From the NCBI GenBank assembly GCA_964492125.1, contig CAZBJE010000009.1:2202-66201 (forward strand): a stretch of DNA of 64,000 nt, written 5' to 3'. A program made the translations under genes and the position numbers. The stretch is from an uncultured Pseudobdellovibrionaceae bacterium (GTDB taxonomy: Bacteria; Bdellovibrionota; FAC87; UBA2466). The notes below the pieces were generated by a model. The model saw only the letters and a list, made by a program, of their open reading frames with translations. It was not told the origin of the DNA and did no database searches. Positions 1 to 64,000 of this stretch are shown here, in pieces. The number at the start of each line of letters is the position of its first letter. Within the stretch, counting starts at the first letter, position 1.

Positions 1-1
1 T

Positions 2-973
2 TTGGACGGTTTCTGGTCGGAGTACCACGGCACCCAGGCTCATTCTACCGATCCGGTTTACTTCAAAGATGGCGACAAAGTGGTTTTCCGCGCCGAGCAA
101 GAAGCCGGCTTAATGGAGCAGATGCTGGGATTAGCTACCGGATCGCGGTTGCTGATTCTGGGCGGAGTACGATCGGAAAGCGCGCGGGTTCTCCACGAAC
201 GGCGCCCCGATTTAACTGTTTCGGCCGTCGTAGAATCCCCTGTTTACGAAGAACGCTTCAGCGGTTTCGTGAAGGCCGATAACTTAGCGGTAGCGGAAAT
301 TCCCCCCAGTTGGTTTGGCAACTTCGATGCCGTGGCGAGCCTGTACGACTTGGCTCACGAAGCAGATCCCCTTTCGCACTTAGGTGCCATGATCGACTTG
401 CTCAAACCCGATGGCCGACTTTTGATTGCTGTACCAAACCTAGCTACGAATACGGGCGACATGGTGGTGGCCAATCACTTTACCCACTACACCTTTGATT
501 CGCTCCGGCACCTCCTGCAAACAAGTTCCCTCGCAGAAGTACGGGTGGATGAAAACGCGTTCAAAGGCCGCTTGGTGGCAGTGGCCACCAAGGCCGTCGC
601 ATCGCGACACAACCTTGAGCCGATTCAAGCCTCCACTTTGGATACCATCCGGCGGATCAGCCGTTATTGGTCTGAATTCGGAGAGCGGGTCCGGGCTTTT
701 GAAAGTGCTCAAGCAGACGAACCCGCTTCTATTTATGGCGCGGGGTTTTACGGCGCCTTCATTTTGAGCCAGCTGCGGTTGCCCAACCGCATCGATAGCT
801 TTTTTGACGGCAACGTGGGCCTCGCCGGAAAGCGGATTGCATCGATTCCGGTTTGCGCGCCATCCAGAGAGGGCGTCAGCAGCCCCATTTTGTATGTAGG
901 TTTGAACCCCGATATCGCAGCGGCGGTGGGCGAAAATTTGCGACGCGACGGGCGCCCGACTTTCTTTCCTTGA
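2..973 (+). CDS. class I SAM-dependent methyltransferase with C-methyltransferase-type C-terminal domain (5' end outside window)
   Basis: The ORF is open to the window edge. SAM-binding blocks LLILGGVRSESARVL and LKPDGRLLIAVPN are present. The C-terminal IYGAGFYGAFIL...FFDGN block parallels VVAYGAPAKGNTLL...TVDRN in the C-methyltransferase at 6433-7662. Confidence 0.65.
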   Translation: MDGFWSEYHGTQAHSTDPVYFKDGDKVVFRAEQEAGLMEQMLGLATGSRLLILGGVRSESARVLHERRPDLTVSAVVESPVYEERFSGFVKADNLAVAEIPPSWFGNFDAVASLYDLAHEADPLSHLGAMIDLLKPDGRLLIAVPNLATNTGDMVVANHFTHYTFDSLRHLLQTSSLAEVRVDENAFKGRLVAVATKAVASRHNLEPIQASTLDTIRRISRYWSEFGERVRAFESAQADEPASIYGAGFYGAFILSQLRLPNRIDSFFDGNVGLAGKRIASIPVCAPSREGVSSPILYVGLNPDIAAAVGENLRRDGRPTFFP

Positions 974-997
974 CGCGTACGGGCAGGCAAATCGCTG

Positions 998-1006
998 TGG
1001 TACAAT
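998..1006 (+). promoter_or_regulatory. candidate extended -10 sigma70 promoter (TGgTACAAT) for the 1027-3949 genes
   Basis: TGGTACAAT lies 21 nt upstream of ATG 1027, and the GGAGGA RBS sits between them. No -35 box occurs at 17-nt spacing; the TTGACG at 970-975 is 25 nt away. Confidence 0.3.
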
Positions 1007-1026
1007 TTGCGCAACCGGAGGAATAA

Positions 1027-1821
1027 ATGGAGAAAGTTACCGAGCCGAATCTCACCCCACAGGTGGATCGCGAACGCCAAGGCAGCTTGTATCCCCACGA
1101 TCAGGAAATGTCTCGCCGGCTGAATGAAGCCGCGACCAAATCCAACCTTCCGGTTTCCGACATCATGGAATCTTTTCCGGTGTACGCGCGGCGAGTAAAT
1201 CTCACTCGTTTTCTCGCACACTACGAACTGTACAAAATGATCGCCGACCTGCCGGGATCGATCGTTGAATGCGGCGTATACCGCGGCAACACATTGCTCA
1301 CCTGGGCAAAGCTACTCGAGATTTTTCATCCCGGCGATCGCCTACGCAAAGTGATTGGCTTTGACAATTTCGCCGGATTTCAATCGTTTCACGAAAAAGA
1401 CGGAGCGGCGGAACCTAGCCGATCCAAAGTTTTAGGTGGCTGGAACTCCGCGCCCTACTACCAGGAACTGGTAGAGCATATTAACCTTTTCCATGAAGAC
1501 AGTTTCATTCCACGCGCCAAACGTATTGAGTTGGTGCACGGGGATCTTTGCCAAACCTCGCTCCAGTACGCAAAGGACAACCCGGGTTTACGCCTGTCAC
1601 TGATCCACCTAGACGTGGATTTGTATGAGCCCACCCTTGCCTCTTTGCAGGCTTTTTACCCGCTGCTGGTTCCGGGCGGCTTGGTGGTGCTCGATCAATA
1701 CGGCATGACCGAGTGGGCCGGAGAGAGCGGCGCGCTCGACGATTATTTTCAAGGTAAGCCACCCAAAGTACACAAGCTGGGTTTTGCCTCCACTCCGGGT
1801 GGGTATCTCATCAAACAATAA
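1027..1821 (+). CDS. TylF/MycF/NovP-family O-methyltransferase
   Basis: GGAGGA RBS precedes the start. Family-typical blocks are VECGVYRGNTLLTWAKLLE and HLDVDLYEPTLASLQAFYPLLVPGGLVVLDQYG. Confidence 0.8.
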   Translation: MEKVTEPNLTPQVDRERQGSLYPHDQEMSRRLNEAATKSNLPVSDIMESFPVYARRVNLTRFLAHYELYKMIADLPGSIVECGVYRGNTLLTWAKLLEIFHPGDRLRKVIGFDNFAGFQSFHEKDGAAEPSRSKVLGGWNSAPYYQELVEHINLFHEDSFIPRAKRIELVHGDLCQTSLQYAKDNPGLRLSLIHLDVDLYEPTLASLQAFYPLLVPGGLVVLDQYGMTEWAGESGALDDYFQGKPPKVHKLGFASTPGGYLIKQ

Positions 1822-1835
1822 ATAGGGGGCTGACC

Positions 1836-2735
1836 ATGTTGGATCCTCAAGACCTAGGTGTCGACTTTTCCGGGACCGGAATTCCGTTTTCCGACAGCGC
1901 GTGCGCAAAGGCGAGCGAGTTGCTCAATGAACATGGCGCGTTCGTAGCCAAGGGAATTATCGACACCACTGATTTAAAGCCCATTCAGGATCATATTCGT
2001 AATTTGATCCGCCTGATCGCACACGAAAACAAACACACAAACTTAGAACCTCAGCCCGGAGAAAACTTCGACGCTGGGTTCATGGCGCTCAATCGCCTCA
2101 ATCGGGACTTTGGCGGATTGATCTACAACGCCTGTCGCCGTGTCTTGCCCGTGCACCAGATTTCTTCAGACTACCGGCTTGCGGCGTTATCCAAACGCCT
2201 CATGAAGACCGAGACGCTCATGTGCTCCAACTTCAAAGCCGTGCGGATTGATCAGCCCAGCGAAGACAAATACCTTTTCGAATGGCACCAAGACTACCCG
2301 TACATCCAAGACTCCGAAGATGGCCTGGTTTATTGGATTCCGCTCCACGATGTCGATGGCACCAACGGCAACGTGGTGATCGCTCCTGGGTCACATAAAC
2401 TCGGCCTTCAACCAGTCGCCATTGTGGATCCGACGAATAAGAACAAAAATGGCGCAGCCTCCATGACGCTTGCCAACAAAGCTGTCCTCGACAAGTTCCC
2501 CCACATCGGGGTGCCAGTGAAAGCAGGGGAAATCTTGGTGTTCAACGAACTGCTCTTGCACCGTAGCTCGCCCAACAGAACCCAGCGGGCGCGCTGGACG
2601 TTGCAAGTGCGCCACGGAAACTTCGAACAAAGCACTGCCATCGCTCGCAAGTGGCCTGGCGGGATGATCGAAGGCGTTTCTTTCGCTGACCGCCACGCGC
2701 AGTTTGTGACCAATTTCAACGAGCTCCAAATTTGA
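1836..2735 (+). CDS. phytanoyl-CoA dioxygenase (PhyH) family Fe(II)/2-oxoglutarate oxygenase
   Basis: Blocks WHQDYPY, VVIAPGSHKLG and LLLHRSSPNRTQRAR match the PhyH HxD...H...R pattern. Confidence 0.75.
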   Translation: MLDPQDLGVDFSGTGIPFSDSACAKASELLNEHGAFVAKGIIDTTDLKPIQDHIRNLIRLIAHENKHTNLEPQPGENFDAGFMALNRLNRDFGGLIYNACRRVLPVHQISSDYRLAALSKRLMKTETLMCSNFKAVRIDQPSEDKYLFEWHQDYPYIQDSEDGLVYWIPLHDVDGTNGNVVIAPGSHKLGLQPVAIVDPTNKNKNGAASMTLANKAVLDKFPHIGVPVKAGEILVFNELLLHRSSPNRTQRARWTLQVRHGNFEQSTAIARKWPGGMIEGVSFADRHAQFVTNFNELQI

Positions 2736-3949
2736 ATCCGACCCACACCGCGAAAGTCCCTTTTTTCTCGGTGGTGATTCCCACTAAGAACCGCGCATTT
2801 GTGGTGCCTAACGCGATCCAGAGCGTTTTGGATCAGACTTTTGCCGACTTCGAAGTGGTGGTAGTGGATAACGACGATAGCCAAGCTACCCAAGAAGTGC
2901 TCGAGGCTTTTGACGACGCTCGTCTGCGCCACGTGCGGACCGGCGGGCTGACGATGGCAGATAACTGGGAGCGAGCCTACGCTGAGGCCCGCGGAACCTA
3001 TCGCGTGCTACTAGAAGACAAGTCGGTGCTTAAGCCACGCGCCCTCGCCAAAATCTTTGCCGCTCTGGAGAAGACTCCCGCCCCGGTCGTCAGCTGGCCT
3101 CAGGACATGTTCAACGACACCGTCGAGCCGCCCTACGTAGGCCGCGGCATGGCTTCGCGAGGCACGCAGGTGTTTACCAGCGACCAATTGCTGAAACTTT
3201 TTATGACGGAGCGGCGGGGTATCGCTGAATTGCGGCTTCCTCGTGGAATGAACTCCGCTATCCACGTGGACCTATACAAAACGATTTTGAGTGGGCCTCT
3301 GGGGCGTCTTTGCCCACCCGTGTCGCCGGATTACACTATGGCGTACCTGCAGCTAAACTACGCCGATACAGTGCTCAACATCGAAGACTGCCTGACGGTG
3401 TACGGCAGTTGCAAACTCAGTCACGGCTGGGCCACCACCAAGCAAGTGATCTCCAACAGCTACCTCAAACGCGATTTCGGCCTGGATAGCTACGATCAGT
3501 ATTGGAAAGCGGTACCCGCGCCCATTTACATAACGGCCGCTTACACCTTCAACGACTACGTCTTGATCCGCAGCCAAGTTTCCGGCCGCCTCGAAAGATT
3601 CCCGCTCGATCCCCACCAATATTTTTTGGAGGCGGCCCGGGATATCCGCATGGTGCAATCTACCGGCATCAATATGGACACCGTTCAGGCAGACTGGGAA
3701 CGAGGCATTGCCAAACAACCGAAGGCTGTGCGCCATTCGGTGCACAGTATCCTATCCCGGGAATTTCCCACTCCGTCGCCAGCTCGTCGTTTGTTTGAGA
3801 AAAGCCGTATAGCGGGGCTCTATCGATCGGTGAAGTCGCTCTTTGGCTGGCTGCCACCGTCAGATCAAGCGGCTGCGCGCGGGCCGACGCACGCCACGCC
3901 CACCGAATACGTCGAATGGGAAAGCCAAGCTACAATCGGCCAGGTTTGA
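2732..3949 (+). CDS. family 2 glycosyltransferase
   Basis: N-terminal FSVVIPTKNRAFVVPNAIQSVLDQTFADFEVVVVDNDDS is GT2-like. The TTG start overlaps the stop of the preceding gene (TTTGA). Confidence 0.8.
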   Translation: MNPTHTAKVPFFSVVIPTKNRAFVVPNAIQSVLDQTFADFEVVVVDNDDSQATQEVLEAFDDARLRHVRTGGLTMADNWERAYAEARGTYRVLLEDKSVLKPRALAKIFAALEKTPAPVVSWPQDMFNDTVEPPYVGRGMASRGTQVFTSDQLLKLFMTERRGIAELRLPRGMNSAIHVDLYKTILSGPLGRLCPPVSPDYTMAYLQLNYADTVLNIEDCLTVYGSCKLSHGWATTKQVISNSYLKRDFGLDSYDQYWKAVPAPIYITAAYTFNDYVLIRSQVSGRLERFPLDPHQYFLEAARDIRMVQSTGINMDTVQADWERGIAKQPKAVRHSVHSILSREFPTPSPARRLFEKSRIAGLYRSVKSLFGWLPPSDQAAARGPTHATPTEYVEWESQATIGQV

Positions 3950-3950
3950 A

Positions 3951-5003
3951 CTAAGCGACCAGCGCCTTAAGCCAACGCAAGCCGGCATCTAGGCGCTTAG
4001 CGCCCATCAACTCCGACAGAACGTGCAAGCGCACGAAAGAAGAGTGGCGAAAATCCATCCCCTTTGCCACGACGGGTCGCAGCCCTTCAACCAACTCACT
4101 CACCGCTTTCTCGAGAGTCCAAACAGGTTGGTGTTTAGGTGCTAGCTTACGGAATACCGAAAAATCCACTTTGTAGGACCGCTTATCTGGCGCGGCAGCT
4201 TCGTTAACCTTAACGGGAATGCCATCCATTTGGTCAGCTACCGCCTCGGCCAGATCTTTCATTTGGTAATTCCAGTCCGAACTTCCGGCGTTTACTGCCA
4301 AAAAGGCAGCGTCGGAGTCCCGAGTAAGCGCCCATTCCATCGCCCGAGCCATATCAAGTACATGGATCAGCGGACGCCAAGGCGTCCCGTCGCTCAGCAG
4401 CGTGATTTCGCCAGTCGATAAAGCGGAGGCCACAAAGTCGTTCAATACGAGGTCTAGACGGCAGCGAGGGGAAAAACCGCATGCAGTAGCAAACCGCAAA
4501 GCCGTGACCCGAAAATACTTCCCGGCCAGCTTCTCAATTTCCCTCTCCGCATTCATTTTGGATTCCGCATAGGCGGAAAGCGGGTGAATGTCGGATCGTT
4601 CGCTCTTGAGTGTCCCGTCATCCAAACCATAGACACTGCAGCTCGAAGCGAAAACAAAACGCGGAACGCCCTGCTCTTTAGCCAACTTGGCGAGCTTGAC
4701 GGTCCCCTCGAAGTTGACCTCTTTAGTTGCTTGCTCGAACTGTTTGCCCATGGGGTCATTGGAAATAGCGGCCAAATGCAGTACGGCGTCGATCCCTTCC
4801 AAGAGGGGAGCTGGAAAGCTGCGCAGATCCCCGATGACTTGCTTATGCGGCTCTTCTTCCTTGGCGAATTTTTTGACCGTCCAACAATCCGCAAAATAGC
4901 CCGTGTCGAAGCCCGTGATGTGGACACCCGGAATAGTCGCCCGCAAATGACGACAGACCACGGGACCCAAATACCCCAAATTACCCGTAATCAATATTTT
5001 CAT
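3951..5003 (-). CDS. NAD-dependent epimerase/dehydratase family (extended SDR) protein
   Basis: MKILITGNLGYLGPV Rossmann motif, SSCSVYG and YAESKMNAE (YxxxK). The start is set at the ATG overlapping the rfbF stop (TAATG). The longer track ORF extending to 5075 lacks support. Confidence 0.8.
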   Translation of the reverse strand: MKILITGNLGYLGPVVCRHLRATIPGVHITGFDTGYFADCWTVKKFAKEEEPHKQVIGDLRSFPAPLLEGIDAVLHLAAISNDPMGKQFEQATKEVNFEGTVKLAKLAKEQGVPRFVFASSCSVYGLDDGTLKSERSDIHPLSAYAESKMNAEREIEKLAGKYFRVTALRFATACGFSPRCRLDLVLNDFVASALSTGEITLLSDGTPWRPLIHVLDMARAMEWALTRDSDAAFLAVNAGSSDWNYQMKDLAEAVADQMDGIPVKVNEAAAPDKRSYKVDFSVFRKLAPKHQPVWTLEKAVSELVEGLRPVVAKGMDFRHSSFVRLHVLSELMGAKRLDAGLRWLKALVA

Positions 5004-5899
5004 TAAGCGCGTGGCTCCAGCGTAGGTTCGGTTTCCAACGGGTGCGAGATGGAGGCGGCAGGTTTGGCAACCCAAGGCGCTTTGTTATCCGCCCAGAGTT
5101 TTTCCAAAATAGTGCGATCGCGCAAGGTATCCATCGCATGCCAGAAACCGAGGTGTTTATAGAAATTGAGTTGCCCATCAGCGGCTAACCGCATCAAAGG
5201 CGCGTTTTCGAGGATCAGGCTATCGCCGCCCGCCAAGTACTGCTCGAACTCACGACGAAAGAAAAAGAACCCGCCGTTGATAAAGCCTTGCTTGTCCTCT
5301 GGCTTCTCCAAAAACGAACTGACCTTGCCCAAGGCCGTCGTATTGAGCTCACCGTAGCGGGCGAAATTCTTCACCCCTAGCACGGTGCCCAATTCGCCGT
5401 GGGCCAAGTGGAAGGCGTACTCTTTGCGCAAATCGACATCCGACAACCCGTCCCCATAGGTGACGGCGAAATTTGAAAAAGCCTTGTCGCGCGCTAGAAC
5501 TTTCAGCGCTTTCGCGACTCGGCCGCCCGTCATGGTGTCGGTGCCGGTGTCGAGCACTCGCACACGCCACTTTTCTTGGGTGCCGTCTGATTCTCCGAAT
5601 TTCCAGCTCTCGTCGAAAGAAAGGCGGTGATCGATATCCAAGTCGTTGTGCAAGACTTGGTAGTACATAAAATATTTTTTGATTTCGATCGCCTTGTAGC
5701 CAGCACAGATCACAAAGTCGTTGAAGCCATGGGCGTAATAGTGCCGCATGATGTGAAGCAAAATCGGAATGCCCCCGATCTCGATCATGGGCTTAGGTTT
5801 GAAAGACGACTCTTCCGAGATGCGAGTGCCGAAGCCTCCGGCCAGGATCAAAACCGGGACAGACTGGGTACTCACCACGCCATCACGTTTTGCCGACAT
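5003..5899 (-). CDS. rfbF: glucose-1-phosphate cytidylyltransferase
   Basis: VLILAGGFGTRISEESSFKPKPMIEIGGIPILLHIMRHYYAHGFNDFVICAGYK closely resembles RfbF over its whole length. Confidence 0.9.
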   Translation of the reverse strand: MSAKRDGVVSTQSVPVLILAGGFGTRISEESSFKPKPMIEIGGIPILLHIMRHYYAHGFNDFVICAGYKAIEIKKYFMYYQVLHNDLDIDHRLSFDESWKFGESDGTQEKWRVRVLDTGTDTMTGGRVAKALKVLARDKAFSNFAVTYGDGLSDVDLRKEYAFHLAHGELGTVLGVKNFARYGELNTTALGKVSSFLEKPEDKQGFINGGFFFFRREFEQYLAGGDSLILENAPLMRLAADGQLNFYKHLGFWHAMDTLRDRTILEKLWADNKAPWVAKPAASISHPLETEPTLEPRA

Positions 5900-5923
5900 G
5901 GAAGAATTATACCAAACGCGGCA

Positions 5924-6436
5924 CTAACCGCGATCTTTGTCTGAGAGAATTGGATTTTCGACGGGCCAGGCAATCCCGAACTCCGCGTCATTCCAACGCA
6001 CTGTCCGGGCAGAAGCAGCGTGAAAGGGATCGGACATCTGGTAAAAAATCTCGGTGTCGTCTTCCAACGTCTGGAACCCGTGGGCGACCCCTCCGGGGAT
6101 GTACAGACCGGTGCGACCCTGCGCATCAAGCTCGAAGGACTCCCATTTGCGGTAACTGGGCGAAGCAGGCCGTAGATCCAAAATAACGTCGTAAAGACGT
6201 CCTCGGGTGCAGCGAACAAGCTTCGCCTCTTCGTGTGGGCACACCTGGTAATGCATGCCCCGCAAAGTGCCGCGTTTATGGTTAAATGAAACACTACACT
6301 GCACAAGCTCCCCATTTAAGCCGGCGCGAGTGAATTCCTCACTGCACCAAGACCGCGCGAAAAAACCCCGCTCATCGGCAATCGGCTCCAGATCCACCAA
6401 GAAAGCACCGACGATAGTGGTTGGGTGAAATTTCAT
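5924..6436 (-). CDS. rfbC: dTDP-4-dehydrorhamnose 3,5-epimerase family (RmlC-like cupin)
   Basis: Blocks DERGFFARSW, LRGMHYQ, KLVRCTRGRLYDVILDLR and GVAHGF. The ATGA start overlaps the upstream gene's stop. Confidence 0.8.
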   Translation of the reverse strand: MKFHPTTIVGAFLVDLEPIADERGFFARSWCSEEFTRAGLNGELVQCSVSFNHKRGTLRGMHYQVCPHEEAKLVRCTRGRLYDVILDLRPASPSYRKWESFELDAQGRTGLYIPGGVAHGFQTLEDDTEIFYQMSDPFHAASARTVRWNDAEFGIAWPVENPILSDKDRG

Positions 6437-7662
6437 AGCACCGCCAACTGAGGAATGGGCAATACAAACTTACCGCCCCACTGCCGTATATAGGCACATT
6501 GGCTCATAATTTCGTCGGCCAGGTTCCAGGGCAAGATGACGACGTAATCGGGCCGTGTTTGAGCCAGTTTCTCTGGTGCATAAATCGGAATACGACTACC
6601 AGGCAAAAAACAGCCTTGCTTATGGGGATTGCGATCGACGGTATAGGAAATGAAATCGCTCTTGATGCCGCAGAAATTCAAAAGCGTATTCCCTTTGGCA
6701 GGGGCGCCGTAGGCCACAACAGTTTTGCCAGCGGTGCGGGCATCAATGAGAAACCGGAGCAAATCCCGCTTAACGGTTTCCACCCGCTGGTGAAACTGCG
6801 CGTAGGTGCGCACATCCAGCAGACCAGCTTCTTTTTCGCGATCCAAAAGCGCTTCTACCGCTGGAGCCGTGGCATACCGGTCGCTAGCCTTTCTACACCC
6901 GTACAAACGCAACGACCCACCGTGAGTCGACAATTCCTCGACGTCAAAAAGGCGAATACCAGCCTGGGCAAACGCACCTTGAGCGGCGTGAAAGGAAAAG
7001 TAGGAAAAATGCTCGTGGTACACGGTATCGAATTCATTTTTCTCAAGCATTTTGAGCAAGTGAGGAAACTCGATGGTCACCACCCCATCGGGCTTTAGCA
7101 GCAACGAAATACCCTGACAGAAATCTTTTAGCTGCGGCACCTGGGCCAACACGTTGTTGCCGATAATCAGATCGGCGGACTGTCCATCGGCCACCATACG
7201 GGCGGCGTATTCTTGCGTGAAAAATTCTGTGACCGTAGGAATTCCCACTTCACGGGCGGCTTGGGCAACATTGAGCGCCGGCTCTATTCCCAAGCAGGGA
7301 ATGCCGGCAGCACAAAAATGCTTGAGCAAATAGCCGTCGTTGCTGGCCAGCTCGACGACAAAAGACGACTTTCCCAACCCCAAGCGATCCGTTACTTGGG
7401 CCACATAGCTTCGGGCATGTTCCACCCAGCTGTCGGAAAAGGAGGAAAAATAAGCGTAGTCGCGAAAGATAGCGTCGGGCGTCTGGAATTGCGGAACTTG
7501 GACCAACCAACAGCATTCGCAAACCCGAGCGTGCAGAGGAAAGAAAACTTCCCGGCTATCTAGCTCCGCTGGCCGCACATACGAATTCGCCAACGGGGTG
7601 AGCCCTAAATCAACAACGCTATGAGTCAGTGTGGTTTCGCAGAGCCGACAGGATGCGGACAT
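6433..7662 (-). CDS. NDP-hexose C-methyltransferase-like protein (Zn-ribbon + SAM methyltransferase + C-terminal domain)
   Basis: N-terminal CRLCETTL...DLGLTPLANSYV, a SAM domain (VVELASNDGYLL, LLKPDGVVTIEFP), and a C-terminal VVAYGAPAKGNTLLNF block. The start is chosen at MSASCRLCE; an alternative ATG lies at 7704. Confidence 0.8.
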   Translation of the reverse strand: MSASCRLCETTLTHSVVDLGLTPLANSYVRPAELDSREVFFPLHARVCECCWLVQVPQFQTPDAIFRDYAYFSSFSDSWVEHARSYVAQVTDRLGLGKSSFVVELASNDGYLLKHFCAAGIPCLGIEPALNVAQAAREVGIPTVTEFFTQEYAARMVADGQSADLIIGNNVLAQVPQLKDFCQGISLLLKPDGVVTIEFPHLLKMLEKNEFDTVYHEHFSYFSFHAAQGAFAQAGIRLFDVEELSTHGGSLRLYGCRKASDRYATAPAVEALLDREKEAGLLDVRTYAQFHQRVETVKRDLLRFLIDARTAGKTVVAYGAPAKGNTLLNFCGIKSDFISYTVDRNPHKQGCFLPGSRIPIYAPEKLAQTRPDYVVILPWNLADEIMSQCAYIRQWGGKFVLPIPQLAVL

Positions 7663-7678
7663 ACCGCAAAGTATAGCA

Positions 7679-8551
7679 TCAGAAATCGCCGGGCAGCAAA
7701 GCATCCCCGTCGTGGGAATCGGTGAGCAAAAGATTCGCGCAGCTGCTTTTCCAGTCCGGCCCGAAGTACTCAGTTTGCAAATCCACCGATTTACCCGCGA
7801 TTAGTCGGGCCCAGCGCAGATTCCAGATGGGAAAAGCAGGCGTCCGATTAAAAAGTCGCTTACCGTCTAACGAACTCAAATCAAGCGCATCGAAAAAGAC
7901 CGTACGGCAGTTGGAGCCTAATAGCGTGTACGCATTGCCGGTGCCCAAGCGGTGGCTCAATTCCAGCGACTCTCGCAGCATTTTTTGTACGCGCTGAGGT
8001 TCCAGTCGCAGCACAAACTGTTGCACCCGGGAACTCGCGCGCGCAATCGCTTGATTCGCCTGGGTCTCCAAAGACAAGGCACGCAGAACAATATTGTAGT
8101 CTCCGTTCCAAGCCTCCCTCACCGAAAAATTGGGCGCCTGATTGACTGCGTAGGCCGCCTCCGCCGAGAAAACCAAATCACGCAAGAAAACCGGTTCATC
8201 CCCGGGCAAAGGAGATTGCGGTATCAATCGAGCCTCGGATCCGCTTCGCAAGGTGAAGCGCCAGCTGATGTGCGAGCCTGGCCGGGTGGCACCAAAGGGG
8301 GTTTTCTGCACCGCCACTTTTTCGGCACCCTGCGGGTCCACACAAACCACCCAAAAACGGCCCCGGTGCCAGAAATTCGCGTAACAGTTTTCTTCAGTGC
8401 GGTACAAAGGCCGGCGCTCGGTCGTGTCGACGGGTTGATCTTTAAACCGCCCAGCGACCATTAGGGCGGCGAAATCGTATGGATCGTGGGCGCTCGCACG
8501 AGGCGCATTCAGAAGCAAAACGGCCAGCAGAAATGTGGACAGAGCTTTCAA
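7679..8551 (-). CDS. secreted DUF4105-like protein
   Basis: Signal peptide MKALSTFLLAVLLLNAPRASA. The C-terminal block GNAYTLLGSNCRTVFFDAL resembles the DUF4105 Y..l..NC motif. Confidence 0.5.
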   Translation of the reverse strand: MKALSTFLLAVLLLNAPRASAHDPYDFAALMVAGRFKDQPVDTTERRPLYRTEENCYANFWHRGRFWVVCVDPQGAEKVAVQKTPFGATRPGSHISWRFTLRSGSEARLIPQSPLPGDEPVFLRDLVFSAEAAYAVNQAPNFSVREAWNGDYNIVLRALSLETQANQAIARASSRVQQFVLRLEPQRVQKMLRESLELSHRLGTGNAYTLLGSNCRTVFFDALDLSSLDGKRLFNRTPAFPIWNLRWARLIAGKSVDLQTEYFGPDWKSSCANLLLTDSHDGDALLPGDF

Positions 8552-8584
8552 GGGCGCTCTTTGTACCGAGCGCGGCTAGCAAAA

Positions 8585-9001
8585 TCAACCCCGGTTCACC
8601 AACATGCCCGAAGGGCTGGGAGATTGGGTGATTTCCCAGCGATTGCCATCCGGGTCGATGAGCAAAAAGCTCTTTTCGCCCCAGGGGTGTTCCTTCGGGG
8701 GGCCGCTCACCTTTACCCCCTGGGCCAGAAACACGGGCTCCAGTGCCCGAGAGAAAAGACCGTCGATTTGGGTGGTAGTAACTCCAATGGAAGCAAAATG
8801 GCGCTCGCCCGCGACGCCGAAATTCTGTGTGGTCGCACCTGTCGGAACAAAAAAAGCGATTCGGAACCCTCCGGGCAGAACGAAATCCACAAACTGATCG
8901 TTGGCGAAATGGGGTGTTATACCGAAATAGTTTTGGACGAACAGCGTGATGCGAGGGACGTCGGGAGACGTGAGAACCAAATGCGAAACGGCAGCTAGCA
9001 T
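8585..9001 (-). CDS. VOC (glyoxalase/bleomycin-resistance) family protein
   Basis: HLVLTSPDVPRITLFVQNYFG and EHPWGEKSFLLIDPDGNRWEI match the VOC fold signature. Confidence 0.75.
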   Translation of the reverse strand: MLAAVSHLVLTSPDVPRITLFVQNYFGITPHFANDQFVDFVLPGGFRIAFFVPTGATTQNFGVAGERHFASIGVTTTQIDGLFSRALEPVFLAQGVKVSGPPKEHPWGEKSFLLIDPDGNRWEITQSPSPSGMLVNRG

Positions 9002-9005
9002 TGAG

Positions 9006-10454
9006 CTAGTGTCGCCCTGCTCTGCGCCCTCGCCAAGTTTTAATGTGGGATACGATGGGGAGCGCGAAAAATCCGGATGCCGGACGCACGGTGAGCGTGC
9101 GAAACCCCACCGGCAGCCAGCGAAGTCGGTGGCTGGAGATTCCCCCCAGCAAAAAGAGTGTGGATCCGCGGGCGATAGTCGAAATCACAAACACCACGGT
9201 GAAGGCAAAGGAGTCGGCACCAAAGTAAGCGAGCAAGGTGCCACCCAACAAACTGCTCGCGCTCATGCAGGTGGCGCTGCATAAATTATAGGTCGTCATA
9301 GCGCAGGTGCGTTCTTCCGGTTTCACCAACTCCCAAATCAGGAGCAAGGAAGCCAACTCGTACGCGCCCCAAACAAAACCGGAGAGGGCTTGGATCGCCA
9401 TTAAGTAGTAATAGTTGTGCGAAAATAGCCAGAGCACGGGCAGAATCACAATCCCTGTTCCACCCAGAAGCAGAAGCGGCCGCGTGCCGCGCGCAGTGGC
9501 CATGCGCCCAAAATAGGGAATCATCAAAACTTTGGCTAAGTAAGAACACGCCACCAAAACCGCGTAGCCGGCATAGGGCAGTTTCATGTCGCCCAGCATG
9601 TAGGAAGTAAAAAACGGCGCGGCCAAATGCGCCGAGAATGTAACCGCCAGCAAGTAGGTGAAGAGCCTCCCCTGATCGTGGTTGCGGCTCAAACGATGGG
9701 CAAAGTCTTTCAAACGCAAACGGGCGTGGCTCGCCGGCGAAGGCGGAATAGGCTCACTTTGGCGCCGCAGCCAAGTAATCGAAATCAACCGGCAGCTGAA
9801 AGCGATCGCAAACACGGTAACAAAGGCCCAGCTTTTATCGAAGAAACGAGGCAATTGGTGCAACACCAAGCCGCCGATACAAAACCCGGCAAAAACCATC
9901 GACTGAGTCAAACGAGTGCGGCGAGTGAAAAAGCCGATTTGCACGGGCGGCGGAATCAGCGTTCCCATCCAGCTATTCCAAGCGCCACTCGCGCCCAATC
10001 CACCGCCCCAATAAATAGCGGCGCACGCAAAAGCTAACCAAACAGGCAAATGCCCCCAAATCGCACAGGCGATCAGCGGCAAGAAAATCGAGCCTTGCAC
10101 ACAGGCGCAGAGCACCACCCACCGTCGGTAGGATCCCAAACGCAGCACCATATACGGCGCAACGAGCTGCAACAGCGAGCCGGCTAGTAGCGGTAACGTG
10201 GTGATTAACCCAGCGGCCACATTGCCTAGCCCCATCCAAAGCATAAAGGCCGGCAAGTAGGTTTCCCCTACTCCGACCATGACGCTGAAAGCGGAACCTT
10301 CAATGAGGGAAATGCGGATATTGCCACGCAGGGCGCGTTTAACCCGCCCTGGCTTCACCAAGCGGAGCGGCTCGGGAGCCGACGTAGGATGCGGTAAATG
10401 AGGTCTTGCTGCGCTGCGTTGGTTCATGGTGACGCAGGCACGGACCTGCCTCAC
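9006..10454 (-). CDS. MFS transporter
   Basis: About 12 hydrophobic segments. The start is ambiguous between GTG 10454 and ATG 10427. Confidence 0.7.
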   Translation of the reverse strand: MRQVRACVTMNQRSAARPHLPHPTSAPEPLRLVKPGRVKRALRGNIRISLIEGSAFSVMVGVGETYLPAFMLWMGLGNVAAGLITTLPLLAGSLLQLVAPYMVLRLGSYRRWVVLCACVQGSIFLPLIACAIWGHLPVWLAFACAAIYWGGGLGASGAWNSWMGTLIPPPVQIGFFTRRTRLTQSMVFAGFCIGGLVLHQLPRFFDKSWAFVTVFAIAFSCRLISITWLRRQSEPIPPSPASHARLRLKDFAHRLSRNHDQGRLFTYLLAVTFSAHLAAPFFTSYMLGDMKLPYAGYAVLVACSYLAKVLMIPYFGRMATARGTRPLLLLGGTGIVILPVLWLFSHNYYYLMAIQALSGFVWGAYELASLLLIWELVKPEERTCAMTTYNLCSATCMSASSLLGGTLLAYFGADSFAFTVVFVISTIARGSTLFLLGGISSHRLRWLPVGFRTLTVRPASGFFALPIVSHIKTWRGRRAGRH

Positions 10455-10490
10455 CTTATCGGCGTAAAACGCGCTTTAATTGACGGCCAA

Positions 10491-11144
10491 TCAGCGCAAC
10501 GAAAAGTCGATAGGGACCAGTGCGGAGTACTGCGCAGACGCGTAACTCGGCGGAAAGGGGTCGAGCCGCGCCACTTTCTTCACCGTATCCATGGCGGCGG
10601 TATTGAGCCGTTCAAAGGCCGAAGGCGCCGCTATTTTGATGTCGGCGATGGTCCCGTCGCGCAGCACGCTGACTTTGACCGTGACCTGACCGGTTTCGCC
10701 CAGGTTCTTGGAGGCGCGCGGGTAAATCAAAGCCTCGTGGATTTTCTCGCGTAGGCGCATGCGGTAACTGTCCCATTCCGTCACCGCTTGCCCGGAGCTA
10801 GCGGCGGTTTCTCCGCCCTGCCCGACCGGACCTTGGGGCGATTGGACTTCTTCTACGGCCTGCTGCTGCTCGGCCTCTTTTTCTTTTTCGACATTCAGGT
10901 CGACCGCAGAGGCAATCGCCTTGGGCACGGGAGCCGCTTTGGCGACTTGCGGGGCCTTAGAGACCCCCGCCTGGATCATGAAATCACCCATGGCGATCTC
11001 GATCGCGTCCACCGGAAAACTAGAAGGATTGGCGGCGTGCCAGCCGACGAGCGCCCCCAGCAACAAAACCGCGTGCAACGCGGCCGATGTTGCCATCGAT
11101 GATCCCATTCCCCAATTTTGCAAAACCCGCACCGCATTTTTCAT
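10491..11144 (-). CDS. TonB-family energy transducer
   Basis: N-terminal anchor, a charged Pro/Ala/Glu linker, and a C-terminal block ALIYPRASKNLGETGQVTVKVSVLRDGTIADIKI. The ATGA start overlaps the receptor gene's stop. Confidence 0.8.
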   Translation of the reverse strand: MKNAVRVLQNWGMGSSMATSAALHAVLLLGALVGWHAANPSSFPVDAIEIAMGDFMIQAGVSKAPQVAKAAPVPKAIASAVDLNVEKEKEAEQQQAVEEVQSPQGPVGQGGETAASSGQAVTEWDSYRMRLREKIHEALIYPRASKNLGETGQVTVKVSVLRDGTIADIKIAAPSAFERLNTAAMDTVKKVARLDPFPPSYASAQYSALVPIDFSLR

Positions 11145-13237
11145 AATCGTGCCGAGACCCCAAAATAGATTTCACGCCCGCGTAGCGGGCCCCATATGTG
11201 AATGACGTCGTAATCGCCGTTCGGTTCGAAGAACAGAGCGTTTTCTACCTTTGCTTGCGTGAAATCCAGAATGTTTTTCACGCCACCGTAGATTTTGAAG
11301 TCTTTCGAACACTCCCAGGAAACTTTGGCATCCATCGTCACAAACGGAGGAGCCTGTGTCAGCTTGGGAAAAGATCCCACTCCTGCGCTATAAACGTTGA
11401 ACCGATCGTTGTAACGGTAGGGATTCAGATCGCGCCCGCCTACGAAAGTCGTAGTGAGATTGAAATCGAGTTTTCCGGTTTCGAAATCCAGAAGCAAACG
11501 CGCCCGATCTTCCACCAGAGCAAAGGGGGAAATACTTTTGTAGCCCGCGCTGTAAAAGAAATGCTCGTAGCTAGCGCCAAGGGTCAGCTCTTTAGTCAGC
11601 TGATAGCCCGCCACCGCGTCGGCCGCAAATACATCGTAGCGCCCCGGATCATTTACCAGCTGCGGCCGCGCGCCTTGCATGTTGATGTACGCAAGGTTTT
11701 GGATATTGGTCCAGGCCACGGAAACCGTCGAAGTCGTCCGTTCGTTGTCCAACGAAAGAGAATAGACCGCCGAATTGGATCGCTCAATATTGTTGACCGC
11801 GACGTCGTACCCTTTATCCAAAATCCCGTGTTCGGATTCGAAGAAAGTAAGCGGTGCGCGGTAGCCCTGCCCAACGGATAAGCGCGAAGTGAGCTCGGGA
11901 GACATAATCCAGCGCATATGCAACCGCGGGACGAGCACAAACCCGTCGACTTCGTTTTCCAGTGCGGTCTGTCCCCGCCAGTTCACCGTGAGGTGATCGA
12001 GCCGGCCCACCATGGCCATTTCAAATTTTGTATTCGGCGTCCAAGTCGCTTGGGCGTACAGACCGGCCGCCATGAAATCAAAATCATCCGGCTTGTAAGT
12101 CGCCAATTGGGAATACGTATAGCTAGAGGACCGCAAAATCTCATGCCGGGCATCTAGACCGCCGGTGAGCAACCAGGCGTCCGAAAGGGAATAATTGAGC
12201 CGTCCATCGGCGTAAAAGGTCTCGTTGAAATTGGCGTAGTCGTTGGTCTCGTAAAATGAGTCTTGGGTCTGCTTAACGGCGCTCGCAGTAAGGATGCTGT
12301 TGGTCGACTCATTGAAGCGGCGGGTCCAACGAGCGGTGCCTTCCATGCGTTGGGTATTGATTTGCTCCATGGTCGCGCCCGGCGCGCCCGTGTAGCGTTT
12401 TCTCACATCGCCGCCCTCAAATGCGACAGCGCCTGTGGGAAGAATCGACGCATAGGCGGCGTCCGATACCGGCCCTCCAAACACATCCGACCGCTGCAGA
12501 GACAGGCGCAAATCGAGATTGTCGTTGGCAGTGAGATCGTCGGAGATGCGTAAGCCCAAGGTGTAGTTGTCGAGGCGTGGGGATTCGTTCACGCCGTTAT
12601 CGTCGGAATCCCACTGGCCTTGGTGGTTGTGCTGGGCGGAAACCGTGGTGCGGCGCGTGCCGCTCTTGCTAACCGAATTACCCACCAACGAAAGCGTGCG
12701 GTACTCTCGGCTGCCACCGGACAGATCGAAGATCAGCCCGTTCTCAACCGCTTTTTGGGAAATGATATTGATCACCCCACCCAACGCACCCGGCGCCAGT
12801 AAAGAGGCACCCGCGCCCCGCGCGATTTCCACGCGCGCAATTCCAGCGGTGGTCAGCGCGTCCATACCGTAATAGGAGGAAACTGTTGAATGGATAGGAA
12901 CATCGTCGACAAGAATGGTGGTGTACTCACCACGCAAACCGTTGATTTGGATGCGCTTCATCCCGCAAATGGAACAACCCGTAGCGGCGTCGATGCCAGG
13001 CTCGTTGGCCACGGCTTCGGTGAGGGTCTTGGCTTGCTTGCGTTCGATTTTTTTGTCGTTGATGACTTCGGTCTTAATGATGGTGTCTTTGAGCTTACCG
13101 GCACGCTCGAGTTGCTCGCGCATGTCTTCCACGCGGATGGTAGGCAAGGTTTCGACGGCCTCTTCTTCCGCGGCCCAAGCCCCCGGGCTCGCCCCAAGGA
13201 TAATTCCCAGTCCCACCGCTGCTGCAATCGTTCTCAT
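11141..13237 (-). CDS. TonB-dependent outer-membrane receptor
   Basis: Signal peptide, a plug domain (IQINGLRGEYTTILVDDVPI, VEIARGAGASLLAPGALGGVINIISQ), and a barrel ending YFGVSARL. Confidence 0.9.
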   Translation of the reverse strand: MRTIAAAVGLGIILGASPGAWAAEEEAVETLPTIRVEDMREQLERAGKLKDTIIKTEVINDKKIERKQAKTLTEAVANEPGIDAATGCSICGMKRIQINGLRGEYTTILVDDVPIHSTVSSYYGMDALTTAGIARVEIARGAGASLLAPGALGGVINIISQKAVENGLIFDLSGGSREYRTLSLVGNSVSKSGTRRTTVSAQHNHQGQWDSDDNGVNESPRLDNYTLGLRISDDLTANDNLDLRLSLQRSDVFGGPVSDAAYASILPTGAVAFEGGDVRKRYTGAPGATMEQINTQRMEGTARWTRRFNESTNSILTASAVKQTQDSFYETNDYANFNETFYADGRLNYSLSDAWLLTGGLDARHEILRSSSYTYSQLATYKPDDFDFMAAGLYAQATWTPNTKFEMAMVGRLDHLTVNWRGQTALENEVDGFVLVPRLHMRWIMSPELTSRLSVGQGYRAPLTFFESEHGILDKGYDVAVNNIERSNSAVYSLSLDNERTTSTVSVAWTNIQNLAYINMQGARPQLVNDPGRYDVFAADAVAGYQLTKELTLGASYEHFFYSAGYKSISPFALVEDRARLLLDFETGKLDFNLTTTFVGGRDLNPYRYNDRFNVYSAGVGSFPKLTQAPPFVTMDAKVSWECSKDFKIYGGVKNILDFTQAKVENALFFEPNGDYDVIHIWGPLRGREIYFGVSARL

Positions 13238-13240
13238 GGT

Positions 13241-13280
13241 GACCCCTTCAATTCAGACACAATCTGAATCATACGGGGTC
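13241..13280 (-). promoter_or_regulatory. nested palindrome / leader hairpin directly upstream of the TonB-dependent receptor start codon
   Basis: The outer arms GACCCC (13241-13246) and GGGGTC (13275-13280) enclose ATTCAGA-cacaa-TCTGAAT (13251-13269). On the mRNA the 3' arm contains the GGGG of the only SD-like sequence (GAAGGGGTCACCATG). Confidence 0.45.
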
Positions 13281-13313
13281 TGAAAGTCAAGCGAACGACG
13301 CGGCGCGCTAGAT

Positions 13314-13328
13314 TGGCACCGGATTTGC
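13314..13328 (+). promoter_or_regulatory. sigma54 (RpoN) -24/-12 promoter candidate
   Basis: TGGCAC-cggat-TTGCt is a perfect match to the TGGCAC-N5-TTGC core. It lies 41 nt upstream of ATG 13369 in a divergent intergenic region. Confidence 0.5.
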
Positions 13329-13368
13329 TCAGGGTGGGCACGAGATCCCCGGTTTTTTGGAGTGCAAA

Positions 13369-14796
13369 ATGCGTTTCCGTCTCGCGTCTCTCTTCAGTTT
13401 TCTGCTTTTGGTCGGCGCCCTACCCGCGTTTGCCATAGACGCCCCCGCTTTCTCCCACCCGGATGTCTCGATTTACCAGGCCCATGGTGGAAACTTCCAA
13501 GCAAACAGCCGGAGCGATTCTTCCGGCAATTTCTTTCTGTATTACGAACCGGTGGAAATCGTGCAGCAGGTAATCGAAGAAGTCCTGACCCGAACGTCGT
13601 GGGAAGCTCGCATCGCGTGGACCCAGAAACGCGCGTTAGGCGCCGACGGTTTTGAAGCCTTATCTCCCGCTGCAAAACTAAATTACCTCCAGCTTTTGGA
13701 GGTGCACCGTTTCCCCCTCCTCGCTTGGGATGGCGCGCGGAGTTTGATTTTGCAACGCAAACGCGGAGCGCCGGAATGGCTGGACGAACACCCCCGCATG
13801 GCCCACGCGCCAGGCGCAGGGATCGACGCCACGCTGTCTTATGAGTTCCCAGAAGTGGCGGTACGCCTGCCCGCGAAGTCCGTGCGCGCGGCGTTAACTC
13901 GCGCCGAGGAAGTGATTCGCCACACCGGGCTGTCCGATACCCTATTCAGCGTGGTGTTCGATATCGATGCCGTCCGGCTCGAGTCTCAGGGCACGGCTTT
14001 GTTTTCTTATCTCCAAGAAGTGAACGACGAGCTTTTTTTGGAAGCAGCCATGCGAAGCGTGGAGAATATTGTGAACCCCGAAATTCGCCCGTGGGAAGCG
14101 GGCCACAAGGTGCGGGCTGAAGGTATTATCGCGGAGCGCTTAGCGACTCCCTATGAACACGATTTAAACGATAAATACGATCCCAGCGGCACCTACCTCG
14201 GCTTGAAATTTCTCGGCATGCACGAGGGCAAGATGCGGCTGTCGTTTGAACTGCGGGGTGTAGAGGTGGATTTAGGAGTGGATGAATTTGCGTCGAGCTA
14301 CACCACCCGCGCGAAAATGAATGATGCGCGCCGCTACTTAGATGGGGTGCATAGTTTTGCAGTCTCACTGGTGGAAGGCGTCGCCGAGGACCACCATGTT
14401 TCCAGCCGTTACCTGGATCCAACCCACGCCAAAACGCTGTTAGAAAAACACGCTCGGCTGCGCAAATTCCGATCTATCCCAAGATTAGAGACGTTCGCGC
14501 GAGTCGTGCTCGACCAAGAAAACCCCGAAGGCATCCTCTTTCCCTTCTCTCGCCCCCAAGAAACAGATAACCGTGCAGTGGACGAATACGTGACGCGACT
14601 TGTGGAATTGGTAGTGCAGACCGAAGACGCCGTCGACGACGCCGACTTACGCCGACAATTACGAGAGGATTTTTGGGAGAACTACGAAAATTTCGCCCAG
14701 GGGGAACTCATGCGCACGCGTGTGCACTCGCTTCAGTGGATGAAGGCCGCGCTCGGCCCTTCTTGTGGGTTGGAGCGGTTGGCGGTGGGGTACTAG
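13369..14796 (+). CDS. secreted hypothetical protein
   Basis: ATG at 13369 has a GGAG 6 nt upstream. Signal peptide MRFRLASLFSFLLLVGALPAFA. I recognise no domain. Its stop overlaps the stop of the convergent giant gene (CTAG). Confidence 0.6.
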   Translation: MRFRLASLFSFLLLVGALPAFAIDAPAFSHPDVSIYQAHGGNFQANSRSDSSGNFFLYYEPVEIVQQVIEEVLTRTSWEARIAWTQKRALGADGFEALSPAAKLNYLQLLEVHRFPLLAWDGARSLILQRKRGAPEWLDEHPRMAHAPGAGIDATLSYEFPEVAVRLPAKSVRAALTRAEEVIRHTGLSDTLFSVVFDIDAVRLESQGTALFSYLQEVNDELFLEAAMRSVENIVNPEIRPWEAGHKVRAEGIIAERLATPYEHDLNDKYDPSGTYLGLKFLGMHEGKMRLSFELRGVEVDLGVDEFASSYTTRAKMNDARRYLDGVHSFAVSLVEGVAEDHHVSSRYLDPTHAKTLLEKHARLRKFRSIPRLETFARVVLDQENPEGILFPFSRPQETDNRAVDEYVTRLVELVVQTEDAVDDADLRRQLREDFWENYENFAQGELMRTRVHSLQWMKAALGPSCGLERLAVGY

Positions 14797-17700
14797 TATC
14801 GGGTTCGGTTGCGCATTTCGCGGGCGAGAAGCCCCAACGAATAAGCCGGGCTTAAACCGCCAGTTTCGTTAGCAACTCGGTTGGCGACGTACGTTTTGAA
14901 GGCTTCTGGCGCCAAGCCGTAGTCCGTCGCTACGCTTTCCACAACACGGGCAATTTCGTCGTTTTTGAAATTCCGGGTTCCTGGATTGACCACGTCAACC
15001 GCCGCTACTTGGCGATGGAAATTTTCCAATGCGCCGTATTCGGTTTTGGCCCTAGTCAGAGCTTCCGCGCGCGCCGTTCCAGCGAGAACATCCGCCGTGA
15101 GTTTTTCCCGTACAATGTAATCCAAAAATGGATCGACCTCGCCCAACCGCCGTTCCAATTCAGGGGTTTTGGCCAAGGCCGCCTTGAAAAAGCCTTTGAT
15201 CTTGTCTTCCGGTACGCCTTTTTGCACTAGCTTGGTGGTGAAAATGGCCATGAAAGCTTCAGAAGAATTGGCGTGATTGAAATCCCCCAAGTTGGCTTCC
15301 TTGGCAATGAGGTCGCGCACCGTAGTCTTTACTTTATTTCCTTTTTTATCCACCGTGTCGATCAAGACGTAGTCCAACAACGGGGCCTGGATATTGACCT
15401 CGCCCGCTCGGCTGCGAGAAATTACTTCGTCTGCGATAAGTTTAGGTAGCGCATCGATAACGGCATTTTTTGGATTGGAAGACTTCTGGCTCATGTACGC
15501 GCCTTCCCCAATGCTAGCGAGAGCGGCGTAGAACGGATCTTTGATTTGAGTTCCGTTAGCAGTCGTATAAAACCCTTTGCGGTAGGTTTCCACTACCCCC
15601 TGGAGACCGTCTTGACTATGGTTGACCATGGATTTGACGAGGTAAATCGCGGCCGGCGAGACATTTGGGTTATTTTTCAGCATTCGCAGCGCCAACAAAT
15701 CATCGAACGGTGCCATGCCAGTGACGCTATCGACTCCGGAATCGCTGAGGTTTCGTAAGAAAGTTTGCAATTGAAAATTGTTTGCGAAATTTTCACCAAA
15801 CGACTTCTTATCGTCGTTAAACCCATGCTTTTTTACCATCGCAGTGGTGAACATACCCCCGACCATTTCAAAACTGTTGATGGCGGGCGCCAGCTTTAGT
15901 TTCGGCGCGGCTTTAGTGAGCAAATTGGAGAGAGGCTTGAGCACGGCGCCTTTGAAGAACATTCCCGCACCCGGCGCCAAAGCCATGGCCATCCCAGAGC
16001 TCTTGGCGTTTTCATAGATATCGGTAAAGCCACCAACCGTGTACTTCGCAATCGGCATGCCGCGAGCGACGTCGACACTATCGGGCACGCCGTTATTGTC
16101 AGTGTCGATTTCATGGCGAACACTTTCGGGAAACTCATACCACCGACCCGCGGTCATCGCTTCTTGCCAATCCGGAACGCCGTTGCGATCTTCATCGATG
16201 GCATTAGCCCTGCCCGTAGCCCGCGCTAGTCGGTAGGTGCCCATACCCGCATTCAACGGCATGGACCAAAACGAACTGGTGGCCCCCATTTTAGCCATTT
16301 TGTAGGAGCTCTGGGCGAAGTCGACGCCTTTTTTGATCCACCATACTTTGCCGGCTTGTAGACTCGCGGCGGCCAACCTGCCGTACGTATCATAGCGGTT
16401 GAGAAGTTTGAGAAGCTTGCGGTACTTCATTAATTTAGCGGCGCCCTTTAGTGCGACGATCCCCACCCCGGCCGGCCCGGCTACAATCACGATCGCCGCG
16501 GTGGCGGCCAGCTCTAGTACCGTCGACAGAATTTCGTCACTCACTATGCCGTACGTTTTGAGAATGCCTTCTAGCATATCCCGATGCTGGGTAATCATTG
16601 CTCCGTACTTGAGCGCTAGGTCTTTCCTAGCTTGGTCGGCAGCCACTTCATGGCCATCGTACTTGATTTTTGCGCTACCCAGCTCGCTGAGCTGGGTCAT
16701 GGTGGAAGCGACGTCGTTGAACATTTCGCCGATCGCGTGATCGTTGCCCGTATCACCCCGAACTGCTGCGCGCTTGGTCATCTCCCAAGCACCGCCAGAT
16801 TTTTCAATGGCTAGAGGCAAGTCACCATTGTTTGAAAGCAGGCGGCGAGCCCGATCCGCTTTGCCTTCTATCTCCGGACGTAGAGCAGCGTAGTCCTTGA
16901 AAACGTAGTGGGTCGTCTTTTCGTGCCCATTGAGATCCGTGGGCTGATTTTGGTAGCCCGAGCCCTCTCGTCGGGTAACGAGCGTGTTGGGCCCCAGCGC
17001 CGCGGTGTCGCGCTGGTAGCTAGTTTCTATGAACGCATTGTGTACTTTCTGGTGAAGTTCGTCCTCACCCATCGACCCGGCTTGGGCATTTGGGTTAAGG
17101 GCGTGAGTCTGCGCGGAAATCAGGCCGTAGTAGTCATTGAGCATTCCCATGAACTGCGAGCGTGTGAATTTTTGACCCGGCTTAAGTTTTTCATCGTCGG
17201 ATACTTTATGAAGTTGGGCAGCATCCCACTTCCAGAGATCTCCAACTGATTCGCCTGTCGGAGTCATTCCAATTTCCTTGAGGTCCGATTCGATCTTTTT
17301 CTTTTTCTGCGCGATATCGACCGATTCGCCAGCCGCTTGGGCAACCAGCTGCATGAAGGCACTCCAAGCCTTTTCCTTTGTCATCTTATGAGCCGCCGTG
17401 CCGGAACTCATCCTAAAGACCCAGTCTTGGGCCATTTTCAGGCCACCTACACGCCGCAACCACGCCTCGCGCTCTTTCGGCGATTGCTTCATTCTAGCGA
17501 AATCCATTTTTTCTGGATGTGCATTCGGGTTGCTTACCAACCCGTCGGCAATCGAACGGCCCCACTGCAAATCACGGCGCAAAGTGAATTGATGATAAAG
17601 CGCTCCGTTCGCCTCGGCTTCCGTCTTTGGTTGCTTGTCCTCGGGACAGTTTTTCCCAATACCGCCCTGGAGCGTCGCAACCAACTGATCAGCTTTCAGG

Positions 17701-20700
17701 CCGGGTTCCGAACTACGGGCCAAGAGCATCAGGTCTTTTCGGAACAGTTCCAGTTCATGGGCGTTTTCCGTAGCCTGCAAAGACGCATGCTCTTGGAGAG
17801 TGTGATCGGCATTGAAAAGTAAATCCTTCGAACCTTGCGGCCCGTGCTTGGCATAGAGTTCCTTCAAATATTCCAGCTCGGGGGGAGAAAGCGGGCAAGT
17901 CTCCTGCGCTTGGCATTGTTTCAAGACCGCATCAAGCTGTTCTTGCAAGGGCTGCTGCGATTTGCCGTACTGGGTGATCTTCAGAATCTCGTTCCAAAGC
18001 TCTTGAGTCGCAGCATCATCCTTTTTGGGGTCATTCCCATCCACTAAGAAGCCCCGCACGGCATACTGTGCGACCGCGGCATTCAACTTAGCCGAAAACT
18101 CTGGATCATTCTGCGACATGTCCAGCAGGCGCCGAACGCGCGTTTCCATTGGAATGGGATCCTGGTCACCCGGCGCACGCGCCGGAAAGGAGCGCATATG
18201 AGCGAGAGCCAATAGGCCCCAAGCATCTTGCTGGGGAGAGTTTGCGGTTTTGCGTTCTTTAGAACTCGCTGCGGCGATGGCGTCTTCGACTTCTTTCAAT
18301 TTCTTTTCTTGTTCCGCGGAAAACTTTTTGTCTTCCGGCTGCCAGTAAAAACCGGAGCTTTTCGTCAGTTCGGCAATCCGCGCATCCAAAGCTCGGACAT
18401 CATTCAGCAGCTTGTTGTAGGCAGCCGGTACACGCGCGTTCCGACCTTGCGGTAGGCTCGGCCTCATATCTCTCATCTTTTCCCGGATCGCAGAGGCTTC
18501 TGATTTTTTTGCAACCAATTCCCGGAACTCTTTTTCTGGAAGTTTGGGGTAAGCCTCGCGTCGTTGCTTAGCTAAGGTCTCTTGCAGCTTCCGCTGGGAT
18601 TTCAAAAACTCTTTGTTTTGGGCATCTATTCGCACGCGCACGGCCGCGTCGGAAAGTGTCTCCGATAGCAAATCCCGGTGTTGCGACTGCCAGCGCGAGA
18701 GGGCCCGGCGTCGCAGAGCCTCCGCCCCCGTCATCCCATCGTCATATTCCATAAAGGAGGGATCCCGAATCAGCTCTTCCACCGAACGTTGACCACATTC
18801 TGCCACGGCACGAATCCGTTTGCGTTCCGCCAGCTGTTCTTTCAACCCGGCCAAATGTTCCGCACGTGCAGTCGGATCAGGGAGAAAGGGTTTGAGCAGC
18901 TCATCCGCTTTCTCAGTGTGGCCCGCTTCAAGATGGGCCATCAACGCCCGGGAATAAAGCATTCCGGCAATGCACTCCGCGACGTCCGGAGTACCCTCGC
19001 ACTGAGGAAAAGCACCCACCATACCCGGAAGCATCGAAGCCGTGCTCGGACTCATTTCACCATTCGCCAGGATTTCTCGAACGGCATCGCCGGCAAGCGT
19101 ATTCTGTTGGGCCGTTCCGTCGGTGAGCAGGTGATGCATACGCGGCGACACCGTGCGCAAGGCTTCCGCCAAATGGGCTTCGGGGTGTTCCGTAGGTACC
19201 GTCGCCAATAGCTCTGAGTAACGTTTGGGACTCAGATTGGCTTGTAGCTGGCGGAGCATTGAGGGGCCTAAATCGGGCGATTGCCCAAGATAAGTAAGCA
19301 AAGCGGATTCGGCGCCAATCGGTAAACCTAGTTCTGGATCGTGAGAAGCTTTTGCCTCTTTTAACGCTTCGAGCAGTTTCTGCCCTACTTCGCCCGCCTC
19401 CCCGGCCAATGTCTTCTGCTGCGCCAGGGTCGCGGCTTGGAGTGCGACGTTGGCGGAGTTCAGCGTGGGAGTCAGGGCCGCGGCGTCTGGAACATCGCCG
19501 TAAAGGGTTTTCGAATCGTGTCCCCGCGCCCGCATTACGAGCGAAACTAAAGCGAGCGCATCACGCTCCGCCGGTCCCAAGTTTTTTTCCTCCAGCAAAG
19601 CTTTCTCGGCAGCTTCGGCAACCAAGTCACGCTGGAGGCCACTTAGATTTTTGGAACCAATCGAAATTCCCTCGGGCAAAACAAGCGCCGAATGAGCAAG
19701 TGCACCTTGCAAAAGATTGCGCAGCGGCTCATCTGAATCGCCCTGGTTTAGCCGAGAAATCAACGCCATAGTCTGCACTAATGAATCTTTTCCCGCCGGG
19801 TCGAAGGCTATCTTAGCCAATTCATCGAATGGAATGAAATTGGCGTGAAATCCATCCTTATTGAGCCGCGCCTGCCCTTCCTTATCATCTTTGGCGGTGT
19901 GTTCGAGCAAACTGGCGAGCAACTCGAGACTTAACAGGTTGAGGTTTTTTTGGAGGCCTATTCGATCTTGCGCACTCAAACCCAATCCACGTGTTTGCAA
20001 AGCAGCAGCGATGCGCTCGATGAAAGGAGCCGACGGTAGGCGATCTCCGTTTTGTAAAGCCTTGCGTTCGAGCGCAAGTTGGCGAGCATAAAAATGGGGA
20101 GTAGATGCGCCGAAGTCCGACCATATTTCATTTCGGAACTGACTCTGGGCGCTATCTAACCGTTTCATTAAGTCAGAAACTTCGGGACGAAACTTCTGCA
20201 GGTCGGTGGCGCGCTGAAAATCGAAGCGCTCATCACCCAGCATTTGATGCAGGCGGTCGCCCAGCTGCAGGTCACCTTCGTTCAAGCCAGCGGTATGATC
20301 CGCCGTCAGCGGGTGAGAAAGCGCAGCGCGCAACTCACCCGTTCCCAAATAGGCATTCTTATTCGCAGCCGTGATCACCGCGGCTTTTTCCGGCGGCATG
20401 ATCCCCAAAAGTAAGTCGCTGTCGTGGGGCGCGGCATAGTCCATGGCTGCCAGCTGACTAGTGAGAAAACTGCGCAGTCTTTCCGCAGCAATTCCTTTCC
20501 ACGGCTCCCCGGGGCGAGCGAAAACTCCGCGGTCTTCTAAGCGAGATAAAACTTGTTGGTAGTAGGGGCGTAGCGCAGGGTCGGCGCGGTCCTGATGAGT
20601 AGAAAACTGTCCCTTCTCGGAATGGGGGGCCACGATTTCGGCCAAACGCGCTCGAGCGGCGCTCAGTTTTTCCTTGGGCAAAAGATCGCTTTGGAGCAAG

Positions 20701-21683
20701 TCATTCCCGCCCTCGGTCAGCGGTGACAAACTGTAACCTTTGGTTGATTGAGCGATCTCGCCATTGACCAAAAGATTTCGGAAGTAGTTAGCCCGGTCCC
20801 ATTCTAAAAAGAAATCAGCGGGAGGGGAGGCTCCTGCCCGCTCCCCATAGAGAAATTTCAGCATTCTTTTTTCGTCGTCATTGGCCAAGGCATCCAGATC
20901 AGCCAGAGTGCGTAGAGTTTTGCCCTTAAGCTTTTGATGGAACGCCAAAACCATTTCTTTGAGCTGTGTCGATTCCGCCGTATGGAGCTTTGCGTTCGAG
21001 CACTCTTCGCGTTTGCTGAGGGTGGTCAGGCGGTTGACGGAAATTTCGTCCGCAACAGCCGCCGCGAGTCGTGAGGGCGGAAGTTTTTCCAGCTCCGCGT
21101 TTTGCGCGTGCAGGTACTGGAACATCACGTTCAGAGGCGAAGGAGTCACCTTCACCCCAACCCCTTGGCTCGGTTTCATTCCCATTTCCCAAAATTCCTT
21201 GAGCGAATTGCTGAAGGGAGTACTCGGATCGCAGACCAAGCTCATTTGGTAGAGCAACAGAATATCGGGCATGAAAATCGAAAAAGACGTTTCCGTTTTC
21301 ACTTCGAAAGGATTCCCCGGGCCACCGGTTTTTTTGCTATCGAATAAGCCAGAGAAAGCCGGTTTGGTTGATCGATCATCGAAGCGCAATTCACCCGCTG
21401 GCGCTGGAGTTTGAAGTCCCGCAGCCGGACGATCTAAGTTGGGCAAGAAAGAACGGGACTGGGCGCCCACCGTCGGCAGGTGACTAGGATCACAGAGGCC
21501 TCTACCGGCCGCGATCACATCTTTCACGCTTTTTTCGCACCAGGGAGATCCCAAACGGCGACCGAAACCGACCGGTACGATTGTGCGCTTATCGGGTGTG
21601 GAATGCTTTGCCGGCTCTTGGGCGAACGCGGCGAACGAGAGGAGTGCAAGCAAGCAAAGCGTTGAAATTCTTTTTGGAATCAC
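14793..21683 (-). CDS. giant secreted protein, paralog A (2296 aa), no recognisable catalytic domain
   Basis: Uninterrupted 6.9-kb ORF. GTG start follows GGGGAGGGG. Signal peptide MIPKRISTLCLLALLSFAAFAQE. Gly/Ala-rich hydrophobic helices and two DxDxNGVPD loops are encoded at about 16068-16540. Confidence 0.85.
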   Translation of the reverse strand: MIPKRISTLCLLALLSFAAFAQEPAKHSTPDKRTIVPVGFGRRLGSPWCEKSVKDVIAAGRGLCDPSHLPTVGAQSRSFLPNLDRPAAGLQTPAPAGELRFDDRSTKPAFSGLFDSKKTGGPGNPFEVKTETSFSIFMPDILLLYQMSLVCDPSTPFSNSLKEFWEMGMKPSQGVGVKVTPSPLNVMFQYLHAQNAELEKLPPSRLAAAVADEISVNRLTTLSKREECSNAKLHTAESTQLKEMVLAFHQKLKGKTLRTLADLDALANDDEKRMLKFLYGERAGASPPADFFLEWDRANYFRNLLVNGEIAQSTKGYSLSPLTEGGNDLLQSDLLPKEKLSAARARLAEIVAPHSEKGQFSTHQDRADPALRPYYQQVLSRLEDRGVFARPGEPWKGIAAERLRSFLTSQLAAMDYAAPHDSDLLLGIMPPEKAAVITAANKNAYLGTGELRAALSHPLTADHTAGLNEGDLQLGDRLHQMLGDERFDFQRATDLQKFRPEVSDLMKRLDSAQSQFRNEIWSDFGASTPHFYARQLALERKALQNGDRLPSAPFIERIAAALQTRGLGLSAQDRIGLQKNLNLLSLELLASLLEHTAKDDKEGQARLNKDGFHANFIPFDELAKIAFDPAGKDSLVQTMALISRLNQGDSDEPLRNLLQGALAHSALVLPEGISIGSKNLSGLQRDLVAEAAEKALLEEKNLGPAERDALALVSLVMRARGHDSKTLYGDVPDAAALTPTLNSANVALQAATLAQQKTLAGEAGEVGQKLLEALKEAKASHDPELGLPIGAESALLTYLGQSPDLGPSMLRQLQANLSPKRYSELLATVPTEHPEAHLAEALRTVSPRMHHLLTDGTAQQNTLAGDAVREILANGEMSPSTASMLPGMVGAFPQCEGTPDVAECIAGMLYSRALMAHLEAGHTEKADELLKPFLPDPTARAEHLAGLKEQLAERKRIRAVAECGQRSVEELIRDPSFMEYDDGMTGAEALRRRALSRWQSQHRDLLSETLSDAAVRVRIDAQNKEFLKSQRKLQETLAKQRREAYPKLPEKEFRELVAKKSEASAIREKMRDMRPSLPQGRNARVPAAYNKLLNDVRALDARIAELTKSSGFYWQPEDKKFSAEQEKKLKEVEDAIAAASSKERKTANSPQQDAWGLLALAHMRSFPARAPGDQDPIPMETRVRRLLDMSQNDPEFSAKLNAAVAQYAVRGFLVDGNDPKKDDAATQELWNEILKITQYGKSQQPLQEQLDAVLKQCQAQETCPLSPPELEYLKELYAKHGPQGSKDLLFNADHTLQEHASLQATENAHELELFRKDLMLLARSSEPGLKADQLVATLQGGIGKNCPEDKQPKTEAEANGALYHQFTLRRDLQWGRSIADGLVSNPNAHPEKMDFARMKQSPKEREAWLRRVGGLKMAQDWVFRMSSGTAAHKMTKEKAWSAFMQLVAQAAGESVDIAQKKKKIESDLKEIGMTPTGESVGDLWKWDAAQLHKVSDDEKLKPGQKFTRSQFMGMLNDYYGLISAQTHALNPNAQAGSMGEDELHQKVHNAFIETSYQRDTAALGPNTLVTRREGSGYQNQPTDLNGHEKTTHYVFKDYAALRPEIEGKADRARRLLSNNGDLPLAIEKSGGAWEMTKRAAVRGDTGNDHAIGEMFNDVASTMTQLSELGSAKIKYDGHEVAADQARKDLALKYGAMITQHRDMLEGILKTYGIVSDEILSTVLELAATAAIVIVAGPAGVGIVALKGAAKLMKYRKLLKLLNRYDTYGRLAAASLQAGKVWWIKKGVDFAQSSYKMAKMGATSSFWSMPLNAGMGTYRLARATGRANAIDEDRNGVPDWQEAMTAGRWYEFPESVRHEIDTDNNGVPDSVDVARGMPIAKYTVGGFTDIYENAKSSGMAMALAPGAGMFFKGAVLKPLSNLLTKAAPKLKLAPAINSFEMVGGMFTTAMVKKHGFNDDKKSFGENFANNFQLQTFLRNLSDSGVDSVTGMAPFDDLLALRMLKNNPNVSPAAIYLVKSMVNHSQDGLQGVVETYRKGFYTTANGTQIKDPFYAALASIGEGAYMSQKSSNPKNAVIDALPKLIADEVISRSRAGEVNIQAPLLDYVLIDTVDKKGNKVKTTVRDLIAKEANLGDFNHANSSEAFMAIFTTKLVQKGVPEDKIKGFFKAALAKTPELERRLGEVDPFLDYIVREKLTADVLAGTARAEALTRAKTEYGALENFHRQVAAVDVVNPGTRNFKNDEIARVVESVATDYGLAPEAFKTYVANRVANETGGLSPAYSLGLLAREMRNRTRY

Positions 21684-21802
21684 GGCCCCTCCCCTGTGCG
21701 TATCGGTATTCTAAAGTGCAAGATAAAGACCTGAATGTGGGTGTATACAATTATGAAATCATTGATGAATACGCGGTGACGGACTACGGCAATGTAGAGG
21801 AT
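21684..21802 (-). promoter_or_regulatory. conserved 119-nt leader/promoter region of giant gene A
   Basis: About 88% identical to 28890-29008. Contains an AT-rich core with the TGTATACA palindrome (21742-21749) and the SD GGGGAGGGG. Confidence 0.5.
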
Positions 21803-21822
21803 TTAGGCAGTGTTCAGGGCGA
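21803..21822 (-). pseudogene. 20-nt relic of the 3' end (stop plus last codons) of the lipoprotein gene 29009-30154
   Basis: ttaggcagtgttcagggcga versus ttagtcagtattcagggcga at 29009-29028 (18/20). The relic would encode ..ALNTA*, against the real ..ALNTD*. Confidence 0.8.
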
Positions 21823-21824
21823 AC

Positions 21825-24800
21825 CTAATACCGGGTTCGATTGCGCATTTCGCGGGCTAGTAATCCCAATGAATAGGTGGGGTTAAGGCCATTGGGCTCG
21901 TTGGCAACTCGGTTGGCGACGTAGGTCTTAAACGCTCCTGGCGCCAACCCATAATCCGTCGCTACTTTTTCCACCACACGGGCGATTTCCTCGTTCTTGA
22001 AATTACGCGTACCGGGTGTCACCACATCCACCGCCGATACTTGGCGATGGAAATTCTCTAACGCACCATAATCGGTCATTGCGCGCGTCAGTGCTTCAGC
22101 GCGCGCGGTTCCGGCGAGCACATCGGCCGTGAGTTTTTCTCGCACAATGTAGCTTAAGAATGGCTCAACCTCGCCTAAGTGCCGCTCCAATACGGGAGTC
22201 TTGGCTAGCGCCGCTTTGAAAAAACCTTTGATTTCTTTTTCCGGCACCCCTTTTTGTACTAGCTTTGTGCTGAAGATAGCCATAAACGCTTCAGCAGAAT
22301 TGGCGTGATTGAAATCACCCAAATTGGCATCCTTCGCAATAAGGTCGCGCACCGTCTGCTTTACTGCATTTCCCTTCTTATCCACCGTATCGATCAAGAC
22401 GTAATCCAACAAAGGCGCCTGAATATTCACCTCGCCCGCTCGGCTGCGAGAGATTACTTGGTCCGCAATTATTTTTGGTAGCGCATCGATGACGGTGTTT
22501 TTTGGATTTGAAGCTTTTTGACTGAGGTACGCACCTTCCATCATGCTAGCGAGGGCGGCCCAAAAGGGCCCTTTGACCTGAGTTTTGTTGGCGGTGGTAT
22601 AAAATCCGTTGCGGTACTCTTCCACTATACCTTGCAATCCGTCTTGACCATGGTTTACCAGAGATTTGATGAGATAGAGCCCGGCCGGCGAGATATTTGG
22701 GTTCTTGTTTAACTTGTATGTCGCCCATAAATCATCGATCGGAGCCATGCCCGTGCCGCTATCGATTGCAGAATCGATGAAGTTCCGACCGAAGGTCTGC
22801 CATTGAGAATTGTTTGCGAAATTTTCGCCGAATGACTTCGTGCCGTCGTTTAACCCGTGCTTATTCGCCATCGCGATGGTGAACATGCCTCCAGCCATTT
22901 CAAAACTATTGAAGAACGGAGCACTCTTTAACTTCGGCGCTGCTTTGGCGAGAGCCCAGTTGATGGGTTTGATCGTAGCCCATTTGAAAAGTTTTCCGGC
23001 GCCGGGAGCTAGCGTCATTGTGAGCGCATTACTCTTGGCGCTTTCATAAATATCGGTAAAACCGCCGACCGTGTATTTCGCGGGCGGCATGCCGCGCAAC
23101 ACGTCGACGCTATCGGGCACTCCGTTGTTGTCGATATCGATACCAGCCCGGACGTCTTCGGGAAACTCGTACCATTGACCCGCGGCCATCTTTTCTTGCC
23201 AATCAGGAACGCCGTTGTGGTCTTTATCGATTTTATTGGCCAGGCCAGTAGCTTGTGCCAATCGAATCGCCCCAAACAAGCTATTCGCAGGCAGAGCCCA
23301 AAGCGAACCGGCGGCACCCGTCTTGGCCATTTTGTAAGAACTTTGGGCCAGGTCGACGCCTTGTTTAAGCCACCAAACTTTACCGGCTTGCAGGCTCCCT
23401 GAGGCCAACCTTCCATATGTGCCATAGCGGTTAAGAAGCTTGATAAGTTTACGGTACTTCATCAATTTAGCGGCGCCCTTGAGAAAGGCGATTCCCACCC
23501 CAGCCGGCCCGAAGACCATAAAGATCGCACCGCCGGCAGCGAGCTCCACCAAAAGCGGCAAAATTTCGTCGCTCAATGTACCGTATGTCTTAAGAATGCC
23601 TTCCAGCATTTCTCGGTTCTGGCTAAGCATCGCTGCGTACTTGAGCGCTAGGTCTTTTCTAGCTTGGTCGGCAGGAACTTCATGTCCATCGTAGGTGATT
23701 TTTGCGCTACCCAATTCACTGAGCTGAGTCATGGTGGAGGCGTACTCATTAAACATTTCGCCGATTGCATGATCATTGGCGGTGTCCAACGGTACTTCTC
23801 TAGCTCCGTGCTCGTTCCCCGGTTTGGCAATAATGCCTAAAGTAGAAACCAAACCGAGGGGGCCGAGCGGGCCTAGCGGGGACGTGGCCCCAACGTGACG
23901 GGCCATTTCGGCAGAAGTTTTCCCATTGGGACCGATGGGCTGGATGCCTGCACGCTTGGTCATCTCCCAGGCGCCGCCAGATTTTCCAATAGCTAGAAAC
24001 AAGTCCCCGTTGTTGGAAACGGATCGGCGAGCCCTATCTGCCCTGGCTTCTATCTCCGGACGGAGCGCGGTGTAATCCTTGAATTCATAGTGGAGGGCGT
24101 TTTCAAGCCCGCTGAGTTCCTCTGGTTGGTTATGATAGGCAGAGCTATCTCTTTTCCGAACTACCGTACGGGGGCCCAGCGCGGCAGCGTCCCGCTGGTA
24201 GCCTGCTTCCATGAAGGCATCGTGCACTTTTCGGTGCAATTCGTCCTCGCCCATCGACCCAGCCGGGGCATTAGGGTTAAGGGCGTGCGTCTGCGCGGCT
24301 ACAAGGCCGTAGTATTGATTGAGCCTTCCCATGAACTGGGATCGAGTGAATTTTTGGCCCGGATTGAGTATCTCATCGTCGGAGACTTTATGGAGATTGG
24401 CGGCATCCCACTTCCACAGATCGCCGACCGATTCGCCAGTCGGAGTCATACCGATCTCTTTAAATTCAGCTTCAATCTTTTTCTTCTTCTGTGCAATTTC
24501 CATCGACTCGGCTGCAGCCTGTGCGATTAGCTGCATGAAGGTGCTCCAAGCCCTATCTTCGCTCATCTTGTGAGCCTGAGTTCCAGAGCTCATGCGAAAG
24601 ACCCAGTCTTGCGCCATTTTCAAACCACCCACTCGCTGCAGCCAAGCGTCTCGCTCTTTTGGCGATTGCTTCATTCTGGCGAAATCCATTTTTACTAGGT
24701 GTGCATTTGGGCTGCTTACCAATCCGTCGGCGATGGAACGCCCCCAATGCAAATAGCGGCGCAACATGAGTTGGTGACGGTAAGCGGATTCCAACTCCCC

Positions 24801-27800
24801 GTCTTTTGGCATCAATTCTTCTGGGCAATTCTGGCCAATCGTACCTGGAAGCGTTTCTACGAACATATCTTCTTTGACGACGGGTTCTGAACTACGCGCC
24901 ATCGCCATCAAGTTTCTCCGGAATACTTCAAGTTCATGGGCATTTTCTGCCGCTTGCAGAGCCGAGTGCTCCTCGAGAGTATGATCCGCGTTGAAAAGCA
25001 GATCTTTAGAACCTTGCGGCCCGTGTTTGGCGTAGAGTTCTTTTAGGTATTCCAGCTCAGTGGGAGAGAGTGGACAAGTTTCCTGCACTTGGCATTGCTT
25101 CAAAACCGCATCTAGTTGCTCTTGCAAGGGAAGCTGCGACTTATCGTACTGAGTAATCTTCAAAGTCTCGTCCCAAAGTTCTTTGGTCGCCGCATCATCC
25201 CGCTTAGGATCGCTGCCATCGATGCGTTCTGCTATAAAGCCTAGTTGGGCATACCGTAATACGGTGGAGCCCAACTTAGCCGAAAATTCGGGATCGTTTT
25301 GCGCTATTTGCATGAGGCGTGCAACACGCGTTTCCAGTGGAATAGGATCCTGGTCGGCCGGCGCACGCGCCGGAAAGGAGCGCAAATGGGCAAGTGCCAA
25401 TAGCCCCCAAGCATCTTGCTGGGGAGAGTTTGTGGTTCTGCGTTCTTGAGAACTCGCCGCGGCGATGGCGTCTTCGACTTCTTTCAGTTTCTTTTCTTGT
25501 TCCACCGAAAACTTTTTATCTTCCGCCTGCCAGTAAAAACCGGAGCTTTTCGTCAATTCTGCGATGCGCGTTTCCAATTCTTTTAATTCGCTCACAAGAT
25601 TGGTGTAAGCAGCCGGTAAGCGCGGGCTTCGGCCTTTCGGCAGACTGGGCCTCATGGCCTTCATTTTCTCCTGGATCGCAAAGGCTTCCGATTTTCGTTG
25701 AACCAACTCCCGGAATTCCTTATCGGAAAGTTTGGGGTACGCGTCGCGTCGTTGCTTCAACAATGTACCGTGAAGTCTACGCTGGATTTTCAGAAATTCT
25801 TGATTTTCGGCAGCCAATCGCGCGCGCACGGCAGCGTCCGACATGGTGTCCGAAAGCACACCCCGGTGCTGCGCCTGCCAGCGCGAAAGAGCTCGACGCC
25901 GCATTGCCTCCGCCCCTGTCATCGTATCGCTACGTTCCATGAAAGAAGGATCCCGTATGAGCTCTTCCACCGAACGCCGACTGCATTCCGCGATACTGCG
26001 GATACGTTTGTGAAACCCCATATCCTTTTTCATTGCTGCCAAATGTTCCGCACGCATGGCGGAATCAGGGATCACGAATTTAAGCAGATCGTCCGCCTTC
26101 TCAGCTTGCCCGGCTTCAAGGTGGGCCATGACAGCACGCGAATAAAGGACCCCGTAGACACATTGCGAACTATCCGCAGCCTTCGCACAGATAGAAAACG
26201 CATCCATCCGCTCGGCGTCCACCAAAATGGGAAGCATTCCCGCCGTGCTTGCACTAATTTCGCCGTTCGCCATTATTTCTCGGACCGCATCCCCCTCCAG
26301 CGTATTTCTCTGAGCGATTCCGTCGGTAAGCAAGTGATGCATACGCGGCGATACCGCGCGCAATGCTTCCGCCAAATGGATTTCGGGTTGTTCTGCAGGT
26401 GCTGTCGCCAATAACTCTGCGTAGCGTTTGGGACTCAGATTGGCTTGCAGCTGGCGGAGCACGGAGGGGCCCAGATCCGGAGATTGCCCCAGGTAAGTAA
26501 GTAAGGCGCCTTCGGCGCCTATCGGTAAACCCAGTTCCGGGTCGCGCGAAGCCTTTGCGTCCTTTAGCGCGTCGAGCAGTTTCTGCCCTACTTCGCCCGC
26601 TTCCACCGCCAACGCTTTCTGCTGCGCCAGAGTCGCAGCTTGGAGTGCCACGTTGGCGGAGTTCAGCGAGATGGTGAGGGCCGCAGCGTCTGGAACATCG
26701 CCATAGAGAGTTTTCGAATCGTGGCCCCTCGCCCGCATTACCATTGATACTAGTGCGAGCGCGTCTCGCTCCGCGGGTCCCAAGTTCTTTTCTTCTAGCA
26801 AAACTTTCTCCGCAGCTTCGGCAACTAAGTCACGCTGGCGGCCACTTAGATTCTTGGAACCAATCGAAACTCCCTCCGGCAGAACGAGCGAGGAATGGGC
26901 GAGCACACCTTGCAAAAGCTCACGAAGGGGTTCGTCGGAATCCCCTTGGTTCAAACGCGAAATTAAAGCCATTGTCTGGACGAGTGCGTTTTTGCCGGCT
27001 GGAGCGTAGGCAACTTGGGCTAACTCATCGAAAGAAATGAAGTTGGCATGAAAGCCGTCTTTATTTAGGCGCGCCTGCCCATCCCTATCGTCTTTGGCAG
27101 TGTGTTCCAGCATTTTTGCCAACAGCTCAAGACTTAGGAGATTGAGGTCTTTTTGAAGAGCGATTCGATCCTGTGCATTCAAGCCCAACCCCCGCGACCG
27201 CAAGACTGCTGCGATGCGATCAATGAGTGGAGCCGAAAAGAGGTGTTCTCCATTTTGTAAGGCATTGCGTTCGGACGAAAGTTGCCTGCCATAAAAATGA
27301 GGCGTGGATGCACCATAGTCGGACCAAATTTCATTTCGGAACTGACTCTGAGCACTTTCTAACCGTTTCATCAAGTCAGTTACTTCGGGACGAAATTTCT
27401 GCAGGTCGGTGGCGCGTTGAAACTCGAACCGCTCATCTCCCAGCATCTGGTGCAAGCGATCGCCTAGCTGCAGATCTCCTTCGTTCAATCCCGCGGTATG
27501 ATCCGCCGTAAGCGGGTGAGAAAGTGCCGCGCGCAACTCTCCCCTTCCCAAAAAGGCATTCTTATTCGCCGCCGTTATCAATGCGACCTTCTCTTGTGGC
27601 ATTATCTCCTTCAGCAAGTCGGTATCATGCGGTGCCGCATGGTCCATTGCCGCCAATTGGCTCGTCAAATAGCTGCGCAGTCTTTCTGCGGCAATTGCCT
27701 TCCACGGCTCCCCGAGGCGCGCAAAAACTCCGCGTTCTTCCAGGCGAGACAGAACTTGATGGTAGTACGGGCGTAGCGCAGGATCGGCACGGTCCTCTTG

Positions 27801-28889
27801 TGGGTGATAAAACTGGGCATTGTCAGAATGGTGGGCGGCGATATCAGCCAAACGCGATCGAGCGGCGCTCAGTTTTTCCCTAGGCAAGAGATCGCTTTGG
27901 AACAAGTCATCGCCGCCCTCGGTTAGCGGTGAAAGGCTGTACCCTTTGGTGGATTGGGCGATCTCACCATTGACCAATAGATTTCGGAAGTAGTTTGCGC
28001 GGTCCCATTCCAAAAAGAAATCAGCGGGAGGAGAAGTTCCTACCCTTTCCCCGTAGAGAAAATTCAACATTCTTTTTTCATCGTCGCTGGCCAAGGCGTA
28101 TAAATCGGCCTGAGTGCGTATAGTTTTGCCCTGGAGCTTTTGGTGGAACGCCAAAACCATTTCCTTTAGCAGGGTCGACTCCGCCGCATGAAGCTTTGCG
28201 TTCGAGCACTCTTTGCGTTTGCTGAGGGTGGTAAGGCGACTGACGGAAATTTCATCTGCAACGGCATTGGCAAGGCCCGAGGGCGGAAGTTTCTCCAGTT
28301 CCGCGCTTTGCTCGTGCAGGTACTGGAACATCACATTGAGCCGTGAAGGGGTAGCTTTTACTCCAAACCCCTGGCTTGGTTTCATTCCCATCTCCCAAAA
28401 TTCTTTAAGTGAGTTGGTGAACGGCGTTCCGGGATCGCAGACCAGGCTCATTTCGTAGAGCAGCAGGATATCGGGCATGAAGAGGGAGTAAGACGTTTCC
28501 GTTTTCACTTCGAAGGGATTCACTGCGCCGCTGATTTTTTTGCTATCGAACAAACCAGAGAAGGACGGCCTGGAGGGTTGTGCATCAAAGCGCACTTCAC
28601 CCGCTGGCCCGGGAGATTGAATTCCCGCAGCGGGTCGATCCAGGTTGGGCAAGAAAGGGCGGGACTGGGCGCCCACCGTCGGCAAGTGATTGGGGTCACA
28701 TAGACCTCTTCCGGCCGCGATCACATCTTTCACGCCTTTTTCGCACCAAGGCGAACCTAAGCGGCGACCGAAATCAATTGGAACGATAGTGCGCTTCTCG
28801 GGGGAAGAATGCTTAGCCGCTTCTTGGCCGAACGCGCCAAACGAGAGGAGTGGCAGCAACAAAAGCGTGGAAATTCTTTTCGTAATCAA
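21825..28889 (-). CDS. giant secreted protein, paralog B (2354 aa)
   Basis: Uninterrupted 7.1-kb ORF. TTG start follows the same GGGGAGGGG SD. Signal peptide MITKRISTLLLLPLLSFGAFGQE. Colinear with paralog A apart from a roughly 50-aa insertion. Confidence 0.85.
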   Translation of the reverse strand: MITKRISTLLLLPLLSFGAFGQEAAKHSSPEKRTIVPIDFGRRLGSPWCEKGVKDVIAAGRGLCDPNHLPTVGAQSRPFLPNLDRPAAGIQSPGPAGEVRFDAQPSRPSFSGLFDSKKISGAVNPFEVKTETSYSLFMPDILLLYEMSLVCDPGTPFTNSLKEFWEMGMKPSQGFGVKATPSRLNVMFQYLHEQSAELEKLPPSGLANAVADEISVSRLTTLSKRKECSNAKLHAAESTLLKEMVLAFHQKLQGKTIRTQADLYALASDDEKRMLNFLYGERVGTSPPADFFLEWDRANYFRNLLVNGEIAQSTKGYSLSPLTEGGDDLFQSDLLPREKLSAARSRLADIAAHHSDNAQFYHPQEDRADPALRPYYHQVLSRLEERGVFARLGEPWKAIAAERLRSYLTSQLAAMDHAAPHDTDLLKEIMPQEKVALITAANKNAFLGRGELRAALSHPLTADHTAGLNEGDLQLGDRLHQMLGDERFEFQRATDLQKFRPEVTDLMKRLESAQSQFRNEIWSDYGASTPHFYGRQLSSERNALQNGEHLFSAPLIDRIAAVLRSRGLGLNAQDRIALQKDLNLLSLELLAKMLEHTAKDDRDGQARLNKDGFHANFISFDELAQVAYAPAGKNALVQTMALISRLNQGDSDEPLRELLQGVLAHSSLVLPEGVSIGSKNLSGRQRDLVAEAAEKVLLEEKNLGPAERDALALVSMVMRARGHDSKTLYGDVPDAAALTISLNSANVALQAATLAQQKALAVEAGEVGQKLLDALKDAKASRDPELGLPIGAEGALLTYLGQSPDLGPSVLRQLQANLSPKRYAELLATAPAEQPEIHLAEALRAVSPRMHHLLTDGIAQRNTLEGDAVREIMANGEISASTAGMLPILVDAERMDAFSICAKAADSSQCVYGVLYSRAVMAHLEAGQAEKADDLLKFVIPDSAMRAEHLAAMKKDMGFHKRIRSIAECSRRSVEELIRDPSFMERSDTMTGAEAMRRRALSRWQAQHRGVLSDTMSDAAVRARLAAENQEFLKIQRRLHGTLLKQRRDAYPKLSDKEFRELVQRKSEAFAIQEKMKAMRPSLPKGRSPRLPAAYTNLVSELKELETRIAELTKSSGFYWQAEDKKFSVEQEKKLKEVEDAIAAASSQERRTTNSPQQDAWGLLALAHLRSFPARAPADQDPIPLETRVARLMQIAQNDPEFSAKLGSTVLRYAQLGFIAERIDGSDPKRDDAATKELWDETLKITQYDKSQLPLQEQLDAVLKQCQVQETCPLSPTELEYLKELYAKHGPQGSKDLLFNADHTLEEHSALQAAENAHELEVFRRNLMAMARSSEPVVKEDMFVETLPGTIGQNCPEELMPKDGELESAYRHQLMLRRYLHWGRSIADGLVSSPNAHLVKMDFARMKQSPKERDAWLQRVGGLKMAQDWVFRMSSGTQAHKMSEDRAWSTFMQLIAQAAAESMEIAQKKKKIEAEFKEIGMTPTGESVGDLWKWDAANLHKVSDDEILNPGQKFTRSQFMGRLNQYYGLVAAQTHALNPNAPAGSMGEDELHRKVHDAFMEAGYQRDAAALGPRTVVRKRDSSAYHNQPEELSGLENALHYEFKDYTALRPEIEARADRARRSVSNNGDLFLAIGKSGGAWEMTKRAGIQPIGPNGKTSAEMARHVGATSPLGPLGPLGLVSTLGIIAKPGNEHGAREVPLDTANDHAIGEMFNEYASTMTQLSELGSAKITYDGHEVPADQARKDLALKYAAMLSQNREMLEGILKTYGTLSDEILPLLVELAAGGAIFMVFGPAGVGIAFLKGAAKLMKYRKLIKLLNRYGTYGRLASGSLQAGKVWWLKQGVDLAQSSYKMAKTGAAGSLWALPANSLFGAIRLAQATGLANKIDKDHNGVPDWQEKMAAGQWYEFPEDVRAGIDIDNNGVPDSVDVLRGMPPAKYTVGGFTDIYESAKSNALTMTLAPGAGKLFKWATIKPINWALAKAAPKLKSAPFFNSFEMAGGMFTIAMANKHGLNDGTKSFGENFANNSQWQTFGRNFIDSAIDSGTGMAPIDDLWATYKLNKNPNISPAGLYLIKSLVNHGQDGLQGIVEEYRNGFYTTANKTQVKGPFWAALASMMEGAYLSQKASNPKNTVIDALPKIIADQVISRSRAGEVNIQAPLLDYVLIDTVDKKGNAVKQTVRDLIAKDANLGDFNHANSAEAFMAIFSTKLVQKGVPEKEIKGFFKAALAKTPVLERHLGEVEPFLSYIVREKLTADVLAGTARAEALTRAMTDYGALENFHRQVSAVDVVTPGTRNFKNEEIARVVEKVATDYGLAPGAFKTYVANRVANEPNGLNPTYSLGLLAREMRNRTRY

Positions 28890-29008
28890 GGCCCCTCCCC
28901 TGTGCGTATCGGCATTCTAGGGTGCAAGACAAAGACCTGAATGTGCGTGTATACAAATATGAAATCATTAATGAATACACGGTGACGGGCTACGGCAATG
29001 CAGAGCAA
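28890..29008 (-). promoter_or_regulatory. conserved 119-nt leader/promoter region of giant gene B
   Basis: Same length and layout as 21684-21802, with TGTATACA at 28948-28955. Confidence 0.5.
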
Positions 29009-30154
29009 TTAGTCAGTATTCAGGGCGAGTTCGCGGAGCGCCGCACGGAGAAGCTCCTGGCGCTTGGTGAGGAGGTTGGTAGGCTTGGCAAAGGACGCAT
29101 CTAGACGCATGGCACCAGGCTTATATCGAACAAGATTTTCAGCATCTGTCGAAGCAATAGTCGGAAGCTGGGCTAACGTAACCTCAGTGTCTTTTCTGAG
29201 TGACCGTTGCAATGCGGAAAGTTTTGTTTTTTGCGCTTTCCATTCATTCAAACGGCTCTGAAGAAGCTTTCGGTACGATATGTGAGCAGCGGCGGCCTCG
29301 GAATTAAAGAGGTCCCCTCTCGCGCCTTCCAAATCAACCCAGGAAACACCTCGCCCGAAACCGAGAGAATCTGAAAAAACAGCCCTGGCGGTGAGAAGCA
29401 AACCTCGATCTTCTTGGTCTGGGTCCCGATTATCAGAGCCAAAAACAATGCGAATGGATGAGAATTGCGCGGCCAGTTCACGCGCACTTTGGATTTTTAG
29501 ATCAGATAGCAAGATGACCCAGTCGGGCGACTCCGTTTGTGCTTTCAATTCCTTCTGTATTGCATTGGAGGGAGAATCCAACTTAAAGCCCGCGCCCAAC
29601 TTCTCGCCCTTAGCAAGCGTAGTTACGGACAAGAATAATATTTTCTTCCCATGAATGGAAACCATCTGGGATTTGCGAAATAGCGACTTTACTTCGCCAT
29701 GAGTTAGGTTGGTCGACAAAAAAGGAAACTGCGCCCGCGCGACGAGTTTCCGCATCTCAAGTAGGCCCATCTCCGTATCCGCGGCAGAGACACCCAAAGA
29801 AAAAAGTCCCAACTCATTGAGCGCATCCAGAAGCATTTCCCGCTTAGTCTGGAGATGGCGAGGCCGAAGTTTCGTTCCTGCTCGAGGATAAAAAGTTCGG
29901 CCAGCGCTCAAATGAAAAAGGCCAGCAAGAGATTCACTCATGCCGGCCTTCAAGTTCGCTTCTCTATCAATCCCGCCCAACTGTGATATCGAACAACCGC
30001 AAACTTCCATCTCTAGATGGCGGTTGCCCGCGTAAAGGAAACGAATGGGTTCGACAGATCCGGATGAAGCGGGAATTCGATTGGACGACGAGGCGCACCC
30101 CCCGGCCAACTGCATTACCACGCCGACAGCTAACGCAAAATAAAGGCGCTTCAC
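29009..30154 (-). CDS. lipoprotein with degenerate 5'-nucleotidase/metallophosphatase-like scaffold
   Basis: GTG start overlaps the upstream stop (GTGA). Lipobox MKRLYFALAVGVVMQLAGGC. The block order FLYAGNRH / EVCGC..LGG / SLGVSAAD / FPFLSTNL / ILFLSVTT / WVILLSD...IVFGSDN mirrors the metallophosphatase motifs, but most metal ligands are replaced. Confidence 0.45.
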   Translation of the reverse strand: MKRLYFALAVGVVMQLAGGCASSSNRIPASSGSVEPIRFLYAGNRHLEMEVCGCSISQLGGIDREANLKAGMSESLAGLFHLSAGRTFYPRAGTKLRPRHLQTKREMLLDALNELGLFSLGVSAADTEMGLLEMRKLVARAQFPFLSTNLTHGEVKSLFRKSQMVSIHGKKILFLSVTTLAKGEKLGAGFKLDSPSNAIQKELKAQTESPDWVILLSDLKIQSARELAAQFSSIRIVFGSDNRDPDQEDRGLLLTARAVFSDSLGFGRGVSWVDLEGARGDLFNSEAAAAHISYRKLLQSRLNEWKAQKTKLSALQRSLRKDTEVTLAQLPTIASTDAENLVRYKPGAMRLDASFAKPTNLLTKRQELLRAALRELALNTD

Positions 30155-31221
30155 TTCAATGCGCAAAGCTCTAATTCCTTTGCAACCGCATCAACGTCCG
30201 GGACATGATTGTCGGCTAAGCGCTTTTGCGCCCAGTCTTTCATTGCCTCACGCATCTCGGCGTCGACCTTATTGGGGTCGTAGTCTTTGCCGGCGGTCTT
30301 TGTGTAAACGACCAATCCTCTACCAGCGGCCGCCATGTACTCCATGAAGCCGTGGTACGCGTCAGCGTTGCCCTTCTTCATATCTCTCCACTTACTCATC
30401 ATCGTTCCTAAGGTACCTTTAGCAGCGTGAAACGGAATCGCCCCTAGAAAGAACTGGACTAACATTTCCCGTTCTTCCTTAGATTTCGCATTTTTCAGAA
30501 CTTCAGCAATTTCCTTAAGAGTAGTTGGAAGCGCTTCCGTCGCGCGCACCCCTTTGTCGCCAACGGCATTTCTATAGACGTACTGCACAGCGGTTTCCAT
30601 AGCGTCCCGTTGACTCTTCGTTAATCCGATTCCGTCAAAAACCTTCGACTGGACTTCAATTTGTGAACTTAGTCCTTTTAAACCAGCGGCATTTGTCTTC
30701 AATCCCGCCATTTCCGCGATGAGGTCCATTTTACTCAGCTCTTCAGCGCGAGCCGCGCCCTCTAAACGGCGTTTCTCCTTACTGGCGGCGTCCATATCGG
30801 AGTCCGCAGTGCTGACACGATTTTTCGCGCCGTGAGGCATTAATCCGGGAGCGTGGCTTCCGTCCCCTCCCTCTGTCAGCGCCTTTGCGGCGCCGGAGCC
30901 AATGGGGGTGCGAAGAGCGGGGGCGCCTGCCTTGGGCGCTTGGGCAGCCGGTTGTCCAGGTGCAAAAATTCCAGACGATTTTTCCGCCGCTTGTCCCGGT
31001 ACAGCCCCACTTGCAGCAGCACCGCTTCCCCGAATGAGTTCTTCCTGAGTTTTAATTTGATCAGTCGTCGCCTTTTCGGATTGCGCGCGTTCCACATCCT
31101 GGACCTTGTTCGTGCCGGTGCGCCCAGGATTGACAATCCCACCGAATTTGTCCCGCGCGAAAACATTGGAGCTTCCCAGCACCAAAATAGCCACCGCCGA
31201 TAGGTACGTAATAGCTTTCAC
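30151..31221 (-). CDS. secreted hypothetical protein (Ala/Gly/Pro-rich linker plus helical C-terminal domain)
   Basis: GTG at 31221 lies 6 nt after GGAGGA. Signal peptide MKAITYLSAVAILVLGSSNVFA. It is the first gene of the minus-strand block. Confidence 0.6.
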   Translation of the reverse strand: MKAITYLSAVAILVLGSSNVFARDKFGGIVNPGRTGTNKVQDVERAQSEKATTDQIKTQEELIRGSGAAASGAVPGQAAEKSSGIFAPGQPAAQAPKAGAPALRTPIGSGAAKALTEGGDGSHAPGLMPHGAKNRVSTADSDMDAASKEKRRLEGAARAEELSKMDLIAEMAGLKTNAAGLKGLSSQIEVQSKVFDGIGLTKSQRDAMETAVQYVYRNAVGDKGVRATEALPTTLKEIAEVLKNAKSKEEREMLVQFFLGAIPFHAAKGTLGTMMSKWRDMKKGNADAYHGFMEYMAAAGRGLVVYTKTAGKDYDPNKVDAEMREAMKDWAQKRLADNHVPDVDAVAKELELCALK

Positions 31222-31531
31222 AGGTATCCTCCAGACTGAGTCTAGGTATCGCAAGTTCCAGGCCATGAAAGGCACCTCTGGGCACTCACGTTAAATAATG
31301 AAAACGAAAAACTTTTTCAGCGGAAGAAACGCAAACCCCATGTATTCACTGAGTCTTAATTGTAGAGCGTTTGCGCATTGAAGTAAACTTTGAGTACGCA
31401 CTCTCTGAGTACGGTGCCCCCCGTTTCCGGCGGCACTGCCAGTATGCGTCGCGTTACGGCGCCTGTGTCACACTCGCCCCCCTCCACGCGTCTCTCCCCC
31501 GAACGACATACAACTCTAGGGAGGAACGTAA

Positions 31532-32827
31532 ATGCCCGCTGTACCAAGACGCTTTCGAGAAAATATCGTGTGGACCATCGCGGGAACCGCGCTGGCCTCT
31601 AACGTCTTGGGAATCGCCATCGGTGCGCGCCTCACGCACCCCGCGCCTCTTTCCAATACCGCAGCAGCGGCCTCGCTGCCCGTCGCCCCCGTGCCGGAAA
31701 TGCCCGCCAAAGTCGATGGCCAAGCGCTTGCGCGCACCGCTGCAGACTTTCGCGCTGTCGCTAAAGCGGTAGGCCCTTCAGTCATCACCATTAAAGCAAG
31801 CCGCGAGGCCAAGGCGCCGCGGTCGATGCGGCGTTCACGTGGCGCCCAAGGTGGCCAGCCAATGCCAGGCGATCTCGGCGATCTTTTTGAGCGGTTCGGG
31901 TTTTCGTTTGGTGCCCCTCCGGGAGGAATGCCCCCAGGCGGTTTGGAGGGTGGCCCTCAACAAGCCTCGGGTTCTGGTTTTATTATCGATAAAAACGGCA
32001 CAATCGTAACCAATTACCACGTCATCAAAGGCGCGGACAAAATCACAGTCCAGTTGCCTGACGACGACGCCGAAGAAGTCGTCGCAAAAGTCATCGGCAC
32101 CGATCCCCGCACCGATCTCGCTGTTTTGAAAATCCAAACCGGCGCGGATCTCCCTGCTGTCGAGTGGGCCGATTCCAACAACGTCGAAGTGGGAGACTCC
32201 GCCATCGCCATCGGCAGCCCCTTCATGCTCACCCACTCGGTCACTGCCGGAATCGTGAGCGCCAAGGGTCGCAATGCCTCGCGCTTGATAGGCGCCGACT
32301 TTGGCTATGAAATGATCCAGACCGACGCCGCCATCAACCCCGGTAACTCCGGCGGGCCGCTCTGCTCCGCAGATGGTAAAGTGATGGGCGTCAACACCGC
32401 CATCTACACCCAAAGCGGCGGCTACATGGGCATTGGCTTTGCCATTCCCTCGAGCCTCGCCCGCGAGGTGGTGAACACACTCATCACCCACGGTAAAGTA
32501 ACGCGTGGCTGGTTGGGAGTGGCCATTGAGCCCGCGTCAAAAGACATCAAAAAAGAAATGGGCATTACAGCCGGTGTTCTGGTGCATGAAGTGCAAGAAG
32601 ATAGCCCGGCCGAAAAGGCTGGTCTGCGCGCGGGCGACGCCATTGTGCAAATCGATAACTCGGTAGTGACTAAGGTCGAGCAGTTGCAACGGCTCATCAC
32701 CCGTTACAACCCTGGCGACAAAGTTTCCCTGCAAATCGTCAACTATACCGACGGTAAAAAACGGACGGTAAATGTGCAGATTGGGCGCTTACCCGATCCC
32801 AAGAAAGACGAAGAGAGCCAGGGTTAA
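31532..32827 (+). CDS. htrA: HtrA/DegP-family periplasmic serine endoprotease (trypsin-like domain plus one PDZ)
   Basis: GGGAGG RBS. Blocks GSGFIIDKNGTIVTNYHV, DLAVLKI and TDAAINPGNSGGPL (the catalytic triad context), followed by a PDZ-like C-terminus. Confidence 0.9.
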   Translation: MPAVPRRFRENIVWTIAGTALASNVLGIAIGARLTHPAPLSNTAAAASLPVAPVPEMPAKVDGQALARTAADFRAVAKAVGPSVITIKASREAKAPRSMRRSRGAQGGQPMPGDLGDLFERFGFSFGAPPGGMPPGGLEGGPQQASGSGFIIDKNGTIVTNYHVIKGADKITVQLPDDDAEEVVAKVIGTDPRTDLAVLKIQTGADLPAVEWADSNNVEVGDSAIAIGSPFMLTHSVTAGIVSAKGRNASRLIGADFGYEMIQTDAAINPGNSGGPLCSADGKVMGVNTAIYTQSGGYMGIGFAIPSSLAREVVNTLITHGKVTRGWLGVAIEPASKDIKKEMGITAGVLVHEVQEDSPAEKAGLRAGDAIVQIDNSVVTKVEQLQRLITRYNPGDKVSLQIVNYTDGKKRTVNVQIGRLPDPKKDEESQG

Positions 32828-32854
32828 AAGTTACCCCCTAAAGTTCCCCTCCAA

Positions 32855-32892
32855 CTGCCGCCGTTGAGATCGAAAGGTCTTTGCGGCGGCAG
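32855..32892. terminator. candidate bidirectional terminator hairpin between htrA and ybiT
   Basis: CTGCCGCCG (32855-32863) pairs with CGGCGGCAG (32884-32892) around a 20-nt loop, followed by gttctatttt. Confidence 0.35.
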
Positions 32893-32895
32893 GTT

Positions 32896-34488
32896 CTATT
32901 TTGAGGGGAAACGCATCGCGACGTACTCGTCGTAAGTCATGTCGTGACTAATGGCCCCGCGTCCGGTGATTTCAATTACACGGTTTGCGATGGTTTGGTT
33001 GAACTGGTGATCGTGCGACGTAAAGAGCACGGTACCGTTAAACCGAATCAGCCCGTTGTTGACGGCGGTGATTGATTCCAAATCCAAATGGTTGGTCGGG
33101 CCGTCGAGCAACAAGACATTCGCTTTCGTGAGCATCATCCGCGCCAGCATGCAACGCACTCGCTCGCCCCCGGAAAGCACCGACACTTTTTTCATCGACT
33201 CTTCGCCGGAGAAAAGCATCCGCCCTAAGAACCCGCGAATGAAGGTTTCGGTTTGATCTTCCGAAAATTGGCGCAACCAATCCACCAAGGTGTACTGGCA
33301 ACCATCAAAGTACTTGGCGTTGTCCTTGGGGAAGAAGGCTTGCGAAGTCGTAATGCCCCACGAGTAAGTCCCGCCGTCTTGCTTGGCTTCGCCCATCAAG
33401 ATCTCAAAGCAAGCCGAGATGGCTACTTCATCGCCGACAAAAACAATCTTATCGCCTTTCTTCACTTCGAAGCTGACGTTGTTGAGCACCTCGGTGCCTT
33501 CAACGGCTTTGGATAAATTCACCACCTTGAGCAACTGATCGCCCGCTTCCCGCTCGGGATTAAAACCCACGAACGGGTACTTGCGAGTGGAAGCTTTGAT
33601 ATCGTCGAGCGTCAGCTTATCGAGCATCTTCTTGCGCGAAGTAGCTTGCTTAGACTTCGAAGCATTGGCGGAGAACCGAGCGATGAAATCTTTGAGGTCC
33701 TTGGCTTTGTCTTCGTTCTTACGGTTTTTTTCCTGCTGGAGCCGAAGCGCCAACTGACTCGACTCGTACCAGAAATCGTAATTACCGGAGAACAGCTGCA
33801 CTTTGCCGAAATCGATATCGGCGATATGCGTGCAAACTTTGTTCAAAAAATGGCGATCATGGCTCACCACCACGACGGTTTTATCAAAGTCGTAGAGGAA
33901 ATCTTCCAACCAACGGACAGCCGCAGCATCGAGGTTGTTGGTAGGTTCATCGAGCAAAAGATTGTCGGGCTTTCCAAACAGGGCTTGGGCCAAAAGGACT
34001 TTCACCTTTTCCGAACCCTGCAGCTCTTTCATTTTCTTGTCGTGCAACTCAGTGCCGATGCCCAGGCCGGCCAGCAACACAGCGGCGTCGGACTCCGCCT
34101 CCCAACCGTTTAGGTCGCCGAATTCTTCTTCGAGTTCCGAGGCGCGGTCGCCGTCGGCGTCGGTGAAATCGTCCTTGGCGTAAAGCGCTTCGCGTTCTTC
34201 GATAAGCGCATTCAAACGCGGGGCACCCATCAAAACCGTTTTCAAAACCTGGACTTCATCGAACTCGAAATGATCTTGGCGCAAGAACGCCAGACGCTCT
34301 CCAGGGGTGATATTGACACTTCCGCCCGTGGGAGAGATTTGGCCGGCCAAAATCTTCAAAAAGGTGGATTTGCCCGCTCCGTTGGCGCCGATCAGGCCAT
34401 AGCAATTGCCAGGCACAAACTTGATCTCGACGTCCTCGAAAAGGCGACGCCCGCCGTAACTCATATTTAAATTGGAAGTGCTAATCAT
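32896..34488 (-). CDS. ybiT: ABC-F family ATPase (YbiT-like)
   Basis: 530 aa with two ABC cassettes and no TM domain. The N-terminus NMSYGGRRLFEDVEIKFVPGNCYGLIGANGAGKSTFLKILAG closely parallels E. coli YbiT. Confidence 0.8.
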   Translation of the reverse strand: MISTSNLNMSYGGRRLFEDVEIKFVPGNCYGLIGANGAGKSTFLKILAGQISPTGGSVNITPGERLAFLRQDHFEFDEVQVLKTVLMGAPRLNALIEEREALYAKDDFTDADGDRASELEEEFGDLNGWEAESDAAVLLAGLGIGTELHDKKMKELQGSEKVKVLLAQALFGKPDNLLLDEPTNNLDAAAVRWLEDFLYDFDKTVVVVSHDRHFLNKVCTHIADIDFGKVQLFSGNYDFWYESSQLALRLQQEKNRKNEDKAKDLKDFIARFSANASKSKQATSRKKMLDKLTLDDIKASTRKYPFVGFNPEREAGDQLLKVVNLSKAVEGTEVLNNVSFEVKKGDKIVFVGDEVAISACFEILMGEAKQDGGTYSWGITTSQAFFPKDNAKYFDGCQYTLVDWLRQFSEDQTETFIRGFLGRMLFSGEESMKKVSVLSGGERVRCMLARMMLTKANVLLLDGPTNHLDLESITAVNNGLIRFNGTVLFTSHDHQFNQTIANRVIEITGRGAISHDMTYDEYVAMRFPSK

Positions 34489-34584
34489 TCGGTTTTCTCG
34501 TTTTGCGTGTAATACCAGATTGTTGGCCGACCGAACACCGCAAAGTGGACGCGGTGCGCCAGGATTGATCGGTGGGGCCGAAAT

Positions 34585-36120
34585 GTGCTAGTAAGCCGCA
34601 TGTTTAAAACCGCACTACTGTCGTCGATTCTTTTGGCTAGCCCCTCTTTGCAGGCCTCTACCTACCCCTGGGATTTGACAGACTGCCTGGTTCAATTGGT
34701 TGGCAATAGGACCCAGGCAACCCCGTTGCTGCAAAAGGCCCGGGAACAAGAGCCTGTCATTCTGCAGCAGCTAATGAACCTCATGGCGATTGCGTCGGTG
34801 AGCCCCGATTCCAGCTCCAAAACTGAAATGCAGGCAGCGGCAGACGAGGTAGTTGCTTTTTACCAAGGAGTCGTGGGCGCACCGAGGGTACGAAAATTCA
34901 CGGTGAATGGCAGTCTTCCGTACGTGGTTGCGGAATCGGAGCAGCGCCCCGGCCTGCCAACGATTCTCTTTTATGCGCACTACGATGTAATGCCACCGGG
35001 ACCGGAAGACAAATGGACCATCACCCAACCCTTTCAACCCCGTATCATAGGGACATCGCTCTATGGTCGCGGCGCAGGCGATAACAAGGGCGGGGTTTAT
35101 GTCATCGGGGCGGCGCTCAAGCCGTTCCTCGATTCGGGTAACGCACTCGGCTTTAATTTTCGCGTGATTCTGGATGGCGAAGAGGAAATCGGTTCGCCGA
35201 ATTTCATCGAACTCACCAAACAGCACCCGGAACTTTTCAGTGATGCCGATATGGTGATCGCACCCGACGGTGTCAATCTACGTTCAGAAGTACCGACTAT
35301 TACCACTTCCTTGCGTGGCCTTTTGAAAGTTTCGGTTACCGTCACCGCCGGCGAAAAGGGCGTGCATTCGGGGATTTATGGAAATGCCTACCCCGATCCT
35401 CGTACCGCCGTAACCATGGCCACCGCAAAACTTTTTGATTCCGATAATGGAACGATTACGATCCCGTCGCTTTACCAAGGGTTGATCCCGGTCTCGGCGT
35501 CCGAGCAAGAAAGTCTCCGGCGTCTGCAAAACCGCGAGCAAGCCTTTCGGGCCAACGCCGGCCTACTGGAGCACGCCCAAATTCTCTCCCACGGCGTTTT
35601 TCCGATTGATGCACAATTAGCGCGTGAGACCTCGATTGCCATTTTGGGTATCGATGGAACCAATGGCCAGACGGCGACGATTCCGCCTTTTGCCCAAGCG
35701 CATTTGTCGGTTCGTGTTCCACCGGGGAAAGATCCCCAAGCTGTTCGCCGGGCTTTGGTCGAGCACTACCGAAAAAATACTCCATTCAATTTGCAGGTCG
35801 ACGTTTCCGAAGACCCCGGAGCCACCTACCCGTGGCACGCGGACGCCGACCACCCCGCCCTGAATTTGGTCGGCACGGCCCTCTCTTTTGGTTTTGGCAC
35901 CGAACCCACGCTCTTTATGGGATCGGGTGGCACCATTGGCTTGATGACGGTGTTGTCGCGCGCGACCAAGGGCGCGCCCCAAATGCTCATAGGTATCGAC
36001 GACCCCGATACTAATCTGCATGGGCCCGACGAGCAGCTGCATTTGCGCACTTTTGCCGGCAACCGAGATGGGCTCATTCACCTGCTCCATTCGCTTAGCC
36101 TGGCGCGTCGCTTTCCCTAG
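34585..36120 (+). CDS. M20-family metallopeptidase/dipeptidase with signal peptide
   Basis: Blocks ILFYAHYDVMP, GRGAGDNKGG and DGEEEIGSP. The start is either GTG 34585 or ATG 34600 (MFKTALLSSILLASPSLQA). Confidence 0.8.
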   Translation: MLVSRMFKTALLSSILLASPSLQASTYPWDLTDCLVQLVGNRTQATPLLQKAREQEPVILQQLMNLMAIASVSPDSSSKTEMQAAADEVVAFYQGVVGAPRVRKFTVNGSLPYVVAESEQRPGLPTILFYAHYDVMPPGPEDKWTITQPFQPRIIGTSLYGRGAGDNKGGVYVIGAALKPFLDSGNALGFNFRVILDGEEEIGSPNFIELTKQHPELFSDADMVIAPDGVNLRSEVPTITTSLRGLLKVSVTVTAGEKGVHSGIYGNAYPDPRTAVTMATAKLFDSDNGTITIPSLYQGLIPVSASEQESLRRLQNREQAFRANAGLLEHAQILSHGVFPIDAQLARETSIAILGIDGTNGQTATIPPFAQAHLSVRVPPGKDPQAVRRALVEHYRKNTPFNLQVDVSEDPGATYPWHADADHPALNLVGTALSFGFGTEPTLFMGSGGTIGLMTVLSRATKGAPQMLIGIDDPDTNLHGPDEQLHLRTFAGNRDGLIHLLHSLSLARRFP

Positions 36121-36164
36121 CAATCTCTCAATCTTTGCGGCTATTTAGCCGATAAGTAGGGCAG

Positions 36165-36992
36165 ATGCGCAAGCCCTTCATATTGCTGCTCTTAGTCTCG
36201 CTGGGTGCGTGCGCGTGGCCCAATCGCTATGCCGCCGAGAATGGAGATGGCGGTTATGCCGACGATAAATTCGATAAAGAGATCCGTATCGCCCGCTTTG
36301 CCGGCAATTCAAGCACCTCCTCTAAAAACGCCGACGTGCTCTCGCATTTTAGGGCGGTGGAAGTCTGCCTGGAGCTTGGCAATTTAATCGCCCGCTTCTG
36401 GGGCACTACCGACCGTTCGGTATCCCAAACCGTGCGCCAAAGCGCCGCCGCTTCTTACGTTTCGCCGAGCTACTTCACCAACCAAACCAGTGGCCACAGC
36501 GGCATCTGGGGGAGCTCCTTCGGAAACGACCATTTCAAAAATGAGCCGTTCAGCAAAACCGTGTTTGAGTACCCCACTTTCGACACCGCCTATAGCTGCA
36601 GCGCCCGCGCCTTTAGCCTAGGCGCCTCCTTTGGGCAGGTTCCGGCGGAGGAAATGAAACGGTTGGTAACCGATTCTCCCCAGGGCGTTCGCATCGAATC
36701 GTTCAACATCGGCTCCCAAAACCAAGCCTCCCTGCGGGTGGGGGATATCGTTTTCAAGATCAATGGCGTTCGAATGCTCAGTGTCGCTCAACTCGGGATA
36801 GCCGTGGACAGCGCGCCCAATAAGGAGCGTTTGGAACTCGCCATTCTACGCGCCGGCCGACCGCTCACCGTAACGGTAAAAGCGCTGGAAACCACCACCG
36901 AGGCGCGCTCCCTAAACCGCGTTATCATCAACCAAGCCTGCGCCATCTCCGAAGCCAACCACCGTCCTCTCTGTTCTTACTTATCCCGTTAA
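36165..36992 (+). CDS. lipoprotein with C-terminal PDZ-like domain
   Basis: Lipobox MRKPFILLLLVSLGAC. The C-terminal LRVGDIVFKINGVRMLSVAQLGIAV...LAILRAGRPLTVTVK is PDZ-like. Confidence 0.55.
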   Translation: MRKPFILLLLVSLGACAWPNRYAAENGDGGYADDKFDKEIRIARFAGNSSTSSKNADVLSHFRAVEVCLELGNLIARFWGTTDRSVSQTVRQSAAASYVSPSYFTNQTSGHSGIWGSSFGNDHFKNEPFSKTVFEYPTFDTAYSCSARAFSLGASFGQVPAEEMKRLVTDSPQGVRIESFNIGSQNQASLRVGDIVFKINGVRMLSVAQLGIAVDSAPNKERLELAILRAGRPLTVTVKALETTTEARSLNRVIINQACAISEANHRPLCSYLSR

Positions 36993-37034
36993 GATTTGCT
37001 ATGGTGCGTCACGTTTTTTACCATAGAGGTACTC

Positions 37035-39821
37035 GTGCGCGCTTTAGCCTGTTTCGTTCTCGTTTTCGTTGGCCTATCTAGCCCGTCTCAAGCGGCTACT
37101 AATGAATGCAGGGGCAGGATCATGCACCTGGGCGCCTTGCAGGGGGGGCTTACGGCCGAGCAGTTGGATCAGTCGCGGGTTGTGATAGAGAACCTGCAGA
37201 AAAATGGCCTGCTGTACTCCGCCTTAGCCGCCACATTGCAGGCGCAAGGTATCACCCCCCGGAACACCGAAACCTGGGCGGCGTTTGTGGCCGATTTTTA
37301 CATGGTCCCCCAACGAGACGCCATCATCGCCGAAACCACCAGCCGCTTGCTCTACGAGTTTTTCCAACCCCAGACCAAAACCCTGGAACAGGCCGTGGCT
37401 GCCAGCAAAGCCATTGGAATGGGCGCGCAACTTTTTCTAGAAACGCAGGCAACGTTGCGAACCCTTCTGCCTACGGTTCGCTGGAAAGACCTAGTGGAGC
37501 TAAAAATCTTCAGCGATTTCCCACTCGTCATAGAGGAATTGGCCGCGCGTATGCGCCGGTTATTCCCGCGCGCCAGTGTGCCGCTATTGGCGGGATTTCC
37601 CCCGAACTTGGATGAAGTGCTAAACTCTTACGCCGTTCTGCCCGCAGAGGTGGTTACTTTCGATGCGCAGTGGCGTTTGGATTGTGAAGACGCCAAGCAA
37701 GTCGACGCTGTAATCGAAAAACTCCGCGGTGCCTCTTTGCAGGAGTTGCCCGTGATGCGGCAGGCTGAGGACCGTGCGAAGTATTTCCGAGAGCTGTCCT
37801 GGGCCCAACACAAACAACGTCAATTTGTCGCCCAGCAAGATCTCGCCCGATCCGTGAGCCAACGGATCGAGCAAGTAGACGAAGAAGCCAAACAGCGCGA
37901 TGCCGCGGCCGCTTTGAAGGCGCTCACTGGAATCCAGGCGCGCGCTGCCGGCCTGCGCGAACGGCGCGACACACTGCTAGCCCGCGCTAGCCGTCAAGAG
38001 ACGCAATACGCCCGATACCAGCAGCTAACCAATCGAGATGAGGAGAAAACCTCGGCCGGGGTAAAAACGCTGCGCGAAGTAGCGGCCGCACGCCGCAAAT
38101 TTCTTGCTGCTCGCAAAGAGTGGCGCGCCAGCACGCGACCGATTGTCGCCAGACCGGCTTCTCAACCGCAGAATTTAGCTGTCGCGGTAAAGGTTCCGAT
38201 AGCGGAGCAGCTCAAGCGTGAATCTATCGCAGATGTTCTGTATGAGGACGAAATCGACCCAGATAAACTACACGATGCGATTACGCAGACCTCGCGTCGA
38301 TTGTCACCGGAAGAGTTCACGGAATTAGCTCTGTTCGCTCTCAACTTTCTGCAAACCGACGAGGACGTTTCTTACGAAGATACCGATTTAGTCAAAGTGG
38401 CCCAGAGTGTGCTGAAAGCCGCAAAGACTTTTGACCTCACCGAGCGACAAATCTCCACCCTGCGCATCCAGCTCAAAACTGTGGCCGACCGCTTGAGCGC
38501 CCCGGAAGACCACGAAGATGATGAAACCATCGCATACCTCCGTGCGACTCACTCTCTCGAATGGCTCTTGCCTTCAATGATTGACCGAAACCCCGAAGAG
38601 GCGTTGTCTCAAGAAGAACGCATTCTGCGCAAAGACAATTTCTTATTTGAAATGGGGCAGCTGAGCAAAGACCAAGACGACGAAGTCGAGGCTGCGCTCA
38701 ATTCGCTAGTCCGAAGAAGGGGCATCAGCCCAGAGCAGCTCACTCGGCAGCTGATTCTGTGGCTAGCAGAAGCGAATCCAGAAACAGATGAGCATCGCGC
38801 CGAACTGGTAAATAAACTTTGCACTTCCCTGTGGTCATACCAAGCCGGTCTTTCAGACGAGCAGATCGAACGGTTGCGCAATGAACTCAAGAAATTCACT
38901 GAAAACATCAGTGACAATGACGAGCTAGCAAAGGTAGGCGGCTTTTTACGCAACTCAAATTGGGACACCCTATCGAAACGCTTTGTCGTTGCACAGGATG
39001 AAGACTTAATCCCAGATGCACCTGCCGCAGTTGCAGCGGCCAATGGGAAACCAGTAGGTCCGGAAGTTTTGCCGAACGAAATCCAAGCTCTCCACGATCG
39101 CTGGCGCGCACTTGCCGAGGCTTCTCGCCCGCTGCGCGAAGATTCGGCTGTGATGGCTGCGTATAACCGCGAAAAACAAATCCGCGCCGATTTGCGCGCT
39201 GCACTCGCCACCCTGGATAAAGGCGACCCAAGCTCAGCGATAAATTCGGTGATGCTCACCTTGCGGTCGGCCCATACGGCACTTTCCATTGATCGGTTTA
39301 CGGCTTTGGTAGTCGATCTTGCAATAGTTCATACCTTTAAAAACAAACTTTCCCCCGACGACGAGAATTCGGAAACCCAATATATTGAGGAACTATTCGG
39401 GATGTTAAGGAGGCTTGGCTTGGGGAGCGCACAAGCGGCCCGCATTGCAGAAGCTAGCCTACACATTCTAAGAATTCTTGATGATGAAGAAACGGAACTT
39501 CTCTACGAAAAGTCCAGGCAGACTTTGCTTTCCTCCGCCTTCGATCTGCTTTTCACGCGGCCCAACGCCCTTGAGTCTGGCGACAGCGAGCGCGTTCAAT
39601 CAGCCTTGCGCAAGCTAATCGAAGTGCGCAACCAGCCCGACAACACACCGGACTACCAGCTGAGCATTTACTTAGCCAGTCCACGCTGGGTCAGCGCAGC
39701 GACCGGCTATCGGCAGGCCACCCTATCGAACCTAAGTGAAGTAGAAACGGAATTGGCCCAAGCCGAGGTCGACCTGCAACGGGCGCGGGCCGCAGTCGAG
39801 GCGATTGGGAACGCCCCGTAG
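37035..39821 (+). CDS. large secreted helical protein with internal ~110-aa repeats, function unknown
   Basis: GTG 37035 lies 6 nt after GAGG. Signal peptide (M)RALACFVLVFVGLSSPSQA. Repeated blocks RRLSPEEFTELALFALNFL...DLTERQISTLRIQLK and RGISPEQLTRQLILWLAEA...GLSDEQIERLRNELK. Confidence 0.6.
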   Translation: MRALACFVLVFVGLSSPSQAATNECRGRIMHLGALQGGLTAEQLDQSRVVIENLQKNGLLYSALAATLQAQGITPRNTETWAAFVADFYMVPQRDAIIAETTSRLLYEFFQPQTKTLEQAVAASKAIGMGAQLFLETQATLRTLLPTVRWKDLVELKIFSDFPLVIEELAARMRRLFPRASVPLLAGFPPNLDEVLNSYAVLPAEVVTFDAQWRLDCEDAKQVDAVIEKLRGASLQELPVMRQAEDRAKYFRELSWAQHKQRQFVAQQDLARSVSQRIEQVDEEAKQRDAAAALKALTGIQARAAGLRERRDTLLARASRQETQYARYQQLTNRDEEKTSAGVKTLREVAAARRKFLAARKEWRASTRPIVARPASQPQNLAVAVKVPIAEQLKRESIADVLYEDEIDPDKLHDAITQTSRRLSPEEFTELALFALNFLQTDEDVSYEDTDLVKVAQSVLKAAKTFDLTERQISTLRIQLKTVADRLSAPEDHEDDETIAYLRATHSLEWLLPSMIDRNPEEALSQEERILRKDNFLFEMGQLSKDQDDEVEAALNSLVRRRGISPEQLTRQLILWLAEANPETDEHRAELVNKLCTSLWSYQAGLSDEQIERLRNELKKFTENISDNDELAKVGGFLRNSNWDTLSKRFVVAQDEDLIPDAPAAVAAANGKPVGPEVLPNEIQALHDRWRALAEASRPLREDSAVMAAYNREKQIRADLRAALATLDKGDPSSAINSVMLTLRSAHTALSIDRFTALVVDLAIVHTFKNKLSPDDENSETQYIEELFGMLRRLGLGSAQAARIAEASLHILRILDDEETELLYEKSRQTLLSSAFDLLFTRPNALESGDSERVQSALRKLIEVRNQPDNTPDYQLSIYLASPRWVSAATGYRQATLSNLSEVETELAQAEVDLQRARAAVEAIGNAP

Positions 39822-40729
39822 TGCAAGCGCTCACTTTCATTCTTCTAACGCTGGCTTTGCCCGCCTGGGCAGGACCTCCGATAGACGGATCCAATCCTTA
39901 TTCTCCTCCTCAATCCCCGGCAGTGGAATTGGATCACCGATCCCTATGGCCAAACCTTGTCAATCTGAGTCGGGATTTTGACGAGCAAGCCCGCGCCCTC
40001 AGTTCGGACCCAGATAAATCGCAATTCAGGCAGCGGCTGGGTACTCTCGCCCAGACGACAGCCGATAGCGCCCGCGCTGTTTTGCGCAGTACCTTTCCCT
40101 CAGCGAAGGATGCGGACTTGCGAAACAGTTTCGCGGTGACACCCCCTTCGGCGCTGATGGAGCTCGAGACGATCATTCGGGCGACGATTCTGGAACGGAC
40201 CGACGTGCCGACCCTGATGGCCTATCGCCAAACTTACCAAAATGACCTGCGCACTAACCCGGAGTTGCGCGCTCTTGAGCGGGATATTTTGATCACCCTG
40301 TTTGGGTTGGGCGGAATGCTCTATCTGCAGAATCGCCTCTCACTAAAACGAATCGCGCCTAATCTAACCACGGTGGGGATCGGTTTTATTGCCGGCGGTA
40401 TGCTTGCGCTGGGGCTTACGGCAACCGACATGGGCATCGCGTATCTTACGGCTCACCCTCGCGTAGCAGTCGGCCTGCTAGGGTTTCTCTATGGCGCCCC
40501 AACCGTGATCCGCGCCACTCTCAACACACTTTTCGGAACCCGGCGAGCCAGGGATGGCCTTGTGGCGATGGAATCGGTTTTGGGCAGCCCTGCACTATCG
40601 GTCGTGGATTACCGGATTCTAGCGACACATAGCGACGCCGCTCAACGTTTGGCGAGCTCCTGGCATCCCCGTTGCCGGCATATTCTGGAAGCACTCAACG
40701 GCGCGAGCCGCTGGGACGAAGTGAAGTAA
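39821..40729 (+). CDS. membrane protein, function unknown (signal peptide plus 3 TM segments)
   Basis: GTG start overlaps the upstream stop (TAGTG). MQALTFILLTLALPAWA. Hydrophobic segments include GIGFIAGGMLALGLTATDMGIAYL. Confidence 0.55.
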   Translation: MQALTFILLTLALPAWAGPPIDGSNPYSPPQSPAVELDHRSLWPNLVNLSRDFDEQARALSSDPDKSQFRQRLGTLAQTTADSARAVLRSTFPSAKDADLRNSFAVTPPSALMELETIIRATILERTDVPTLMAYRQTYQNDLRTNPELRALERDILITLFGLGGMLYLQNRLSLKRIAPNLTTVGIGFIAGGMLALGLTATDMGIAYLTAHPRVAVGLLGFLYGAPTVIRATLNTLFGTRRARDGLVAMESVLGSPALSVVDYRILATHSDAAQRLASSWHPRCRHILEALNGASRWDEVK

Positions 40730-41162
40730 CCCTCCTCGCAAGATCGTGCCGCCAACCAATTAGAAAGAGAAACTCGGCCCCCAAAAAAACCGGGGCGTTG
40801 AAAATCTGAGTCAGGTTGTCCACAAAGGCGGGTTTGCGGCCCTCCCAATAGTGCCCCAGAAACTGAAACGCCCACCCAACGATAAACGCGGTGGCCGAGG
40901 TCGCATAGGCACGTGGCCCTGAAAAATACTGGGCTACCCCGCAAAGTGCAGCGAATACACCGCCTAAGAAAATACCTAAGCCAAAATCAAAACGGCAATA
41001 ATACACCGTGGCCGCCGCCGTCAGTGCAGCGCCCAGCCAAAGGGGCAGCAGAAGTAGGACCGAAAAAACCAAGAGCGGCACGCCGATAAAATGGGTGATC
41101 TGATTGCGGCGATCCCGGTGGTAGGGACCATACGCAGCAAAGCAATCCTCAAGGCGCGGCAT
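40695..41162 (-). CDS. DUF962 / Mpo1-like membrane protein
   Basis: YHRDRRNQITHFIGVPLL and GHYWEGRKPAFVDNLTQIFNAPVFL are family-typical blocks. Confidence 0.7.
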   Translation of the reverse strand: MPRLEDCFAAYGPYHRDRRNQITHFIGVPLLVFSVLLLLPLWLGAALTAAATVYYCRFDFGLGIFLGGVFAALCGVAQYFSGPRAYATSATAFIVGWAFQFLGHYWEGRKPAFVDNLTQIFNAPVFLGAEFLFLIGWRHDLARRVTSLRPSGSRR

Positions 41163-41168
41163 CGGATT

Positions 41169-41909
41169 TTAATGGTTAATAGGACGCAGGATGCGAATAC
41201 GGCGGTCCGCAATTTGCGGATCGGTAATGGAATATTTGCGAAGCAAATTTTCCACTTCTTGCCCGGTCAAAGGCTTGCGGATTTTTAGAATGAAAAACAC
41301 CGTATACAAAAGGATCAAAAAATCCATGCGCAGAGAATAAGTCTCTAGCGCGTGTTGGCAGTAGGCGCTCTCAACGCGCAAGCGCACATCGTCTGGCACG
41401 CAATCGCGGTGCATGACTTGAGCAAAGCCGGTGAGCCCTGCCTTGGTTAAGAAACGCTCTTCAACGTTACTGTGTTTTTCTTTCAGCGCTGTGATCACGT
41501 TTTCGGGCAACGGACGGCTGCCCACCAAACTCATTTTGCCGGTTACCACGTGCAGGAGCTGGGGCAATTCAGTCAGCGAGAACCGCTCATATAAACGCCC
41601 CATCGGGGTGTAAAGCGGCGAACTGGCCGGGATGTTCAAAAAGCGTTGCTGCTCTACCGGAATCGTTTCGCGGTTGGCGATTTGGGAGGCGTTGCGGACC
41701 ATGGTGCGGAATTTCAAAACGAGCAGGTGACGCCCCTGGAAAATGCGGCGTTCAGAGCGATAGAAAATCGGAAGTCCCGAAAAGATCAGATTCAGCAGGG
41801 CCAATACCAGAAACAACGGCACCCAAAGCGGCGCCGCAGCCAGGCAAACCACCAGGTCGAAGGCCCGTTTCTTGGCGAGGTTCACAGCTTCACTGCGGAT
41901 CTTGGACAT
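41169..41909 (-). CDS. polyprenyl-phosphate sugar-phosphate transferase (bacterial sugar transferase, PglC/WbaP-type)
   Basis: KRAFDLVVCLAAAPLWVPLFLVLALLNLIFSG...PIFYRSER, LKFRTMV and LPQLLHVVTGKMSLVGSRPL. Confidence 0.85.
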   Translation of the reverse strand: MSKIRSEAVNLAKKRAFDLVVCLAAAPLWVPLFLVLALLNLIFSGLPIFYRSERRIFQGRHLLVLKFRTMVRNASQIANRETIPVEQQRFLNIPASSPLYTPMGRLYERFSLTELPQLLHVVTGKMSLVGSRPLPENVITALKEKHSNVEERFLTKAGLTGFAQVMHRDCVPDDVRLRVESAYCQHALETYSLRMDFLILLYTVFFILKIRKPLTGQEVENLLRKYSITDPQIADRRIRILRPINH

Positions 41910-41919
41910 AATGACGTCC

Positions 41920-42564
41920 TCATACCATGCGGGAAAGCGTTAGACCACGCAGGAACAGCAAAATTCGGCTGTCCCAACCTACCACCCTGCGTCGGCAAAC
42001 GCGCCGCGCTAGGACCATCTTCGCCACCAACTCGGCCGCCCGACTATAAGGGGTATGGACCCGCTGCCGGAGCCCACCCTTCTCCACCAAACGCCCGGGG
42101 TAAACCACCGAAAGCGAGGCTCCCTTAGAACGCGCCACCCAGGCATCCAATGCCCCCTCGACCAGCAGCTTCCATCCCGCATAATACCGGCGGGATCGGC
42201 GCGGGGCCAAAGCAAGGACACTGGATAGGTAAACCACGTGCACGGGCTGTGGGGCGTAAAGAGCAAGCAAGGTCTGCAAGAAGTCGAGATCGGCAAAGCC
42301 ACTTTCCAAATCGCGGTCCGTCCGCGGGGCCCCGGTATGTACGGGCCCCAGAGCGAAGCAAACCACCGCAACCTCGGTGGCGTCGGGCAGCTCGCAAGCC
42401 GGATCCCAGGCGCGCAAGAGCTTTGCGCCGGGGTACATTTTCTTTAGCAAATCGAAATCCCGCTCATGCCGTGCGACGAGCGCGACGTCTTGGGCGCGGA
42501 CTTCTGGCAGCGCAAGAAAAGCCTGCGCCAAGCGGGTTTTAGGGCCTTGGATGACTAACAGCAC
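41920..42564 (-). CDS. SDR-like protein with degenerate nucleotide-binding motif
   Basis: VVYLSS...YYAGWKLLVE gives an S...YxxxK pattern. The N-terminal Gly-rich motif is absent (LLVIQGPKTRLAQAF). Confidence 0.35.
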   Translation of the reverse strand: MLLVIQGPKTRLAQAFLALPEVRAQDVALVARHERDFDLLKKMYPGAKLLRAWDPACELPDATEVAVVCFALGPVHTGAPRTDRDLESGFADLDFLQTLLALYAPQPVHVVYLSSVLALAPRRSRRYYAGWKLLVEGALDAWVARSKGASLSVVYPGRLVEKGGLRQRVHTPYSRAAELVAKMVLARRVCRRRVVGWDSRILLFLRGLTLSRMV

Positions 42565-42637
42565 GGTCGCCTCGTGGGAAAGAGCCTACCATTTTCTGGC
42601 CGAACAGGCGTAGGATGCCGATATTGGGGCGAAAAAA

Positions 42638-43333
42638 ATGAACAAACAAGTGCGAAACGCCGAAGAGGCGGTCCGAGATATTCCGGATGGGGCGGTACTC
42701 GCCATCGGTGGATTTGGGCTTTGCGGGATTCCCGAAAACTGCTTGGCGGCGCTCGTCCAAAAAGGCGTCAAGAACCTCACTTGCATTTCCAATAATGCGG
42801 GGGTGGATGATTTTGGAATTGGCTTGTTGCTGCAAAAGCGGCAGGTCAAAAAAATGATCTCCAGTTACGTCGGCGAAAACAAACTCTTCGAACAGCTCGT
42901 GCTCTCGGGCGAATTGGAATTGGAACTCACTCCCCAAGGCACCTTGGCCGAAAAACTCCGCGCGGGCGGGGCCGGAATCCCAGCGTTTTTCACCGCGACT
43001 GGCTACGGCACACAAATCGCCGACGGCAAGGAAACGCGCGAAATTCGCGGCCGCCATTATGTTCTCGAACATTCTCTCTTCGCCGACTTTGCGCTCGTAA
43101 AAGCCTGGAAGGGCGACACCATGGGGAATTTAGTTTTTCGTGGCACCGCCCGCAATTTCAACCCGATGGTCGCCACCGCCAGCTACCGCACGATTGCAGA
43201 GGTGGAAGAACTGGTGCCGGCCGGCGAACTCGATCCCGACCACATTCACGTACCGGGGCTTTACGTAAAACGGATTTTCCAGGGCAGCGACTACCAAAAA
43301 CGGATCGAAAAACGGACTACCCGAAAGGCTTAA
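42638..43333 (+). CDS. scoA: 3-oxoacid CoA-transferase subunit A
   Basis: [23 protein letters not shown] and [15 protein letters not shown]...SYVGENK. Confidence 0.9.
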
Positions 43334-43334
43334 T

Positions 43335-43991
43335 ATGCCCCTCACTCGAGAACAAATCGCGATGCGCATCGCGCGCGAATTAAAAGACGGCAACTATGTC
43401 AACTTGGGTATTGGCATTCCCACGCTAGTTGCTAACTACATCCCCAAGGGAATCGAAGTCGTTTTGCAAAGTGAGAATGGGATCTTGGGCATCGGGCCCT
43501 ACCCCACCGAAGCAGAAGTAGACGCCGATTACATTAACGCCGGCAAAGAAACCATCACGACCATGAAAGGCTCGTCCATTTTCTCCAGCGCCGATTCATT
43601 TGCCATGATCCGAGGCGGCCATATGGACCTCACCGTGATGGGCGCGATGGAAGTGGACGAAACCGGCAGCATCGCAAACTGGATTATCCCGGGCAAAATG
43701 GTGAAGGGAATGGGCGGAGCGATGGATTTGGTGGCCTCCGGCAGTCGACTGATAGTAGCCATGCAGCACGTCTCCAAAACCGGCGAAAGCAAGATTTTAC
43801 CCAAATGCACGTTGCCGCTCACGGGGGTTCGGGTGGCCAAACAAATCGTGACGGAGCTCGCGGTCATCGACGTGACAGATCAAGGCTTGGTGTTAAGAGA
43901 AAGAGCGCCTGGCGTTTCGATTGAGGAAATAACCCGAGCCACTGCCGCCAAGTTGACGGTGCCCGCGAACGTGCCCGAAATCGTGTTTTAA
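43335..43991 (+). CDS. scoB: 3-oxoacid CoA-transferase subunit B
   Basis: [21 protein letters not shown] and [11 protein letters not shown]. It directly follows scoA. Confidence 0.9.
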
Positions 43992-44518
43992 GCCGCGTCC
44001 GCGCAGCACTTCTTGTATTTTTTGCCGCTGCCACAGGTGCAGGGATCGTTGCGGCCGATTTTGGGGCTGGTGCGCACGGAGGTGACCACCGGAGCGTGCT
44101 CGTGGTGCCCTTCTCCGGCTTTGTGGGTATGGGCATCCCCCTCTACAAATAGCCAGGCACCTTGCTTATCCCGGCGGAACTCGGCCACTTCGTGGTGGTC
44201 GATGCCCTCCCCCTTGATTTCGTAGGTGGCGGTGAATTCGACCATTCCGGTTTTGTCGTCGGGGCCACCGTCTTTGGTATCGATAATCTTCAGCCCCAAC
44301 CACTTGGCTTGTTCGGCCCAGTCTTGGGTGCCTTTTTCGTCAAAATCTTTCTTGGCTTCGGGAGCCATCGTTTTTTTGATGTAGTCGATATCCGCCCGAG
44401 TGAAGGCCGAGTAGCGCGAACGCATCAGGGCTTCGGCGGTTTCGGGGACTGCTTTACCTTCCAGGAAGGGGCCGCAGCACTTTTCAAAAGACTTTTCGTT
44501 TCCACACGCACAGTTCAT
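43988..44518 (-). CDS. ychJ: YchJ-family protein (SEC-C motifs flanking an NTF2-like domain)
   Basis: N-terminal [15 protein letters not shown] and C-terminal [17 protein letters not shown]. Confidence 0.8.
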
Positions 44519-44570
44519 GCCTCGTTTCTAGCCGCGAAAAAGACGAAAAGCACTCCCTTTTTGAGGTCGC

Positions 44571-45638
44571 ATGGGGGAGAGTCGGTCCGTGAATCGACTG
44601 GAAAAACTGGGCGTCCATTTCCCCTACTTCGTAGCCCCCATGGTGGGCATTAGCCATGTGGCGTTCCGGGAATTGGTGCGTTTTTACACCCCACCGTCTC
44701 TGCAACCCTTGCTGTTTACCGAAATGATCTCCAGCCGACGATTGCCCCAGGAAAATGTCGGCGAAGTCGATTCTCTACGCACAAGCCCGGGGGAGGACAA
44801 CCTCATCCCCCAGCTCCTTTGCAACGAGGAATCTTTTATTGAGCAGTCGATGCACAAGCTGCGGCGACTCTACCCATGGGGCATCGATATCAATATGGGC
44901 TGCCCCGCCACCCAGACCCTGAAACACAACTGGGGCGTGCAGCTAATGCACGATAAATCCAAGGCGGCCGATGTGGTGCGCTTTGCCAAAAAGTACACGG
45001 ATGTCCCCATCAGCGTGAAACTGCGAGCAGCCTTAGGGAACGAGTTCGACGAAGCCTATTTGCTCGAGTTCACCGAGGCCTTGGAAGACGCGGGCGCCGA
45101 TTGGCTCACCATCCATTGCCGAACCCAATCCCAGGGGCATCGCGGCTACGCCCACTGGACCGAAGTGGAAAAAGTAGCCCAAGCGCGCAAAATCCCCATT
45201 GTCGCTAATGGCGACATCCACACTTGGGAAACCGCTATTGCGGTTCGCCAAAACCACGGAGTAGACGGCGTGATGATCGCGCGCGCCGCCACCGCGCGGC
45301 CTTGGATCCTTTGGCAAATCGCTCATGGCTTGGGCTTGACGGACAAACCCGCCAACGCCACCCGAGACCTGCCGCCCCTCACACCCGAAGACGAAGCCCA
45401 GGAGTACTTTGCCTCGATCTTGCGCCTGAGTTGTCTTTTGGAAGAATTTTATGGTGACCACCCCGAAACGCTGCGCAAAATTCACCTGCACCTGACCATC
45501 AGCAGCCGCTGGCTTTTCTTCGGGCACGATTTTCTCGTGCGGGCCAAACGATCTCGCACCATGGCCGAATTGCGCGATTTCGTGAATACCTACCGCGACG
45601 GCACCACCCAAAAAATGCTCGCCTCCGCCCGCATCTAG
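44571..45638 (+). CDS. tRNA-dihydrouridine synthase
   Basis: FVAPMVGISHVAFREL, GIDINMGCP (catalytic Cys) and ISVKLR. Confidence 0.85.
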   Translation: MGESRSVNRLEKLGVHFPYFVAPMVGISHVAFRELVRFYTPPSLQPLLFTEMISSRRLPQENVGEVDSLRTSPGEDNLIPQLLCNEESFIEQSMHKLRRLYPWGIDINMGCPATQTLKHNWGVQLMHDKSKAADVVRFAKKYTDVPISVKLRAALGNEFDEAYLLEFTEALEDAGADWLTIHCRTQSQGHRGYAHWTEVEKVAQARKIPIVANGDIHTWETAIAVRQNHGVDGVMIARAATARPWILWQIAHGLGLTDKPANATRDLPPLTPEDEAQEYFASILRLSCLLEEFYGDHPETLRKIHLHLTISSRWLFFGHDFLVRAKRSRTMAELRDFVNTYRDGTTQKMLASARI

Positions 45639-45664
45639 AGATACCAGTATTGGACGGGGGAATT

Positions 45665-46297
45665 ATGAAAAGCCTGATTTTGCTCTCTCTTCTTGCGTTT
45701 CCTGCGATGGCAGACTTCTCCGATGTAGAAGTTCTTCGCTGCGGAGACCCTGGGAAATTCATTTTGCGACTTGTGCACACGGACACCGGAGATATTCTCT
45801 CGCTCGTCGAAAAACCCGGAAAGGCGGCTTCGAACGCCTATTTGCATGAAGCGAAGTGGGATTTCGTAAATCACTCGCTACACTTTCAATCGCTGATTTT
45901 TGTTTTTGACGACGCCCTCAACCCCAAGCAGCTCACCGTTAAACGCCCAGCGACTTCGCCGATCAGCGGCCAGACGGTTTCCTGCCAAGTAAAGGAAACC
46001 AAATTGTATGCCGCTCTTTTACATCTTGGGGCGCTTACGATTCCAGGTGACTTGACCGAACGGCTTTTTGCGGGGGACTACGTCACAGTACAATTCTTAG
46101 ATACCAAGCACAAATCCGGCGACTTCAATTGCAAGTACACGTTCCTAGGAGATCGTCGGCAGGATTGCCATTGGAATTCCGAAGACCGATTGGTGACGGT
46201 GCAATTCCAGGATGGCGGTAAGCCGCGCACCCACGTTTTCATGGCGGATCCACTTACGAAGACTTTGATTTCGGCCAGCGCAAAGCTCACTCAATAA
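45665..46297 (+). CDS. secreted hypothetical protein
   Basis: ATG follows GGGGGA. Signal peptide [16 protein letters not shown]. Confidence 0.5.
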
Positions 46298-46302
46298 CCC
46301 AA

Positions 46303-46530
46303 ATGCCGCACAACCCAAAAAACCCTCTCGAAGGGATGACGCTAGAAATGATTCTCAACGAGTTGGTGGCGGCCTATGGTTGGGAAGAGCTGGGCCAGAG
46401 CATCAAAATCCGCTGCTTCACCCACGACCCCAGCATCAAATCGAGCCTTACCTTCTTGCGACGTACTCCTTGGGCACGAGCGAAGGTCGAAGAGCTGTTC
46501 CTTTACCACCGGGAAAACCCGCCGAAGTAG
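46303..46530 (+). CDS. VF530-like (DUF2132) small DNA-binding-fold protein
   Basis: [23 protein letters not shown]...IRCF...[24 protein letters not shown]. Confidence 0.6.
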
Positions 46531-46569
46531 ACCTGGAGTGAATTTGCCCAGACATGGAGACTCCCCTTC

Positions 46570-47088
46570 GTGAAAAAGCACGATAATCGATTGCTATACC
46601 TGCTCTCACACAGAACCGGGAAACTGCTTGGCGCAGCGTTGGTGGCCGGGATTTCGGCCCTTATCGGGTGGTGGGTACCTCGGAGTACACCACCGGTCAC
46701 CTCGCATAATGCTGGTGCTCCTGCCCTTCAAGAAGTTCTAGGCTCAAACCCCAGCGCCACACTTAGAGCCGCGCTCCGCAATCACCAAGAACTAGAGTAT
46801 GTCGAAATCCCCGGTGCTCGCGTGGTGAAACTGTTGCGGACCGATAATCATGGCTCGAGACACCAGCGATGGATTGTGAAGATTCCAAGCGGAGGCGAGA
46901 TCACGGTGGTCCACAATATCGACCTGGCGGAGGCAGTCCCGCTCTCATTGGGTGATACGGTCGACTTGGCCGGGGAGCTTGTTTACGGAGCTCGGCACCA
47001 CGATCCGATTCTCCATTGGACGCACTCCGATCCAAGGGGCAAGCGCAAAGGTGGCTTTATTGTTCACCAGGGGAAGAGATACGACTGA
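46570..47088 (+). CDS. DUF3465 family protein with N-terminal anchor
   Basis: HGSRHQRWIVKIPSGGEITVVHNIDLA...ILHWTHSDPRGKRKGGFI. Confidence 0.6.
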   Translation: MKKHDNRLLYLLSHRTGKLLGAALVAGISALIGWWVPRSTPPVTSHNAGAPALQEVLGSNPSATLRAALRNHQELEYVEIPGARVVKLLRTDNHGSRHQRWIVKIPSGGEITVVHNIDLAEAVPLSLGDTVDLAGELVYGARHHDPILHWTHSDPRGKRKGGFIVHQGKRYD

Positions 47089-47122
47089 GATGGGAAAAAC
47101 GCCCGCGTGATAAAATACGTCC

Positions 47123-47554
47123 ATGAAAAGAACTTCGGCCGCTTTGCTACTTCTGGCACTCTGGACACCTTTCACTGCGGCGGCGGAGACGGAGATTTTG
47201 GCAGTGCTCGATTCCATCGGTAAAGTCGCTCAAAAAGTACGCACGGATTCGGCAGACGAAAACCCCCTGTGGAAATGCACTCCCAAAACAAGCTTCACCT
47301 GCTCGGCCACCGGCTGCAAAAAGGGAAAGAACACCGGATGGCTCTTGCTCGATTTCAAAGCCGCGAAATACGAGCGTTGTGATTCCATCGGTTGCGAAAG
47401 TTTTCCGTTCAACTACACCCGGCTCGGCGACTACTCGACGTTCGGAAACGCTCAAGCCGCGCTTAAGCTAAAAAATGACGCGAGTTTTTATTCCGAATCC
47501 GCCAGCGACGCAGAGAAAGTGATTGTGTCATTTGGGAGCTGCGCTCCCCGCTAG
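47123..47554 (+). CDS. Cys-rich secreted hypothetical protein
   Basis: Signal peptide MKRTSAALLLLALWTPFTAAA, with 7 Cys in the mature part. Confidence 0.5.
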   Translation: MKRTSAALLLLALWTPFTAAAETEILAVLDSIGKVAQKVRTDSADENPLWKCTPKTSFTCSATGCKKGKNTGWLLLDFKAAKYERCDSIGCESFPFNYTRLGDYSTFGNAQAALKLKNDASFYSESASDAEKVIVSFGSCAPR

Positions 47555-49018
47555 CTACGGCGCGGATTCTAAAACTGCGCCAGCGCACGAATCTCCATCT
47601 AGAGAGCGATACAGATCCATGAGCTGACCTACGAGCGTTGGGTCGTCCGCCGCATAACCCAGACGCGTGGGATTGGCTTGGTAGGCACGCGCATTCCAAA
47701 TCACGTCGACCAACGACGCAAAGCCGGCAGGATCTTCTTTGGCGAGGGCCTTAGTGGTAACGGCATCGGCTCGAAACTCATAAGCCAAGACCAGAGGCTC
47801 GGCTCCCGAACCTTGCCCTATTTCGGCACTCGAAAGAGTCCCCGACAGCACCGTGAACACAGGCTCCAAACGCTTTTCCACTCCATCGACTCGGATCGTC
47901 TGGCGCACGATGGAGTTTGGAATGCGGAAGGTCATCAAGTTGTTGGGGGTTAAGCCTCCCTCTCTCGGTGGCAACCGCCCTTCCGAAAAAACAATCACAT
48001 CGGTGTAACCTGCCTCCAACGCCAGGCGAATTTGCGTGTCAAACGACTCGGACTTGCCCCGTCCGGCAAAGGGAGAGGAGTCTGCCAGCACAACAATCCA
48101 ACCCGCGTGGTCGCTGAGGCTATTGGCCAACGCAAATCCGGCCTCGTCTTGCGGTACAAAATGGTAGGCCGCTAGCAAAACTGCTGCCTTTCGCCCCTTG
48201 GGCAAAGCATTCGCTATGCGCGCAGCCGTGAGCGCCACTTCTTCACGCCCACCGTGCGGCGCAACGATGAAATTCACTTGGTGCTTTTCCAACGGCGCGC
48301 TCAACCCCGCGGTAAGCCCTTCGTCGACAAACGAATAGCCGCGCAAAAAGAATTTAAGCTTCATCAATAAACGCAGCATCCAGAGCACATCGCGTTTGGC
48401 TCGCAATTGATAAAGCCCCAAACGCAAAAGCGCATTGTCCACGTGCCGACTAACGAAAGAACGCAGCAAAACGAAGGGGTGCGCGAGCCAGGGCAATATC
48501 CCCTGCGGCGCCCCGCGCAGTTCATCGCGCAAGGTATGCGCGAGATCGATAATTTTGCGGTGACTCGGATTGATGGAATCAAAATGGGCAGCGGCCCCCG
48601 CCCGGGCTTTTTTGTACGCTTCGCCGCTAGAACCCTGCAAAACTTCGATCTGGCTTAAATTCTCAGCAAAGACAGCATATTCGTTAGCGAGCAAGTCCAA
48701 GGTGGGCGACCGGTATTCCCTACGGGCTGCTGCTTCGCAGGCCAGGCGGTAGACCAGCTCCGTAAAAAGCTTGAGTCGGGCAACTTTGTAATTGAAATAA
48801 TCGTTGGAAAACTCCACCACCGGCTCGCGGTGGTTCTGCAAGAACTCAACCGGGTCTGCGCCCACGGACCAAAGCGGCGAAAGCTGCGCCATGTCGCCGG
48901 CAAGCTGCGCGCGTTGCAACTCCAACAAACCCAAACGGGTAGACTCGTCGGCGGTTAACTCAGGGAACTTGCCCCAAACAACCCCGGGCACAAAAAGCAG
49001 AACCAGCAATAGGCGCAT
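47555..49018 (-). CDS. secreted/anchored hypothetical protein with divergent PlsC/LPLAT-like C-terminal half
   Basis: ATG 49018 gives MRLLLVLLFVPGVVWG. NFIVAPHGGREEV (HX4E in place of HX4D) and VIVFSEGRL (compare FPEGTR) sit in acyltransferase-like order. Confidence 0.3.
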   Translation of the reverse strand: MRLLLVLLFVPGVVWGKFPELTADESTRLGLLELQRAQLAGDMAQLSPLWSVGADPVEFLQNHREPVVEFSNDYFNYKVARLKLFTELVYRLACEAAARREYRSPTLDLLANEYAVFAENLSQIEVLQGSSGEAYKKARAGAAAHFDSINPSHRKIIDLAHTLRDELRGAPQGILPWLAHPFVLLRSFVSRHVDNALLRLGLYQLRAKRDVLWMLRLLMKLKFFLRGYSFVDEGLTAGLSAPLEKHQVNFIVAPHGGREEVALTAARIANALPKGRKAAVLLAAYHFVPQDEAGFALANSLSDHAGWIVVLADSSPFAGRGKSESFDTQIRLALEAGYTDVIVFSEGRLPPREGGLTPNNLMTFRIPNSIVRQTIRVDGVEKRLEPVFTVLSGTLSSAEIGQGSGAEPLVLAYEFRADAVTTKALAKEDPAGFASLVDVIWNARAYQANPTRLGYAADDPTLVGQLMDLYRSLDGDSCAGAVLESAP

Positions 49019-49205
49019 GCGAACCCCGCAAAGCCGCCATGTGTACCCGAACTCGGCCAAACAGCATACCCAAATCAGAGCTCTCTGCGGACTGCAGTTT
49101 AGTCTTAACATTTAGTTAATTAAAGGAGGCTCCCCCGGTTGTCATTTCCGCTTCTACCGTCCTAACTGAAGCGTAATGGGCAAACTATTTATGGGGGTTA
49201 TCAAG

Positions 49206-49733
49206 ATGAAATTTGTAAATGGGTTAGTAGTTGCTTCCTTTCTTATGCTTCCGGGGCTGGCTTTTTCCAAGGTGGGTGCCGGCGGCGCAACCGTCACCGA
49301 ATACGCACGTATCGACTGGAAAAGCGTAAACTGCTCCGTTTCCGCAACTTCCGCATCTGGGACAACCGGAAACGTCGCCTCTCTCACGGTTACCGGCTCG
49401 AGTGAGCGTCCGAAGATTTGGGATAAAGCCACGGATTTCTGGATGGACATTTCAAACGAGCCTCTCTTCATCTTTACGCCCGGAAGTGGCGGCAACGTAT
49501 CGGGGGATGTGAATGTGTTGGTTACCCACGCCCAATACAACGAACCATCGATTACCGAAGTCATGTCGGCGGCTGCTTCAATCGGCAGCTCGCCGGACGT
49601 GCCGTTCGAATTCAAGTACCGGTTGACGAATTACGACGGAAAGAGCGCGGTTAAGCGGGACATCAAAATCAACGGGCTGAAGATCTGCTCTGTTCGTTTT
49701 GATCCTCGCGGACGCAGCTGGTCAGTGAAGTAG
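49206..49733 (+). CDS. secreted hypothetical protein (beta-rich composition)
   Basis: ATG 49206. Signal peptide MKFVNGLVVASFLMLPGLAFS. Confidence 0.5.
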   Translation: MKFVNGLVVASFLMLPGLAFSKVGAGGATVTEYARIDWKSVNCSVSATSASGTTGNVASLTVTGSSERPKIWDKATDFWMDISNEPLFIFTPGSGGNVSGDVNVLVTHAQYNEPSITEVMSAAASIGSSPDVPFEFKYRLTNYDGKSAVKRDIKINGLKICSVRFDPRGRSWSVK

Positions 49734-49770
49734 TGCTCTAGGAAAATCCCCACCCTACCCAAACAGATTC

Positions 49771-50694
49771 CTATTCCATCAAAGTGGTCGCGGCGATCGC
49801 GCCGGAACAGGAACGATCCGCTTTCTTCAAAAGGCCAATCAGGCCTTCTTCACTCACCACGGTTCTACCCCCGCTATTTGCACGCCGCCAATCACTGCTC
49901 CTTGGCGCGAGTAAGTAACTCCCGTCGCCTCGCTTCATAAACAGAGTAACGGACCAAAGCTTAGAGCCGTGATCGTAGATCGAGTAGCTCCCAGAATCGG
50001 GAGGGAAATTGCTCGATGGCGGATAAGACCGAAAGTCGGTACCAAAGTGAGGATACGCTAGCTCAAATTTTCGTCCCTGCTCCACGCTAGGGTTACCCAC
50101 TCGCATCCCGTCTTGCGTTCGCCAGGAAGCCACCAAACCTTGGTCTGTGTAGACGTAGAAGTAGGCCTGCCCCTTGTCACTGTAATGACCAGACACGGGG
50201 ATCCGAAGCCCTATGAGGTTCGTTGCGGCGATAGGCTCCAGTTCACCACATTCGACCAACCGCAAATAGAGATCTTCGGATGAAACCGCGTTGCAGGAAG
50301 AACTTCTGCCTTTGCAAACTCTGAAATACCCCTCGCCAAGATTTTGGTACTGGTAAGTTACGCCGTGCTCTTGAAACACACCCGAACCCGGTATTCCGCG
50401 GTCGGAACTGTCCACCCCTTCCCAACTGAGCTGACCGTTCTGCACCAATAAATCCAAGAGCTCCGATTCCAGCAGATTGGATTCAACCGGCACCGCCCTG
50501 CCCTCAAGCTTTTGAGTCGTCGTGAAAACCGTATTGTTAGCCCGCTTGTACTCTACCGACTCCCCGGCACTGTTGGTCAACGTCCCGCTGGATGGAAGGT
50601 AGCTGATTTTCGCCCAACCAAAACGGGGAAAGCACAGCCCTGCGAAAATGCCGCAAGCAACCGCCGCCGACCGAAACCGATACTTTTCTGACAT
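49771..50694 (-). CDS. secreted hypothetical protein with about 4 internal repeats
   Basis: ATG 50694 lies 9 nt after GAGGAG. The recurring pattern SG.....G..Y.Y ... L..LL occurs four times. Confidence 0.5.
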   Translation of the reverse strand: MSEKYRFRSAAVACGIFAGLCFPRFGWAKISYLPSSGTLTNSAGESVEYKRANNTVFTTTQKLEGRAVPVESNLLESELLDLLVQNGQLSWEGVDSSDRGIPGSGVFQEHGVTYQYQNLGEGYFRVCKGRSSSCNAVSSEDLYLRLVECGELEPIAATNLIGLRIPVSGHYSDKGQAYFYVYTDQGLVASWRTQDGMRVGNPSVEQGRKFELAYPHFGTDFRSYPPSSNFPPDSGSYSIYDHGSKLWSVTLFMKRGDGSYLLAPRSSDWRRANSGGRTVVSEEGLIGLLKKADRSCSGAIAATTLME

Positions 50695-50902
50695 ACTTGC
50701 CAACTCCTCTTTCTAGGAAACCTAGCGGAATGCAAATGCCGGGGCTAGCTAAAAGTTGCCGCTGAGCGTTACCAATTAAATGGCTGCAATTACGAAGTCT
50801 TAGGCCTTCTGGCCGCCCAACTCTTGCACATCAACCCGGCTGGTTTGATTTCTTGTCGCCGATCGGCTATAGGTTCCCGCCTCCCGGAGGTCTATTCTTT
50901 TC

Positions 50903-51961
50903 ATGTGTTTGGCAAGATTCATTCTATGCTTGGTATTTTTGGCGGCCCCGACTCTATCGCGTGCGCACGATGAGTGCCCAAACCGGGTACGCGACTATTT
51001 CGCGTTTCCTGCACAGTTCTCGGCAGCCAAAGCATCTTTAACAAAAGCCCAATCTGAATTCGAACGCGCAGAAGCGCACTTTCAGATCGCGGCGGCCGCG
51101 TGGTCGGCCGGCCCGCTCATTCACTACGACTCGATCTATCTGCACTTGGATCAAGCATTAAGCGCGAACCCCCTGCACGCCAAAGCCAAAGAATTGGCCT
51201 TGCTGCTCGCTATCCGGGGAGTCGAGCGAGGCGATGCCTATGCATTGGACGAGGCTGAAATGCACGTCCAGGAATTAATAAGATACCCTGAAGTGGTGCG
51301 AGACTCCGCGAAACTCGCGCGTGTCGAGGAATTCCACCGCTGGATTGAATCAAAACGAAATGGCCGCAACGCTCTAGAAGAGATTGTGCACTTGTCCCAT
51401 TCTACGGAGAAAAACCCCCGGCGTTTTTTGGAGATTTCGCAACAACTCGGCACCCAATTCCAGCAAGCGATTTGGGAAGTCGGCGATTCCCAGCCCACTG
51501 TTTTAGAAGAGTTGCTTGAGCAACCAGTGCAGGAAGTCTTGCAATCGGGAGTTGAAGTCCTAGGACGACGCCTGAATGCGTTGCTGACCTTGCAGCGAGT
51601 CGATGAAGCGGTTCGTGAGTACCGCGAAATGACGAAACTGCTTTCGGCCGAGTATAGAGTGGATCAAGACAGTACTTTTTTAGTGAGACCGATCTTAAAA
51701 ATGGCGAGCTGGTTTGGGCATTTTCGAAGAGATCCCGCGCTACAAGAATGGGCCGCGGGAAAAAAGAGAACCAGAGACGAGGGATCGGGCTCTGTCGACT
51801 GGATCGACTACCTTATCCTGGGGCATCTAGAGTATGAGCGAGAAGATGCCGAAGCCTACTGGCGAACGGCGCAACTCCATCTGGGAACCTTTCCGGGGCT
51901 GCCCATTTCAGAGCCCGTGCATGTCTATATTCTCAAGCAGTTCGCGGATCTGTTCAATTAG
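50903..51961 (+). CDS. secreted helical hypothetical protein
   Basis: Signal peptide MCLARFILCLVFLAAPTLSRA, with helical-repeat-like composition. Confidence 0.5.
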   Translation: MCLARFILCLVFLAAPTLSRAHDECPNRVRDYFAFPAQFSAAKASLTKAQSEFERAEAHFQIAAAAWSAGPLIHYDSIYLHLDQALSANPLHAKAKELALLLAIRGVERGDAYALDEAEMHVQELIRYPEVVRDSAKLARVEEFHRWIESKRNGRNALEEIVHLSHSTEKNPRRFLEISQQLGTQFQQAIWEVGDSQPTVLEELLEQPVQEVLQSGVEVLGRRLNALLTLQRVDEAVREYREMTKLLSAEYRVDQDSTFLVRPILKMASWFGHFRRDPALQEWAAGKKRTRDEGSGSVDWIDYLILGHLEYEREDAEAYWRTAQLHLGTFPGLPISEPVHVYILKQFADLFN

Positions 51962-54900
51962 GCCCCACGCAATTGCAGCGGGATCTTGTCCCAAAGCGCC
52001 GGTGCGACACTGCGCAGTATCCGCCCAATACCCCGCGCATCCTCAGTATCGCGCAGGCCGGTGGCCAATGCCCGCAGAAGCGCCTCTTTTGCAGCATCGT
52101 TTAGTGACAGAAACGGAGAATCGGTCGGAACTTCGATCCGAGCCTGGTCGGAAAACCTTTGGCCGTGGCCATCACTGAAGTGGCGCCCATCGGTTCCGAA
52201 GAGCATTTTGAGAAGGGGAGACATTAACGAACGCGATTGCGGTGAATTGTTTTCGTTTCGGCGATAGGCCCGGGCGAACTCGATGGCCGCCGAAGGATAC
52301 CGGCGAATAAACTCCTTCATCAACCGCTCCTGGTCCGCCCAACTCCGATCACCATCACCTGGCTCGAAGGATGGAAAGAGCCCGGCGACAAACGCCGCCT
52401 TGTCCGCAAGCTCCTTAGGATCCAGCTCGAAAAGAGCCAGAGCGGCGTAGAACTGCACGTTCGCATCCGAATCCTGCAACAACGCATGGATCTTGGGGAG
52501 GTGGGACCGCTCCCCTAGCTCGCTCAATATACCCAATGCGATGAGTTTTTTGGCGGATTGGAGATGACGAAAACGGGCCGAATCTTTCTCCGCCGCTGGA
52601 GGGGTGAACCACTTCTCTAGTTCTTCCGGGTGTTCTTCATACCCACGAAACAGGCAATTCCCAACGAGGTAGAAGCCAGCGGCCCCCATAGGGGGTAGAC
52701 CAGGCAGGGTCCCATCCCCGTTAAATTCGTCCCAAGCCATCTTTTCCAGCTCGTCGCGGATGGGTTGATGAAACTCTGCCTTTTTCGAGAGGATCGAAAG
52801 TAGCTGCTCTGAATCTCCGTAGACTCCTCTGGCGTTTCTAAATGCGGGCATTACATAGGCGTCGATTTCGGCATTTCCCAATGCAAGCGGGGCCCGTGCG
52901 ATGGCATGAATCACAGCGTTGTATTGACTCGTTTCTTTCGATTGGATTTCCCCTAGCCCATGGCGAGGGCGGTGGCTGAGCAGCTCGGCTAAATGGCCCG
53001 CCAATTGAGTTGCCTGAATCGGGTGCTTCAGAGCTAGCGACCGAATACTGCTGCCAACGAGGAATTCAGAACTCTTCGCGCATGCTTTTACCAGCTCGGC
53101 GACTTGTTTAAAGGACTCGGGGTTCCCCGCCATGTAGGGACCCAACTCCGGTAAATGAGAAATAAATCCACTTACCAACGTGAAGGGAAAGCTCCGCTTC
53201 CTGAGGGCCGCTTCGAAGGTTTTGAGAATTTCGGGGATTGGCTCGTTCGACTTCCAAATCCCGTGTCCAGCAATGTAGGCAGGCCGCGAACCAGCCGTCA
53301 TCAACCACTTCTTCATCAGCGCAATCAGATCAGGATTATTTGGGTCCCCTTCAATCCAGGCCTGGACGAATTGCAATAGGTACTCGTCGTCGAGCCCTTC
53401 CACGATCGGAGAGAACTCTTTTCGGTAGCCTTGCAGTGCATCGCCCATTCCCCCGAGTGCAGCGACGGCAAGAACGGTATCTTCCGAGAATGTTGGGGAA
53501 GTTAACTCCACGCTTATAGGCCCCTCAAGAGAAGGGAATCTCAATCGGCGCGGATTTTTTAGCGTTCCTAAAGTACGGAGCACCAACGTTCTGAGACCGG
53601 GGGTTCCATTGATCAAAATCGATTCAAAGAAATCGCTGCCTTCTCGGTTTAGCGGACGATTGCTGTAGGCTTGGATGACCGCAACCTTTTCACTCTCACT
53701 GCCGCTTAGATAAGTTTCCAAGAGAACTGCGCGCGCAAGGCCTGCGTGCTTACTATCTAACAAGCAGCTCAGGGCGTCCAAAGCGGCGCGAAGCACTTCC
53801 GGCGCAGCAGTGCCTAGAAAAGCGAAAGGAAAACGCGGATTGGAAAAACCGTACCCCTGGCGACAGAGCCGCTCAAAGTGATTGAGTGCCAAAACCTGAA
53901 AGGAAACACCGTCGGAAGGATCCTTCACTTCGCCAAGCAAAGTCAGTAACGCTTCTGCTTTCGGGCCTTTAACCAAATTTCGAGTGAGCGCTCCTGCTAC
54001 TAGATATCGTTCATACGATGCAGGCTGGCGCTTAAAAATCTGTTCCATTTCATCCACGGAAGTCGCGGGGATCCAATTTACTTTAGCCATTAGCTCCGCG
54101 GCATGAGTTTTCGATACCTCATCCCCAGAGTGGAGAGCTTGATTGAGGGACGGCCCAAGTTCTGGGGCGATCAAAAAGAGTTCTGAGAGAATATCCGACA
54201 GATTTTGCCCGATCGTTTCGGCTGGAATATCCCCAGCAGCCAGATACTCCGCCACCAACTCCGCCACCATTTTTTTTCTCGAATCGAGTGGTAATTTTTC
54301 AATCTTAGAAAGCAGGTGGCCTCGAAAGGCGCCAGACTCTCTGCGTTTCAGTCGATTGAGAAGCGAATCATTCAAAACACTCTCGTAAACAGGGCGATCC
54401 TCAAGCCATTGGATAAGGCGGAAGGCCGCTACTTGGGATCCTTCCTCAAGAATGGATTTGAGTCGATCACGGGCCAAGGGAGCGGGTAAGTTTGCAATGG
54501 TGAAGTCTAATATTTCAAAATTGGAATCCGAAGCCTCTAACGTCGCTAGCGGGTCGATACTACTGCAACCCGAGCTGAATACTTCGCGCACAAAAGGAAC
54601 GGGATGGAGCTTCATGAGTCTACGGTAGGCACTTCGATCCTCGGCCTCTGCGCTCAGGCCCATGGAGACGAAATCGACCTGTTTGGGTGTCAACTTCACC
54701 GGCCCACCAGTTAATGTTTTTGAATCGGGATCTTCTGCTTTTGGTTCAGGATTGGGCGGCACAATCGAATCTTGGATTTGCTGGCCAAGCTTTTTCAACG
54801 TTTCTTCGTCCTGCCACGCCACAAGCTCGGCACGACGAACCACTAGGACGCTCTGAACTTTCTCCAGCTGCCAGTCTTTTACGGAGCCATCAGTTAGGCC

Positions 54901-55488
54901 CTTAAGCAGACTAGAAAACCGAAAGAGAGTGGGAATCGGCAATTTTTCGAACGGGTAGAAATCGATAAAGTGTCGGATATAAAGACTAGATTCAAAAAGC
55001 TCGTTTCGATCCCAGCGGATCCTAATCAGCGATCGCAACGCCTGCCCGGCTTCTACTGTTAGCGGAAAACGAAAGACTACCTCTTCAAGCAGGCGAGGAT
55101 CAGCCGATTTCAACGCGTGAGCAAAGACCTTTTCAGCCCCAGAGTCAGCAACAGCCTCGAGATAGCTATTCAAACGTGCCGGATCTTTTTTCAGCCGTTT
55201 CAAGGTATCCAGATAGAGGTTGCTGAGCCTCTCGTCGGGTCCAGCTTTGGCGGTTTGGCGGACGAGCTGGCAAGTCCAGGTCGCGCCTTTCTGAAACTGT
55301 TCGAGTAACCCCACTCCGGCAGCCGATGGCCTCGTTTGAAAGAGGGCCTCTGCGTTTTTCAAGACCGACCTACTGGCGCTTGAATCCAAGAGCTGCGGCT
55401 CATACGGGGAAGATTCCTCATCTGCCCAAGCCGAGCAAACAGCGAAAACCAAAGCCAAAACGAACCTTTTTCCCAACTCTCTTAGCAT
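51958..55488 (-). CDS. 1176-aa secreted alpha-solenoid (HEAT/ARM-like) protein
   Basis: Signal peptide MLRELGKRFVLALVFAVCSAWA. Uninterrupted 3.5-kb ORF. One clear HEAT-type unit: LPKIHALLQDSDANVQFYAALALFEL. Confidence 0.55.
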   Translation of the reverse strand: MLRELGKRFVLALVFAVCSAWADEESSPYEPQLLDSSASRSVLKNAEALFQTRPSAAGVGLLEQFQKGATWTCQLVRQTAKAGPDERLSNLYLDTLKRLKKDPARLNSYLEAVADSGAEKVFAHALKSADPRLLEEVVFRFPLTVEAGQALRSLIRIRWDRNELFESSLYIRHFIDFYPFEKLPIPTLFRFSSLLKGLTDGSVKDWQLEKVQSVLVVRRAELVAWQDEETLKKLGQQIQDSIVPPNPEPKAEDPDSKTLTGGPVKLTPKQVDFVSMGLSAEAEDRSAYRRLMKLHPVPFVREVFSSGCSSIDPLATLEASDSNFEILDFTIANLPAPLARDRLKSILEEGSQVAAFRLIQWLEDRPVYESVLNDSLLNRLKRRESGAFRGHLLSKIEKLPLDSRKKMVAELVAEYLAAGDIPAETIGQNLSDILSELFLIAPELGPSLNQALHSGDEVSKTHAAELMAKVNWIPATSVDEMEQIFKRQPASYERYLVAGALTRNLVKGPKAEALLTLLGEVKDPSDGVSFQVLALNHFERLCRQGYGFSNPRFPFAFLGTAAPEVLRAALDALSCLLDSKHAGLARAVLLETYLSGSESEKVAVIQAYSNRPLNREGSDFFESILINGTPGLRTLVLRTLGTLKNPRRLRFPSLEGPISVELTSPTFSEDTVLAVAALGGMGDALQGYRKEFSPIVEGLDDEYLLQFVQAWIEGDPNNPDLIALMKKWLMTAGSRPAYIAGHGIWKSNEPIPEILKTFEAALRKRSFPFTLVSGFISHLPELGPYMAGNPESFKQVAELVKACAKSSEFLVGSSIRSLALKHPIQATQLAGHLAELLSHRPRHGLGEIQSKETSQYNAVIHAIARAPLALGNAEIDAYVMPAFRNARGVYGDSEQLLSILSKKAEFHQPIRDELEKMAWDEFNGDGTLPGLPPMGAAGFYLVGNCLFRGYEEHPEELEKWFTPPAAEKDSARFRHLQSAKKLIALGILSELGERSHLPKIHALLQDSDANVQFYAALALFELDPKELADKAAFVAGLFPSFEPGDGDRSWADQERLMKEFIRRYPSAAIEFARAYRRNENNSPQSRSLMSPLLKMLFGTDGRHFSDGHGQRFSDQARIEVPTDSPFLSLNDAAKEALLRALATGLRDTEDARGIGRILRSVAPALWDKIPLQLRGA

Positions 55489-55541
55489 TTGCCTATCTCT
55501 CGTTGCCTATTCCCGGCTCAACTGTGCTATGCGATTCGCCT

Positions 55542-56300
55542 ATGCAATGGCTGACCTTGATGGGCCTTATCACTTCTGCACCCTTGCTGGGTAGTGGGAG
55601 CTTATACTCTGACCCGACTCTACAACCGCACGAGTCTCGATTTGGAAGCCGTGGCACCTGCGCTAGGGTCCTTTGGGAAGCGGGTAACGACCAGGACGCG
55701 CTAAAGAGCCTGCAAACCGTGCTGGTCGCTCTCACTAGTCGCGGGCAAGCCCGCGTATGGGAGTTAACCGCGCTCGCAGGTGAGTCCACCCAGCGCAAAT
55801 TGGTAGTCGAAACCAGCGATGAGGCGTGGGCAACCCTGCTTCAAGAGTTGGAACGAGGTCGGTGGGGAGTGAAGAAAAACAGGGTGTACCCCATAGTGAA
55901 ATGGATGGCCCTGGGCCCGACCGTGTTCGGGCTTGGCTATTTAAGTGATGCCGTTGCAGGCGTGGCCTATTTCTTTCAGGACGACCCTGTACTCGAATTC
56001 CTAACCACACCCGCTCGTTGGATTTTCTCTCCTCCGGTGATCCCCCCCGGTTCGGAAGCTTCGTATATCTGCGGGAAATTTGCGGCGGTAGCGTTGATGT
56101 TCGCCGCTGGATGGTCATGGACAATGGCGACCGAGCACCAGCTTGAACGCGAAGTGGGACATCTTCCCGCAGCTGGAGAGACGGTACCGTTCTATATTTT
56201 AAGAGGAATGCGGGGCGAGAGCTTTTACAAGAATCGGCGCCGGGTTCCGGTGTACCCCGATGCCATTCCGTTTGTATTCCGAGAATGGGGAGTTCCCTAG
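55542..56300 (+). CDS. membrane hypothetical protein
   Basis: The track ORF starts at 55326 but overlaps the 5' end of the divergently transcribed 51958-55488 gene there, so I set the start at ATG 55542 (GTG 55524 is also possible). TM segments include WMALGPTVFGLGYLSDAVAGVAYFF and FAAVALMFAAGWSW. Confidence 0.45.
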   Translation: MQWLTLMGLITSAPLLGSGSLYSDPTLQPHESRFGSRGTCARVLWEAGNDQDALKSLQTVLVALTSRGQARVWELTALAGESTQRKLVVETSDEAWATLLQELERGRWGVKKNRVYPIVKWMALGPTVFGLGYLSDAVAGVAYFFQDDPVLEFLTTPARWIFSPPVIPPGSEASYICGKFAAVALMFAAGWSWTMATEHQLEREVGHLPAAGETVPFYILRGMRGESFYKNRRRVPVYPDAIPFVFREWGVP

Positions 56301-57205
56301 GAGGGATCCACTAGAAACCGGTTCTCCGGGCTCAGTCGGTATTTCTCCCACAAAGCCATCAGATTGGCTTGTGCACGGCGTAGCGTCTGTTGGACCTGCT
56401 CGGTGCTTAGACCCAACATGGCAGCGATTTCGTCTGGCGAGGTGGAAAACTCGGCGTACCAAATAAGCATCCTACGCTCCTCGGTATCCAGCAGCCCAAT
56501 AGCCTGTACAGCGTGACTGGGTTCGGCACCCAAGGGAGAGTAAACGATTTGCGCAATCGCCTCCTCCCCAAGAAGGGTAGCCGGATAATGCCCGCTATCA
56601 CCGCTCGGACCCCGCAAGCCGCGGAGACTCGCATCGAGGTGCCTTGTCACACGGTTCATTCCCGATTTCACCGTGCCGATATCAATCTTTAATGCAGCGG
56701 AGATCTCTTCGTAGGTGAAACCCTCCATGACCATCAAATAGGGCATTCGATTGGTGGGCGACTGTTTCGAAACGGCGCTCGTGATTCGTCGCCAAACAAG
56801 TGCGGTAAATTCTCTATTTTGGACGAGTTCGTCAGCCGCCACATCCCGATGGGGAACGTCGATGGACAAGGCTATTCCCGATTTCGATCGACGGATCGAA
56901 TTCAGCGCCGCGTTTCTTAGCACCCGAGCCAGAAAACCTCGGTAATTTCCTAAGCCGGTGTACCCCGCAGGCGATAGGAGCAACCGGGTGGCCGCTTGTT
57001 GAATGATATCCGCACAATCCGCATCGTTTTTAAACCCCATGCGGTGCAAGATTCCCGGTCCCATGCTCAAGAGCAATTCATAGTCGTGCTGAGCCCCAAC
57101 ACGTGGCTCAATAATGGGAGAATCGCCCGCACGCAAGGAGACGCGAGAGCCCACCCCAAAAAGAAGCAGTCCAATCAAACACAGGTTTTTGTAGCTAAGT
57201 GACAC
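56297..57205 (-). CDS. ECF-like sigma-70 family factor with N-terminal hydrophobic segment and a second region-4-like HTH
   Basis: Region 2: DCADIIQQAATRLL...YRGFLARVLRNAALNSIRR. Region 4: YLMVMEGFTYEEISAALKIDIGTVKSGMNRV. Extra C-terminal block: EERRMLIWYAEFSTSPDEIAAMLGLSTEQVQQTLRRAQ. GTG start follows GGAG. Confidence 0.7.
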   Translation of the reverse strand: MSLSYKNLCLIGLLLFGVGSRVSLRAGDSPIIEPRVGAQHDYELLLSMGPGILHRMGFKNDADCADIIQQAATRLLLSPAGYTGLGNYRGFLARVLRNAALNSIRRSKSGIALSIDVPHRDVAADELVQNREFTALVWRRITSAVSKQSPTNRMPYLMVMEGFTYEEISAALKIDIGTVKSGMNRVTRHLDASLRGLRGPSGDSGHYPATLLGEEAIAQIVYSPLGAEPSHAVQAIGLLDTEERRMLIWYAEFSTSPDEIAAMLGLSTEQVQQTLRRAQANLMALWEKYRLSPENRFLVDPS

Positions 57206-57338
57206 AGAACTCCAGATGAGCTCACTGTCTCTAATAAATTAGTGGAACAAAAACAAGCTTCCGTGACAGTACCGATGGAAAAACATTGCTGAGGTGAGTC
57301 TCGCTCTCGAGAGGAGAGCTTACTGCGTTGGTCAAATG

Positions 57339-57411
57339 AGCGGGAGACGGGGCTCGAACCCGCCACCTACAGCTTGGGAAGCTGTCGCTCTACCAGATGA
57401 GCTACTCCCGC
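57339..57411 (-). tRNA. tRNA-Gly (anticodon CCC)
   Basis: The reverse complement GCGGGAGTAGCTCATCTGGTAGAGCGACAGCTTCCCAAGCTGTAGGTGGCGGGTTCGAGCCCCGTCTCCCGCT folds as a cloverleaf (stems of 7/4/5/5 bp) with anticodon loop TTCCCAA. The CCA end is not encoded (followed by CA). Confidence 0.9.
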
Positions 57412-57480
57412 AAATCAAAAGAACAACGAGTTCAAACTGTTAACACAGCCACCAGAATCCAGTCCATTGCGATTTTGGGC

Positions 57481-58389
57481 CTACCGATCCCACCGGGCTT
57501 GCAGCAGCAAGCTCACCGATCGCGAAAGAGGCATGTTGCTTGCGGGCAGCATCGCGTTGTCGCTGTAGAATCCGCCGAGTGAAATATGGTCGGCAACCAG
57601 GTAAGCGACCTGGATCGTCACGGGAAACGAAGTTTGCGCGTTGCCCACTTCATCGACCAGTCCCTGTGTGGTGAGCGGGCCCTCAAAGACCGACGAAATC
57701 ATCCCACCCAAGCGCCAGTCGCCCCAGTTCCACCCTGCCCCCAAGGCGGCCGAAGCGCCCCATGCTGGAATCAAACGAAAGTCGCCGGCGTCCGTCACCA
57801 TCGTGCGAGAAAGCGGCTGGTGGGCTTCGCCCATCAGCATGACGTCCCAGGCGCCCCACGTTTTCTGCAAAAGCGCCCCAACGCTGAAGGTCCAATAGCC
57901 TCGCCCCATCGCATCGATCTGGTACAGCGACGCGGAGTCCAGCGCCGAACGCCCGGTCGGTGCGGTCACGGTCGCGAAAACCAAACCCTTGGGCCGCCAG
58001 GGTGAGTAGGTCCACTGGGGGAGCATTTCCCACCCAGCCATCACAGTCGCGTCGCCTAACCCCAGCGCCCCGATTTGAGTCCCATTGCGCGCGCGGTACC
58101 GCCGCACCAGCGGCAGGCTCACGCCGAGCTGCCAGCGATCCGAGATCAAGGAAGCCGCGTCCAATCGCACGGTGCCCCTTGTTTCTTGATCTTGCGCGCC
58201 TCTGGGAACCGCGCCCCCGGAAACCGGCGCATCGGCCACCACCGCGGCGTAGGTGGTCGTCGCAGTGACCTGCATCCGCTGATCGCCCGAAATCAAAGTC
58301 GGCATTAGGCCGCCGCCACCGCAGCAAGCCGCCCCGTTAGCTAAACCGGAGAAGAGTAAAACGAGAATCGCTAGCCGTGACTTTTGCAT
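57481..58389 (-). CDS. outer-membrane beta-barrel-like protein with CCGGGG motif after the signal peptide
   Basis: MQKSRLAILVLLFSGLANGAACCGGGG. The rest shows an alternating hydrophobic pattern rich in Gly and aromatic residues, typical of small barrels. Confidence 0.45.
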   Translation of the reverse strand: MQKSRLAILVLLFSGLANGAACCGGGGLMPTLISGDQRMQVTATTTYAAVVADAPVSGGAVPRGAQDQETRGTVRLDAASLISDRWQLGVSLPLVRRYRARNGTQIGALGLGDATVMAGWEMLPQWTYSPWRPKGLVFATVTAPTGRSALDSASLYQIDAMGRGYWTFSVGALLQKTWGAWDVMLMGEAHQPLSRTMVTDAGDFRLIPAWGASAALGAGWNWGDWRLGGMISSVFEGPLTTQGLVDEVGNAQTSFPVTIQVAYLVADHISLGGFYSDNAMLPASNMPLSRSVSLLLQARWDR

Positions 58390-58866
58390 CTACGGAACGA
58401 CCACGTCCAACGAAGCCTTTTCCGAGCCCAACTGCACGTAGTGCCAGTATTCGCCGGACATCAACGTAATGCCGCTGGCCGAGTAAACGCCGGCCTCTCC
58501 CGCCTTGAGCGGGCACCCCTTGGGAGTCTTGCAACACTTCATGATAAAAAACGCCTTAGGCTGGACAGACGGAGTTACGTACGGACCGGCCTCGCGCGTG
58601 CCGGCACCGAACTTCCAAAACCGCAAAACCAAGTCGGATGGAGCATCCGCACTAGGCGATGTTTTCCACTCCACTCCCCCACAAAGCCCGGCTTTGGGAA
58701 AAAAGAGCGGGCATGCAGCGTCTACTGCGGCCGCGGCGAGCGGTTCGCTTGCCGGGTGGGAAACTTCGGGGTGCGCCGCGGTGGTGTTTTCCACCGGGGA
58801 AACCACCACCGGTTTACCGCACGCTGGTGCCAAAAAAACCAAAATGCCGATCCATGTATTTTTCAT
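58390..58866 (-). CDS. Cys-rich lipoprotein with YtkA/FixH-like Ig-fold pattern
   Basis: Lipobox MKNTWIGILVFLAPAC. VEWKTSP...LVLRFW...FFIMKCCKTPKGC...GVYSASGITLMSGEYWHYVQL follows the YtkA-like layout, with Cys in place of the Met/His metal ligands. Confidence 0.35.
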   Translation of the reverse strand: MKNTWIGILVFLAPACGKPVVVSPVENTTAAHPEVSHPASEPLAAAAVDAACPLFFPKAGLCGGVEWKTSPSADAPSDLVLRFWKFGAGTREAGPYVTPSVQPKAFFIMKCCKTPKGCPLKAGEAGVYSASGITLMSGEYWHYVQLGSEKASLDVVVP

Positions 58867-58876
58867 TGTTGCTCCT

Positions 58877-59392
58877 TTATCGTCGAATCGCGCACCCAAG
58901 CGGACGCGCCGCCTTCACTGAAACAGGTTTTCCTTGGGCGACTTCGGCCAGGGCCTGAGCCAAATACCCTTGCTCTGCGCGCTGGGCATCCCGGCTATCG
59001 TCGACTCCACCTTGGAAAAGCACATTGCCTTGGGCATCCACCAAAAAAGCATGTGGGGTATTCAAGGCGCTAAAACCATCCGCCCACGCATGGGCTTTTT
59101 CGCTGATCACAGGAAACGGCATCAGAGCGTAATGTTTCTCGGCGCCAAAAGCAGCATTGGAGACCACTCCCACAAAAGGAAACTGCGGGTAGCGCTGGGC
59201 CAGGTCCGCCAGCACCGGCTCGTGACTAATGGAACACGGGCATTGGGCGGAAAGAAAAACCACAACCGACGCTTTATCGACGGGCCAATGCACCGAGCGA
59301 CCGTTACGCAGATCGGTGCCTTCGATAACCGGCAGTGCCGACGCGGCCGTCGTCGTCAAAATGACAAGTAGAGAGAGCGCGATCCACTTCAT
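58877..59392 (-). CDS. periplasmic thioredoxin-fold redoxin (TlpA/AhpC-TSA-like), CPCS active site
   Basis: Signal peptide MKWIALSLLVILTTTAASA. VVVFLSAQCPCSISHEPVL and TPHAFLVDAQGNVLFQG. Confidence 0.7.
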   Translation of the reverse strand: MKWIALSLLVILTTTAASALPVIEGTDLRNGRSVHWPVDKASVVVFLSAQCPCSISHEPVLADLAQRYPQFPFVGVVSNAAFGAEKHYALMPFPVISEKAHAWADGFSALNTPHAFLVDAQGNVLFQGGVDDSRDAQRAEQGYLAQALAEVAQGKPVSVKAARPLGCAIRR

Positions 59393-59401
59393 CTGAGAAA
59401 C

Positions 59402-60298
59402 CTATTGCTGCTTTAACCAATCAACGTAGTGCGCAACGCCGTCATTCAAACCCCAGCGTGCGGTAAAACCAAGCCGCGCCTGAGCACGGGACGTGTCGGC
59501 CACCGTATTACTTTGGTAAGTCGCCGGATCATACGGCATGGGAATGTACTGCGGGGTGATGTTTTTGCCCAACGCCAAACCCAGCGCTTTCACTAAATCA
59601 TTGAAAGTGGAGCCCACTCCCGTGCCGACGTTGTACACGCCGCTCGGCGCAGTCAGCGCGCAAAGATTCGCCGCCACAACATCCTGCACATGAATGAAGT
59701 CGCGGATCTGATCGCCCCATTCGAAAAGCTTGGGTGCGTCGCCCTGCTGGATCTGACGAAACAAATGGTAAACCATGGAGGCCGCTCGGCCCTTGCCGGC
59801 CTCGCGCGGACCGTAAACGTTGAAGTAGCGCAAACCCACCACGGGCGTCGAGGTATGGGCCGCCGCCAATTCGTCCATTTGGAGTTTGGACCGCCCATAA
59901 GCGGTGATCAACTGCTTGGGCTGATCTTCTTGCATAGGGGTGGGACCGTTGCCGTAAAGACCCGCGGTCGACGCATAGACCAAGCGACAACCCGCTTGGC
60001 TCGCAAGGGCGAGCATGCGGCTAAAGCCACCCACATTGCGTTCCAAAACTTCCTGGTCGTTGCCGTGACGGGGATCCGTGATATCGCCGTGGTGAAAAAT
60101 ACCGTCCCACGCGCCTTCGGCCTCAAAGGGCTGCGTCACATCGGCTAGAAGAAATCGGCCCCGGAAACCGGTGAGGTTTTCGCGAGCGCCCGTACGCAAG
60201 CAATCCACCGCCACCACTTCGTGCCCTCGGGCTTCTAATTCCAATGCGAGATTTGAACCAATGAATCCGGCGGCGCCGGATATGAGATACCGAGGCAT
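59402..60298 (-). CDS. hldD: ADP-L-glycero-D-manno-heptose 6-epimerase-like SDR
   Basis: GAAGFIGSN, YASTAGLYG, YGRSK, GLRYFNVYGPREAGKGRAASMVYHL, PKLFE, RDFIHVQDV, NVGTG, YIPMP and YVDWL parallel E. coli HldD block by block. Confidence 0.7.
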   Translation of the reverse strand: MPRYLISGAAGFIGSNLALELEARGHEVVAVDCLRTGARENLTGFRGRFLLADVTQPFEAEGAWDGIFHHGDITDPRHGNDQEVLERNVGGFSRMLALASQAGCRLVYASTAGLYGNGPTPMQEDQPKQLITAYGRSKLQMDELAAAHTSTPVVGLRYFNVYGPREAGKGRAASMVYHLFRQIQQGDAPKLFEWGDQIRDFIHVQDVVAANLCALTAPSGVYNVGTGVGSTFNDLVKALGLALGKNITPQYIPMPYDPATYQSNTVADTSRAQARLGFTARWGLNDGVAHYVDWLKQQ

Positions 60299-60546
60299 GC
60301 GCAATCGTTACCATAGCGTCTGGACGATGACAAAAGAACGAAGCGCGTAAGTGGCCGGTTCGGTACGCGCTGACTGGAGCGCAGTCGAACGAGGTGTACT
60401 GGCTGTGGACAGAGTAAATGCCGGAAATTCCTTAACTTTACTAGCGCCAGGGCGGGGTCTACTGGGCGTTGTACTAAACTTGCACAGCCCCGCTGCCTGA
60501 GAAAGCCGGTCCCGGTTTTGCAAATTAAAGCCCCTAGAGGAACCCT

Positions 60547-60822
60547 ATGACTTACACCAAGACTTTGCTCACTCTGGCTACTCTCTGCATTTTGGGCACA
60601 GCCAATGCCCAAGCGGCTCCTAAGCGGGATCCGAACAGGGCCAACTGCGAACTGCGCCTAGTGTCCAACGCCGGCACCGGTGCAGGCGAAGTATTCATGA
60701 GCATTTTCACCCACAGCGAAGAAGAGTGCTTGGGCAAATCAGATCCCACGGTCGAGGCAAAATTCCGGAATGCGCGCGGCGCAGTGACAGCCCAACGCGG
60801 CGGTGCCGGACCTCAAGAATAG
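60547..60822 (+). CDS. small secreted hypothetical protein
   Basis: GAGGAA RBS. Signal peptide MTYTKTLLTLATLCILGTANAQA. Confidence 0.5.
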   Translation: MTYTKTLLTLATLCILGTANAQAAPKRDPNRANCELRLVSNAGTGAGEVFMSIFTHSEEECLGKSDPTVEAKFRNARGAVTAQRGGAGPQE

Positions 60823-60872
60823 CCTTTTTCCGCTTACTTGCTTCTGCTTCTCACCAAAGCTATTAATGGCTT

Positions 60873-61319
60873 ATGCCCCACGATGACTCCGGACCTTTCA
60901 AAGCGCTGTTAGACGCCAAAGGTCTCAAGCTCACTCACGAGCGCCAGCAGTTGCTGGACGAAGTCCTCAAAATCAAGCAGCACTTCGACGCCGACGGCCT
61001 CTATGAAATGCTGAAAGACAAAGGGCTTCGCATTTCGCGTGACACTGTCTACCGCACCCTACCCCTTCTGCTTGAGTGTGGAGTGGTGCAAAAAAGCGTG
61101 GGCGATGGCCGCCGCGAGTATTTTGAGCGGGTGGGAACCAAGGGGCACCACGATCACATGATCTGCATCCAATGCGGCAGAATCATCGAATTCAAATCCG
61201 ACGAAATCGAAAAAATCCAAGACGCCGTTTGCTCCACCCACGGCTTTAAACTCATCTTCCACGATCACCGGCTTTTTGGTTACTGCCGCGATTGCACCCC
61301 CGCACAAGATAAGGGCTGA
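60873..61319 (+). CDS. Fur-family metalloregulator (Fur/Zur/PerR not distinguishable)
   Basis: Winged-helix N-terminus, then HHDHMICIQCGRIIEF and HRLFGYCRDC, giving two CxxC pairs. Confidence 0.85.
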   Translation: MPHDDSGPFKALLDAKGLKLTHERQQLLDEVLKIKQHFDADGLYEMLKDKGLRISRDTVYRTLPLLLECGVVQKSVGDGRREYFERVGTKGHHDHMICIQCGRIIEFKSDEIEKIQDAVCSTHGFKLIFHDHRLFGYCRDCTPAQDKG

Positions 61320-61321
61320 CA

Positions 61322-61909
61322 TTGATCCCCCCAGAACTCTTCAGCACTCTCGACCCCAGTACGTTGGATTTGCTTTTCTATCGGCTAATCAACTCGGGCC
61401 TAACGAGCGACGCTCGGGACCCGTTCTTCTTTTGGCTTTCTTCGCGTGAACTCTGGTGCGGGTTGGCATTGGCCCTGGGCGCCTACGCGGTTTTGCGAAG
61501 AGATTGGTACCTGCTGAAAGTCTTGGGCCTCATGGTCCTTGCGGTGGCGGTTTGCGATCTCGCGTGCACCTATTGGCTAAAGCCCTTCTTTCAACGCGTG
61601 CGTCCCTGCCACTACTTGGAAAACGCGCGGCGAGTAGGTGGAATCTGCGGCAGCGAAATGGGAATGCCCTCCAACCATGCAGCCAATGGGATGGCCATCA
61701 CGGTGATAGTGGCAATTTACTATTCGTGGCCTTGGCTTCTTTTATCGCTCCTATTCACTGCATTAGTCGGTTTTTCGCGGGTGTACTTGGGCGTGCATTT
61801 TCCAGGCGACGTACTGGCCGGCTATGGCGTCGGTTTTGTGGCCGGCAGCTTTTTAGCTATTAGTTTGCACCGCTGGATTAAAACCAAAACCAAAGGAATG
61901 AAAAAATGA
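61322..61909 (+). CDS. PAP2-family lipid phosphatase
   Basis: KPFFQRVRP, PSNHAAN and SRVYLGVHFPGDVLAG are the three PAP2 motifs. The start is a TTG. Confidence 0.85.
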   Translation: MIPPELFSTLDPSTLDLLFYRLINSGLTSDARDPFFFWLSSRELWCGLALALGAYAVLRRDWYLLKVLGLMVLAVAVCDLACTYWLKPFFQRVRPCHYLENARRVGGICGSEMGMPSNHAANGMAITVIVAIYYSWPWLLLSLLFTALVGFSRVYLGVHFPGDVLAGYGVGFVAGSFLAISLHRWIKTKTKGMKK

Positions 61910-62223
61910 GCTGGGAGATTACCCCCGCGGAGTTGCGCGCGCGTTTAGATAAAGGCGACGAACTGCAATTGGTGGATGTCCGCGAAGCGGAAGAACTCCA
62001 AATCGCCACCCTAGGCGCCCTCCACATTCCCCTCACCGATCTAGTCATGCGGCATACCGAACTGGATCCCGACAAAGAAACGGTGCTCATCTGCCACCAC
62101 GGCATCCGTAGCGCACAAGCCACGATGCTTCTGAGCCAACTCGGTTTTGAAAAAGCGAAGAACTTAAAGGGCGGAATCGACCGCTGGTCCCAAGACGTCG
62201 ACCCAGCAGTCCCTCGATACTAG
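61906..62223 (+). CDS. rhodanese-domain sulfurtransferase
   Basis: Active-site loop CHHGIRS. The ATGA start overlaps the PAP2 stop. Confidence 0.85.
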   Translation: MSWEITPAELRARLDKGDELQLVDVREAEELQIATLGALHIPLTDLVMRHTELDPDKETVLICHHGIRSAQATMLLSQLGFEKAKNLKGGIDRWSQDVDPAVPRY

Positions 62224-62292
62224 CTCGGCTCCAGACTTGCCTCGCTTACCTGCCCCACACAGCAACAATGCGTCGATAACTCGCTGCTGAAA

Positions 62293-62458
62293 GGGGCTTC
62301 CCGTGGATCGCCGGCCCGCGCCGGCGGGGCCGTCATTGCAGCCCCCGAACCAATGGAACGCTAGACCCAATCTGCAATGCGAGCGCCTCAGACCAATTGA
62401 AATTATAGGAGAACCGGTGTGCCCAGCCGGCGCGGGCCGGCGATCCACGGGAAGCCCC
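62293..62458. repeat. 166-bp element: 33-bp perfect GC-rich inverted arms around a 100-bp core
   Basis: GGGGCTTCCCGTGGATCGCCGGCCCGCGCCGGC (62293-62325) is the exact reverse complement of 62426-62458. The core has its own ATTGCAG / CTGCAAT stem. The element lies between convergent operons. Confidence 0.85.
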
Positions 62459-62493
62459 GTTCGACAGGCCACAGCCGGGAACGTTCTCGAGGG

Positions 62494-62781
62494 TTACCGA
62501 GCGAGGTAGTCGCTAAACAGGAAGATAAAGCCGAGCGCCAAACCGACCAATCCCGAACAGATAGTGACCCAGATAATCGGAGTGGCTTCCCGCACGTGCA
62601 TGAAGATCCAAACCACCAAGACGGCTTTAGTCGTCGCAATCAGCATCGCTAGCGGGGTGCCGAGCACTCCGAAGTCGTGGTAGGCAGCGCCTACCGTCAA
62701 GACCAAGCCTATCATCAGCAAGGCGTAGACAATGTAGTACGGTTTGAGATTGCTGTGATCGTGCGAGTGTTCGTGCGCCAT
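62494..62781 (-). CDS. cytochrome c oxidase subunit IV-family small membrane protein
   Basis: MAHEHSHDHSNLKPYYIVYALLMIGLVLTV..., three TM segments. The ATG overlaps the subunit III stop (TAATG). Confidence 0.7.
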   Translation of the reverse strand: MAHEHSHDHSNLKPYYIVYALLMIGLVLTVGAAYHDFGVLGTPLAMLIATTKAVLVVWIFMHVREATPIIWVTICSGLVGLALGFIFLFSDYLAR

Positions 62782-63428
62782 TAGTAGCGTCCTATTAGGT
62801 AGAAAAGCGGGAAAACGTAAATCCAGACCAAATCGACGAAGTGCCAATACAGTCCGACCATTTCCACCGGTTGGTAACGTTCCTTAGGGTAGTGGCCCAA
62901 ATGCGCCTTGATGGCGAAAACGCCGATCAAAACCACTCCAATCAAAACATGGAACCCGTGCAATCCCGTAGCGCCGAAGTACAAGCTATAGAAAAGCTGG
63001 GCCTTGTCGCCCCACTCATTCTCAAAATTCCAAAGCGGTCCGGGCACCGAACCCACGTGGAATTTATGTTTGTACTCGAAGAACTTGATGACCAAAAAGC
63101 CCACACCCGCCAAGCAAGTGAAAGTGAGCATACCCACCAAGCGTTTGGTGAGCCCGCGTTGAGCCGCATTAACCGCTAAAGCCATCGTCAGAGAGCTGGT
63201 GAGCAACACCGCGGTGTTGATCGTTCCCAGAGTGACATCCAAATGATGGCTCATCTCGTGAAACATTTCCGGGTAGAGATGCCGGTACACCGCGTACGAG
63301 AAAAAGATCCCGCCGAAGAACATGATTTCGGTCAGCAGGAAAACCCACATCCCAAGGCTCACCGACTCGCGCTGTTGCACGATATCGTCGAAATGGTGGG
63401 CAAGATAAGGATTGTGTTCTGCGCTCAT
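62781..63428 (-). CDS. ctaE: cytochrome c oxidase subunit III
   Basis: HHFDDIVQQRESVSLGMWVFLLTEIMFFGGIF and GLHGFHVLIGV. Confidence 0.85.
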   Translation of the reverse strand: MSAEHNPYLAHHFDDIVQQRESVSLGMWVFLLTEIMFFGGIFFSYAVYRHLYPEMFHEMSHHLDVTLGTINTAVLLTSSLTMALAVNAAQRGLTKRLVGMLTFTCLAGVGFLVIKFFEYKHKFHVGSVPGPLWNFENEWGDKAQLFYSLYFGATGLHGFHVLIGVVLIGVFAIKAHLGHYPKERYQPVEMVGLYWHFVDLVWIYVFPLFYLIGRY

Positions 63429-63438
63429 TCGCTCTTCC

Positions 63439-64000
63439 TCATTTCGAGTACTCAGGCCGCATCGGGTAAGCGTATGCGTCTTCGGTCACCACAACGGGTG
63501 CCGTAAAGTTTTCGGTCGGGGGCGGAGAGGGAATTTCCCATTCCAGCCCTTTGGCGCCCCACGGATTGGCCGAGGCCTTGGCACCCTTGAAAAGTGAGTA
63601 AGTTAAGTAGATAGCCGGCAGCAGGTAGCCCAGCCCCAGGATGGTCGAACCGAGGGTCGACATCACGTGGTAAATCTGGAATTCCGGCGGGTAGAAGTGG
63701 TACCGGCGCGGATTGCCCAAATAACCGACGATAAACTGCGGGAAGAACGTCAGGTTGAACCCGACGAAAACCAACGCGCCGGAAATCTTGGCCCAGAACT
63801 CATTGTACATACGCCCAGTGATTTTGGGCCACCAGAAGTGCAAACCACCCAAGTACCCCATCAGCGCGCCGCCCACCATGATGTAGTGGAAATGCGCCAC
63901 GACGAAGTAGGTATCGTGCAAGTGGACGTTGGTCGCCAACGTAGCCAAGAAGATCCCAGTCAACCCACCGATCAGGAACAAGCCTACGAAACCCAAACCG
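63439..64000 (-). CDS. ctaD: cytochrome c oxidase subunit I, C-terminal part (5' end outside window)
   Basis: The ORF is open to the window edge. [18 protein letters not shown] and [12 protein letters not shown]. Confidence 0.9.

Follow-up and report, generated by a model that had tools for sequence, protein, structure and literature searches.

A rare, lineage-restricted unit of three exported protein families built around giant proteins without recognisable domains

The 64,000-nucleotide stretch of DNA analysed here (the window) carries a unit of three exported proteins, a giant protein, a lipoprotein and a small secreted protein, which is lineage-restricted, rare and fast-evolving. The preliminary description of this DNA had proposed an undescribed exported module, and as such it stands: no toxin, adhesin or secretion family is matched, the giants are under selection and the same partners accompany them in other genomes. 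The roles suggested there for the giants, as membrane-inserting factors, adhesins or envelope scaffolds, stay conjectural. With about 14 kb of strongly selected coding sequence and no recognisable domain or fold, the giants belong to functional dark matter. What could such a unit be doing? The explanation we prefer, held tentatively and at somewhat less than an even chance, is that it would provide an inducible, exported scaffold of the envelope or cell surface, stabilised by calcium and disulfides and served by two dedicated periplasmic partners. Table 1 lists the features on which this reading is built.

Table 1. Genes, protein segments and promoter elements of the unit and its surroundings (positions in the window)
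Feature	Position	Strand	Remarks
Full-consensus sigma-54 box TGGCACCGGATTTGC(T)	13314..13328	+	41 nt before the p479 start codon
p479, orphan secreted protein	13369..14796	+	475 aa from ATG 13369; convergent with giant B; signal peptide
Giant B	14793-21683	-	2296 aa, 252 kDa; tandem paralogue of giant A
NG[VI]PD loops, giant B equivalent	16080-16196	-	by correspondence to giant A
Hydrophobic hairpin, giant B equivalent	16392-16532	-	by correspondence to giant A
Giant B promoter block	21701..21731	-	duplicated copy of the giant A block
Giant A	21825-28889	-	2354 aa, 259 kDa; exported, non-repetitive
Two NG[VI]PD calcium-type loops	23112..23228	-	giant A residues 1888-1926; invariant columns
Gly/Ala-rich hydrophobic helix-Gly-Pro-helix, then polybasic amphipathic helix	23424..23564	-	giant A residues 1776-1822
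Giant A promoter block: AGGTCTTTGTCTTGCA (GG-N10-GC, sigma-54-type), then CCGATA	28907..28937	-	sequence match
Conserved site GTCAC...AATGATTTCA	28960..28986	-	upstream of the giant A promoter block
Lipoprotein	29009..30154	-	381 aa from GTG 30154; full ORF 29009-30166
p374, small secreted protein	30151..31221	-	356 aa from GTG 31221; longer ORF 30151-31275
Sigma-54-type -24/-12 box TGGCCTGGAACTTGC	31251..31265	-	ahead of the p374-lipoprotein unit
Distal sigma-70-like promoter TTTACT-17-TACAAT	31359..31387	-	upstream of p374; putative, from a consensus scan

How many genes belong to the unit? Five had been claimed for positions 14793-31221, but only four are counted there, and the fifth candidate, p479, falls outside. 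This genome has four because the giant was duplicated in this lineage only, each other locus carrying a single giant; the conserved unit is three gene families. The lipoprotein gene adjoins the giant wherever the available sequence extends over the upstream flank, in eight loci besides the window, including loci in which its strand is inverted, and the small secreted protein is encoded next to the giant, on its upstream side, in seven relatives (L081, L084, L088, L090, L091, L092 and L094). The synteny survey that the preliminary description had recommended thus finds the unit kept with the same partners in other genomes. All three proteins share only 22-35% identity from genome to genome, against 60-85% for the flanking genes of the same genomes. 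None of the 80 loci fetched through the neighbouring ABC-F gene holds a member of any of the three families. The ABC-F protein itself is about 70% identical to proteins of Bdellovibrionota metagenome-assembled genomes and of Firmicutes alike. As for p479, it matches no family in Pfam, NCBIfam or PADLOC and nothing in the PDB, a homologue was absent from all the related loci in which it was sought, and only a sigma-54-type promoter ties it to the unit; it is possibly a lineage-specific fifth member.

Both giants were found as open reading frames of the lengths first reported, 77% identical to each other. Their synonymous divergence is considerable (dS 0.94), and dN/dS is 0.13 in every 100-codon block over the whole length; therefore both are selected genes and presumably expressed. 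Such clear purifying selection across 2,300 codons upholds the selected function that had been argued from the compactness of the genome. The stop codons shared by giant B and its convergent neighbour (CTAG, 14793-14796) are indeed there, although compactness is a weaker argument than dN/dS and synteny. That the giant frames are decaying or spurious and without function retains a vanishingly small probability: no relative is annotated and a word-based protein search gave the query alone, but this is set against the dN/dS of 0.13 at a dS of 0.94, intact full-length homologues in about ten lineages, and conserved promoters and partners. The silence of the word-indexed search, which returned nothing but the query whether this was giant A, the lipoprotein or a ten-sequence family alignment, does not mean absence, since relatives are present in that very collection. 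Among 1.84 billion representatives scanned with full HMMER, nine proved to be relatives of the giant, all of them unnamed metagenomic proteins and the full-length ones 2,215-2,417 residues long. The family is very rare and known from metagenomes only. A metagenome scan added one further locus (L092), while a pattern scan of genome and viral contigs with both paralogues and an exact-sequence contig look-up with giant A found nothing. Full-length members measure 2,215-2,419 residues and are 21-38% identical over about ten lineages. An N-terminal signal-like peptide is present in both giants, as first noted, and nearly all family members have a signal peptide. The giants have no detected internal repeats and zero matches in Pfam, NCBIfam, PADLOC and PDB sequences; in particular, profile searches for RTX, RHS/YD, autotransporter, haemagglutinin and Ig/cadherin domains, all said to be missing, gave no match. 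Ten full-length members likewise contain zero Pfam families, and a PDB profile search with the family returned nothing, the defining domains sought including those of TcA and the large clostridial toxins. The confident match to a described toxin, adhesin or secretion family that was looked for as a refutation did not appear.

The preliminary description called the giants almost entirely helical, and this holds for the part that could be modelled, the last 925 residues, where an AlphaFold model (pLDDT 73; 33 with a two-sequence alignment) has 67% helix and 6% strand; the statement does not extend to the first ~1370 residues. Foldseek found no relative of these C-terminal 925 residues in the PDB or BFVD (best PDB E 0.023, TM at most 0.13), while the N-terminal 1,370 residues were compared with known giant families by sequence only. 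The cysteines all lie within the first ~1355 residues, eight of them forming four conserved neighbouring pairs (49/64, 151/228, 901/910 and 1266/1272). The last ~650 residues are the best conserved and contain a Gly/Ala-rich hydrophobic helical hairpin, polybasic helices and two NG[VI]PD loops. Both loops, described earlier as DxDxNGVPD, are present and conserved, but the first is DxDxNG only in some members. The family keeps N1892, G1893, P1895, D1896 and W1897 in the first loop and D1918, N1922, G1923, P1925 and D1926 in the second; the second, DxDNNGVPD, fits a calcium motif, whereas the first is kept family-wide only as NG[VI]PDW. Calcium binding would follow from the motif, although the loops number only two and Pfam TSP_3 does not match the giants even at E 1. 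The hydrophobic helices of the preliminary description are strong in the giants, with Kyte-Doolittle peaks of 2.06 and 2.18, but weak in three lineages (at most 1.1), so that a membrane anchor may not hold family-wide. The hairpin is also the segment modelled with the lowest confidence (model residues 341-406).

Could the hairpin act on a membrane other than that of the producing cell? The giant might be a secreted effector whose hydrophobic hairpin enters the membrane of a second cell, for instance of a prey, as helical pore-forming or translocation domains do, the small proteins helping in export or activation. This is unlikely in our estimate, even though a Gly-Pro hairpin flanked by basic helices that is the least confident part of the model fits a conformational switch, and the calcium-type loops adjoin it. 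The very fast divergence of all three proteins, best genomic neighbours among Bdellovibrionota and a promoter of attack-phase type would also suit an effector, as would the ~945-aa, weakly Omp85-like gene found by the unit in three distant lineages. Yet neither a toxin or enzymatic domain nor an immunity-like gene was found, the hydrophobicity of the hairpin reaches at most 1.1 in three lineages, the window's clade has no outer-membrane export gene near the unit, and it is the C-terminus that is most conserved, the opposite of polymorphic toxins. The Bdellovibrionota link is itself a weak placement, the ABC-F protein resembling Firmicutes just as closely at ~70%. A 941-aa open reading frame in the window is not the Omp85-like gene that flanks the distant family members.

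The lipoprotein gene starts, as described earlier, at an in-frame GTG at 30154 which overlaps the upstream TGA, the stop codon of p374. The degenerate metallophosphatase scaffold attributed to it is confirmed by a profile match in which the metal ligands are replaced, and by sequence the protein is an inactive 5'-nucleotidase/UshA N-domain. The family profile matches PDB entry 2z1a (E 1.5e-11) and UshA (5e-9). NF041198 matches the window protein at E 3.9e-27 and 95 bits and its relatives at up to 3e-49 (130-168 bits), the family scoring below the curated cut-off of 275 bits. An invariant ExExCGC stands in for the metal-binding DxH in all eight family members, and the invariant residues are E52, E54, C56, G57, C58, G64, G65, R68 and N71. 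All members carrying the N-terminus keep a lipobox Cys after a hydrophobic segment, ...L(V/A/T)(G/A/S)C; the window variant, read from the alignment, is LAGGC.

The small secreted protein p374 had been delimited as a Sec-signal protein with an Ala/Gly/Pro-rich linker at 30151-31221, and the start at GTG 31221 is credible, because a GGAGGA ribosome-binding site precedes it and the promoter box lies inside the longer frame. In p374 a signal peptide is followed by a disordered, Ala/Gly/Pro/Lys-rich linker of ~150 aa and then by a helical C-terminal domain of ~190 aa. The C-terminus of its relatives is a CxC...C tail, of which the window copy retains the last Cys only. Over 34 residues p374 weakly matches the CpxP model NF007687 (E 3.9e-4, 20 bits against a cut-off of 160). 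Membership of the CpxP/Spy/ZraP chaperones was rejected, the score lying below the cut-off and a PDB profile search finding no member, and profile comparison ruled out kinship of the p374 family with any part of the giant or with a 465-aa gene of L086.

How is the unit controlled? The pairing of a -24 GG with a -12 (T)GC at a spacing of ten bases recurs before the giants, the p374 unit and p479. Upstream of the giant, a GG-N8-(T/G)TGCA box lies 46-58 nt before the start codon in all ten lineages, and it is a perfect TGGCACTTCCATTGCA in L092 and L095; written as GG-N8-TTGCA, the pattern has a chance rate of 12 per 128 kb. Upstream of p374, a box of the TGGCCTGGAACTTGC type is found in five lineages, near-identical in L084, L088 and L094 and as TGGCCCGTGATTTGCT in L092, conserved amid otherwise unalignable DNA; the more distal TTTACT...TACAAT recurs in L084. 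Known sigma-54 promoters comprise the consensus and bound variants, among them AGGCAT... and CGGCGT... (PMC3844500). Judged by these boxes, it is probably sigma-54 that activates the unit. The scanned window ORFs yielded no activator gene. Further upstream, the GTCAC...AATGATTTCA site occurs at both giants of the window as well as in L088, L081, L084, L091 and L094, with a full GTGAC-N7-GTCAC palindrome in L081 and L094, and is a candidate site for an activator or for DNA bending. The ~140-nt leaders of the two giants are 87% identical, compared with synonymous sites that differ at 53%. A structured RNA in the duplicated leader was considered and rejected, since it folds no better than shuffled sequence (z 0.4 and 1.2).

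A second element complicates the picture at the giants, where CCGATA, a sigma-28-type -10, stands 26 nt before both start codons. The -24 box of the window's clade reads AGG (as in the window), CGG or GGG, not TGG, and CCGATA would then fall at about +1, so that the sigma-54 and sigma-28 readings compete. CCGATA is exact and conserved in seven lineages, while the -35 matches two to four of five positions (two to three in the window copies), and it is also conserved before MFS transporter and PDZ lipoprotein genes of this clade. Complex flagellar motors contain the sigma-54-dependent helical proteins PflA and PflB and the lipoprotein FlgP. Does the giant then serve as periplasmic scaffolding for an organelle of motility or of the cell surface (a flagellar motor accessory, sheath or pilus), with the lipoprotein as its outer-membrane anchor? 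The overlap of sigma-54- and sigma-28-type elements, a pair used by flagellar hierarchies, and the combination of a large helical exported protein with a lipoprotein partner invite the idea, but we consider it distinctly improbable: there is no flagellar, pilus or chemotaxis gene among the scanned window ORFs or the related loci, CCGATA promoters also drive many non-flagellar genes in Bdellovibrio bacteriovorus (PMC3627812) and here precede the MFS transporter and PDZ lipoprotein genes, and the components of a machine would not usually be as dissimilar between close genomes as 25-35% identity.

On the same strand as the giant, and beginning 23-65 nt behind it, five lineages encode a TonB-dependent receptor and a TonB protein; four loci also have an MFS transporter gene further downstream. 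The block could on these grounds be one uptake locus and the giant an accessory of the receptor, such as a substrate-capturing surface protein. This is very improbable: the receptor is served by a separate promoter and a palindromic operator, near base-for-base conserved in five lineages, reaches 67-74% identity against 25-35% for the giant, is missing beside the giant in L086, L090, L091, L092 and L095, and in the window is separated from it by an unrelated gene. The receptor and TonB were accordingly rejected as members of the unit, on their own conserved promoter and far higher identity.

Returning to the envelope scaffold, the following sequence of events may be proposed. An enhancer-binding activator would turn on sigma-54 RNA polymerase at the giant and p374-lipoprotein units, with p479 responding to the same activator in this genome and the sigma-28-type promoter acting as a second input to the giant genes in this clade. 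Sec would carry all products over the inner membrane. The lipoprotein, on the periplasmic face of a membrane, may together with the small protein serve as a dedicated maturation or anchoring partner, its CGC being a thiol-disulfide or metal site. The giant, stapled by disulfides and stabilised by calcium, would form a scaffold in the envelope or at the cell surface, attached to a membrane by the hydrophobic hairpin and basic helices. Its localisation, disulfides and interaction with partners are predictions from sequence features. Surface exposure is unsupported, since genes for a route across the outer membrane are missing from the neighbourhood in this clade. That all three proteins diverge very fast suggests that pressure from outside acts on them at the cell surface; a helical scaffold under little constraint could also account for it. 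A more ambitious version, to which we give a low probability, is a new inducible envelope system in which a sigma-54-controlled, 250-kDa helical protein of new fold needs, for its folding or anchoring, a dedicated CxC lipoprotein of the UshA-like selenoprotein family and a small secreted partner.

The UshA-like CxU/CxC family, an orphan until now, gains a fixed genomic partner. If the reading is right, this would be the first functional context for an orphan selenoprotein family, in which it would assist one giant exported client as a redox or metal partner, and the giants would be a new class of giant protein in an uncultured, probably Bdellovibrionota-related clade; were that clade predatory, they would be candidate cell-surface or attack-phase factors. 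The three-protein unit, its promoters, the Cys pairs, loops and hairpin, and about ten natural variants can be put to the test now.

How does the unit compare with known systems? In size (~2,300-2,500 aa), largely helical build and the placing of a hydrophobic hairpin in a conserved region, the giants resemble TcA and the large clostridial toxins, by analogy only. They differ in having no Pfam/NCBIfam match, no Foldseek match and no enzymatic cargo domain, and in carrying Sec signal peptides and conserved Cys pairs. To our knowledge, TcA and the large clostridial toxins have neither Sec signal peptides nor such Cys pairs. With UshA, T. thermophilus 2z1a, CD73 and SoxB, proteins of the calcineurin-like fold, the lipoprotein shares a GGxxR segment and the strand order, but it has other residues throughout at DxH, GD, GNHE and the later H and GH, and it lacks the C-terminal domain that binds the substrate. 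With all catalytic and metal residues replaced, phosphoesterase activity of this kind can be excluded. Closer at hand is NF041198, an UshA-like (seleno)protein family from a branch of COG0737 with a CxU motif (PMC2398784, PMC13188914). The lipoprotein has the same kind of lipoprotein signal and places CGC at the C-x-Sec site, preceded by the same ExE, whereas it uses Cys instead of selenocysteine, its 381 residues face a 519-position model with the C-terminal part missing or replaced, and no fixed link to a giant gene has been described for that family. The Bdellovibrio attack phase offers a parallel for the second promoter, its FliA consensus being TTAAG-N16-CCGATA (PMC3627812). The giants share CCGATA with this B. 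bacteriovorus regulon, and L081 comes close to the full consensus with TAAAG-N16-CCGATA, but in the four most distant lineages CCGATA is absent and a better sigma-54 box is found instead. For p374, a short L[ST]xxQ-like stretch recalls the LTxxQ chaperones CpxP, Spy and ZraP, a lead and not membership. The sigma-54 envelope genes zraP, pspA and pspG are known from TGGCAC-N5-TTGCW promoters (PMC3844500), and with ZraP and PspA the unit would share a regulatory analogy, that of candidate sigma-54 promoters serving envelope proteins.

The range 14793–31221, for which the preliminary description claimed a secreted module of five genes, holds four minus-strand genes: those of a small secreted protein (p374), a lipoprotein and two paralogous giants, A and B (see table). 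The start codons it chose for p374 (GTG 31221) and the lipoprotein (GTG 30154) are the better ones. The former is preferred because a GGAGGA ribosome-binding site precedes it and because the longer version of the ORF would contain a conserved promoter box; the latter overlaps the p374 stop in the GTGA coupling already described. The stop codons of giant B and of the convergent plus-strand gene overlap in the palindrome CTAG (14793–14796). Are the giants real genes? They are 77% identical as proteins and, by the Nei–Gojobori method, dS is 0.94 and dN 0.125 (dN/dS 0.13, and at most 0.25 in every 100-codon block); they are indeed genes under purifying selection. Their leaders of ~140 nt are 87% identical, against 53% difference at synonymous sites, so the leader itself is constrained. 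No internal repeats were found in either giant. Giant A carries a 54-residue insert with GPLGPLG (1648–1701), absent from giant B and from all relatives; the insert has the run PLGPLGPLG and a few hydrophobic residues in a row. Among 100-codon blocks of the paralogue comparison (14793–28889) dS ranges from 0.41 to 2.25, and this unevenness could reflect patches of gene conversion after duplication.

Coordinates of genes and sites (window positions unless a relative's locus is named)
Feature	Position	Strand	Remark
p374, small secreted protein	30151-31221	minus	ORF
Lipoprotein	29009-30154	minus	ORF
Giant A	21825-28889	minus	ORF; 2354 aa, 259 kDa
Insert of giant A	23787-23948	minus
Giant B	14793-21683	minus	ORF; 2296 aa, 252 kDa
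p479 gene	13369-14796	plus	475 aa
p479 region	13314-14796	plus	includes sigma-54 box
Receptor promoter/operator	13238-13295	minus	intergenic
CCGATAAG before MFS transporter gene	10457-10462	minus
CCGATAAG before PDZ/CC0125-family lipoprotein gene	36149-36156	plus
Block inside ABC-F gene	33792-33829	minus
ORF without Pfam/NCBIfam match	36996-39821		941 aa
ORF without Pfam/NCBIfam match	47555-49111
ORF without Pfam/NCBIfam match	49771-50703
ORF without Pfam/NCBIfam match	50903-51961
ORF without Pfam/NCBIfam match	51958-55488
ORF without Pfam/NCBIfam match	55326-56300
ECF-type sigma factor	56297-57411	minus	302 aa
Omp85-like gene	L086 18659-21526	minus	~945 aa
Omp85-like gene	L090 89-2920	plus	~945 aa
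Omp85-like gene	L092 65-2893	plus	~945 aa

A word-indexed protein search with the giant returned the query alone, which is a limit of that search tool. When the last 1,180 residues were run by full HMMER against 1.84 billion representatives, nine relatives emerged, all at E < 1e-39: seven full-length proteins (2,215–2,417 aa) and two fragments. Two further members are P0012 (2,300 aa), from the same cluster as one of these, and the giant of L092 (2,419 aa), a locus from a metagenome. All are named only 'hypothetical protein'. Contigs were obtained for all full-length relatives. Homology spans the full length at 21–38% identity between lineages and is highest in the last ~650 residues. The signal peptides noticed on both giants are a family-wide feature, and the two NGVPD loops are conserved as NG[VI]PDW and DxDNNG[VI]PD. 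Eight conserved cysteines form four neighbouring pairs (49/64, 151/228, 901/910 and 1266/1272), and the two window giants have no cysteine beyond residue 1355. The family also has a helix-GP-helix element, hydrophobic and rich in Gly/Ala, with polybasic helices after it. The hydrophobic character reported beside the loops is strong in the window giants (2.1–2.2 on the Kyte–Doolittle scale), whereas three lineages do not exceed 1.1.

What kind of protein is this? Both giants gave zero matches in Pfam, NCBIfam and PADLOC, Pfam was empty for all ten full-length members tested, and neither a single-protein query nor a family profile matched PDB sequences, in agreement with the earlier failure to recognise a domain. 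AlphaFold reached a pLDDT of 33 with the two paralogues alone and, for giant B residues 1372–2296 with an 11-sequence alignment, a mean pLDDT of 73 and a pTM of 0.47; the helix-GP-helix is the lowest-confidence segment (model residues 341–406). At 67% helix and 6% strand, this model bears out the description 'almost entirely helical' for the modelled part, the first ~1,370 residues having been assessed by sequence. A Foldseek search with this model found no relative in the PDB (best E 0.023, TM ≤ 0.13) and only generic long helical phage proteins in BFVD (TM ≤ 0.13); as modelled, the last 925 aa lack a known fold. The giant would be stabilised by disulfides and calcium, and its hydrophobic hairpin and basic helices may fasten it to a membrane. 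These same helices could belong to a secreted membrane-inserting effector, a rival to be read alongside their weaker hydrophobicity in three lineages. Our preferred reading is that the giant may act as an envelope or surface scaffold.

A lipoprotein homologue adjoins the giant wherever the upstream flank is present (that of L095 is too short to tell); L086 and L090, which carry it on the opposite strand, are no exception. A p374 homologue accompanies the unit in seven relatives (L081, L084, L088, L090, L091, L092 and L094); a 465-aa gene at its place in L086 has no detectable relation to p374. No relative carries more than one giant, which confines the tandem duplication to the lineage of the window. 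Adjacency alone proves little in the window's clade, since the whole neighbourhood is collinear: HtrA, p374, lipoprotein, giant, TonB-dependent receptor, TonB, MFS transporter, C-methyltransferase and sugar-nucleotide genes. More telling are the identities between genomes of this clade: 84–85% for ABC-F, 71–77% for the C-methyltransferase, 67–72% for the receptor and 59–67% for HtrA, against 22–34% for p374, 27–35% for the lipoprotein and 25–35% for the giant. Judged by evolutionary rate, the last three are one fast-evolving set, and the conserved unit comprises three gene families, not five. Could the giant be an accessory of the TonB-dependent receptor? This is largely refuted: the receptor diverges far less than the giant, has its own promoter and is absent beside the giant in distant lineages. 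That promoter and its operator (CTTGACTTTCAGACCCCGTATGATTCAGATTnnGTCTGAATTGAGGG, with the palindrome ATTCAGA-N5-TCTGAAT) are conserved nearly base for base in five lineages whose proteins are ~70% identical, and the locus looks like a repressor-controlled uptake operon. In the three most distant lineages (L086, L090 and L092) a gene with a weak precomputed Omp85 match adjoins the unit, its L086 and L090 copies being 43% identical; the 941-aa ORF of the window, tried as its counterpart, is unrelated. An S41 CtpB-like protease lies near the unit in L086, L090 and L095, and HtrA instead in the window's clade.

Upstream of the giant genes, a conserved block stands within otherwise unalignable sequence. 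All ten lineages have GG-N8-(T/G)TGCA ~46–58 nt before the giant start (in L084 if translation begins at a TTG further upstream, a choice that gives back the signal peptide as well), the -24/-12 architecture of sigma-54 promoters. The box reads AGGTCTTTGTCTTGCA in the window and TGGACCCTTGTTTGCA in L090, and is perfect, TGGCACTTCCATTGCA, in L092 and L095; sigma-54-bound variants beginning AGG or CGG are documented (PMC3844500). Such patterns occur across the window no more often than by chance (12 per 128 kb), so the evidence is the fixed position in every lineage. A separate box serves as the putative promoter of the p374–lipoprotein unit: the window shares TGGCCTGGAACTTGC with L084, L088 and L094, while L092 has TGGCCCGTGATTTGCT. 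A conserved candidate activator site, GTCAC...AAT(G/A/T)ATTTCA, lies upstream of the giant box; two lineages have it as a complete palindrome, GTGAC-N7-GTCAC. CCGATA follows TTGCAC by nine bases in L091, L094 and the clade of the window; it matches the -10 of the Bdellovibrio bacteriovorus FliA-type attack-phase promoter, TTAAG-N16-CCGATA (PMC3627812). One promoter or two overlapping ones are both compatible with the sequence. A scaffold of a motility organelle is another rival reading of the giant. A FliA-type promoter appears to be in use in the window's clade, because CCGATAAG precedes the MFS transporter and PDZ/CC0125-family lipoprotein genes and is kept at both places in L084 and L088 (three genomes with the window); it may be widely used there for non-flagellar genes, as reported for B. 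bacteriovorus (PMC3627812). A block closely resembling the giant promoter, CAAAG-TTTGCACGCATATCG-CCGATAT, lies in a highly conserved coding region of the ABC-F gene; it probably arose by chance or acts as a promoter within the gene.

The full sigma-54 consensus, TGGCACCGGATTTGCT, precedes the gene of p479, a secreted orphan; only in the window genome does this gene separate giant B from the receptor operon. It has no detectable relative in any collection searched, and is a possible fifth, lineage-specific member of the unit. The window genome is from a poorly sampled lineage, with many large ORFs lacking a family match (one, of 1176 aa, has only a sub-threshold HEAT-repeat match). With TonB, a TonB-dependent receptor and lipoproteins, the source is probably Gram-negative; the best ABC-F matches, MAGs of Bdellovibrionota, weakly suggest an uncultured clade that may be related to that phylum. 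An ECF-type sigma factor, unusual in its length, adjoins the window's only tRNA gene, tRNA-Gly(CCC).

The preliminary observation was thus essentially right, apart from its gene count and module boundaries, and its reading, an exported system not described before, still stands. The comparisons show three protein families with predicted export signals that are conserved as a set, combining unusually fast divergence with purifying selection, and alternative-sigma promoter signatures common to the unit. What emerges more sharply is a three-gene unit linked to sigma-54, duplicated in part in the window's lineage, where p479 may be a fifth member. Its products would be exported by Sec to the periplasm, where the lipoprotein and p374 may serve the giant's maturation or anchoring. 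As had been described, p374 has a signal peptide and a long low-complexity linker, here followed by a ~190-residue helical domain; a CxC...C tail closes its relatives, and a single cysteine of that tail is left in the window protein. A weak match to CpxP was unconfirmed by a PDB profile search. The degenerate metallophosphatase scaffold proposed for the lipoprotein is borne out by a match to 5'-nucleotidases of solved structure over their N-terminal domain (2z1a, E 1.5e-11), an alignment in which all metal ligands (DxH, GD, GNH) are replaced, an invariant E-x-E-x-C-G-C occupying the DxH position. With its CxC site the lipoprotein may carry out thiol-disulfide or metal chemistry. The lipoprotein also matches NF041198, 'UshA-like (seleno)protein', at E 3.9e-27 (relatives to 3e-49), far below the cut-off. 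The C-x-Sec motif of that family is the selenoprotein counterpart of CGC (PMC2398784, PMC13188914): the selenoproteins have C-x-Sec, whereas the lipoprotein has the cysteine form.

Follow-up and report, generated by a model that had tools for sequence, protein, structure and literature searches.

The locus described here raises the question of how two very long, related genes of an uncultured Pseudobdellovibrionaceae bacterium came to lie side by side, i.e. by an old duplication in place or by a recent joining of alleles that had diverged in separate genomes. The window, by which we mean the whole stretch of 64,000 nucleotides that was analysed, holds two copies of this giant gene only, here called A and B. 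They lie on the same strand, head to tail and directly adjacent, at a copy spacing of 7032–7206 nt. The pair and its short accompanying elements are, in window coordinates:

14793–21683, minus strand: giant gene copy A, an open reading frame of 2296 aa with a GTG start
21684–21802, minus strand: leader A, 119 nt, with a candidate FliA-type −10 element (CCGATA) at 21706–21701 and a Shine–Dalgarno-like GGGGAGGGG at 21694–21686
21803–21822, minus strand: relic, the last 6 codons and the stop codon of a lipoprotein gene (TCGCCCTGAACACTGCCTAA), identical at 18/20 positions to 29009–29028
21823–21824, minus strand: joint, two bases (GT on the minus strand) that match neither parental flank
21825–28889, minus strand: giant gene copy B, an open reading frame of 2354 aa with a TTG start
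28890–29008, minus strand: leader B, likewise 119 nt, which represents the original intergenic region; CCGATA at 28912–28907

When both units were aligned with MAFFT together with 400-nt flanks, homology was found to extend from position 21822 (A) or 29028 (B) to the respective stop codons at 14793 and 21825, and colinearity was broken by five small indels only. A preliminary description of this DNA had proposed a tandem head-to-tail doubling of a unit that runs from the stop codon of the giant gene to 20 nt inside the lipoprotein gene; the alignment and the boundary matches bear out the doubling, and the proposed boundaries are exact. The copies had been judged by eye to be colinear at 80–85% nucleotide identity, of which the colinearity stands, whereas the identity of the coding sequences is slightly lower at 78.7% (85.9, 89.8 and 60.5% at the three codon positions), with 79.1% identity at the amino acid level. 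That both copies are full length also holds, with intact reading frames of the same lengths in the NCBI gene calls and purifying selection on both. A private insertion of 50 residues distinguishes B (around 23787–23936, coordinates determined by hand).

At either boundary of the unit the homology breaks off sharply, and at the novel joint the end of one unit is linked to the start of the other. Downstream of the two stop codons 22/60 nucleotides match, which is near chance, as are the 9/40 matches in the next 40 nt beyond the relic, so homology does not run further on either side. The 20-nt match itself is far from accidental: at a fixed position, at least 17/20 matches have a computed chance probability of 3.5e-8, and 18/20 one of about 2e-9 (hand estimate). 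Its two mismatches are one synonymous change and one that alters the last residue. The relic had thus been recognized correctly as the 3' end of a lipoprotein gene at a novel joint, including its distance of 2 nt from the stop codon of B (21825–21827), and so had the leader of exactly 119 nt before each gene, which is identical at 107/119 positions (90%) between the copies, with zero indels. Microhomology was looked for at 21823–21824, and none was recognizable. Overall, a self-contained expression unit, i.e. a leader with a putative promoter, a ribosome-binding site and a 7-kb gene, is present twice in the region, head to tail, and the second copy is owed to one illegitimate joint that leads from one or two bases past the stop codon of the giant gene to 20 nt before the stop codon of the lipoprotein gene.

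Both copies are under purifying selection. Calculated along the alignment, as had been suggested beforehand, dN/dS is 0.13 overall and between 0.04 and 0.25 in every 100-codon window, at a dS of about 0.94. Four-fold degenerate sites are identical at only 53% (885 sites), and those next to the leader at 55%. Their matches are unclustered across the gene (longest run 10 versus 9.9 expected; window-variance test, p = 0.21), and this clustering analysis gave no gene-conversion tracts between A and B, which, together with the low identity of the adjacent four-fold sites, rules out that the leader owes its conservation to gene conversion. A relative-rate test was symmetric (97:77, p = 0.15), asymmetric evolution of one copy being not significant. 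Compositional evidence of a foreign origin of B was not found either, GC3 being alike in A (0.587) and B (0.571).

Leader conservation is explained by a putative promoter. A −10 element of the form GCCGATAA precedes the start codon by 17 nt in both copies, reading ACCGATAC in leader A and GCCGATAC in leader B, and CCGATA occurs at a conserved distance in all 6 leaders examined, i.e. those of the window and of the relatives L081, L083, L085 and L088. Promoters of this FliA/sigma-28 type drive attack-phase genes in Bdellovibrio. Of the 140 attack-phase promoters of Bdellovibrio bacteriovorus, 92 are reported to have TTAAG-N16-CCGATA (Karunker et al. 2013, PMC3627812). The fixed distance of CCGATA from the start in the window and in four orthologous leaders resembles this arrangement, as do the pentamers found 16 nt upstream of it in three relatives, i.e. 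TAAAC in L081, TATAC in L083 and TAAAG in L085; L088 has TAATC at 16 nt and TTAAT at 17 nt. Unlike the B. bacteriovorus promoters, however, the window leaders have weak −35 elements (TTTAT and TTTGT, matching at 2–3 of 5 positions), and their host is a distant relative. A search of RNA runs gave none that contains the region. If the promoter is genuine, each copy would be transcribed from its own putative FliA/sigma-28-type promoter, and the strain would produce an envelope or secreted protein in two versions that differ by 21%. A consensus scan of the leaders for a sigma-70 promoter or a terminator gave no hit. A structured RNA or riboswitch in the leader was also considered and is ruled out by the lack of an Rfam match, a folding z-score of +1.09 and the lack of compensatory pairs.

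Around the pair, the genes that matter for its origin are the following:

29009–30166, minus strand: gene for a UshA-like lipoprotein of 385 aa with the lipobox LAGGC; its final 20 nt represent the type of sequence from which the relic derives
30151–31275, minus strand: gene for a secreted protein of 374 aa without family match, which opens the cassette
31359–31387, minus strand: match to a sigma-70-like promoter ahead of the 374-aa gene; by consensus match only, a candidate promoter of the cassette
13357–14796, plus strand: convergent gene for a secreted protein of 479 aa with no family match, at the right-hand end of the duplicated region

Throughout the family, the lipoprotein gene is linked to the giant gene, in a cassette with the order secreted protein of about 380 aa, UshA-like lipoprotein, giant gene. 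The preliminary description had called for a comparison of copy number in relatives, and all eight relatives' loci that could be read contain a single giant gene. Four of these contigs (L081, L082, L083 and L085) have the window's TonB-receptor gene directly downstream and, where the contig is long enough, as in two of them, also htrA upstream; these four are syntenic with the window. The second copy is therefore lineage-specific. Flanking genes are 58–74% identical in amino acid sequence between relatives and window, cassette genes only 20–34%; the cassette evolves several times faster than its neighbours.

Closer relatives were accessible as strain populations in metagenome runs, where the evidence consists of Logan contigs at 1–8x depth, which show presence better than absence. 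Two runs contain contigs that cross the joint with 0 differences (X1 over 21681–21865, X2 over 21776–21967) and span leader A, relic, junction and the 3' end of B. A third run from a different study (X3) has both copies at 99% identity or more, and in all three the depth over A and B is similar. In four other studies (X5; X15; X16, X7, X9 and X12; X20), A and both flanks were found at 90–99%, with nothing at 90% or above across approximately 21.8–30.8 kb, the segment occupied by B and, upstream of it, by the lipoprotein gene and the 3' half of the 374-aa gene. The X5 population is closest to the window strain (mostly 98–100%), and the other A-only populations are more distant. Divergence from the window sets in inside the 374-aa gene, leftward of about 30796–30922 (at 30796 in X5 and at 30922 in X16), and past 30796 the X5 contig continues in a different sequence that is readable as coding. 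No contig of the A-only strains crosses 21795–21830, every one of them stopping before 21795. B-type sequence was found only in runs with a strain 99–100% identical to the window, and a donor lineage with B as a single copy was not found in the runs searched. When the threshold was lowered to 80%, those pieces on B that could be identified were contigs derived from A, as judged from their matching lengths and depths. Strains also differ in how identity is distributed along A; among the X5 contigs, for example, one is at 95% and others are at 99–100%.

How did the pair arise? The explanation that we tentatively favour over an old duplication in place, and to which we give slightly less than even odds, is that a divergent allele was stacked recently, through illegitimate recombination on one side. 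A and B would then represent two old lineages of alleles of a cassette that evolves fast (dS of about 0.9); having diverged in different genomes, they would have come together in one strain recently. The incoming DNA would have contained B with its leader, preceded by the lipoprotein gene and the 3' half of the 374-aa gene, and may have been integrated by homologous recombination on the left, inside the 374-aa gene, and by illegitimate joining on the right. Of the resident copy of these upstream genes, only the final 20 nt of the lipoprotein gene would have escaped replacement, with the resident leader and A left untouched. Homology-facilitated illegitimate recombination, which pairs a homologous crossover with an illegitimate joint at which a few bases of microhomology are usual, has been described for natural transformation in Acinetobacter and Streptococcus pneumoniae. 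The proposed geometry, with a homologous anchor inside the 374-aa gene and an illegitimate other end, corresponds to this process, as does the proposed outcome, in which foreign DNA is gained and a resident segment lost at the same time. Unlike the documented cases, the event proposed for the window strain is read from its sequence rather than directly seen.

Several observations point in this direction. Since X5 is the closest population and still lacks B at 90% identity or above, as do the more distant ones, parsimony favours a single gain in the window lineage, and the departure of X5 into other coding sequence is what a replaced block, unlike a simple deletion, would look like. The restriction of B-type sequence to window-like strains also counts for a recent stacking. 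Gene conversion is favoured by long residence in tandem, and the lack of conversion tracts thus counts against such residence. Furthermore, with the four-fold sites at 53%, an old and neutrally drifting relic should look worse than the 18/20 that it shows next to a leader at 90%; at the four-fold-site rate, the probability of such a match is about 5e-4 (hand estimate), whereas it would be unremarkable if the relic had been coding until recently. Other findings count against a recent stacking, i.e. the missing single-copy donor of B, the same base composition of A and B, by which nothing marks B as foreign, and a joint without microhomology and with 2 nt unaccounted for. In addition, the parsimony argument is weakened by the ability of a single-copy haplotype to spread between strains of a recombining population. 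In the balance, divergence in separate lineages followed by recent joining fits at least as well as an ancient duplication, and the preliminary view that the duplication is ancient and that both copies have long been retained is not supported, given the A-only populations in four other studies and the absence of conversion tracts.

An old in-situ duplication, produced by unequal illegitimate exchange between sister chromosomes in an ancestor and followed by selection on both copies up to the present dS of about 0.9, is nevertheless the classical and simplest origin of a head-to-tail pair with an end-to-start joint, and we regard it as possible but somewhat unlikely. A and B are by far closest to each other (79% versus at most 44% to any other family member), share the same base composition and evolve under purifying selection at symmetric rates, all of which speaks for this origin, as does the failure to find a donor of B. 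The strain distribution fits less easily, because all sampled A-type populations except the window strain, X5 included, are without B at 90% identity or above. The old duplication would thus have to be supplemented by the later spread of a single-copy haplotype that replaced a segment beginning with the 3' half of the 374-aa gene, continuing over the lipoprotein gene and ending with B, a history which requires at least two events, the duplication and later replacements, and probably several losses. Regulatory constraint on the leader could extend to the relic and so explain its preservation; this, however, means an extra constraint on a non-coding relic to account for 18/20 matches, while the 8 nt right after its stop codon match at only 5/8 positions. 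The absence of conversion tracts would also have to be reconciled with so long a tandem residence.

Less probable still is a doubling that is old and common to the strains, in which the upstream block, extending from the 3' half of the 374-aa gene over the lipoprotein gene to the giant copy on that side, is hypervariable, so that the second copy of the relatives differs from the window's B by more than 10–20%. The low amino acid identity of the cassette between lineages (20–34% as opposed to 58–74% for its neighbours) and the uneven identity along A among strains, as in X5, would suit such a block, and a comparison with runs reveals only window-like sequence. The identifiable low-threshold pieces on B were judged to be A-derived contigs, however, so that positive evidence is lacking, and this model leaves without reason why A at 94–99% should stand beside a B more than 20% diverged in the same genomes. 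That an assembler stitched two strain variants of one gene together in tandem can be dismissed as next to impossible, because, although the contig was assembled from a metagenome and several related strains co-occur in wastewater samples, unitig-level contigs of two runs cross the joint with 0 mismatches, A and B have similar depth in X1, X2 and X3, and a graph mis-join of 79%-identical sequences would not give a relic with sharp homology boundaries.

Whatever the history of its copies, the doubling is an ordinary kind of event, a textbook tandem duplication with a legible joint, in an array found in one strain only. Tandem segmental duplication by illegitimate or unequal recombination is well known in bacteria from work on duplication and amplification in Salmonella and E. 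coli. The window conforms to it in that the copies are arranged head to tail on one strand with one end-to-start novel joint, in that the unit consists of a regulatory region plus a gene, and in that relatives have a single copy at the orthologous locus. It departs from the typical case by copies that are 21% diverged, by a joint without visible microhomology and by its presence in one strain-level population only. At this divergence, the pair should no longer be prone to RecA-mediated collapse. The locus thus provides a test case, in which diverged neighbouring copies may be stacked alleles and not an old duplicate, a distinction that is rarely checked when tandem paralogues are dated by dS.

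What the giant proteins are can be described in outline. The product of A has a Sec-type signal peptide, is predicted to be almost entirely alpha-helical and contains a hydrophobic segment of 39 residues (aa 1713–1751) as well as two DxDxNGxPD motifs within a conserved stretch of about 550 aa at its C-terminus. AlphaFold models were built from two-sequence alignments and reached a pLDDT of 35–38, so that only the all-alpha secondary structure is usable. In an exhaustive HMMER profile search, 9 relatives were found that align over their full length with both window copies, by which the idea of A and B as orphan genes is ruled out; family members have 2,200–2,400 aa and come from uncultured Bdellovibrionota-like bacteria. 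The 11 aligned sequences, i.e. both window copies and the nine relatives, gave zero Pfam matches at E <= 0.01, the two window copies zero NCBIfam matches at E <= 1, and the family profile zero matches among PDB sequences at E <= 1. Word-index protein searches with copy A, the lipoprotein and the family alignment returned the window's own proteins only, long queries swamping the index, and alignment-based pattern scans of genome, metagenome and viral contigs gave no giant-protein relatives. By their sequence features, the giant proteins thus constitute a previously unannotated and apparently secreted family of about 2,300 aa and alpha-helical structure, encoded in a conserved three-gene cassette of uncultured Bdellovibrio-like wastewater bacteria.

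Fast evolution of the cassette and a copy number that differs between near-identical strains form a pattern typical of surface or interaction genes. It is conceivable, though speculative and in our estimation quite improbable in this specific form, that the cassette is a hypervariable, FliA-controlled attack-phase envelope system by which uncultured predatory Bdellovibrionota contact prey or environment, with old alleles that are maintained by diversifying or balancing selection and swapped between strains, two of them being stacked in the window strain. If so, two stacked alleles would broaden the specificity of this strain.

Residues 35–279 of the lipoprotein encoded next to the giant gene align with the N-terminal half (positions 18–265 of 519) of NF041198, a model for UshA-like (seleno)proteins, i.e. 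metallophosphatases of the 5'-nucleotidase type, at E = 4e-27. The score of 95 bits is below the cut-off of 275 and the alignment falls short of full length; unlike NF041198, the window protein is a lipoprotein that covers half of the 519-position model, and it received no Pfam domain call. At the other end of the region, the stop codon of the convergent 479-aa gene overlaps that of A (CTAG), and this gene is missing from the relatives' syntenic loci. Finally, 80 loci were compared through the ABC-F neighbour of the window, none of which shares its synteny; the neighbour itself was found in Pseudobdellovibrionaceae, Bacteriovoracaceae and Oligoflexia metagenome-assembled genomes at 68–71% identity.

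The two giant genes, A and B, form colinear units on the minus strand, each consisting of a gene and its leader, and the joint between the units carries a short relic of lipoprotein-gene sequence. The elements are:

13357..14796, plus strand: 479-aa gene, between A and the TonB-receptor gene, convergent with A
14793..21683, minus strand: copy A, open reading frame of 2296 aa, GTG start
21684-21802, minus strand: leader A, 119 nt
21706-21701, minus strand: putative -10 element CCGATA in leader A (motif match)
21803-21822, minus strand: relic, 20 nt, non-coding, 2 nt from the stop codon of B
21825..28889, minus strand: copy B, open reading frame of 2354 aa, TTG start
28890-29008, minus strand: leader B, 119 nt
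28912-28907, minus strand: putative -10 element CCGATA in leader B (motif match)
29009..30166, minus strand: lipoprotein gene; its last six codons and stop codon are the B-side counterpart of the relic

The lengths of A and B agree with the record of the parent NCBI contig (69,218 nt). When the units were aligned with 400 nt of flank per side, identity jumped from background to ~88% exactly at A 21822/B 29028 and dropped to background exactly at the stop codons (A 14793/B 21825). The coding sequences are 78.7% identical (85.9, 89.8 and 60.5% by codon position) and the proteins 79.1%. The colinearity noted in the preliminary description holds; its 80-85% estimate was slightly too high. The leaders do have exactly 119 nt each, with 107 identical positions and no indels. 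Likewise, the 20-nt extension is indeed a relic of the lipoprotein gene, matching its 3' end at 18 of 20 positions, and homology does not reach past the unit on either side, with 9/40 matches past the relic and 22/60 beyond the two stop codons. The 64-kb window contains no other repeat. The structural interpretation, a tandem unit with a junction relic, is sound.

Both A and B are real, constrained genes. By the Nei-Gojobori method, dS is 0.94 (pS 0.535), dN 0.125 and dN/dS 0.13, and along the alignment, a check named beforehand, dN/dS stays between 0.04 and 0.25 in all 100-codon windows. Both copies are full length, as the preliminary description says; that they have been 'retained' is not established in view of the strain data and may be wrong. 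A and B differ sizeably at one place only, where B has 50 additional residues of its own; this private insertion falls in a loop of variable length in the family, lies at ~23787-23936 (minus strand) and contains PLGPLGPLG. Polarised by the family as outgroup, 97 changes are derived in B and 77 in A, a difference that is not significant. Four-fold sites are 53% identical (885 shared sites) and their matches are unclustered along the gene (longest run 10 versus 9.9 expected; window-variance test p = 0.21), so gene conversion between A and B shows no sign. GC3 is 0.587 for A and 0.571 for B, and base composition does not discriminate between candidate histories.

The window organism occurs in public wastewater, activated-sludge and bioreactor metagenome runs, whose Logan contigs reveal a copy-number difference between strains. 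B-type sequence is confined to runs in which a strain matches the window at 99-100% identity (X1, X2, X3, X4, X6 and X17, plus X21 with one B contig of 151 nt), and no B-only population was seen among the runs compared. Runs of four further studies (X5, X15, X16/X7/X9/X12 and X20) contain sequence 90-99% identical to A, to the 479-aa and receptor genes and to the htrA side. In each of them, no contig of at least 90% falls in ~21.8-30.8 kb, an interval that takes in B and the lipoprotein gene as well as the 3' half of the 374-aa gene, which encodes a secreted protein. Coverage in X5 is 14/15 bins left of 22 kb and 0/13 in the next bins; when the threshold is lowered to 80%, those pieces on B that can be identified turn out to be A-derived contigs, told by their identical lengths and depths. 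One X5 contig tracks the window as far as 30796, a position within the 374-aa gene, where it switches to an unrelated sequence that is readable as coding and not present in the window; the block has therefore been replaced in X5, not simply deleted. X5 is the closest A-only population (mostly 98-100% in A), the others being more distant; if descent is clonal, the window strain falls inside the group of A-only strains. Contigs of other strains all stop before 21795, short of the sequence upstream of leader A. Within A, one X5 contig has 21 differences in 426 nt (16708-17133) and other X5 contigs 0-2 per 250-380 nt; this unevenness suggests recombination inside giant gene A among strains. One contig each in X1 and X2 skips 192 nt (13051-13244) over the TonB-receptor gene start, and a similar X5 contig skips 146 nt (13102-13249), which could reflect strain variation or an artefact of the graph.

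These population data speak against using dS at face value for age. Our leading explanation, to which we give somewhat less than an even chance, is a recent stacking in one strain of A-type and B-type cassettes (secreted protein, UshA-like lipoprotein and giant gene). The two types would have diverged in separate lineages, and one recombination event would have imported B together with its leader, the lipoprotein gene and the 3' half of the 374-aa gene. The left end of the import would be a homologous crossover within the 374-aa gene, and its right end an illegitimate joint just past the stop codon of B; of the resident upstream genes, only the final 20 nt of the lipoprotein gene would have escaped replacement. 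A single event of this kind would account for the second copy, for the relic and for the divergence of the upstream genes, and its recency for the good preservation of the relic and the lack of conversion tracts. Under four-fold-like drift, 18/20 in the relic has p ~5e-4 (hand estimate); of its two differences one is synonymous and one alters the last residue, and the 8 nt directly after the lipoprotein stop codon show only 5/8 matches.

The preliminary description had proposed an old in-situ tandem duplication, which we consider less probable, though a serious competitor. Such an origin is the classical one and needs no unseen donor. Under it, all other populations sampled must later have lost or replaced the upstream block, and regulatory constraint must extend into the relic. 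With A-only populations at 90-99%, so well preserved a relic and no conversion tracts, 'ancient' is not established and may be wrong. Still less probable is a shared old duplication with a hypervariable upstream block. An assembly artefact can practically be dismissed, because unitig-level contigs of two wastewater runs cross the joint with 0 mismatches (21681-21865 in X1, 21776-21967 in X2) and X3, from a separate study, carries both A and B at >=99% identity.

Neither giant protein has a Pfam or NCBIfam match, and a word-indexed protein search returned the paralogue alone. The orphan status this suggested was overturned when a profile built from the C-terminal halves was run in an exhaustive HMMER search, which found nine relatives, seven of them full-length (2215-2417 aa). 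Relatives align full length at 22-29% identity (one C-terminal fragment at 44%), conservation being highest in the last ~550 residues, and conserved motifs include GxDxANYxRN, PHFYGRxLxxER, NGxPDWQDA, DxDxNGxPD and VNHGQDGxQG. A Pfam search over family members and a comparison of the family profile with PDB sequences gave 0 matches. The giant proteins carry a Sec-type signal peptide and a strongly hydrophobic segment (residues 1713-1751), and are predicted to be almost wholly helical (AlphaFold, pLDDT 35-38, models used for secondary structure alone). The giant gene at L083, a relative's locus, was probably annotated from a start (9950-10000; protein P0007) that leaves it 14 codons short; a normal signal peptide would be restored by starting at an in-frame TTG that has GGAGGGGAGGGG before it.

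The proposed comparison of copy number in relatives yields one giant gene in each of eight readable loci. Two of these, L083 and L085, are syntenic with the window over >20 kb, in the order opposite-strand htrA, secreted protein (373-389 aa), UshA-like lipoprotein (378-381 aa) and giant gene, then TonB-dependent receptor, TonB, MFS transporter and C-methyltransferase with sugar-nucleotide genes; on the shorter contigs L081 and L082 the same receptor gene directly follows the giant gene. The window has this order plus two extras, the second giant gene and the convergent 479-aa gene, which was not found at syntenic loci of relatives. The latter gene encodes a secreted protein without a family match, and its stop overlaps that of A in the palindrome ACTAGT. 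Flanking proteins (HtrA, TonB receptor) are 58-74% identical to those of relatives and cassette proteins 20-34% (window 9006-13237 and 29009-34488 versus L083 and L085); the cassette thus evolves several times faster than its neighbours, a very strong contrast inside one syntenic block. The neighbouring ABC-F protein has its best matches, at 68-71%, in Pseudobdellovibrionaceae, Bacteriovoracaceae and Oligoflexia MAGs, which puts the organism with uncultured Bdellovibrionota-like bacteria.

Leader and relic together are identical at 125/139 positions, versus 53% at neutral sites of A and B. A structured RNA is an unlikely cause (no Rfam match, no compensatory pairs; fold weaker than shuffled sequences, z = +1.09), as is gene conversion, with codons 7-87 alongside only 55% four-fold identical. 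A conserved promoter fits. CCGATA is present in all six leaders compared, from both window copies and four relatives (L081, L083, L085, L088), in five of them 17-23 nt before the annotated start; in L083 it lies 68 nt before the annotated start and 26 nt before a better TTG start read by hand. At 16 nt upstream of CCGATA, three relatives have TAAAG, TAAAC or TATAC and the fourth TAATC, with TTAAT at 17; a shared TTGCA(C/T) comes after this element. The pattern (TAAAG/TAAAC/TATAC/TAATC)-TTGCA(C/T)-N-CCGATA is common to all giant-gene leaders, most with a GGAGG-rich ribosome-binding site:

21684-21802 and 28890-29008: window
2523-2641: L081
9769-10000: L083
9878-10000: L085
3876-4068: L088

These leaders match TTAAG-N16-CCGATA, the FliA (sigma-28)-type consensus reported for 92 of 140 attack-phase promoters in Bdellovibrio bacteriovorus (PMC3627812); in the window leaders the -10 is intact, whereas the -35 element is weak. 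Motif conservation suggests a separate promoter within the leader of each giant gene, and the duplicated unit would therefore be a complete expression unit. The region was found in none of the RNA runs. A palindrome GTGAC-N7-GTCAC, operator-like in appearance, lies ~70-90 nt before the giant-gene start in L081 (~2545-2565) and L085 (~9900-9925); the window leaders retain GTCAC alone. Within the ABC-F coding region (33795-33825, minus strand), CAAAGTTTGCAC-N9-GCCGATAT comes close to the cassette promoter pattern, probably by chance.

Our best guess, from signal peptide, hydrophobic segment, conserved linkage, promoter type and evolutionary rate, is that the giant protein would sit in the envelope or be secreted, belong to the attack-phase regulon and work with the cassette lipoprotein and small secreted protein. 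Its evolution between lineages appears to be diversifying, and two variants differing by 21% would give a strain two specificities or a higher dose. The tandem pair itself is a new example of an already known phenomenon; its study has also brought to light a new family of giant proteins, the conservation of their cassette with its putative FliA-type promoter, and a copy-number difference at strain level. Elsewhere in the window, sizeable open reading frames lack a Pfam domain (36996-39821, plus, 941 aa; 47555-49111, minus, 518 aa; 50903-51961, plus, 352 aa; 55326-56300, plus, 324 aa) or have only a sub-threshold HEAT-repeat match (51958-55488, minus, 1176 aa); such frames without a domain are typical of a poorly sampled lineage.
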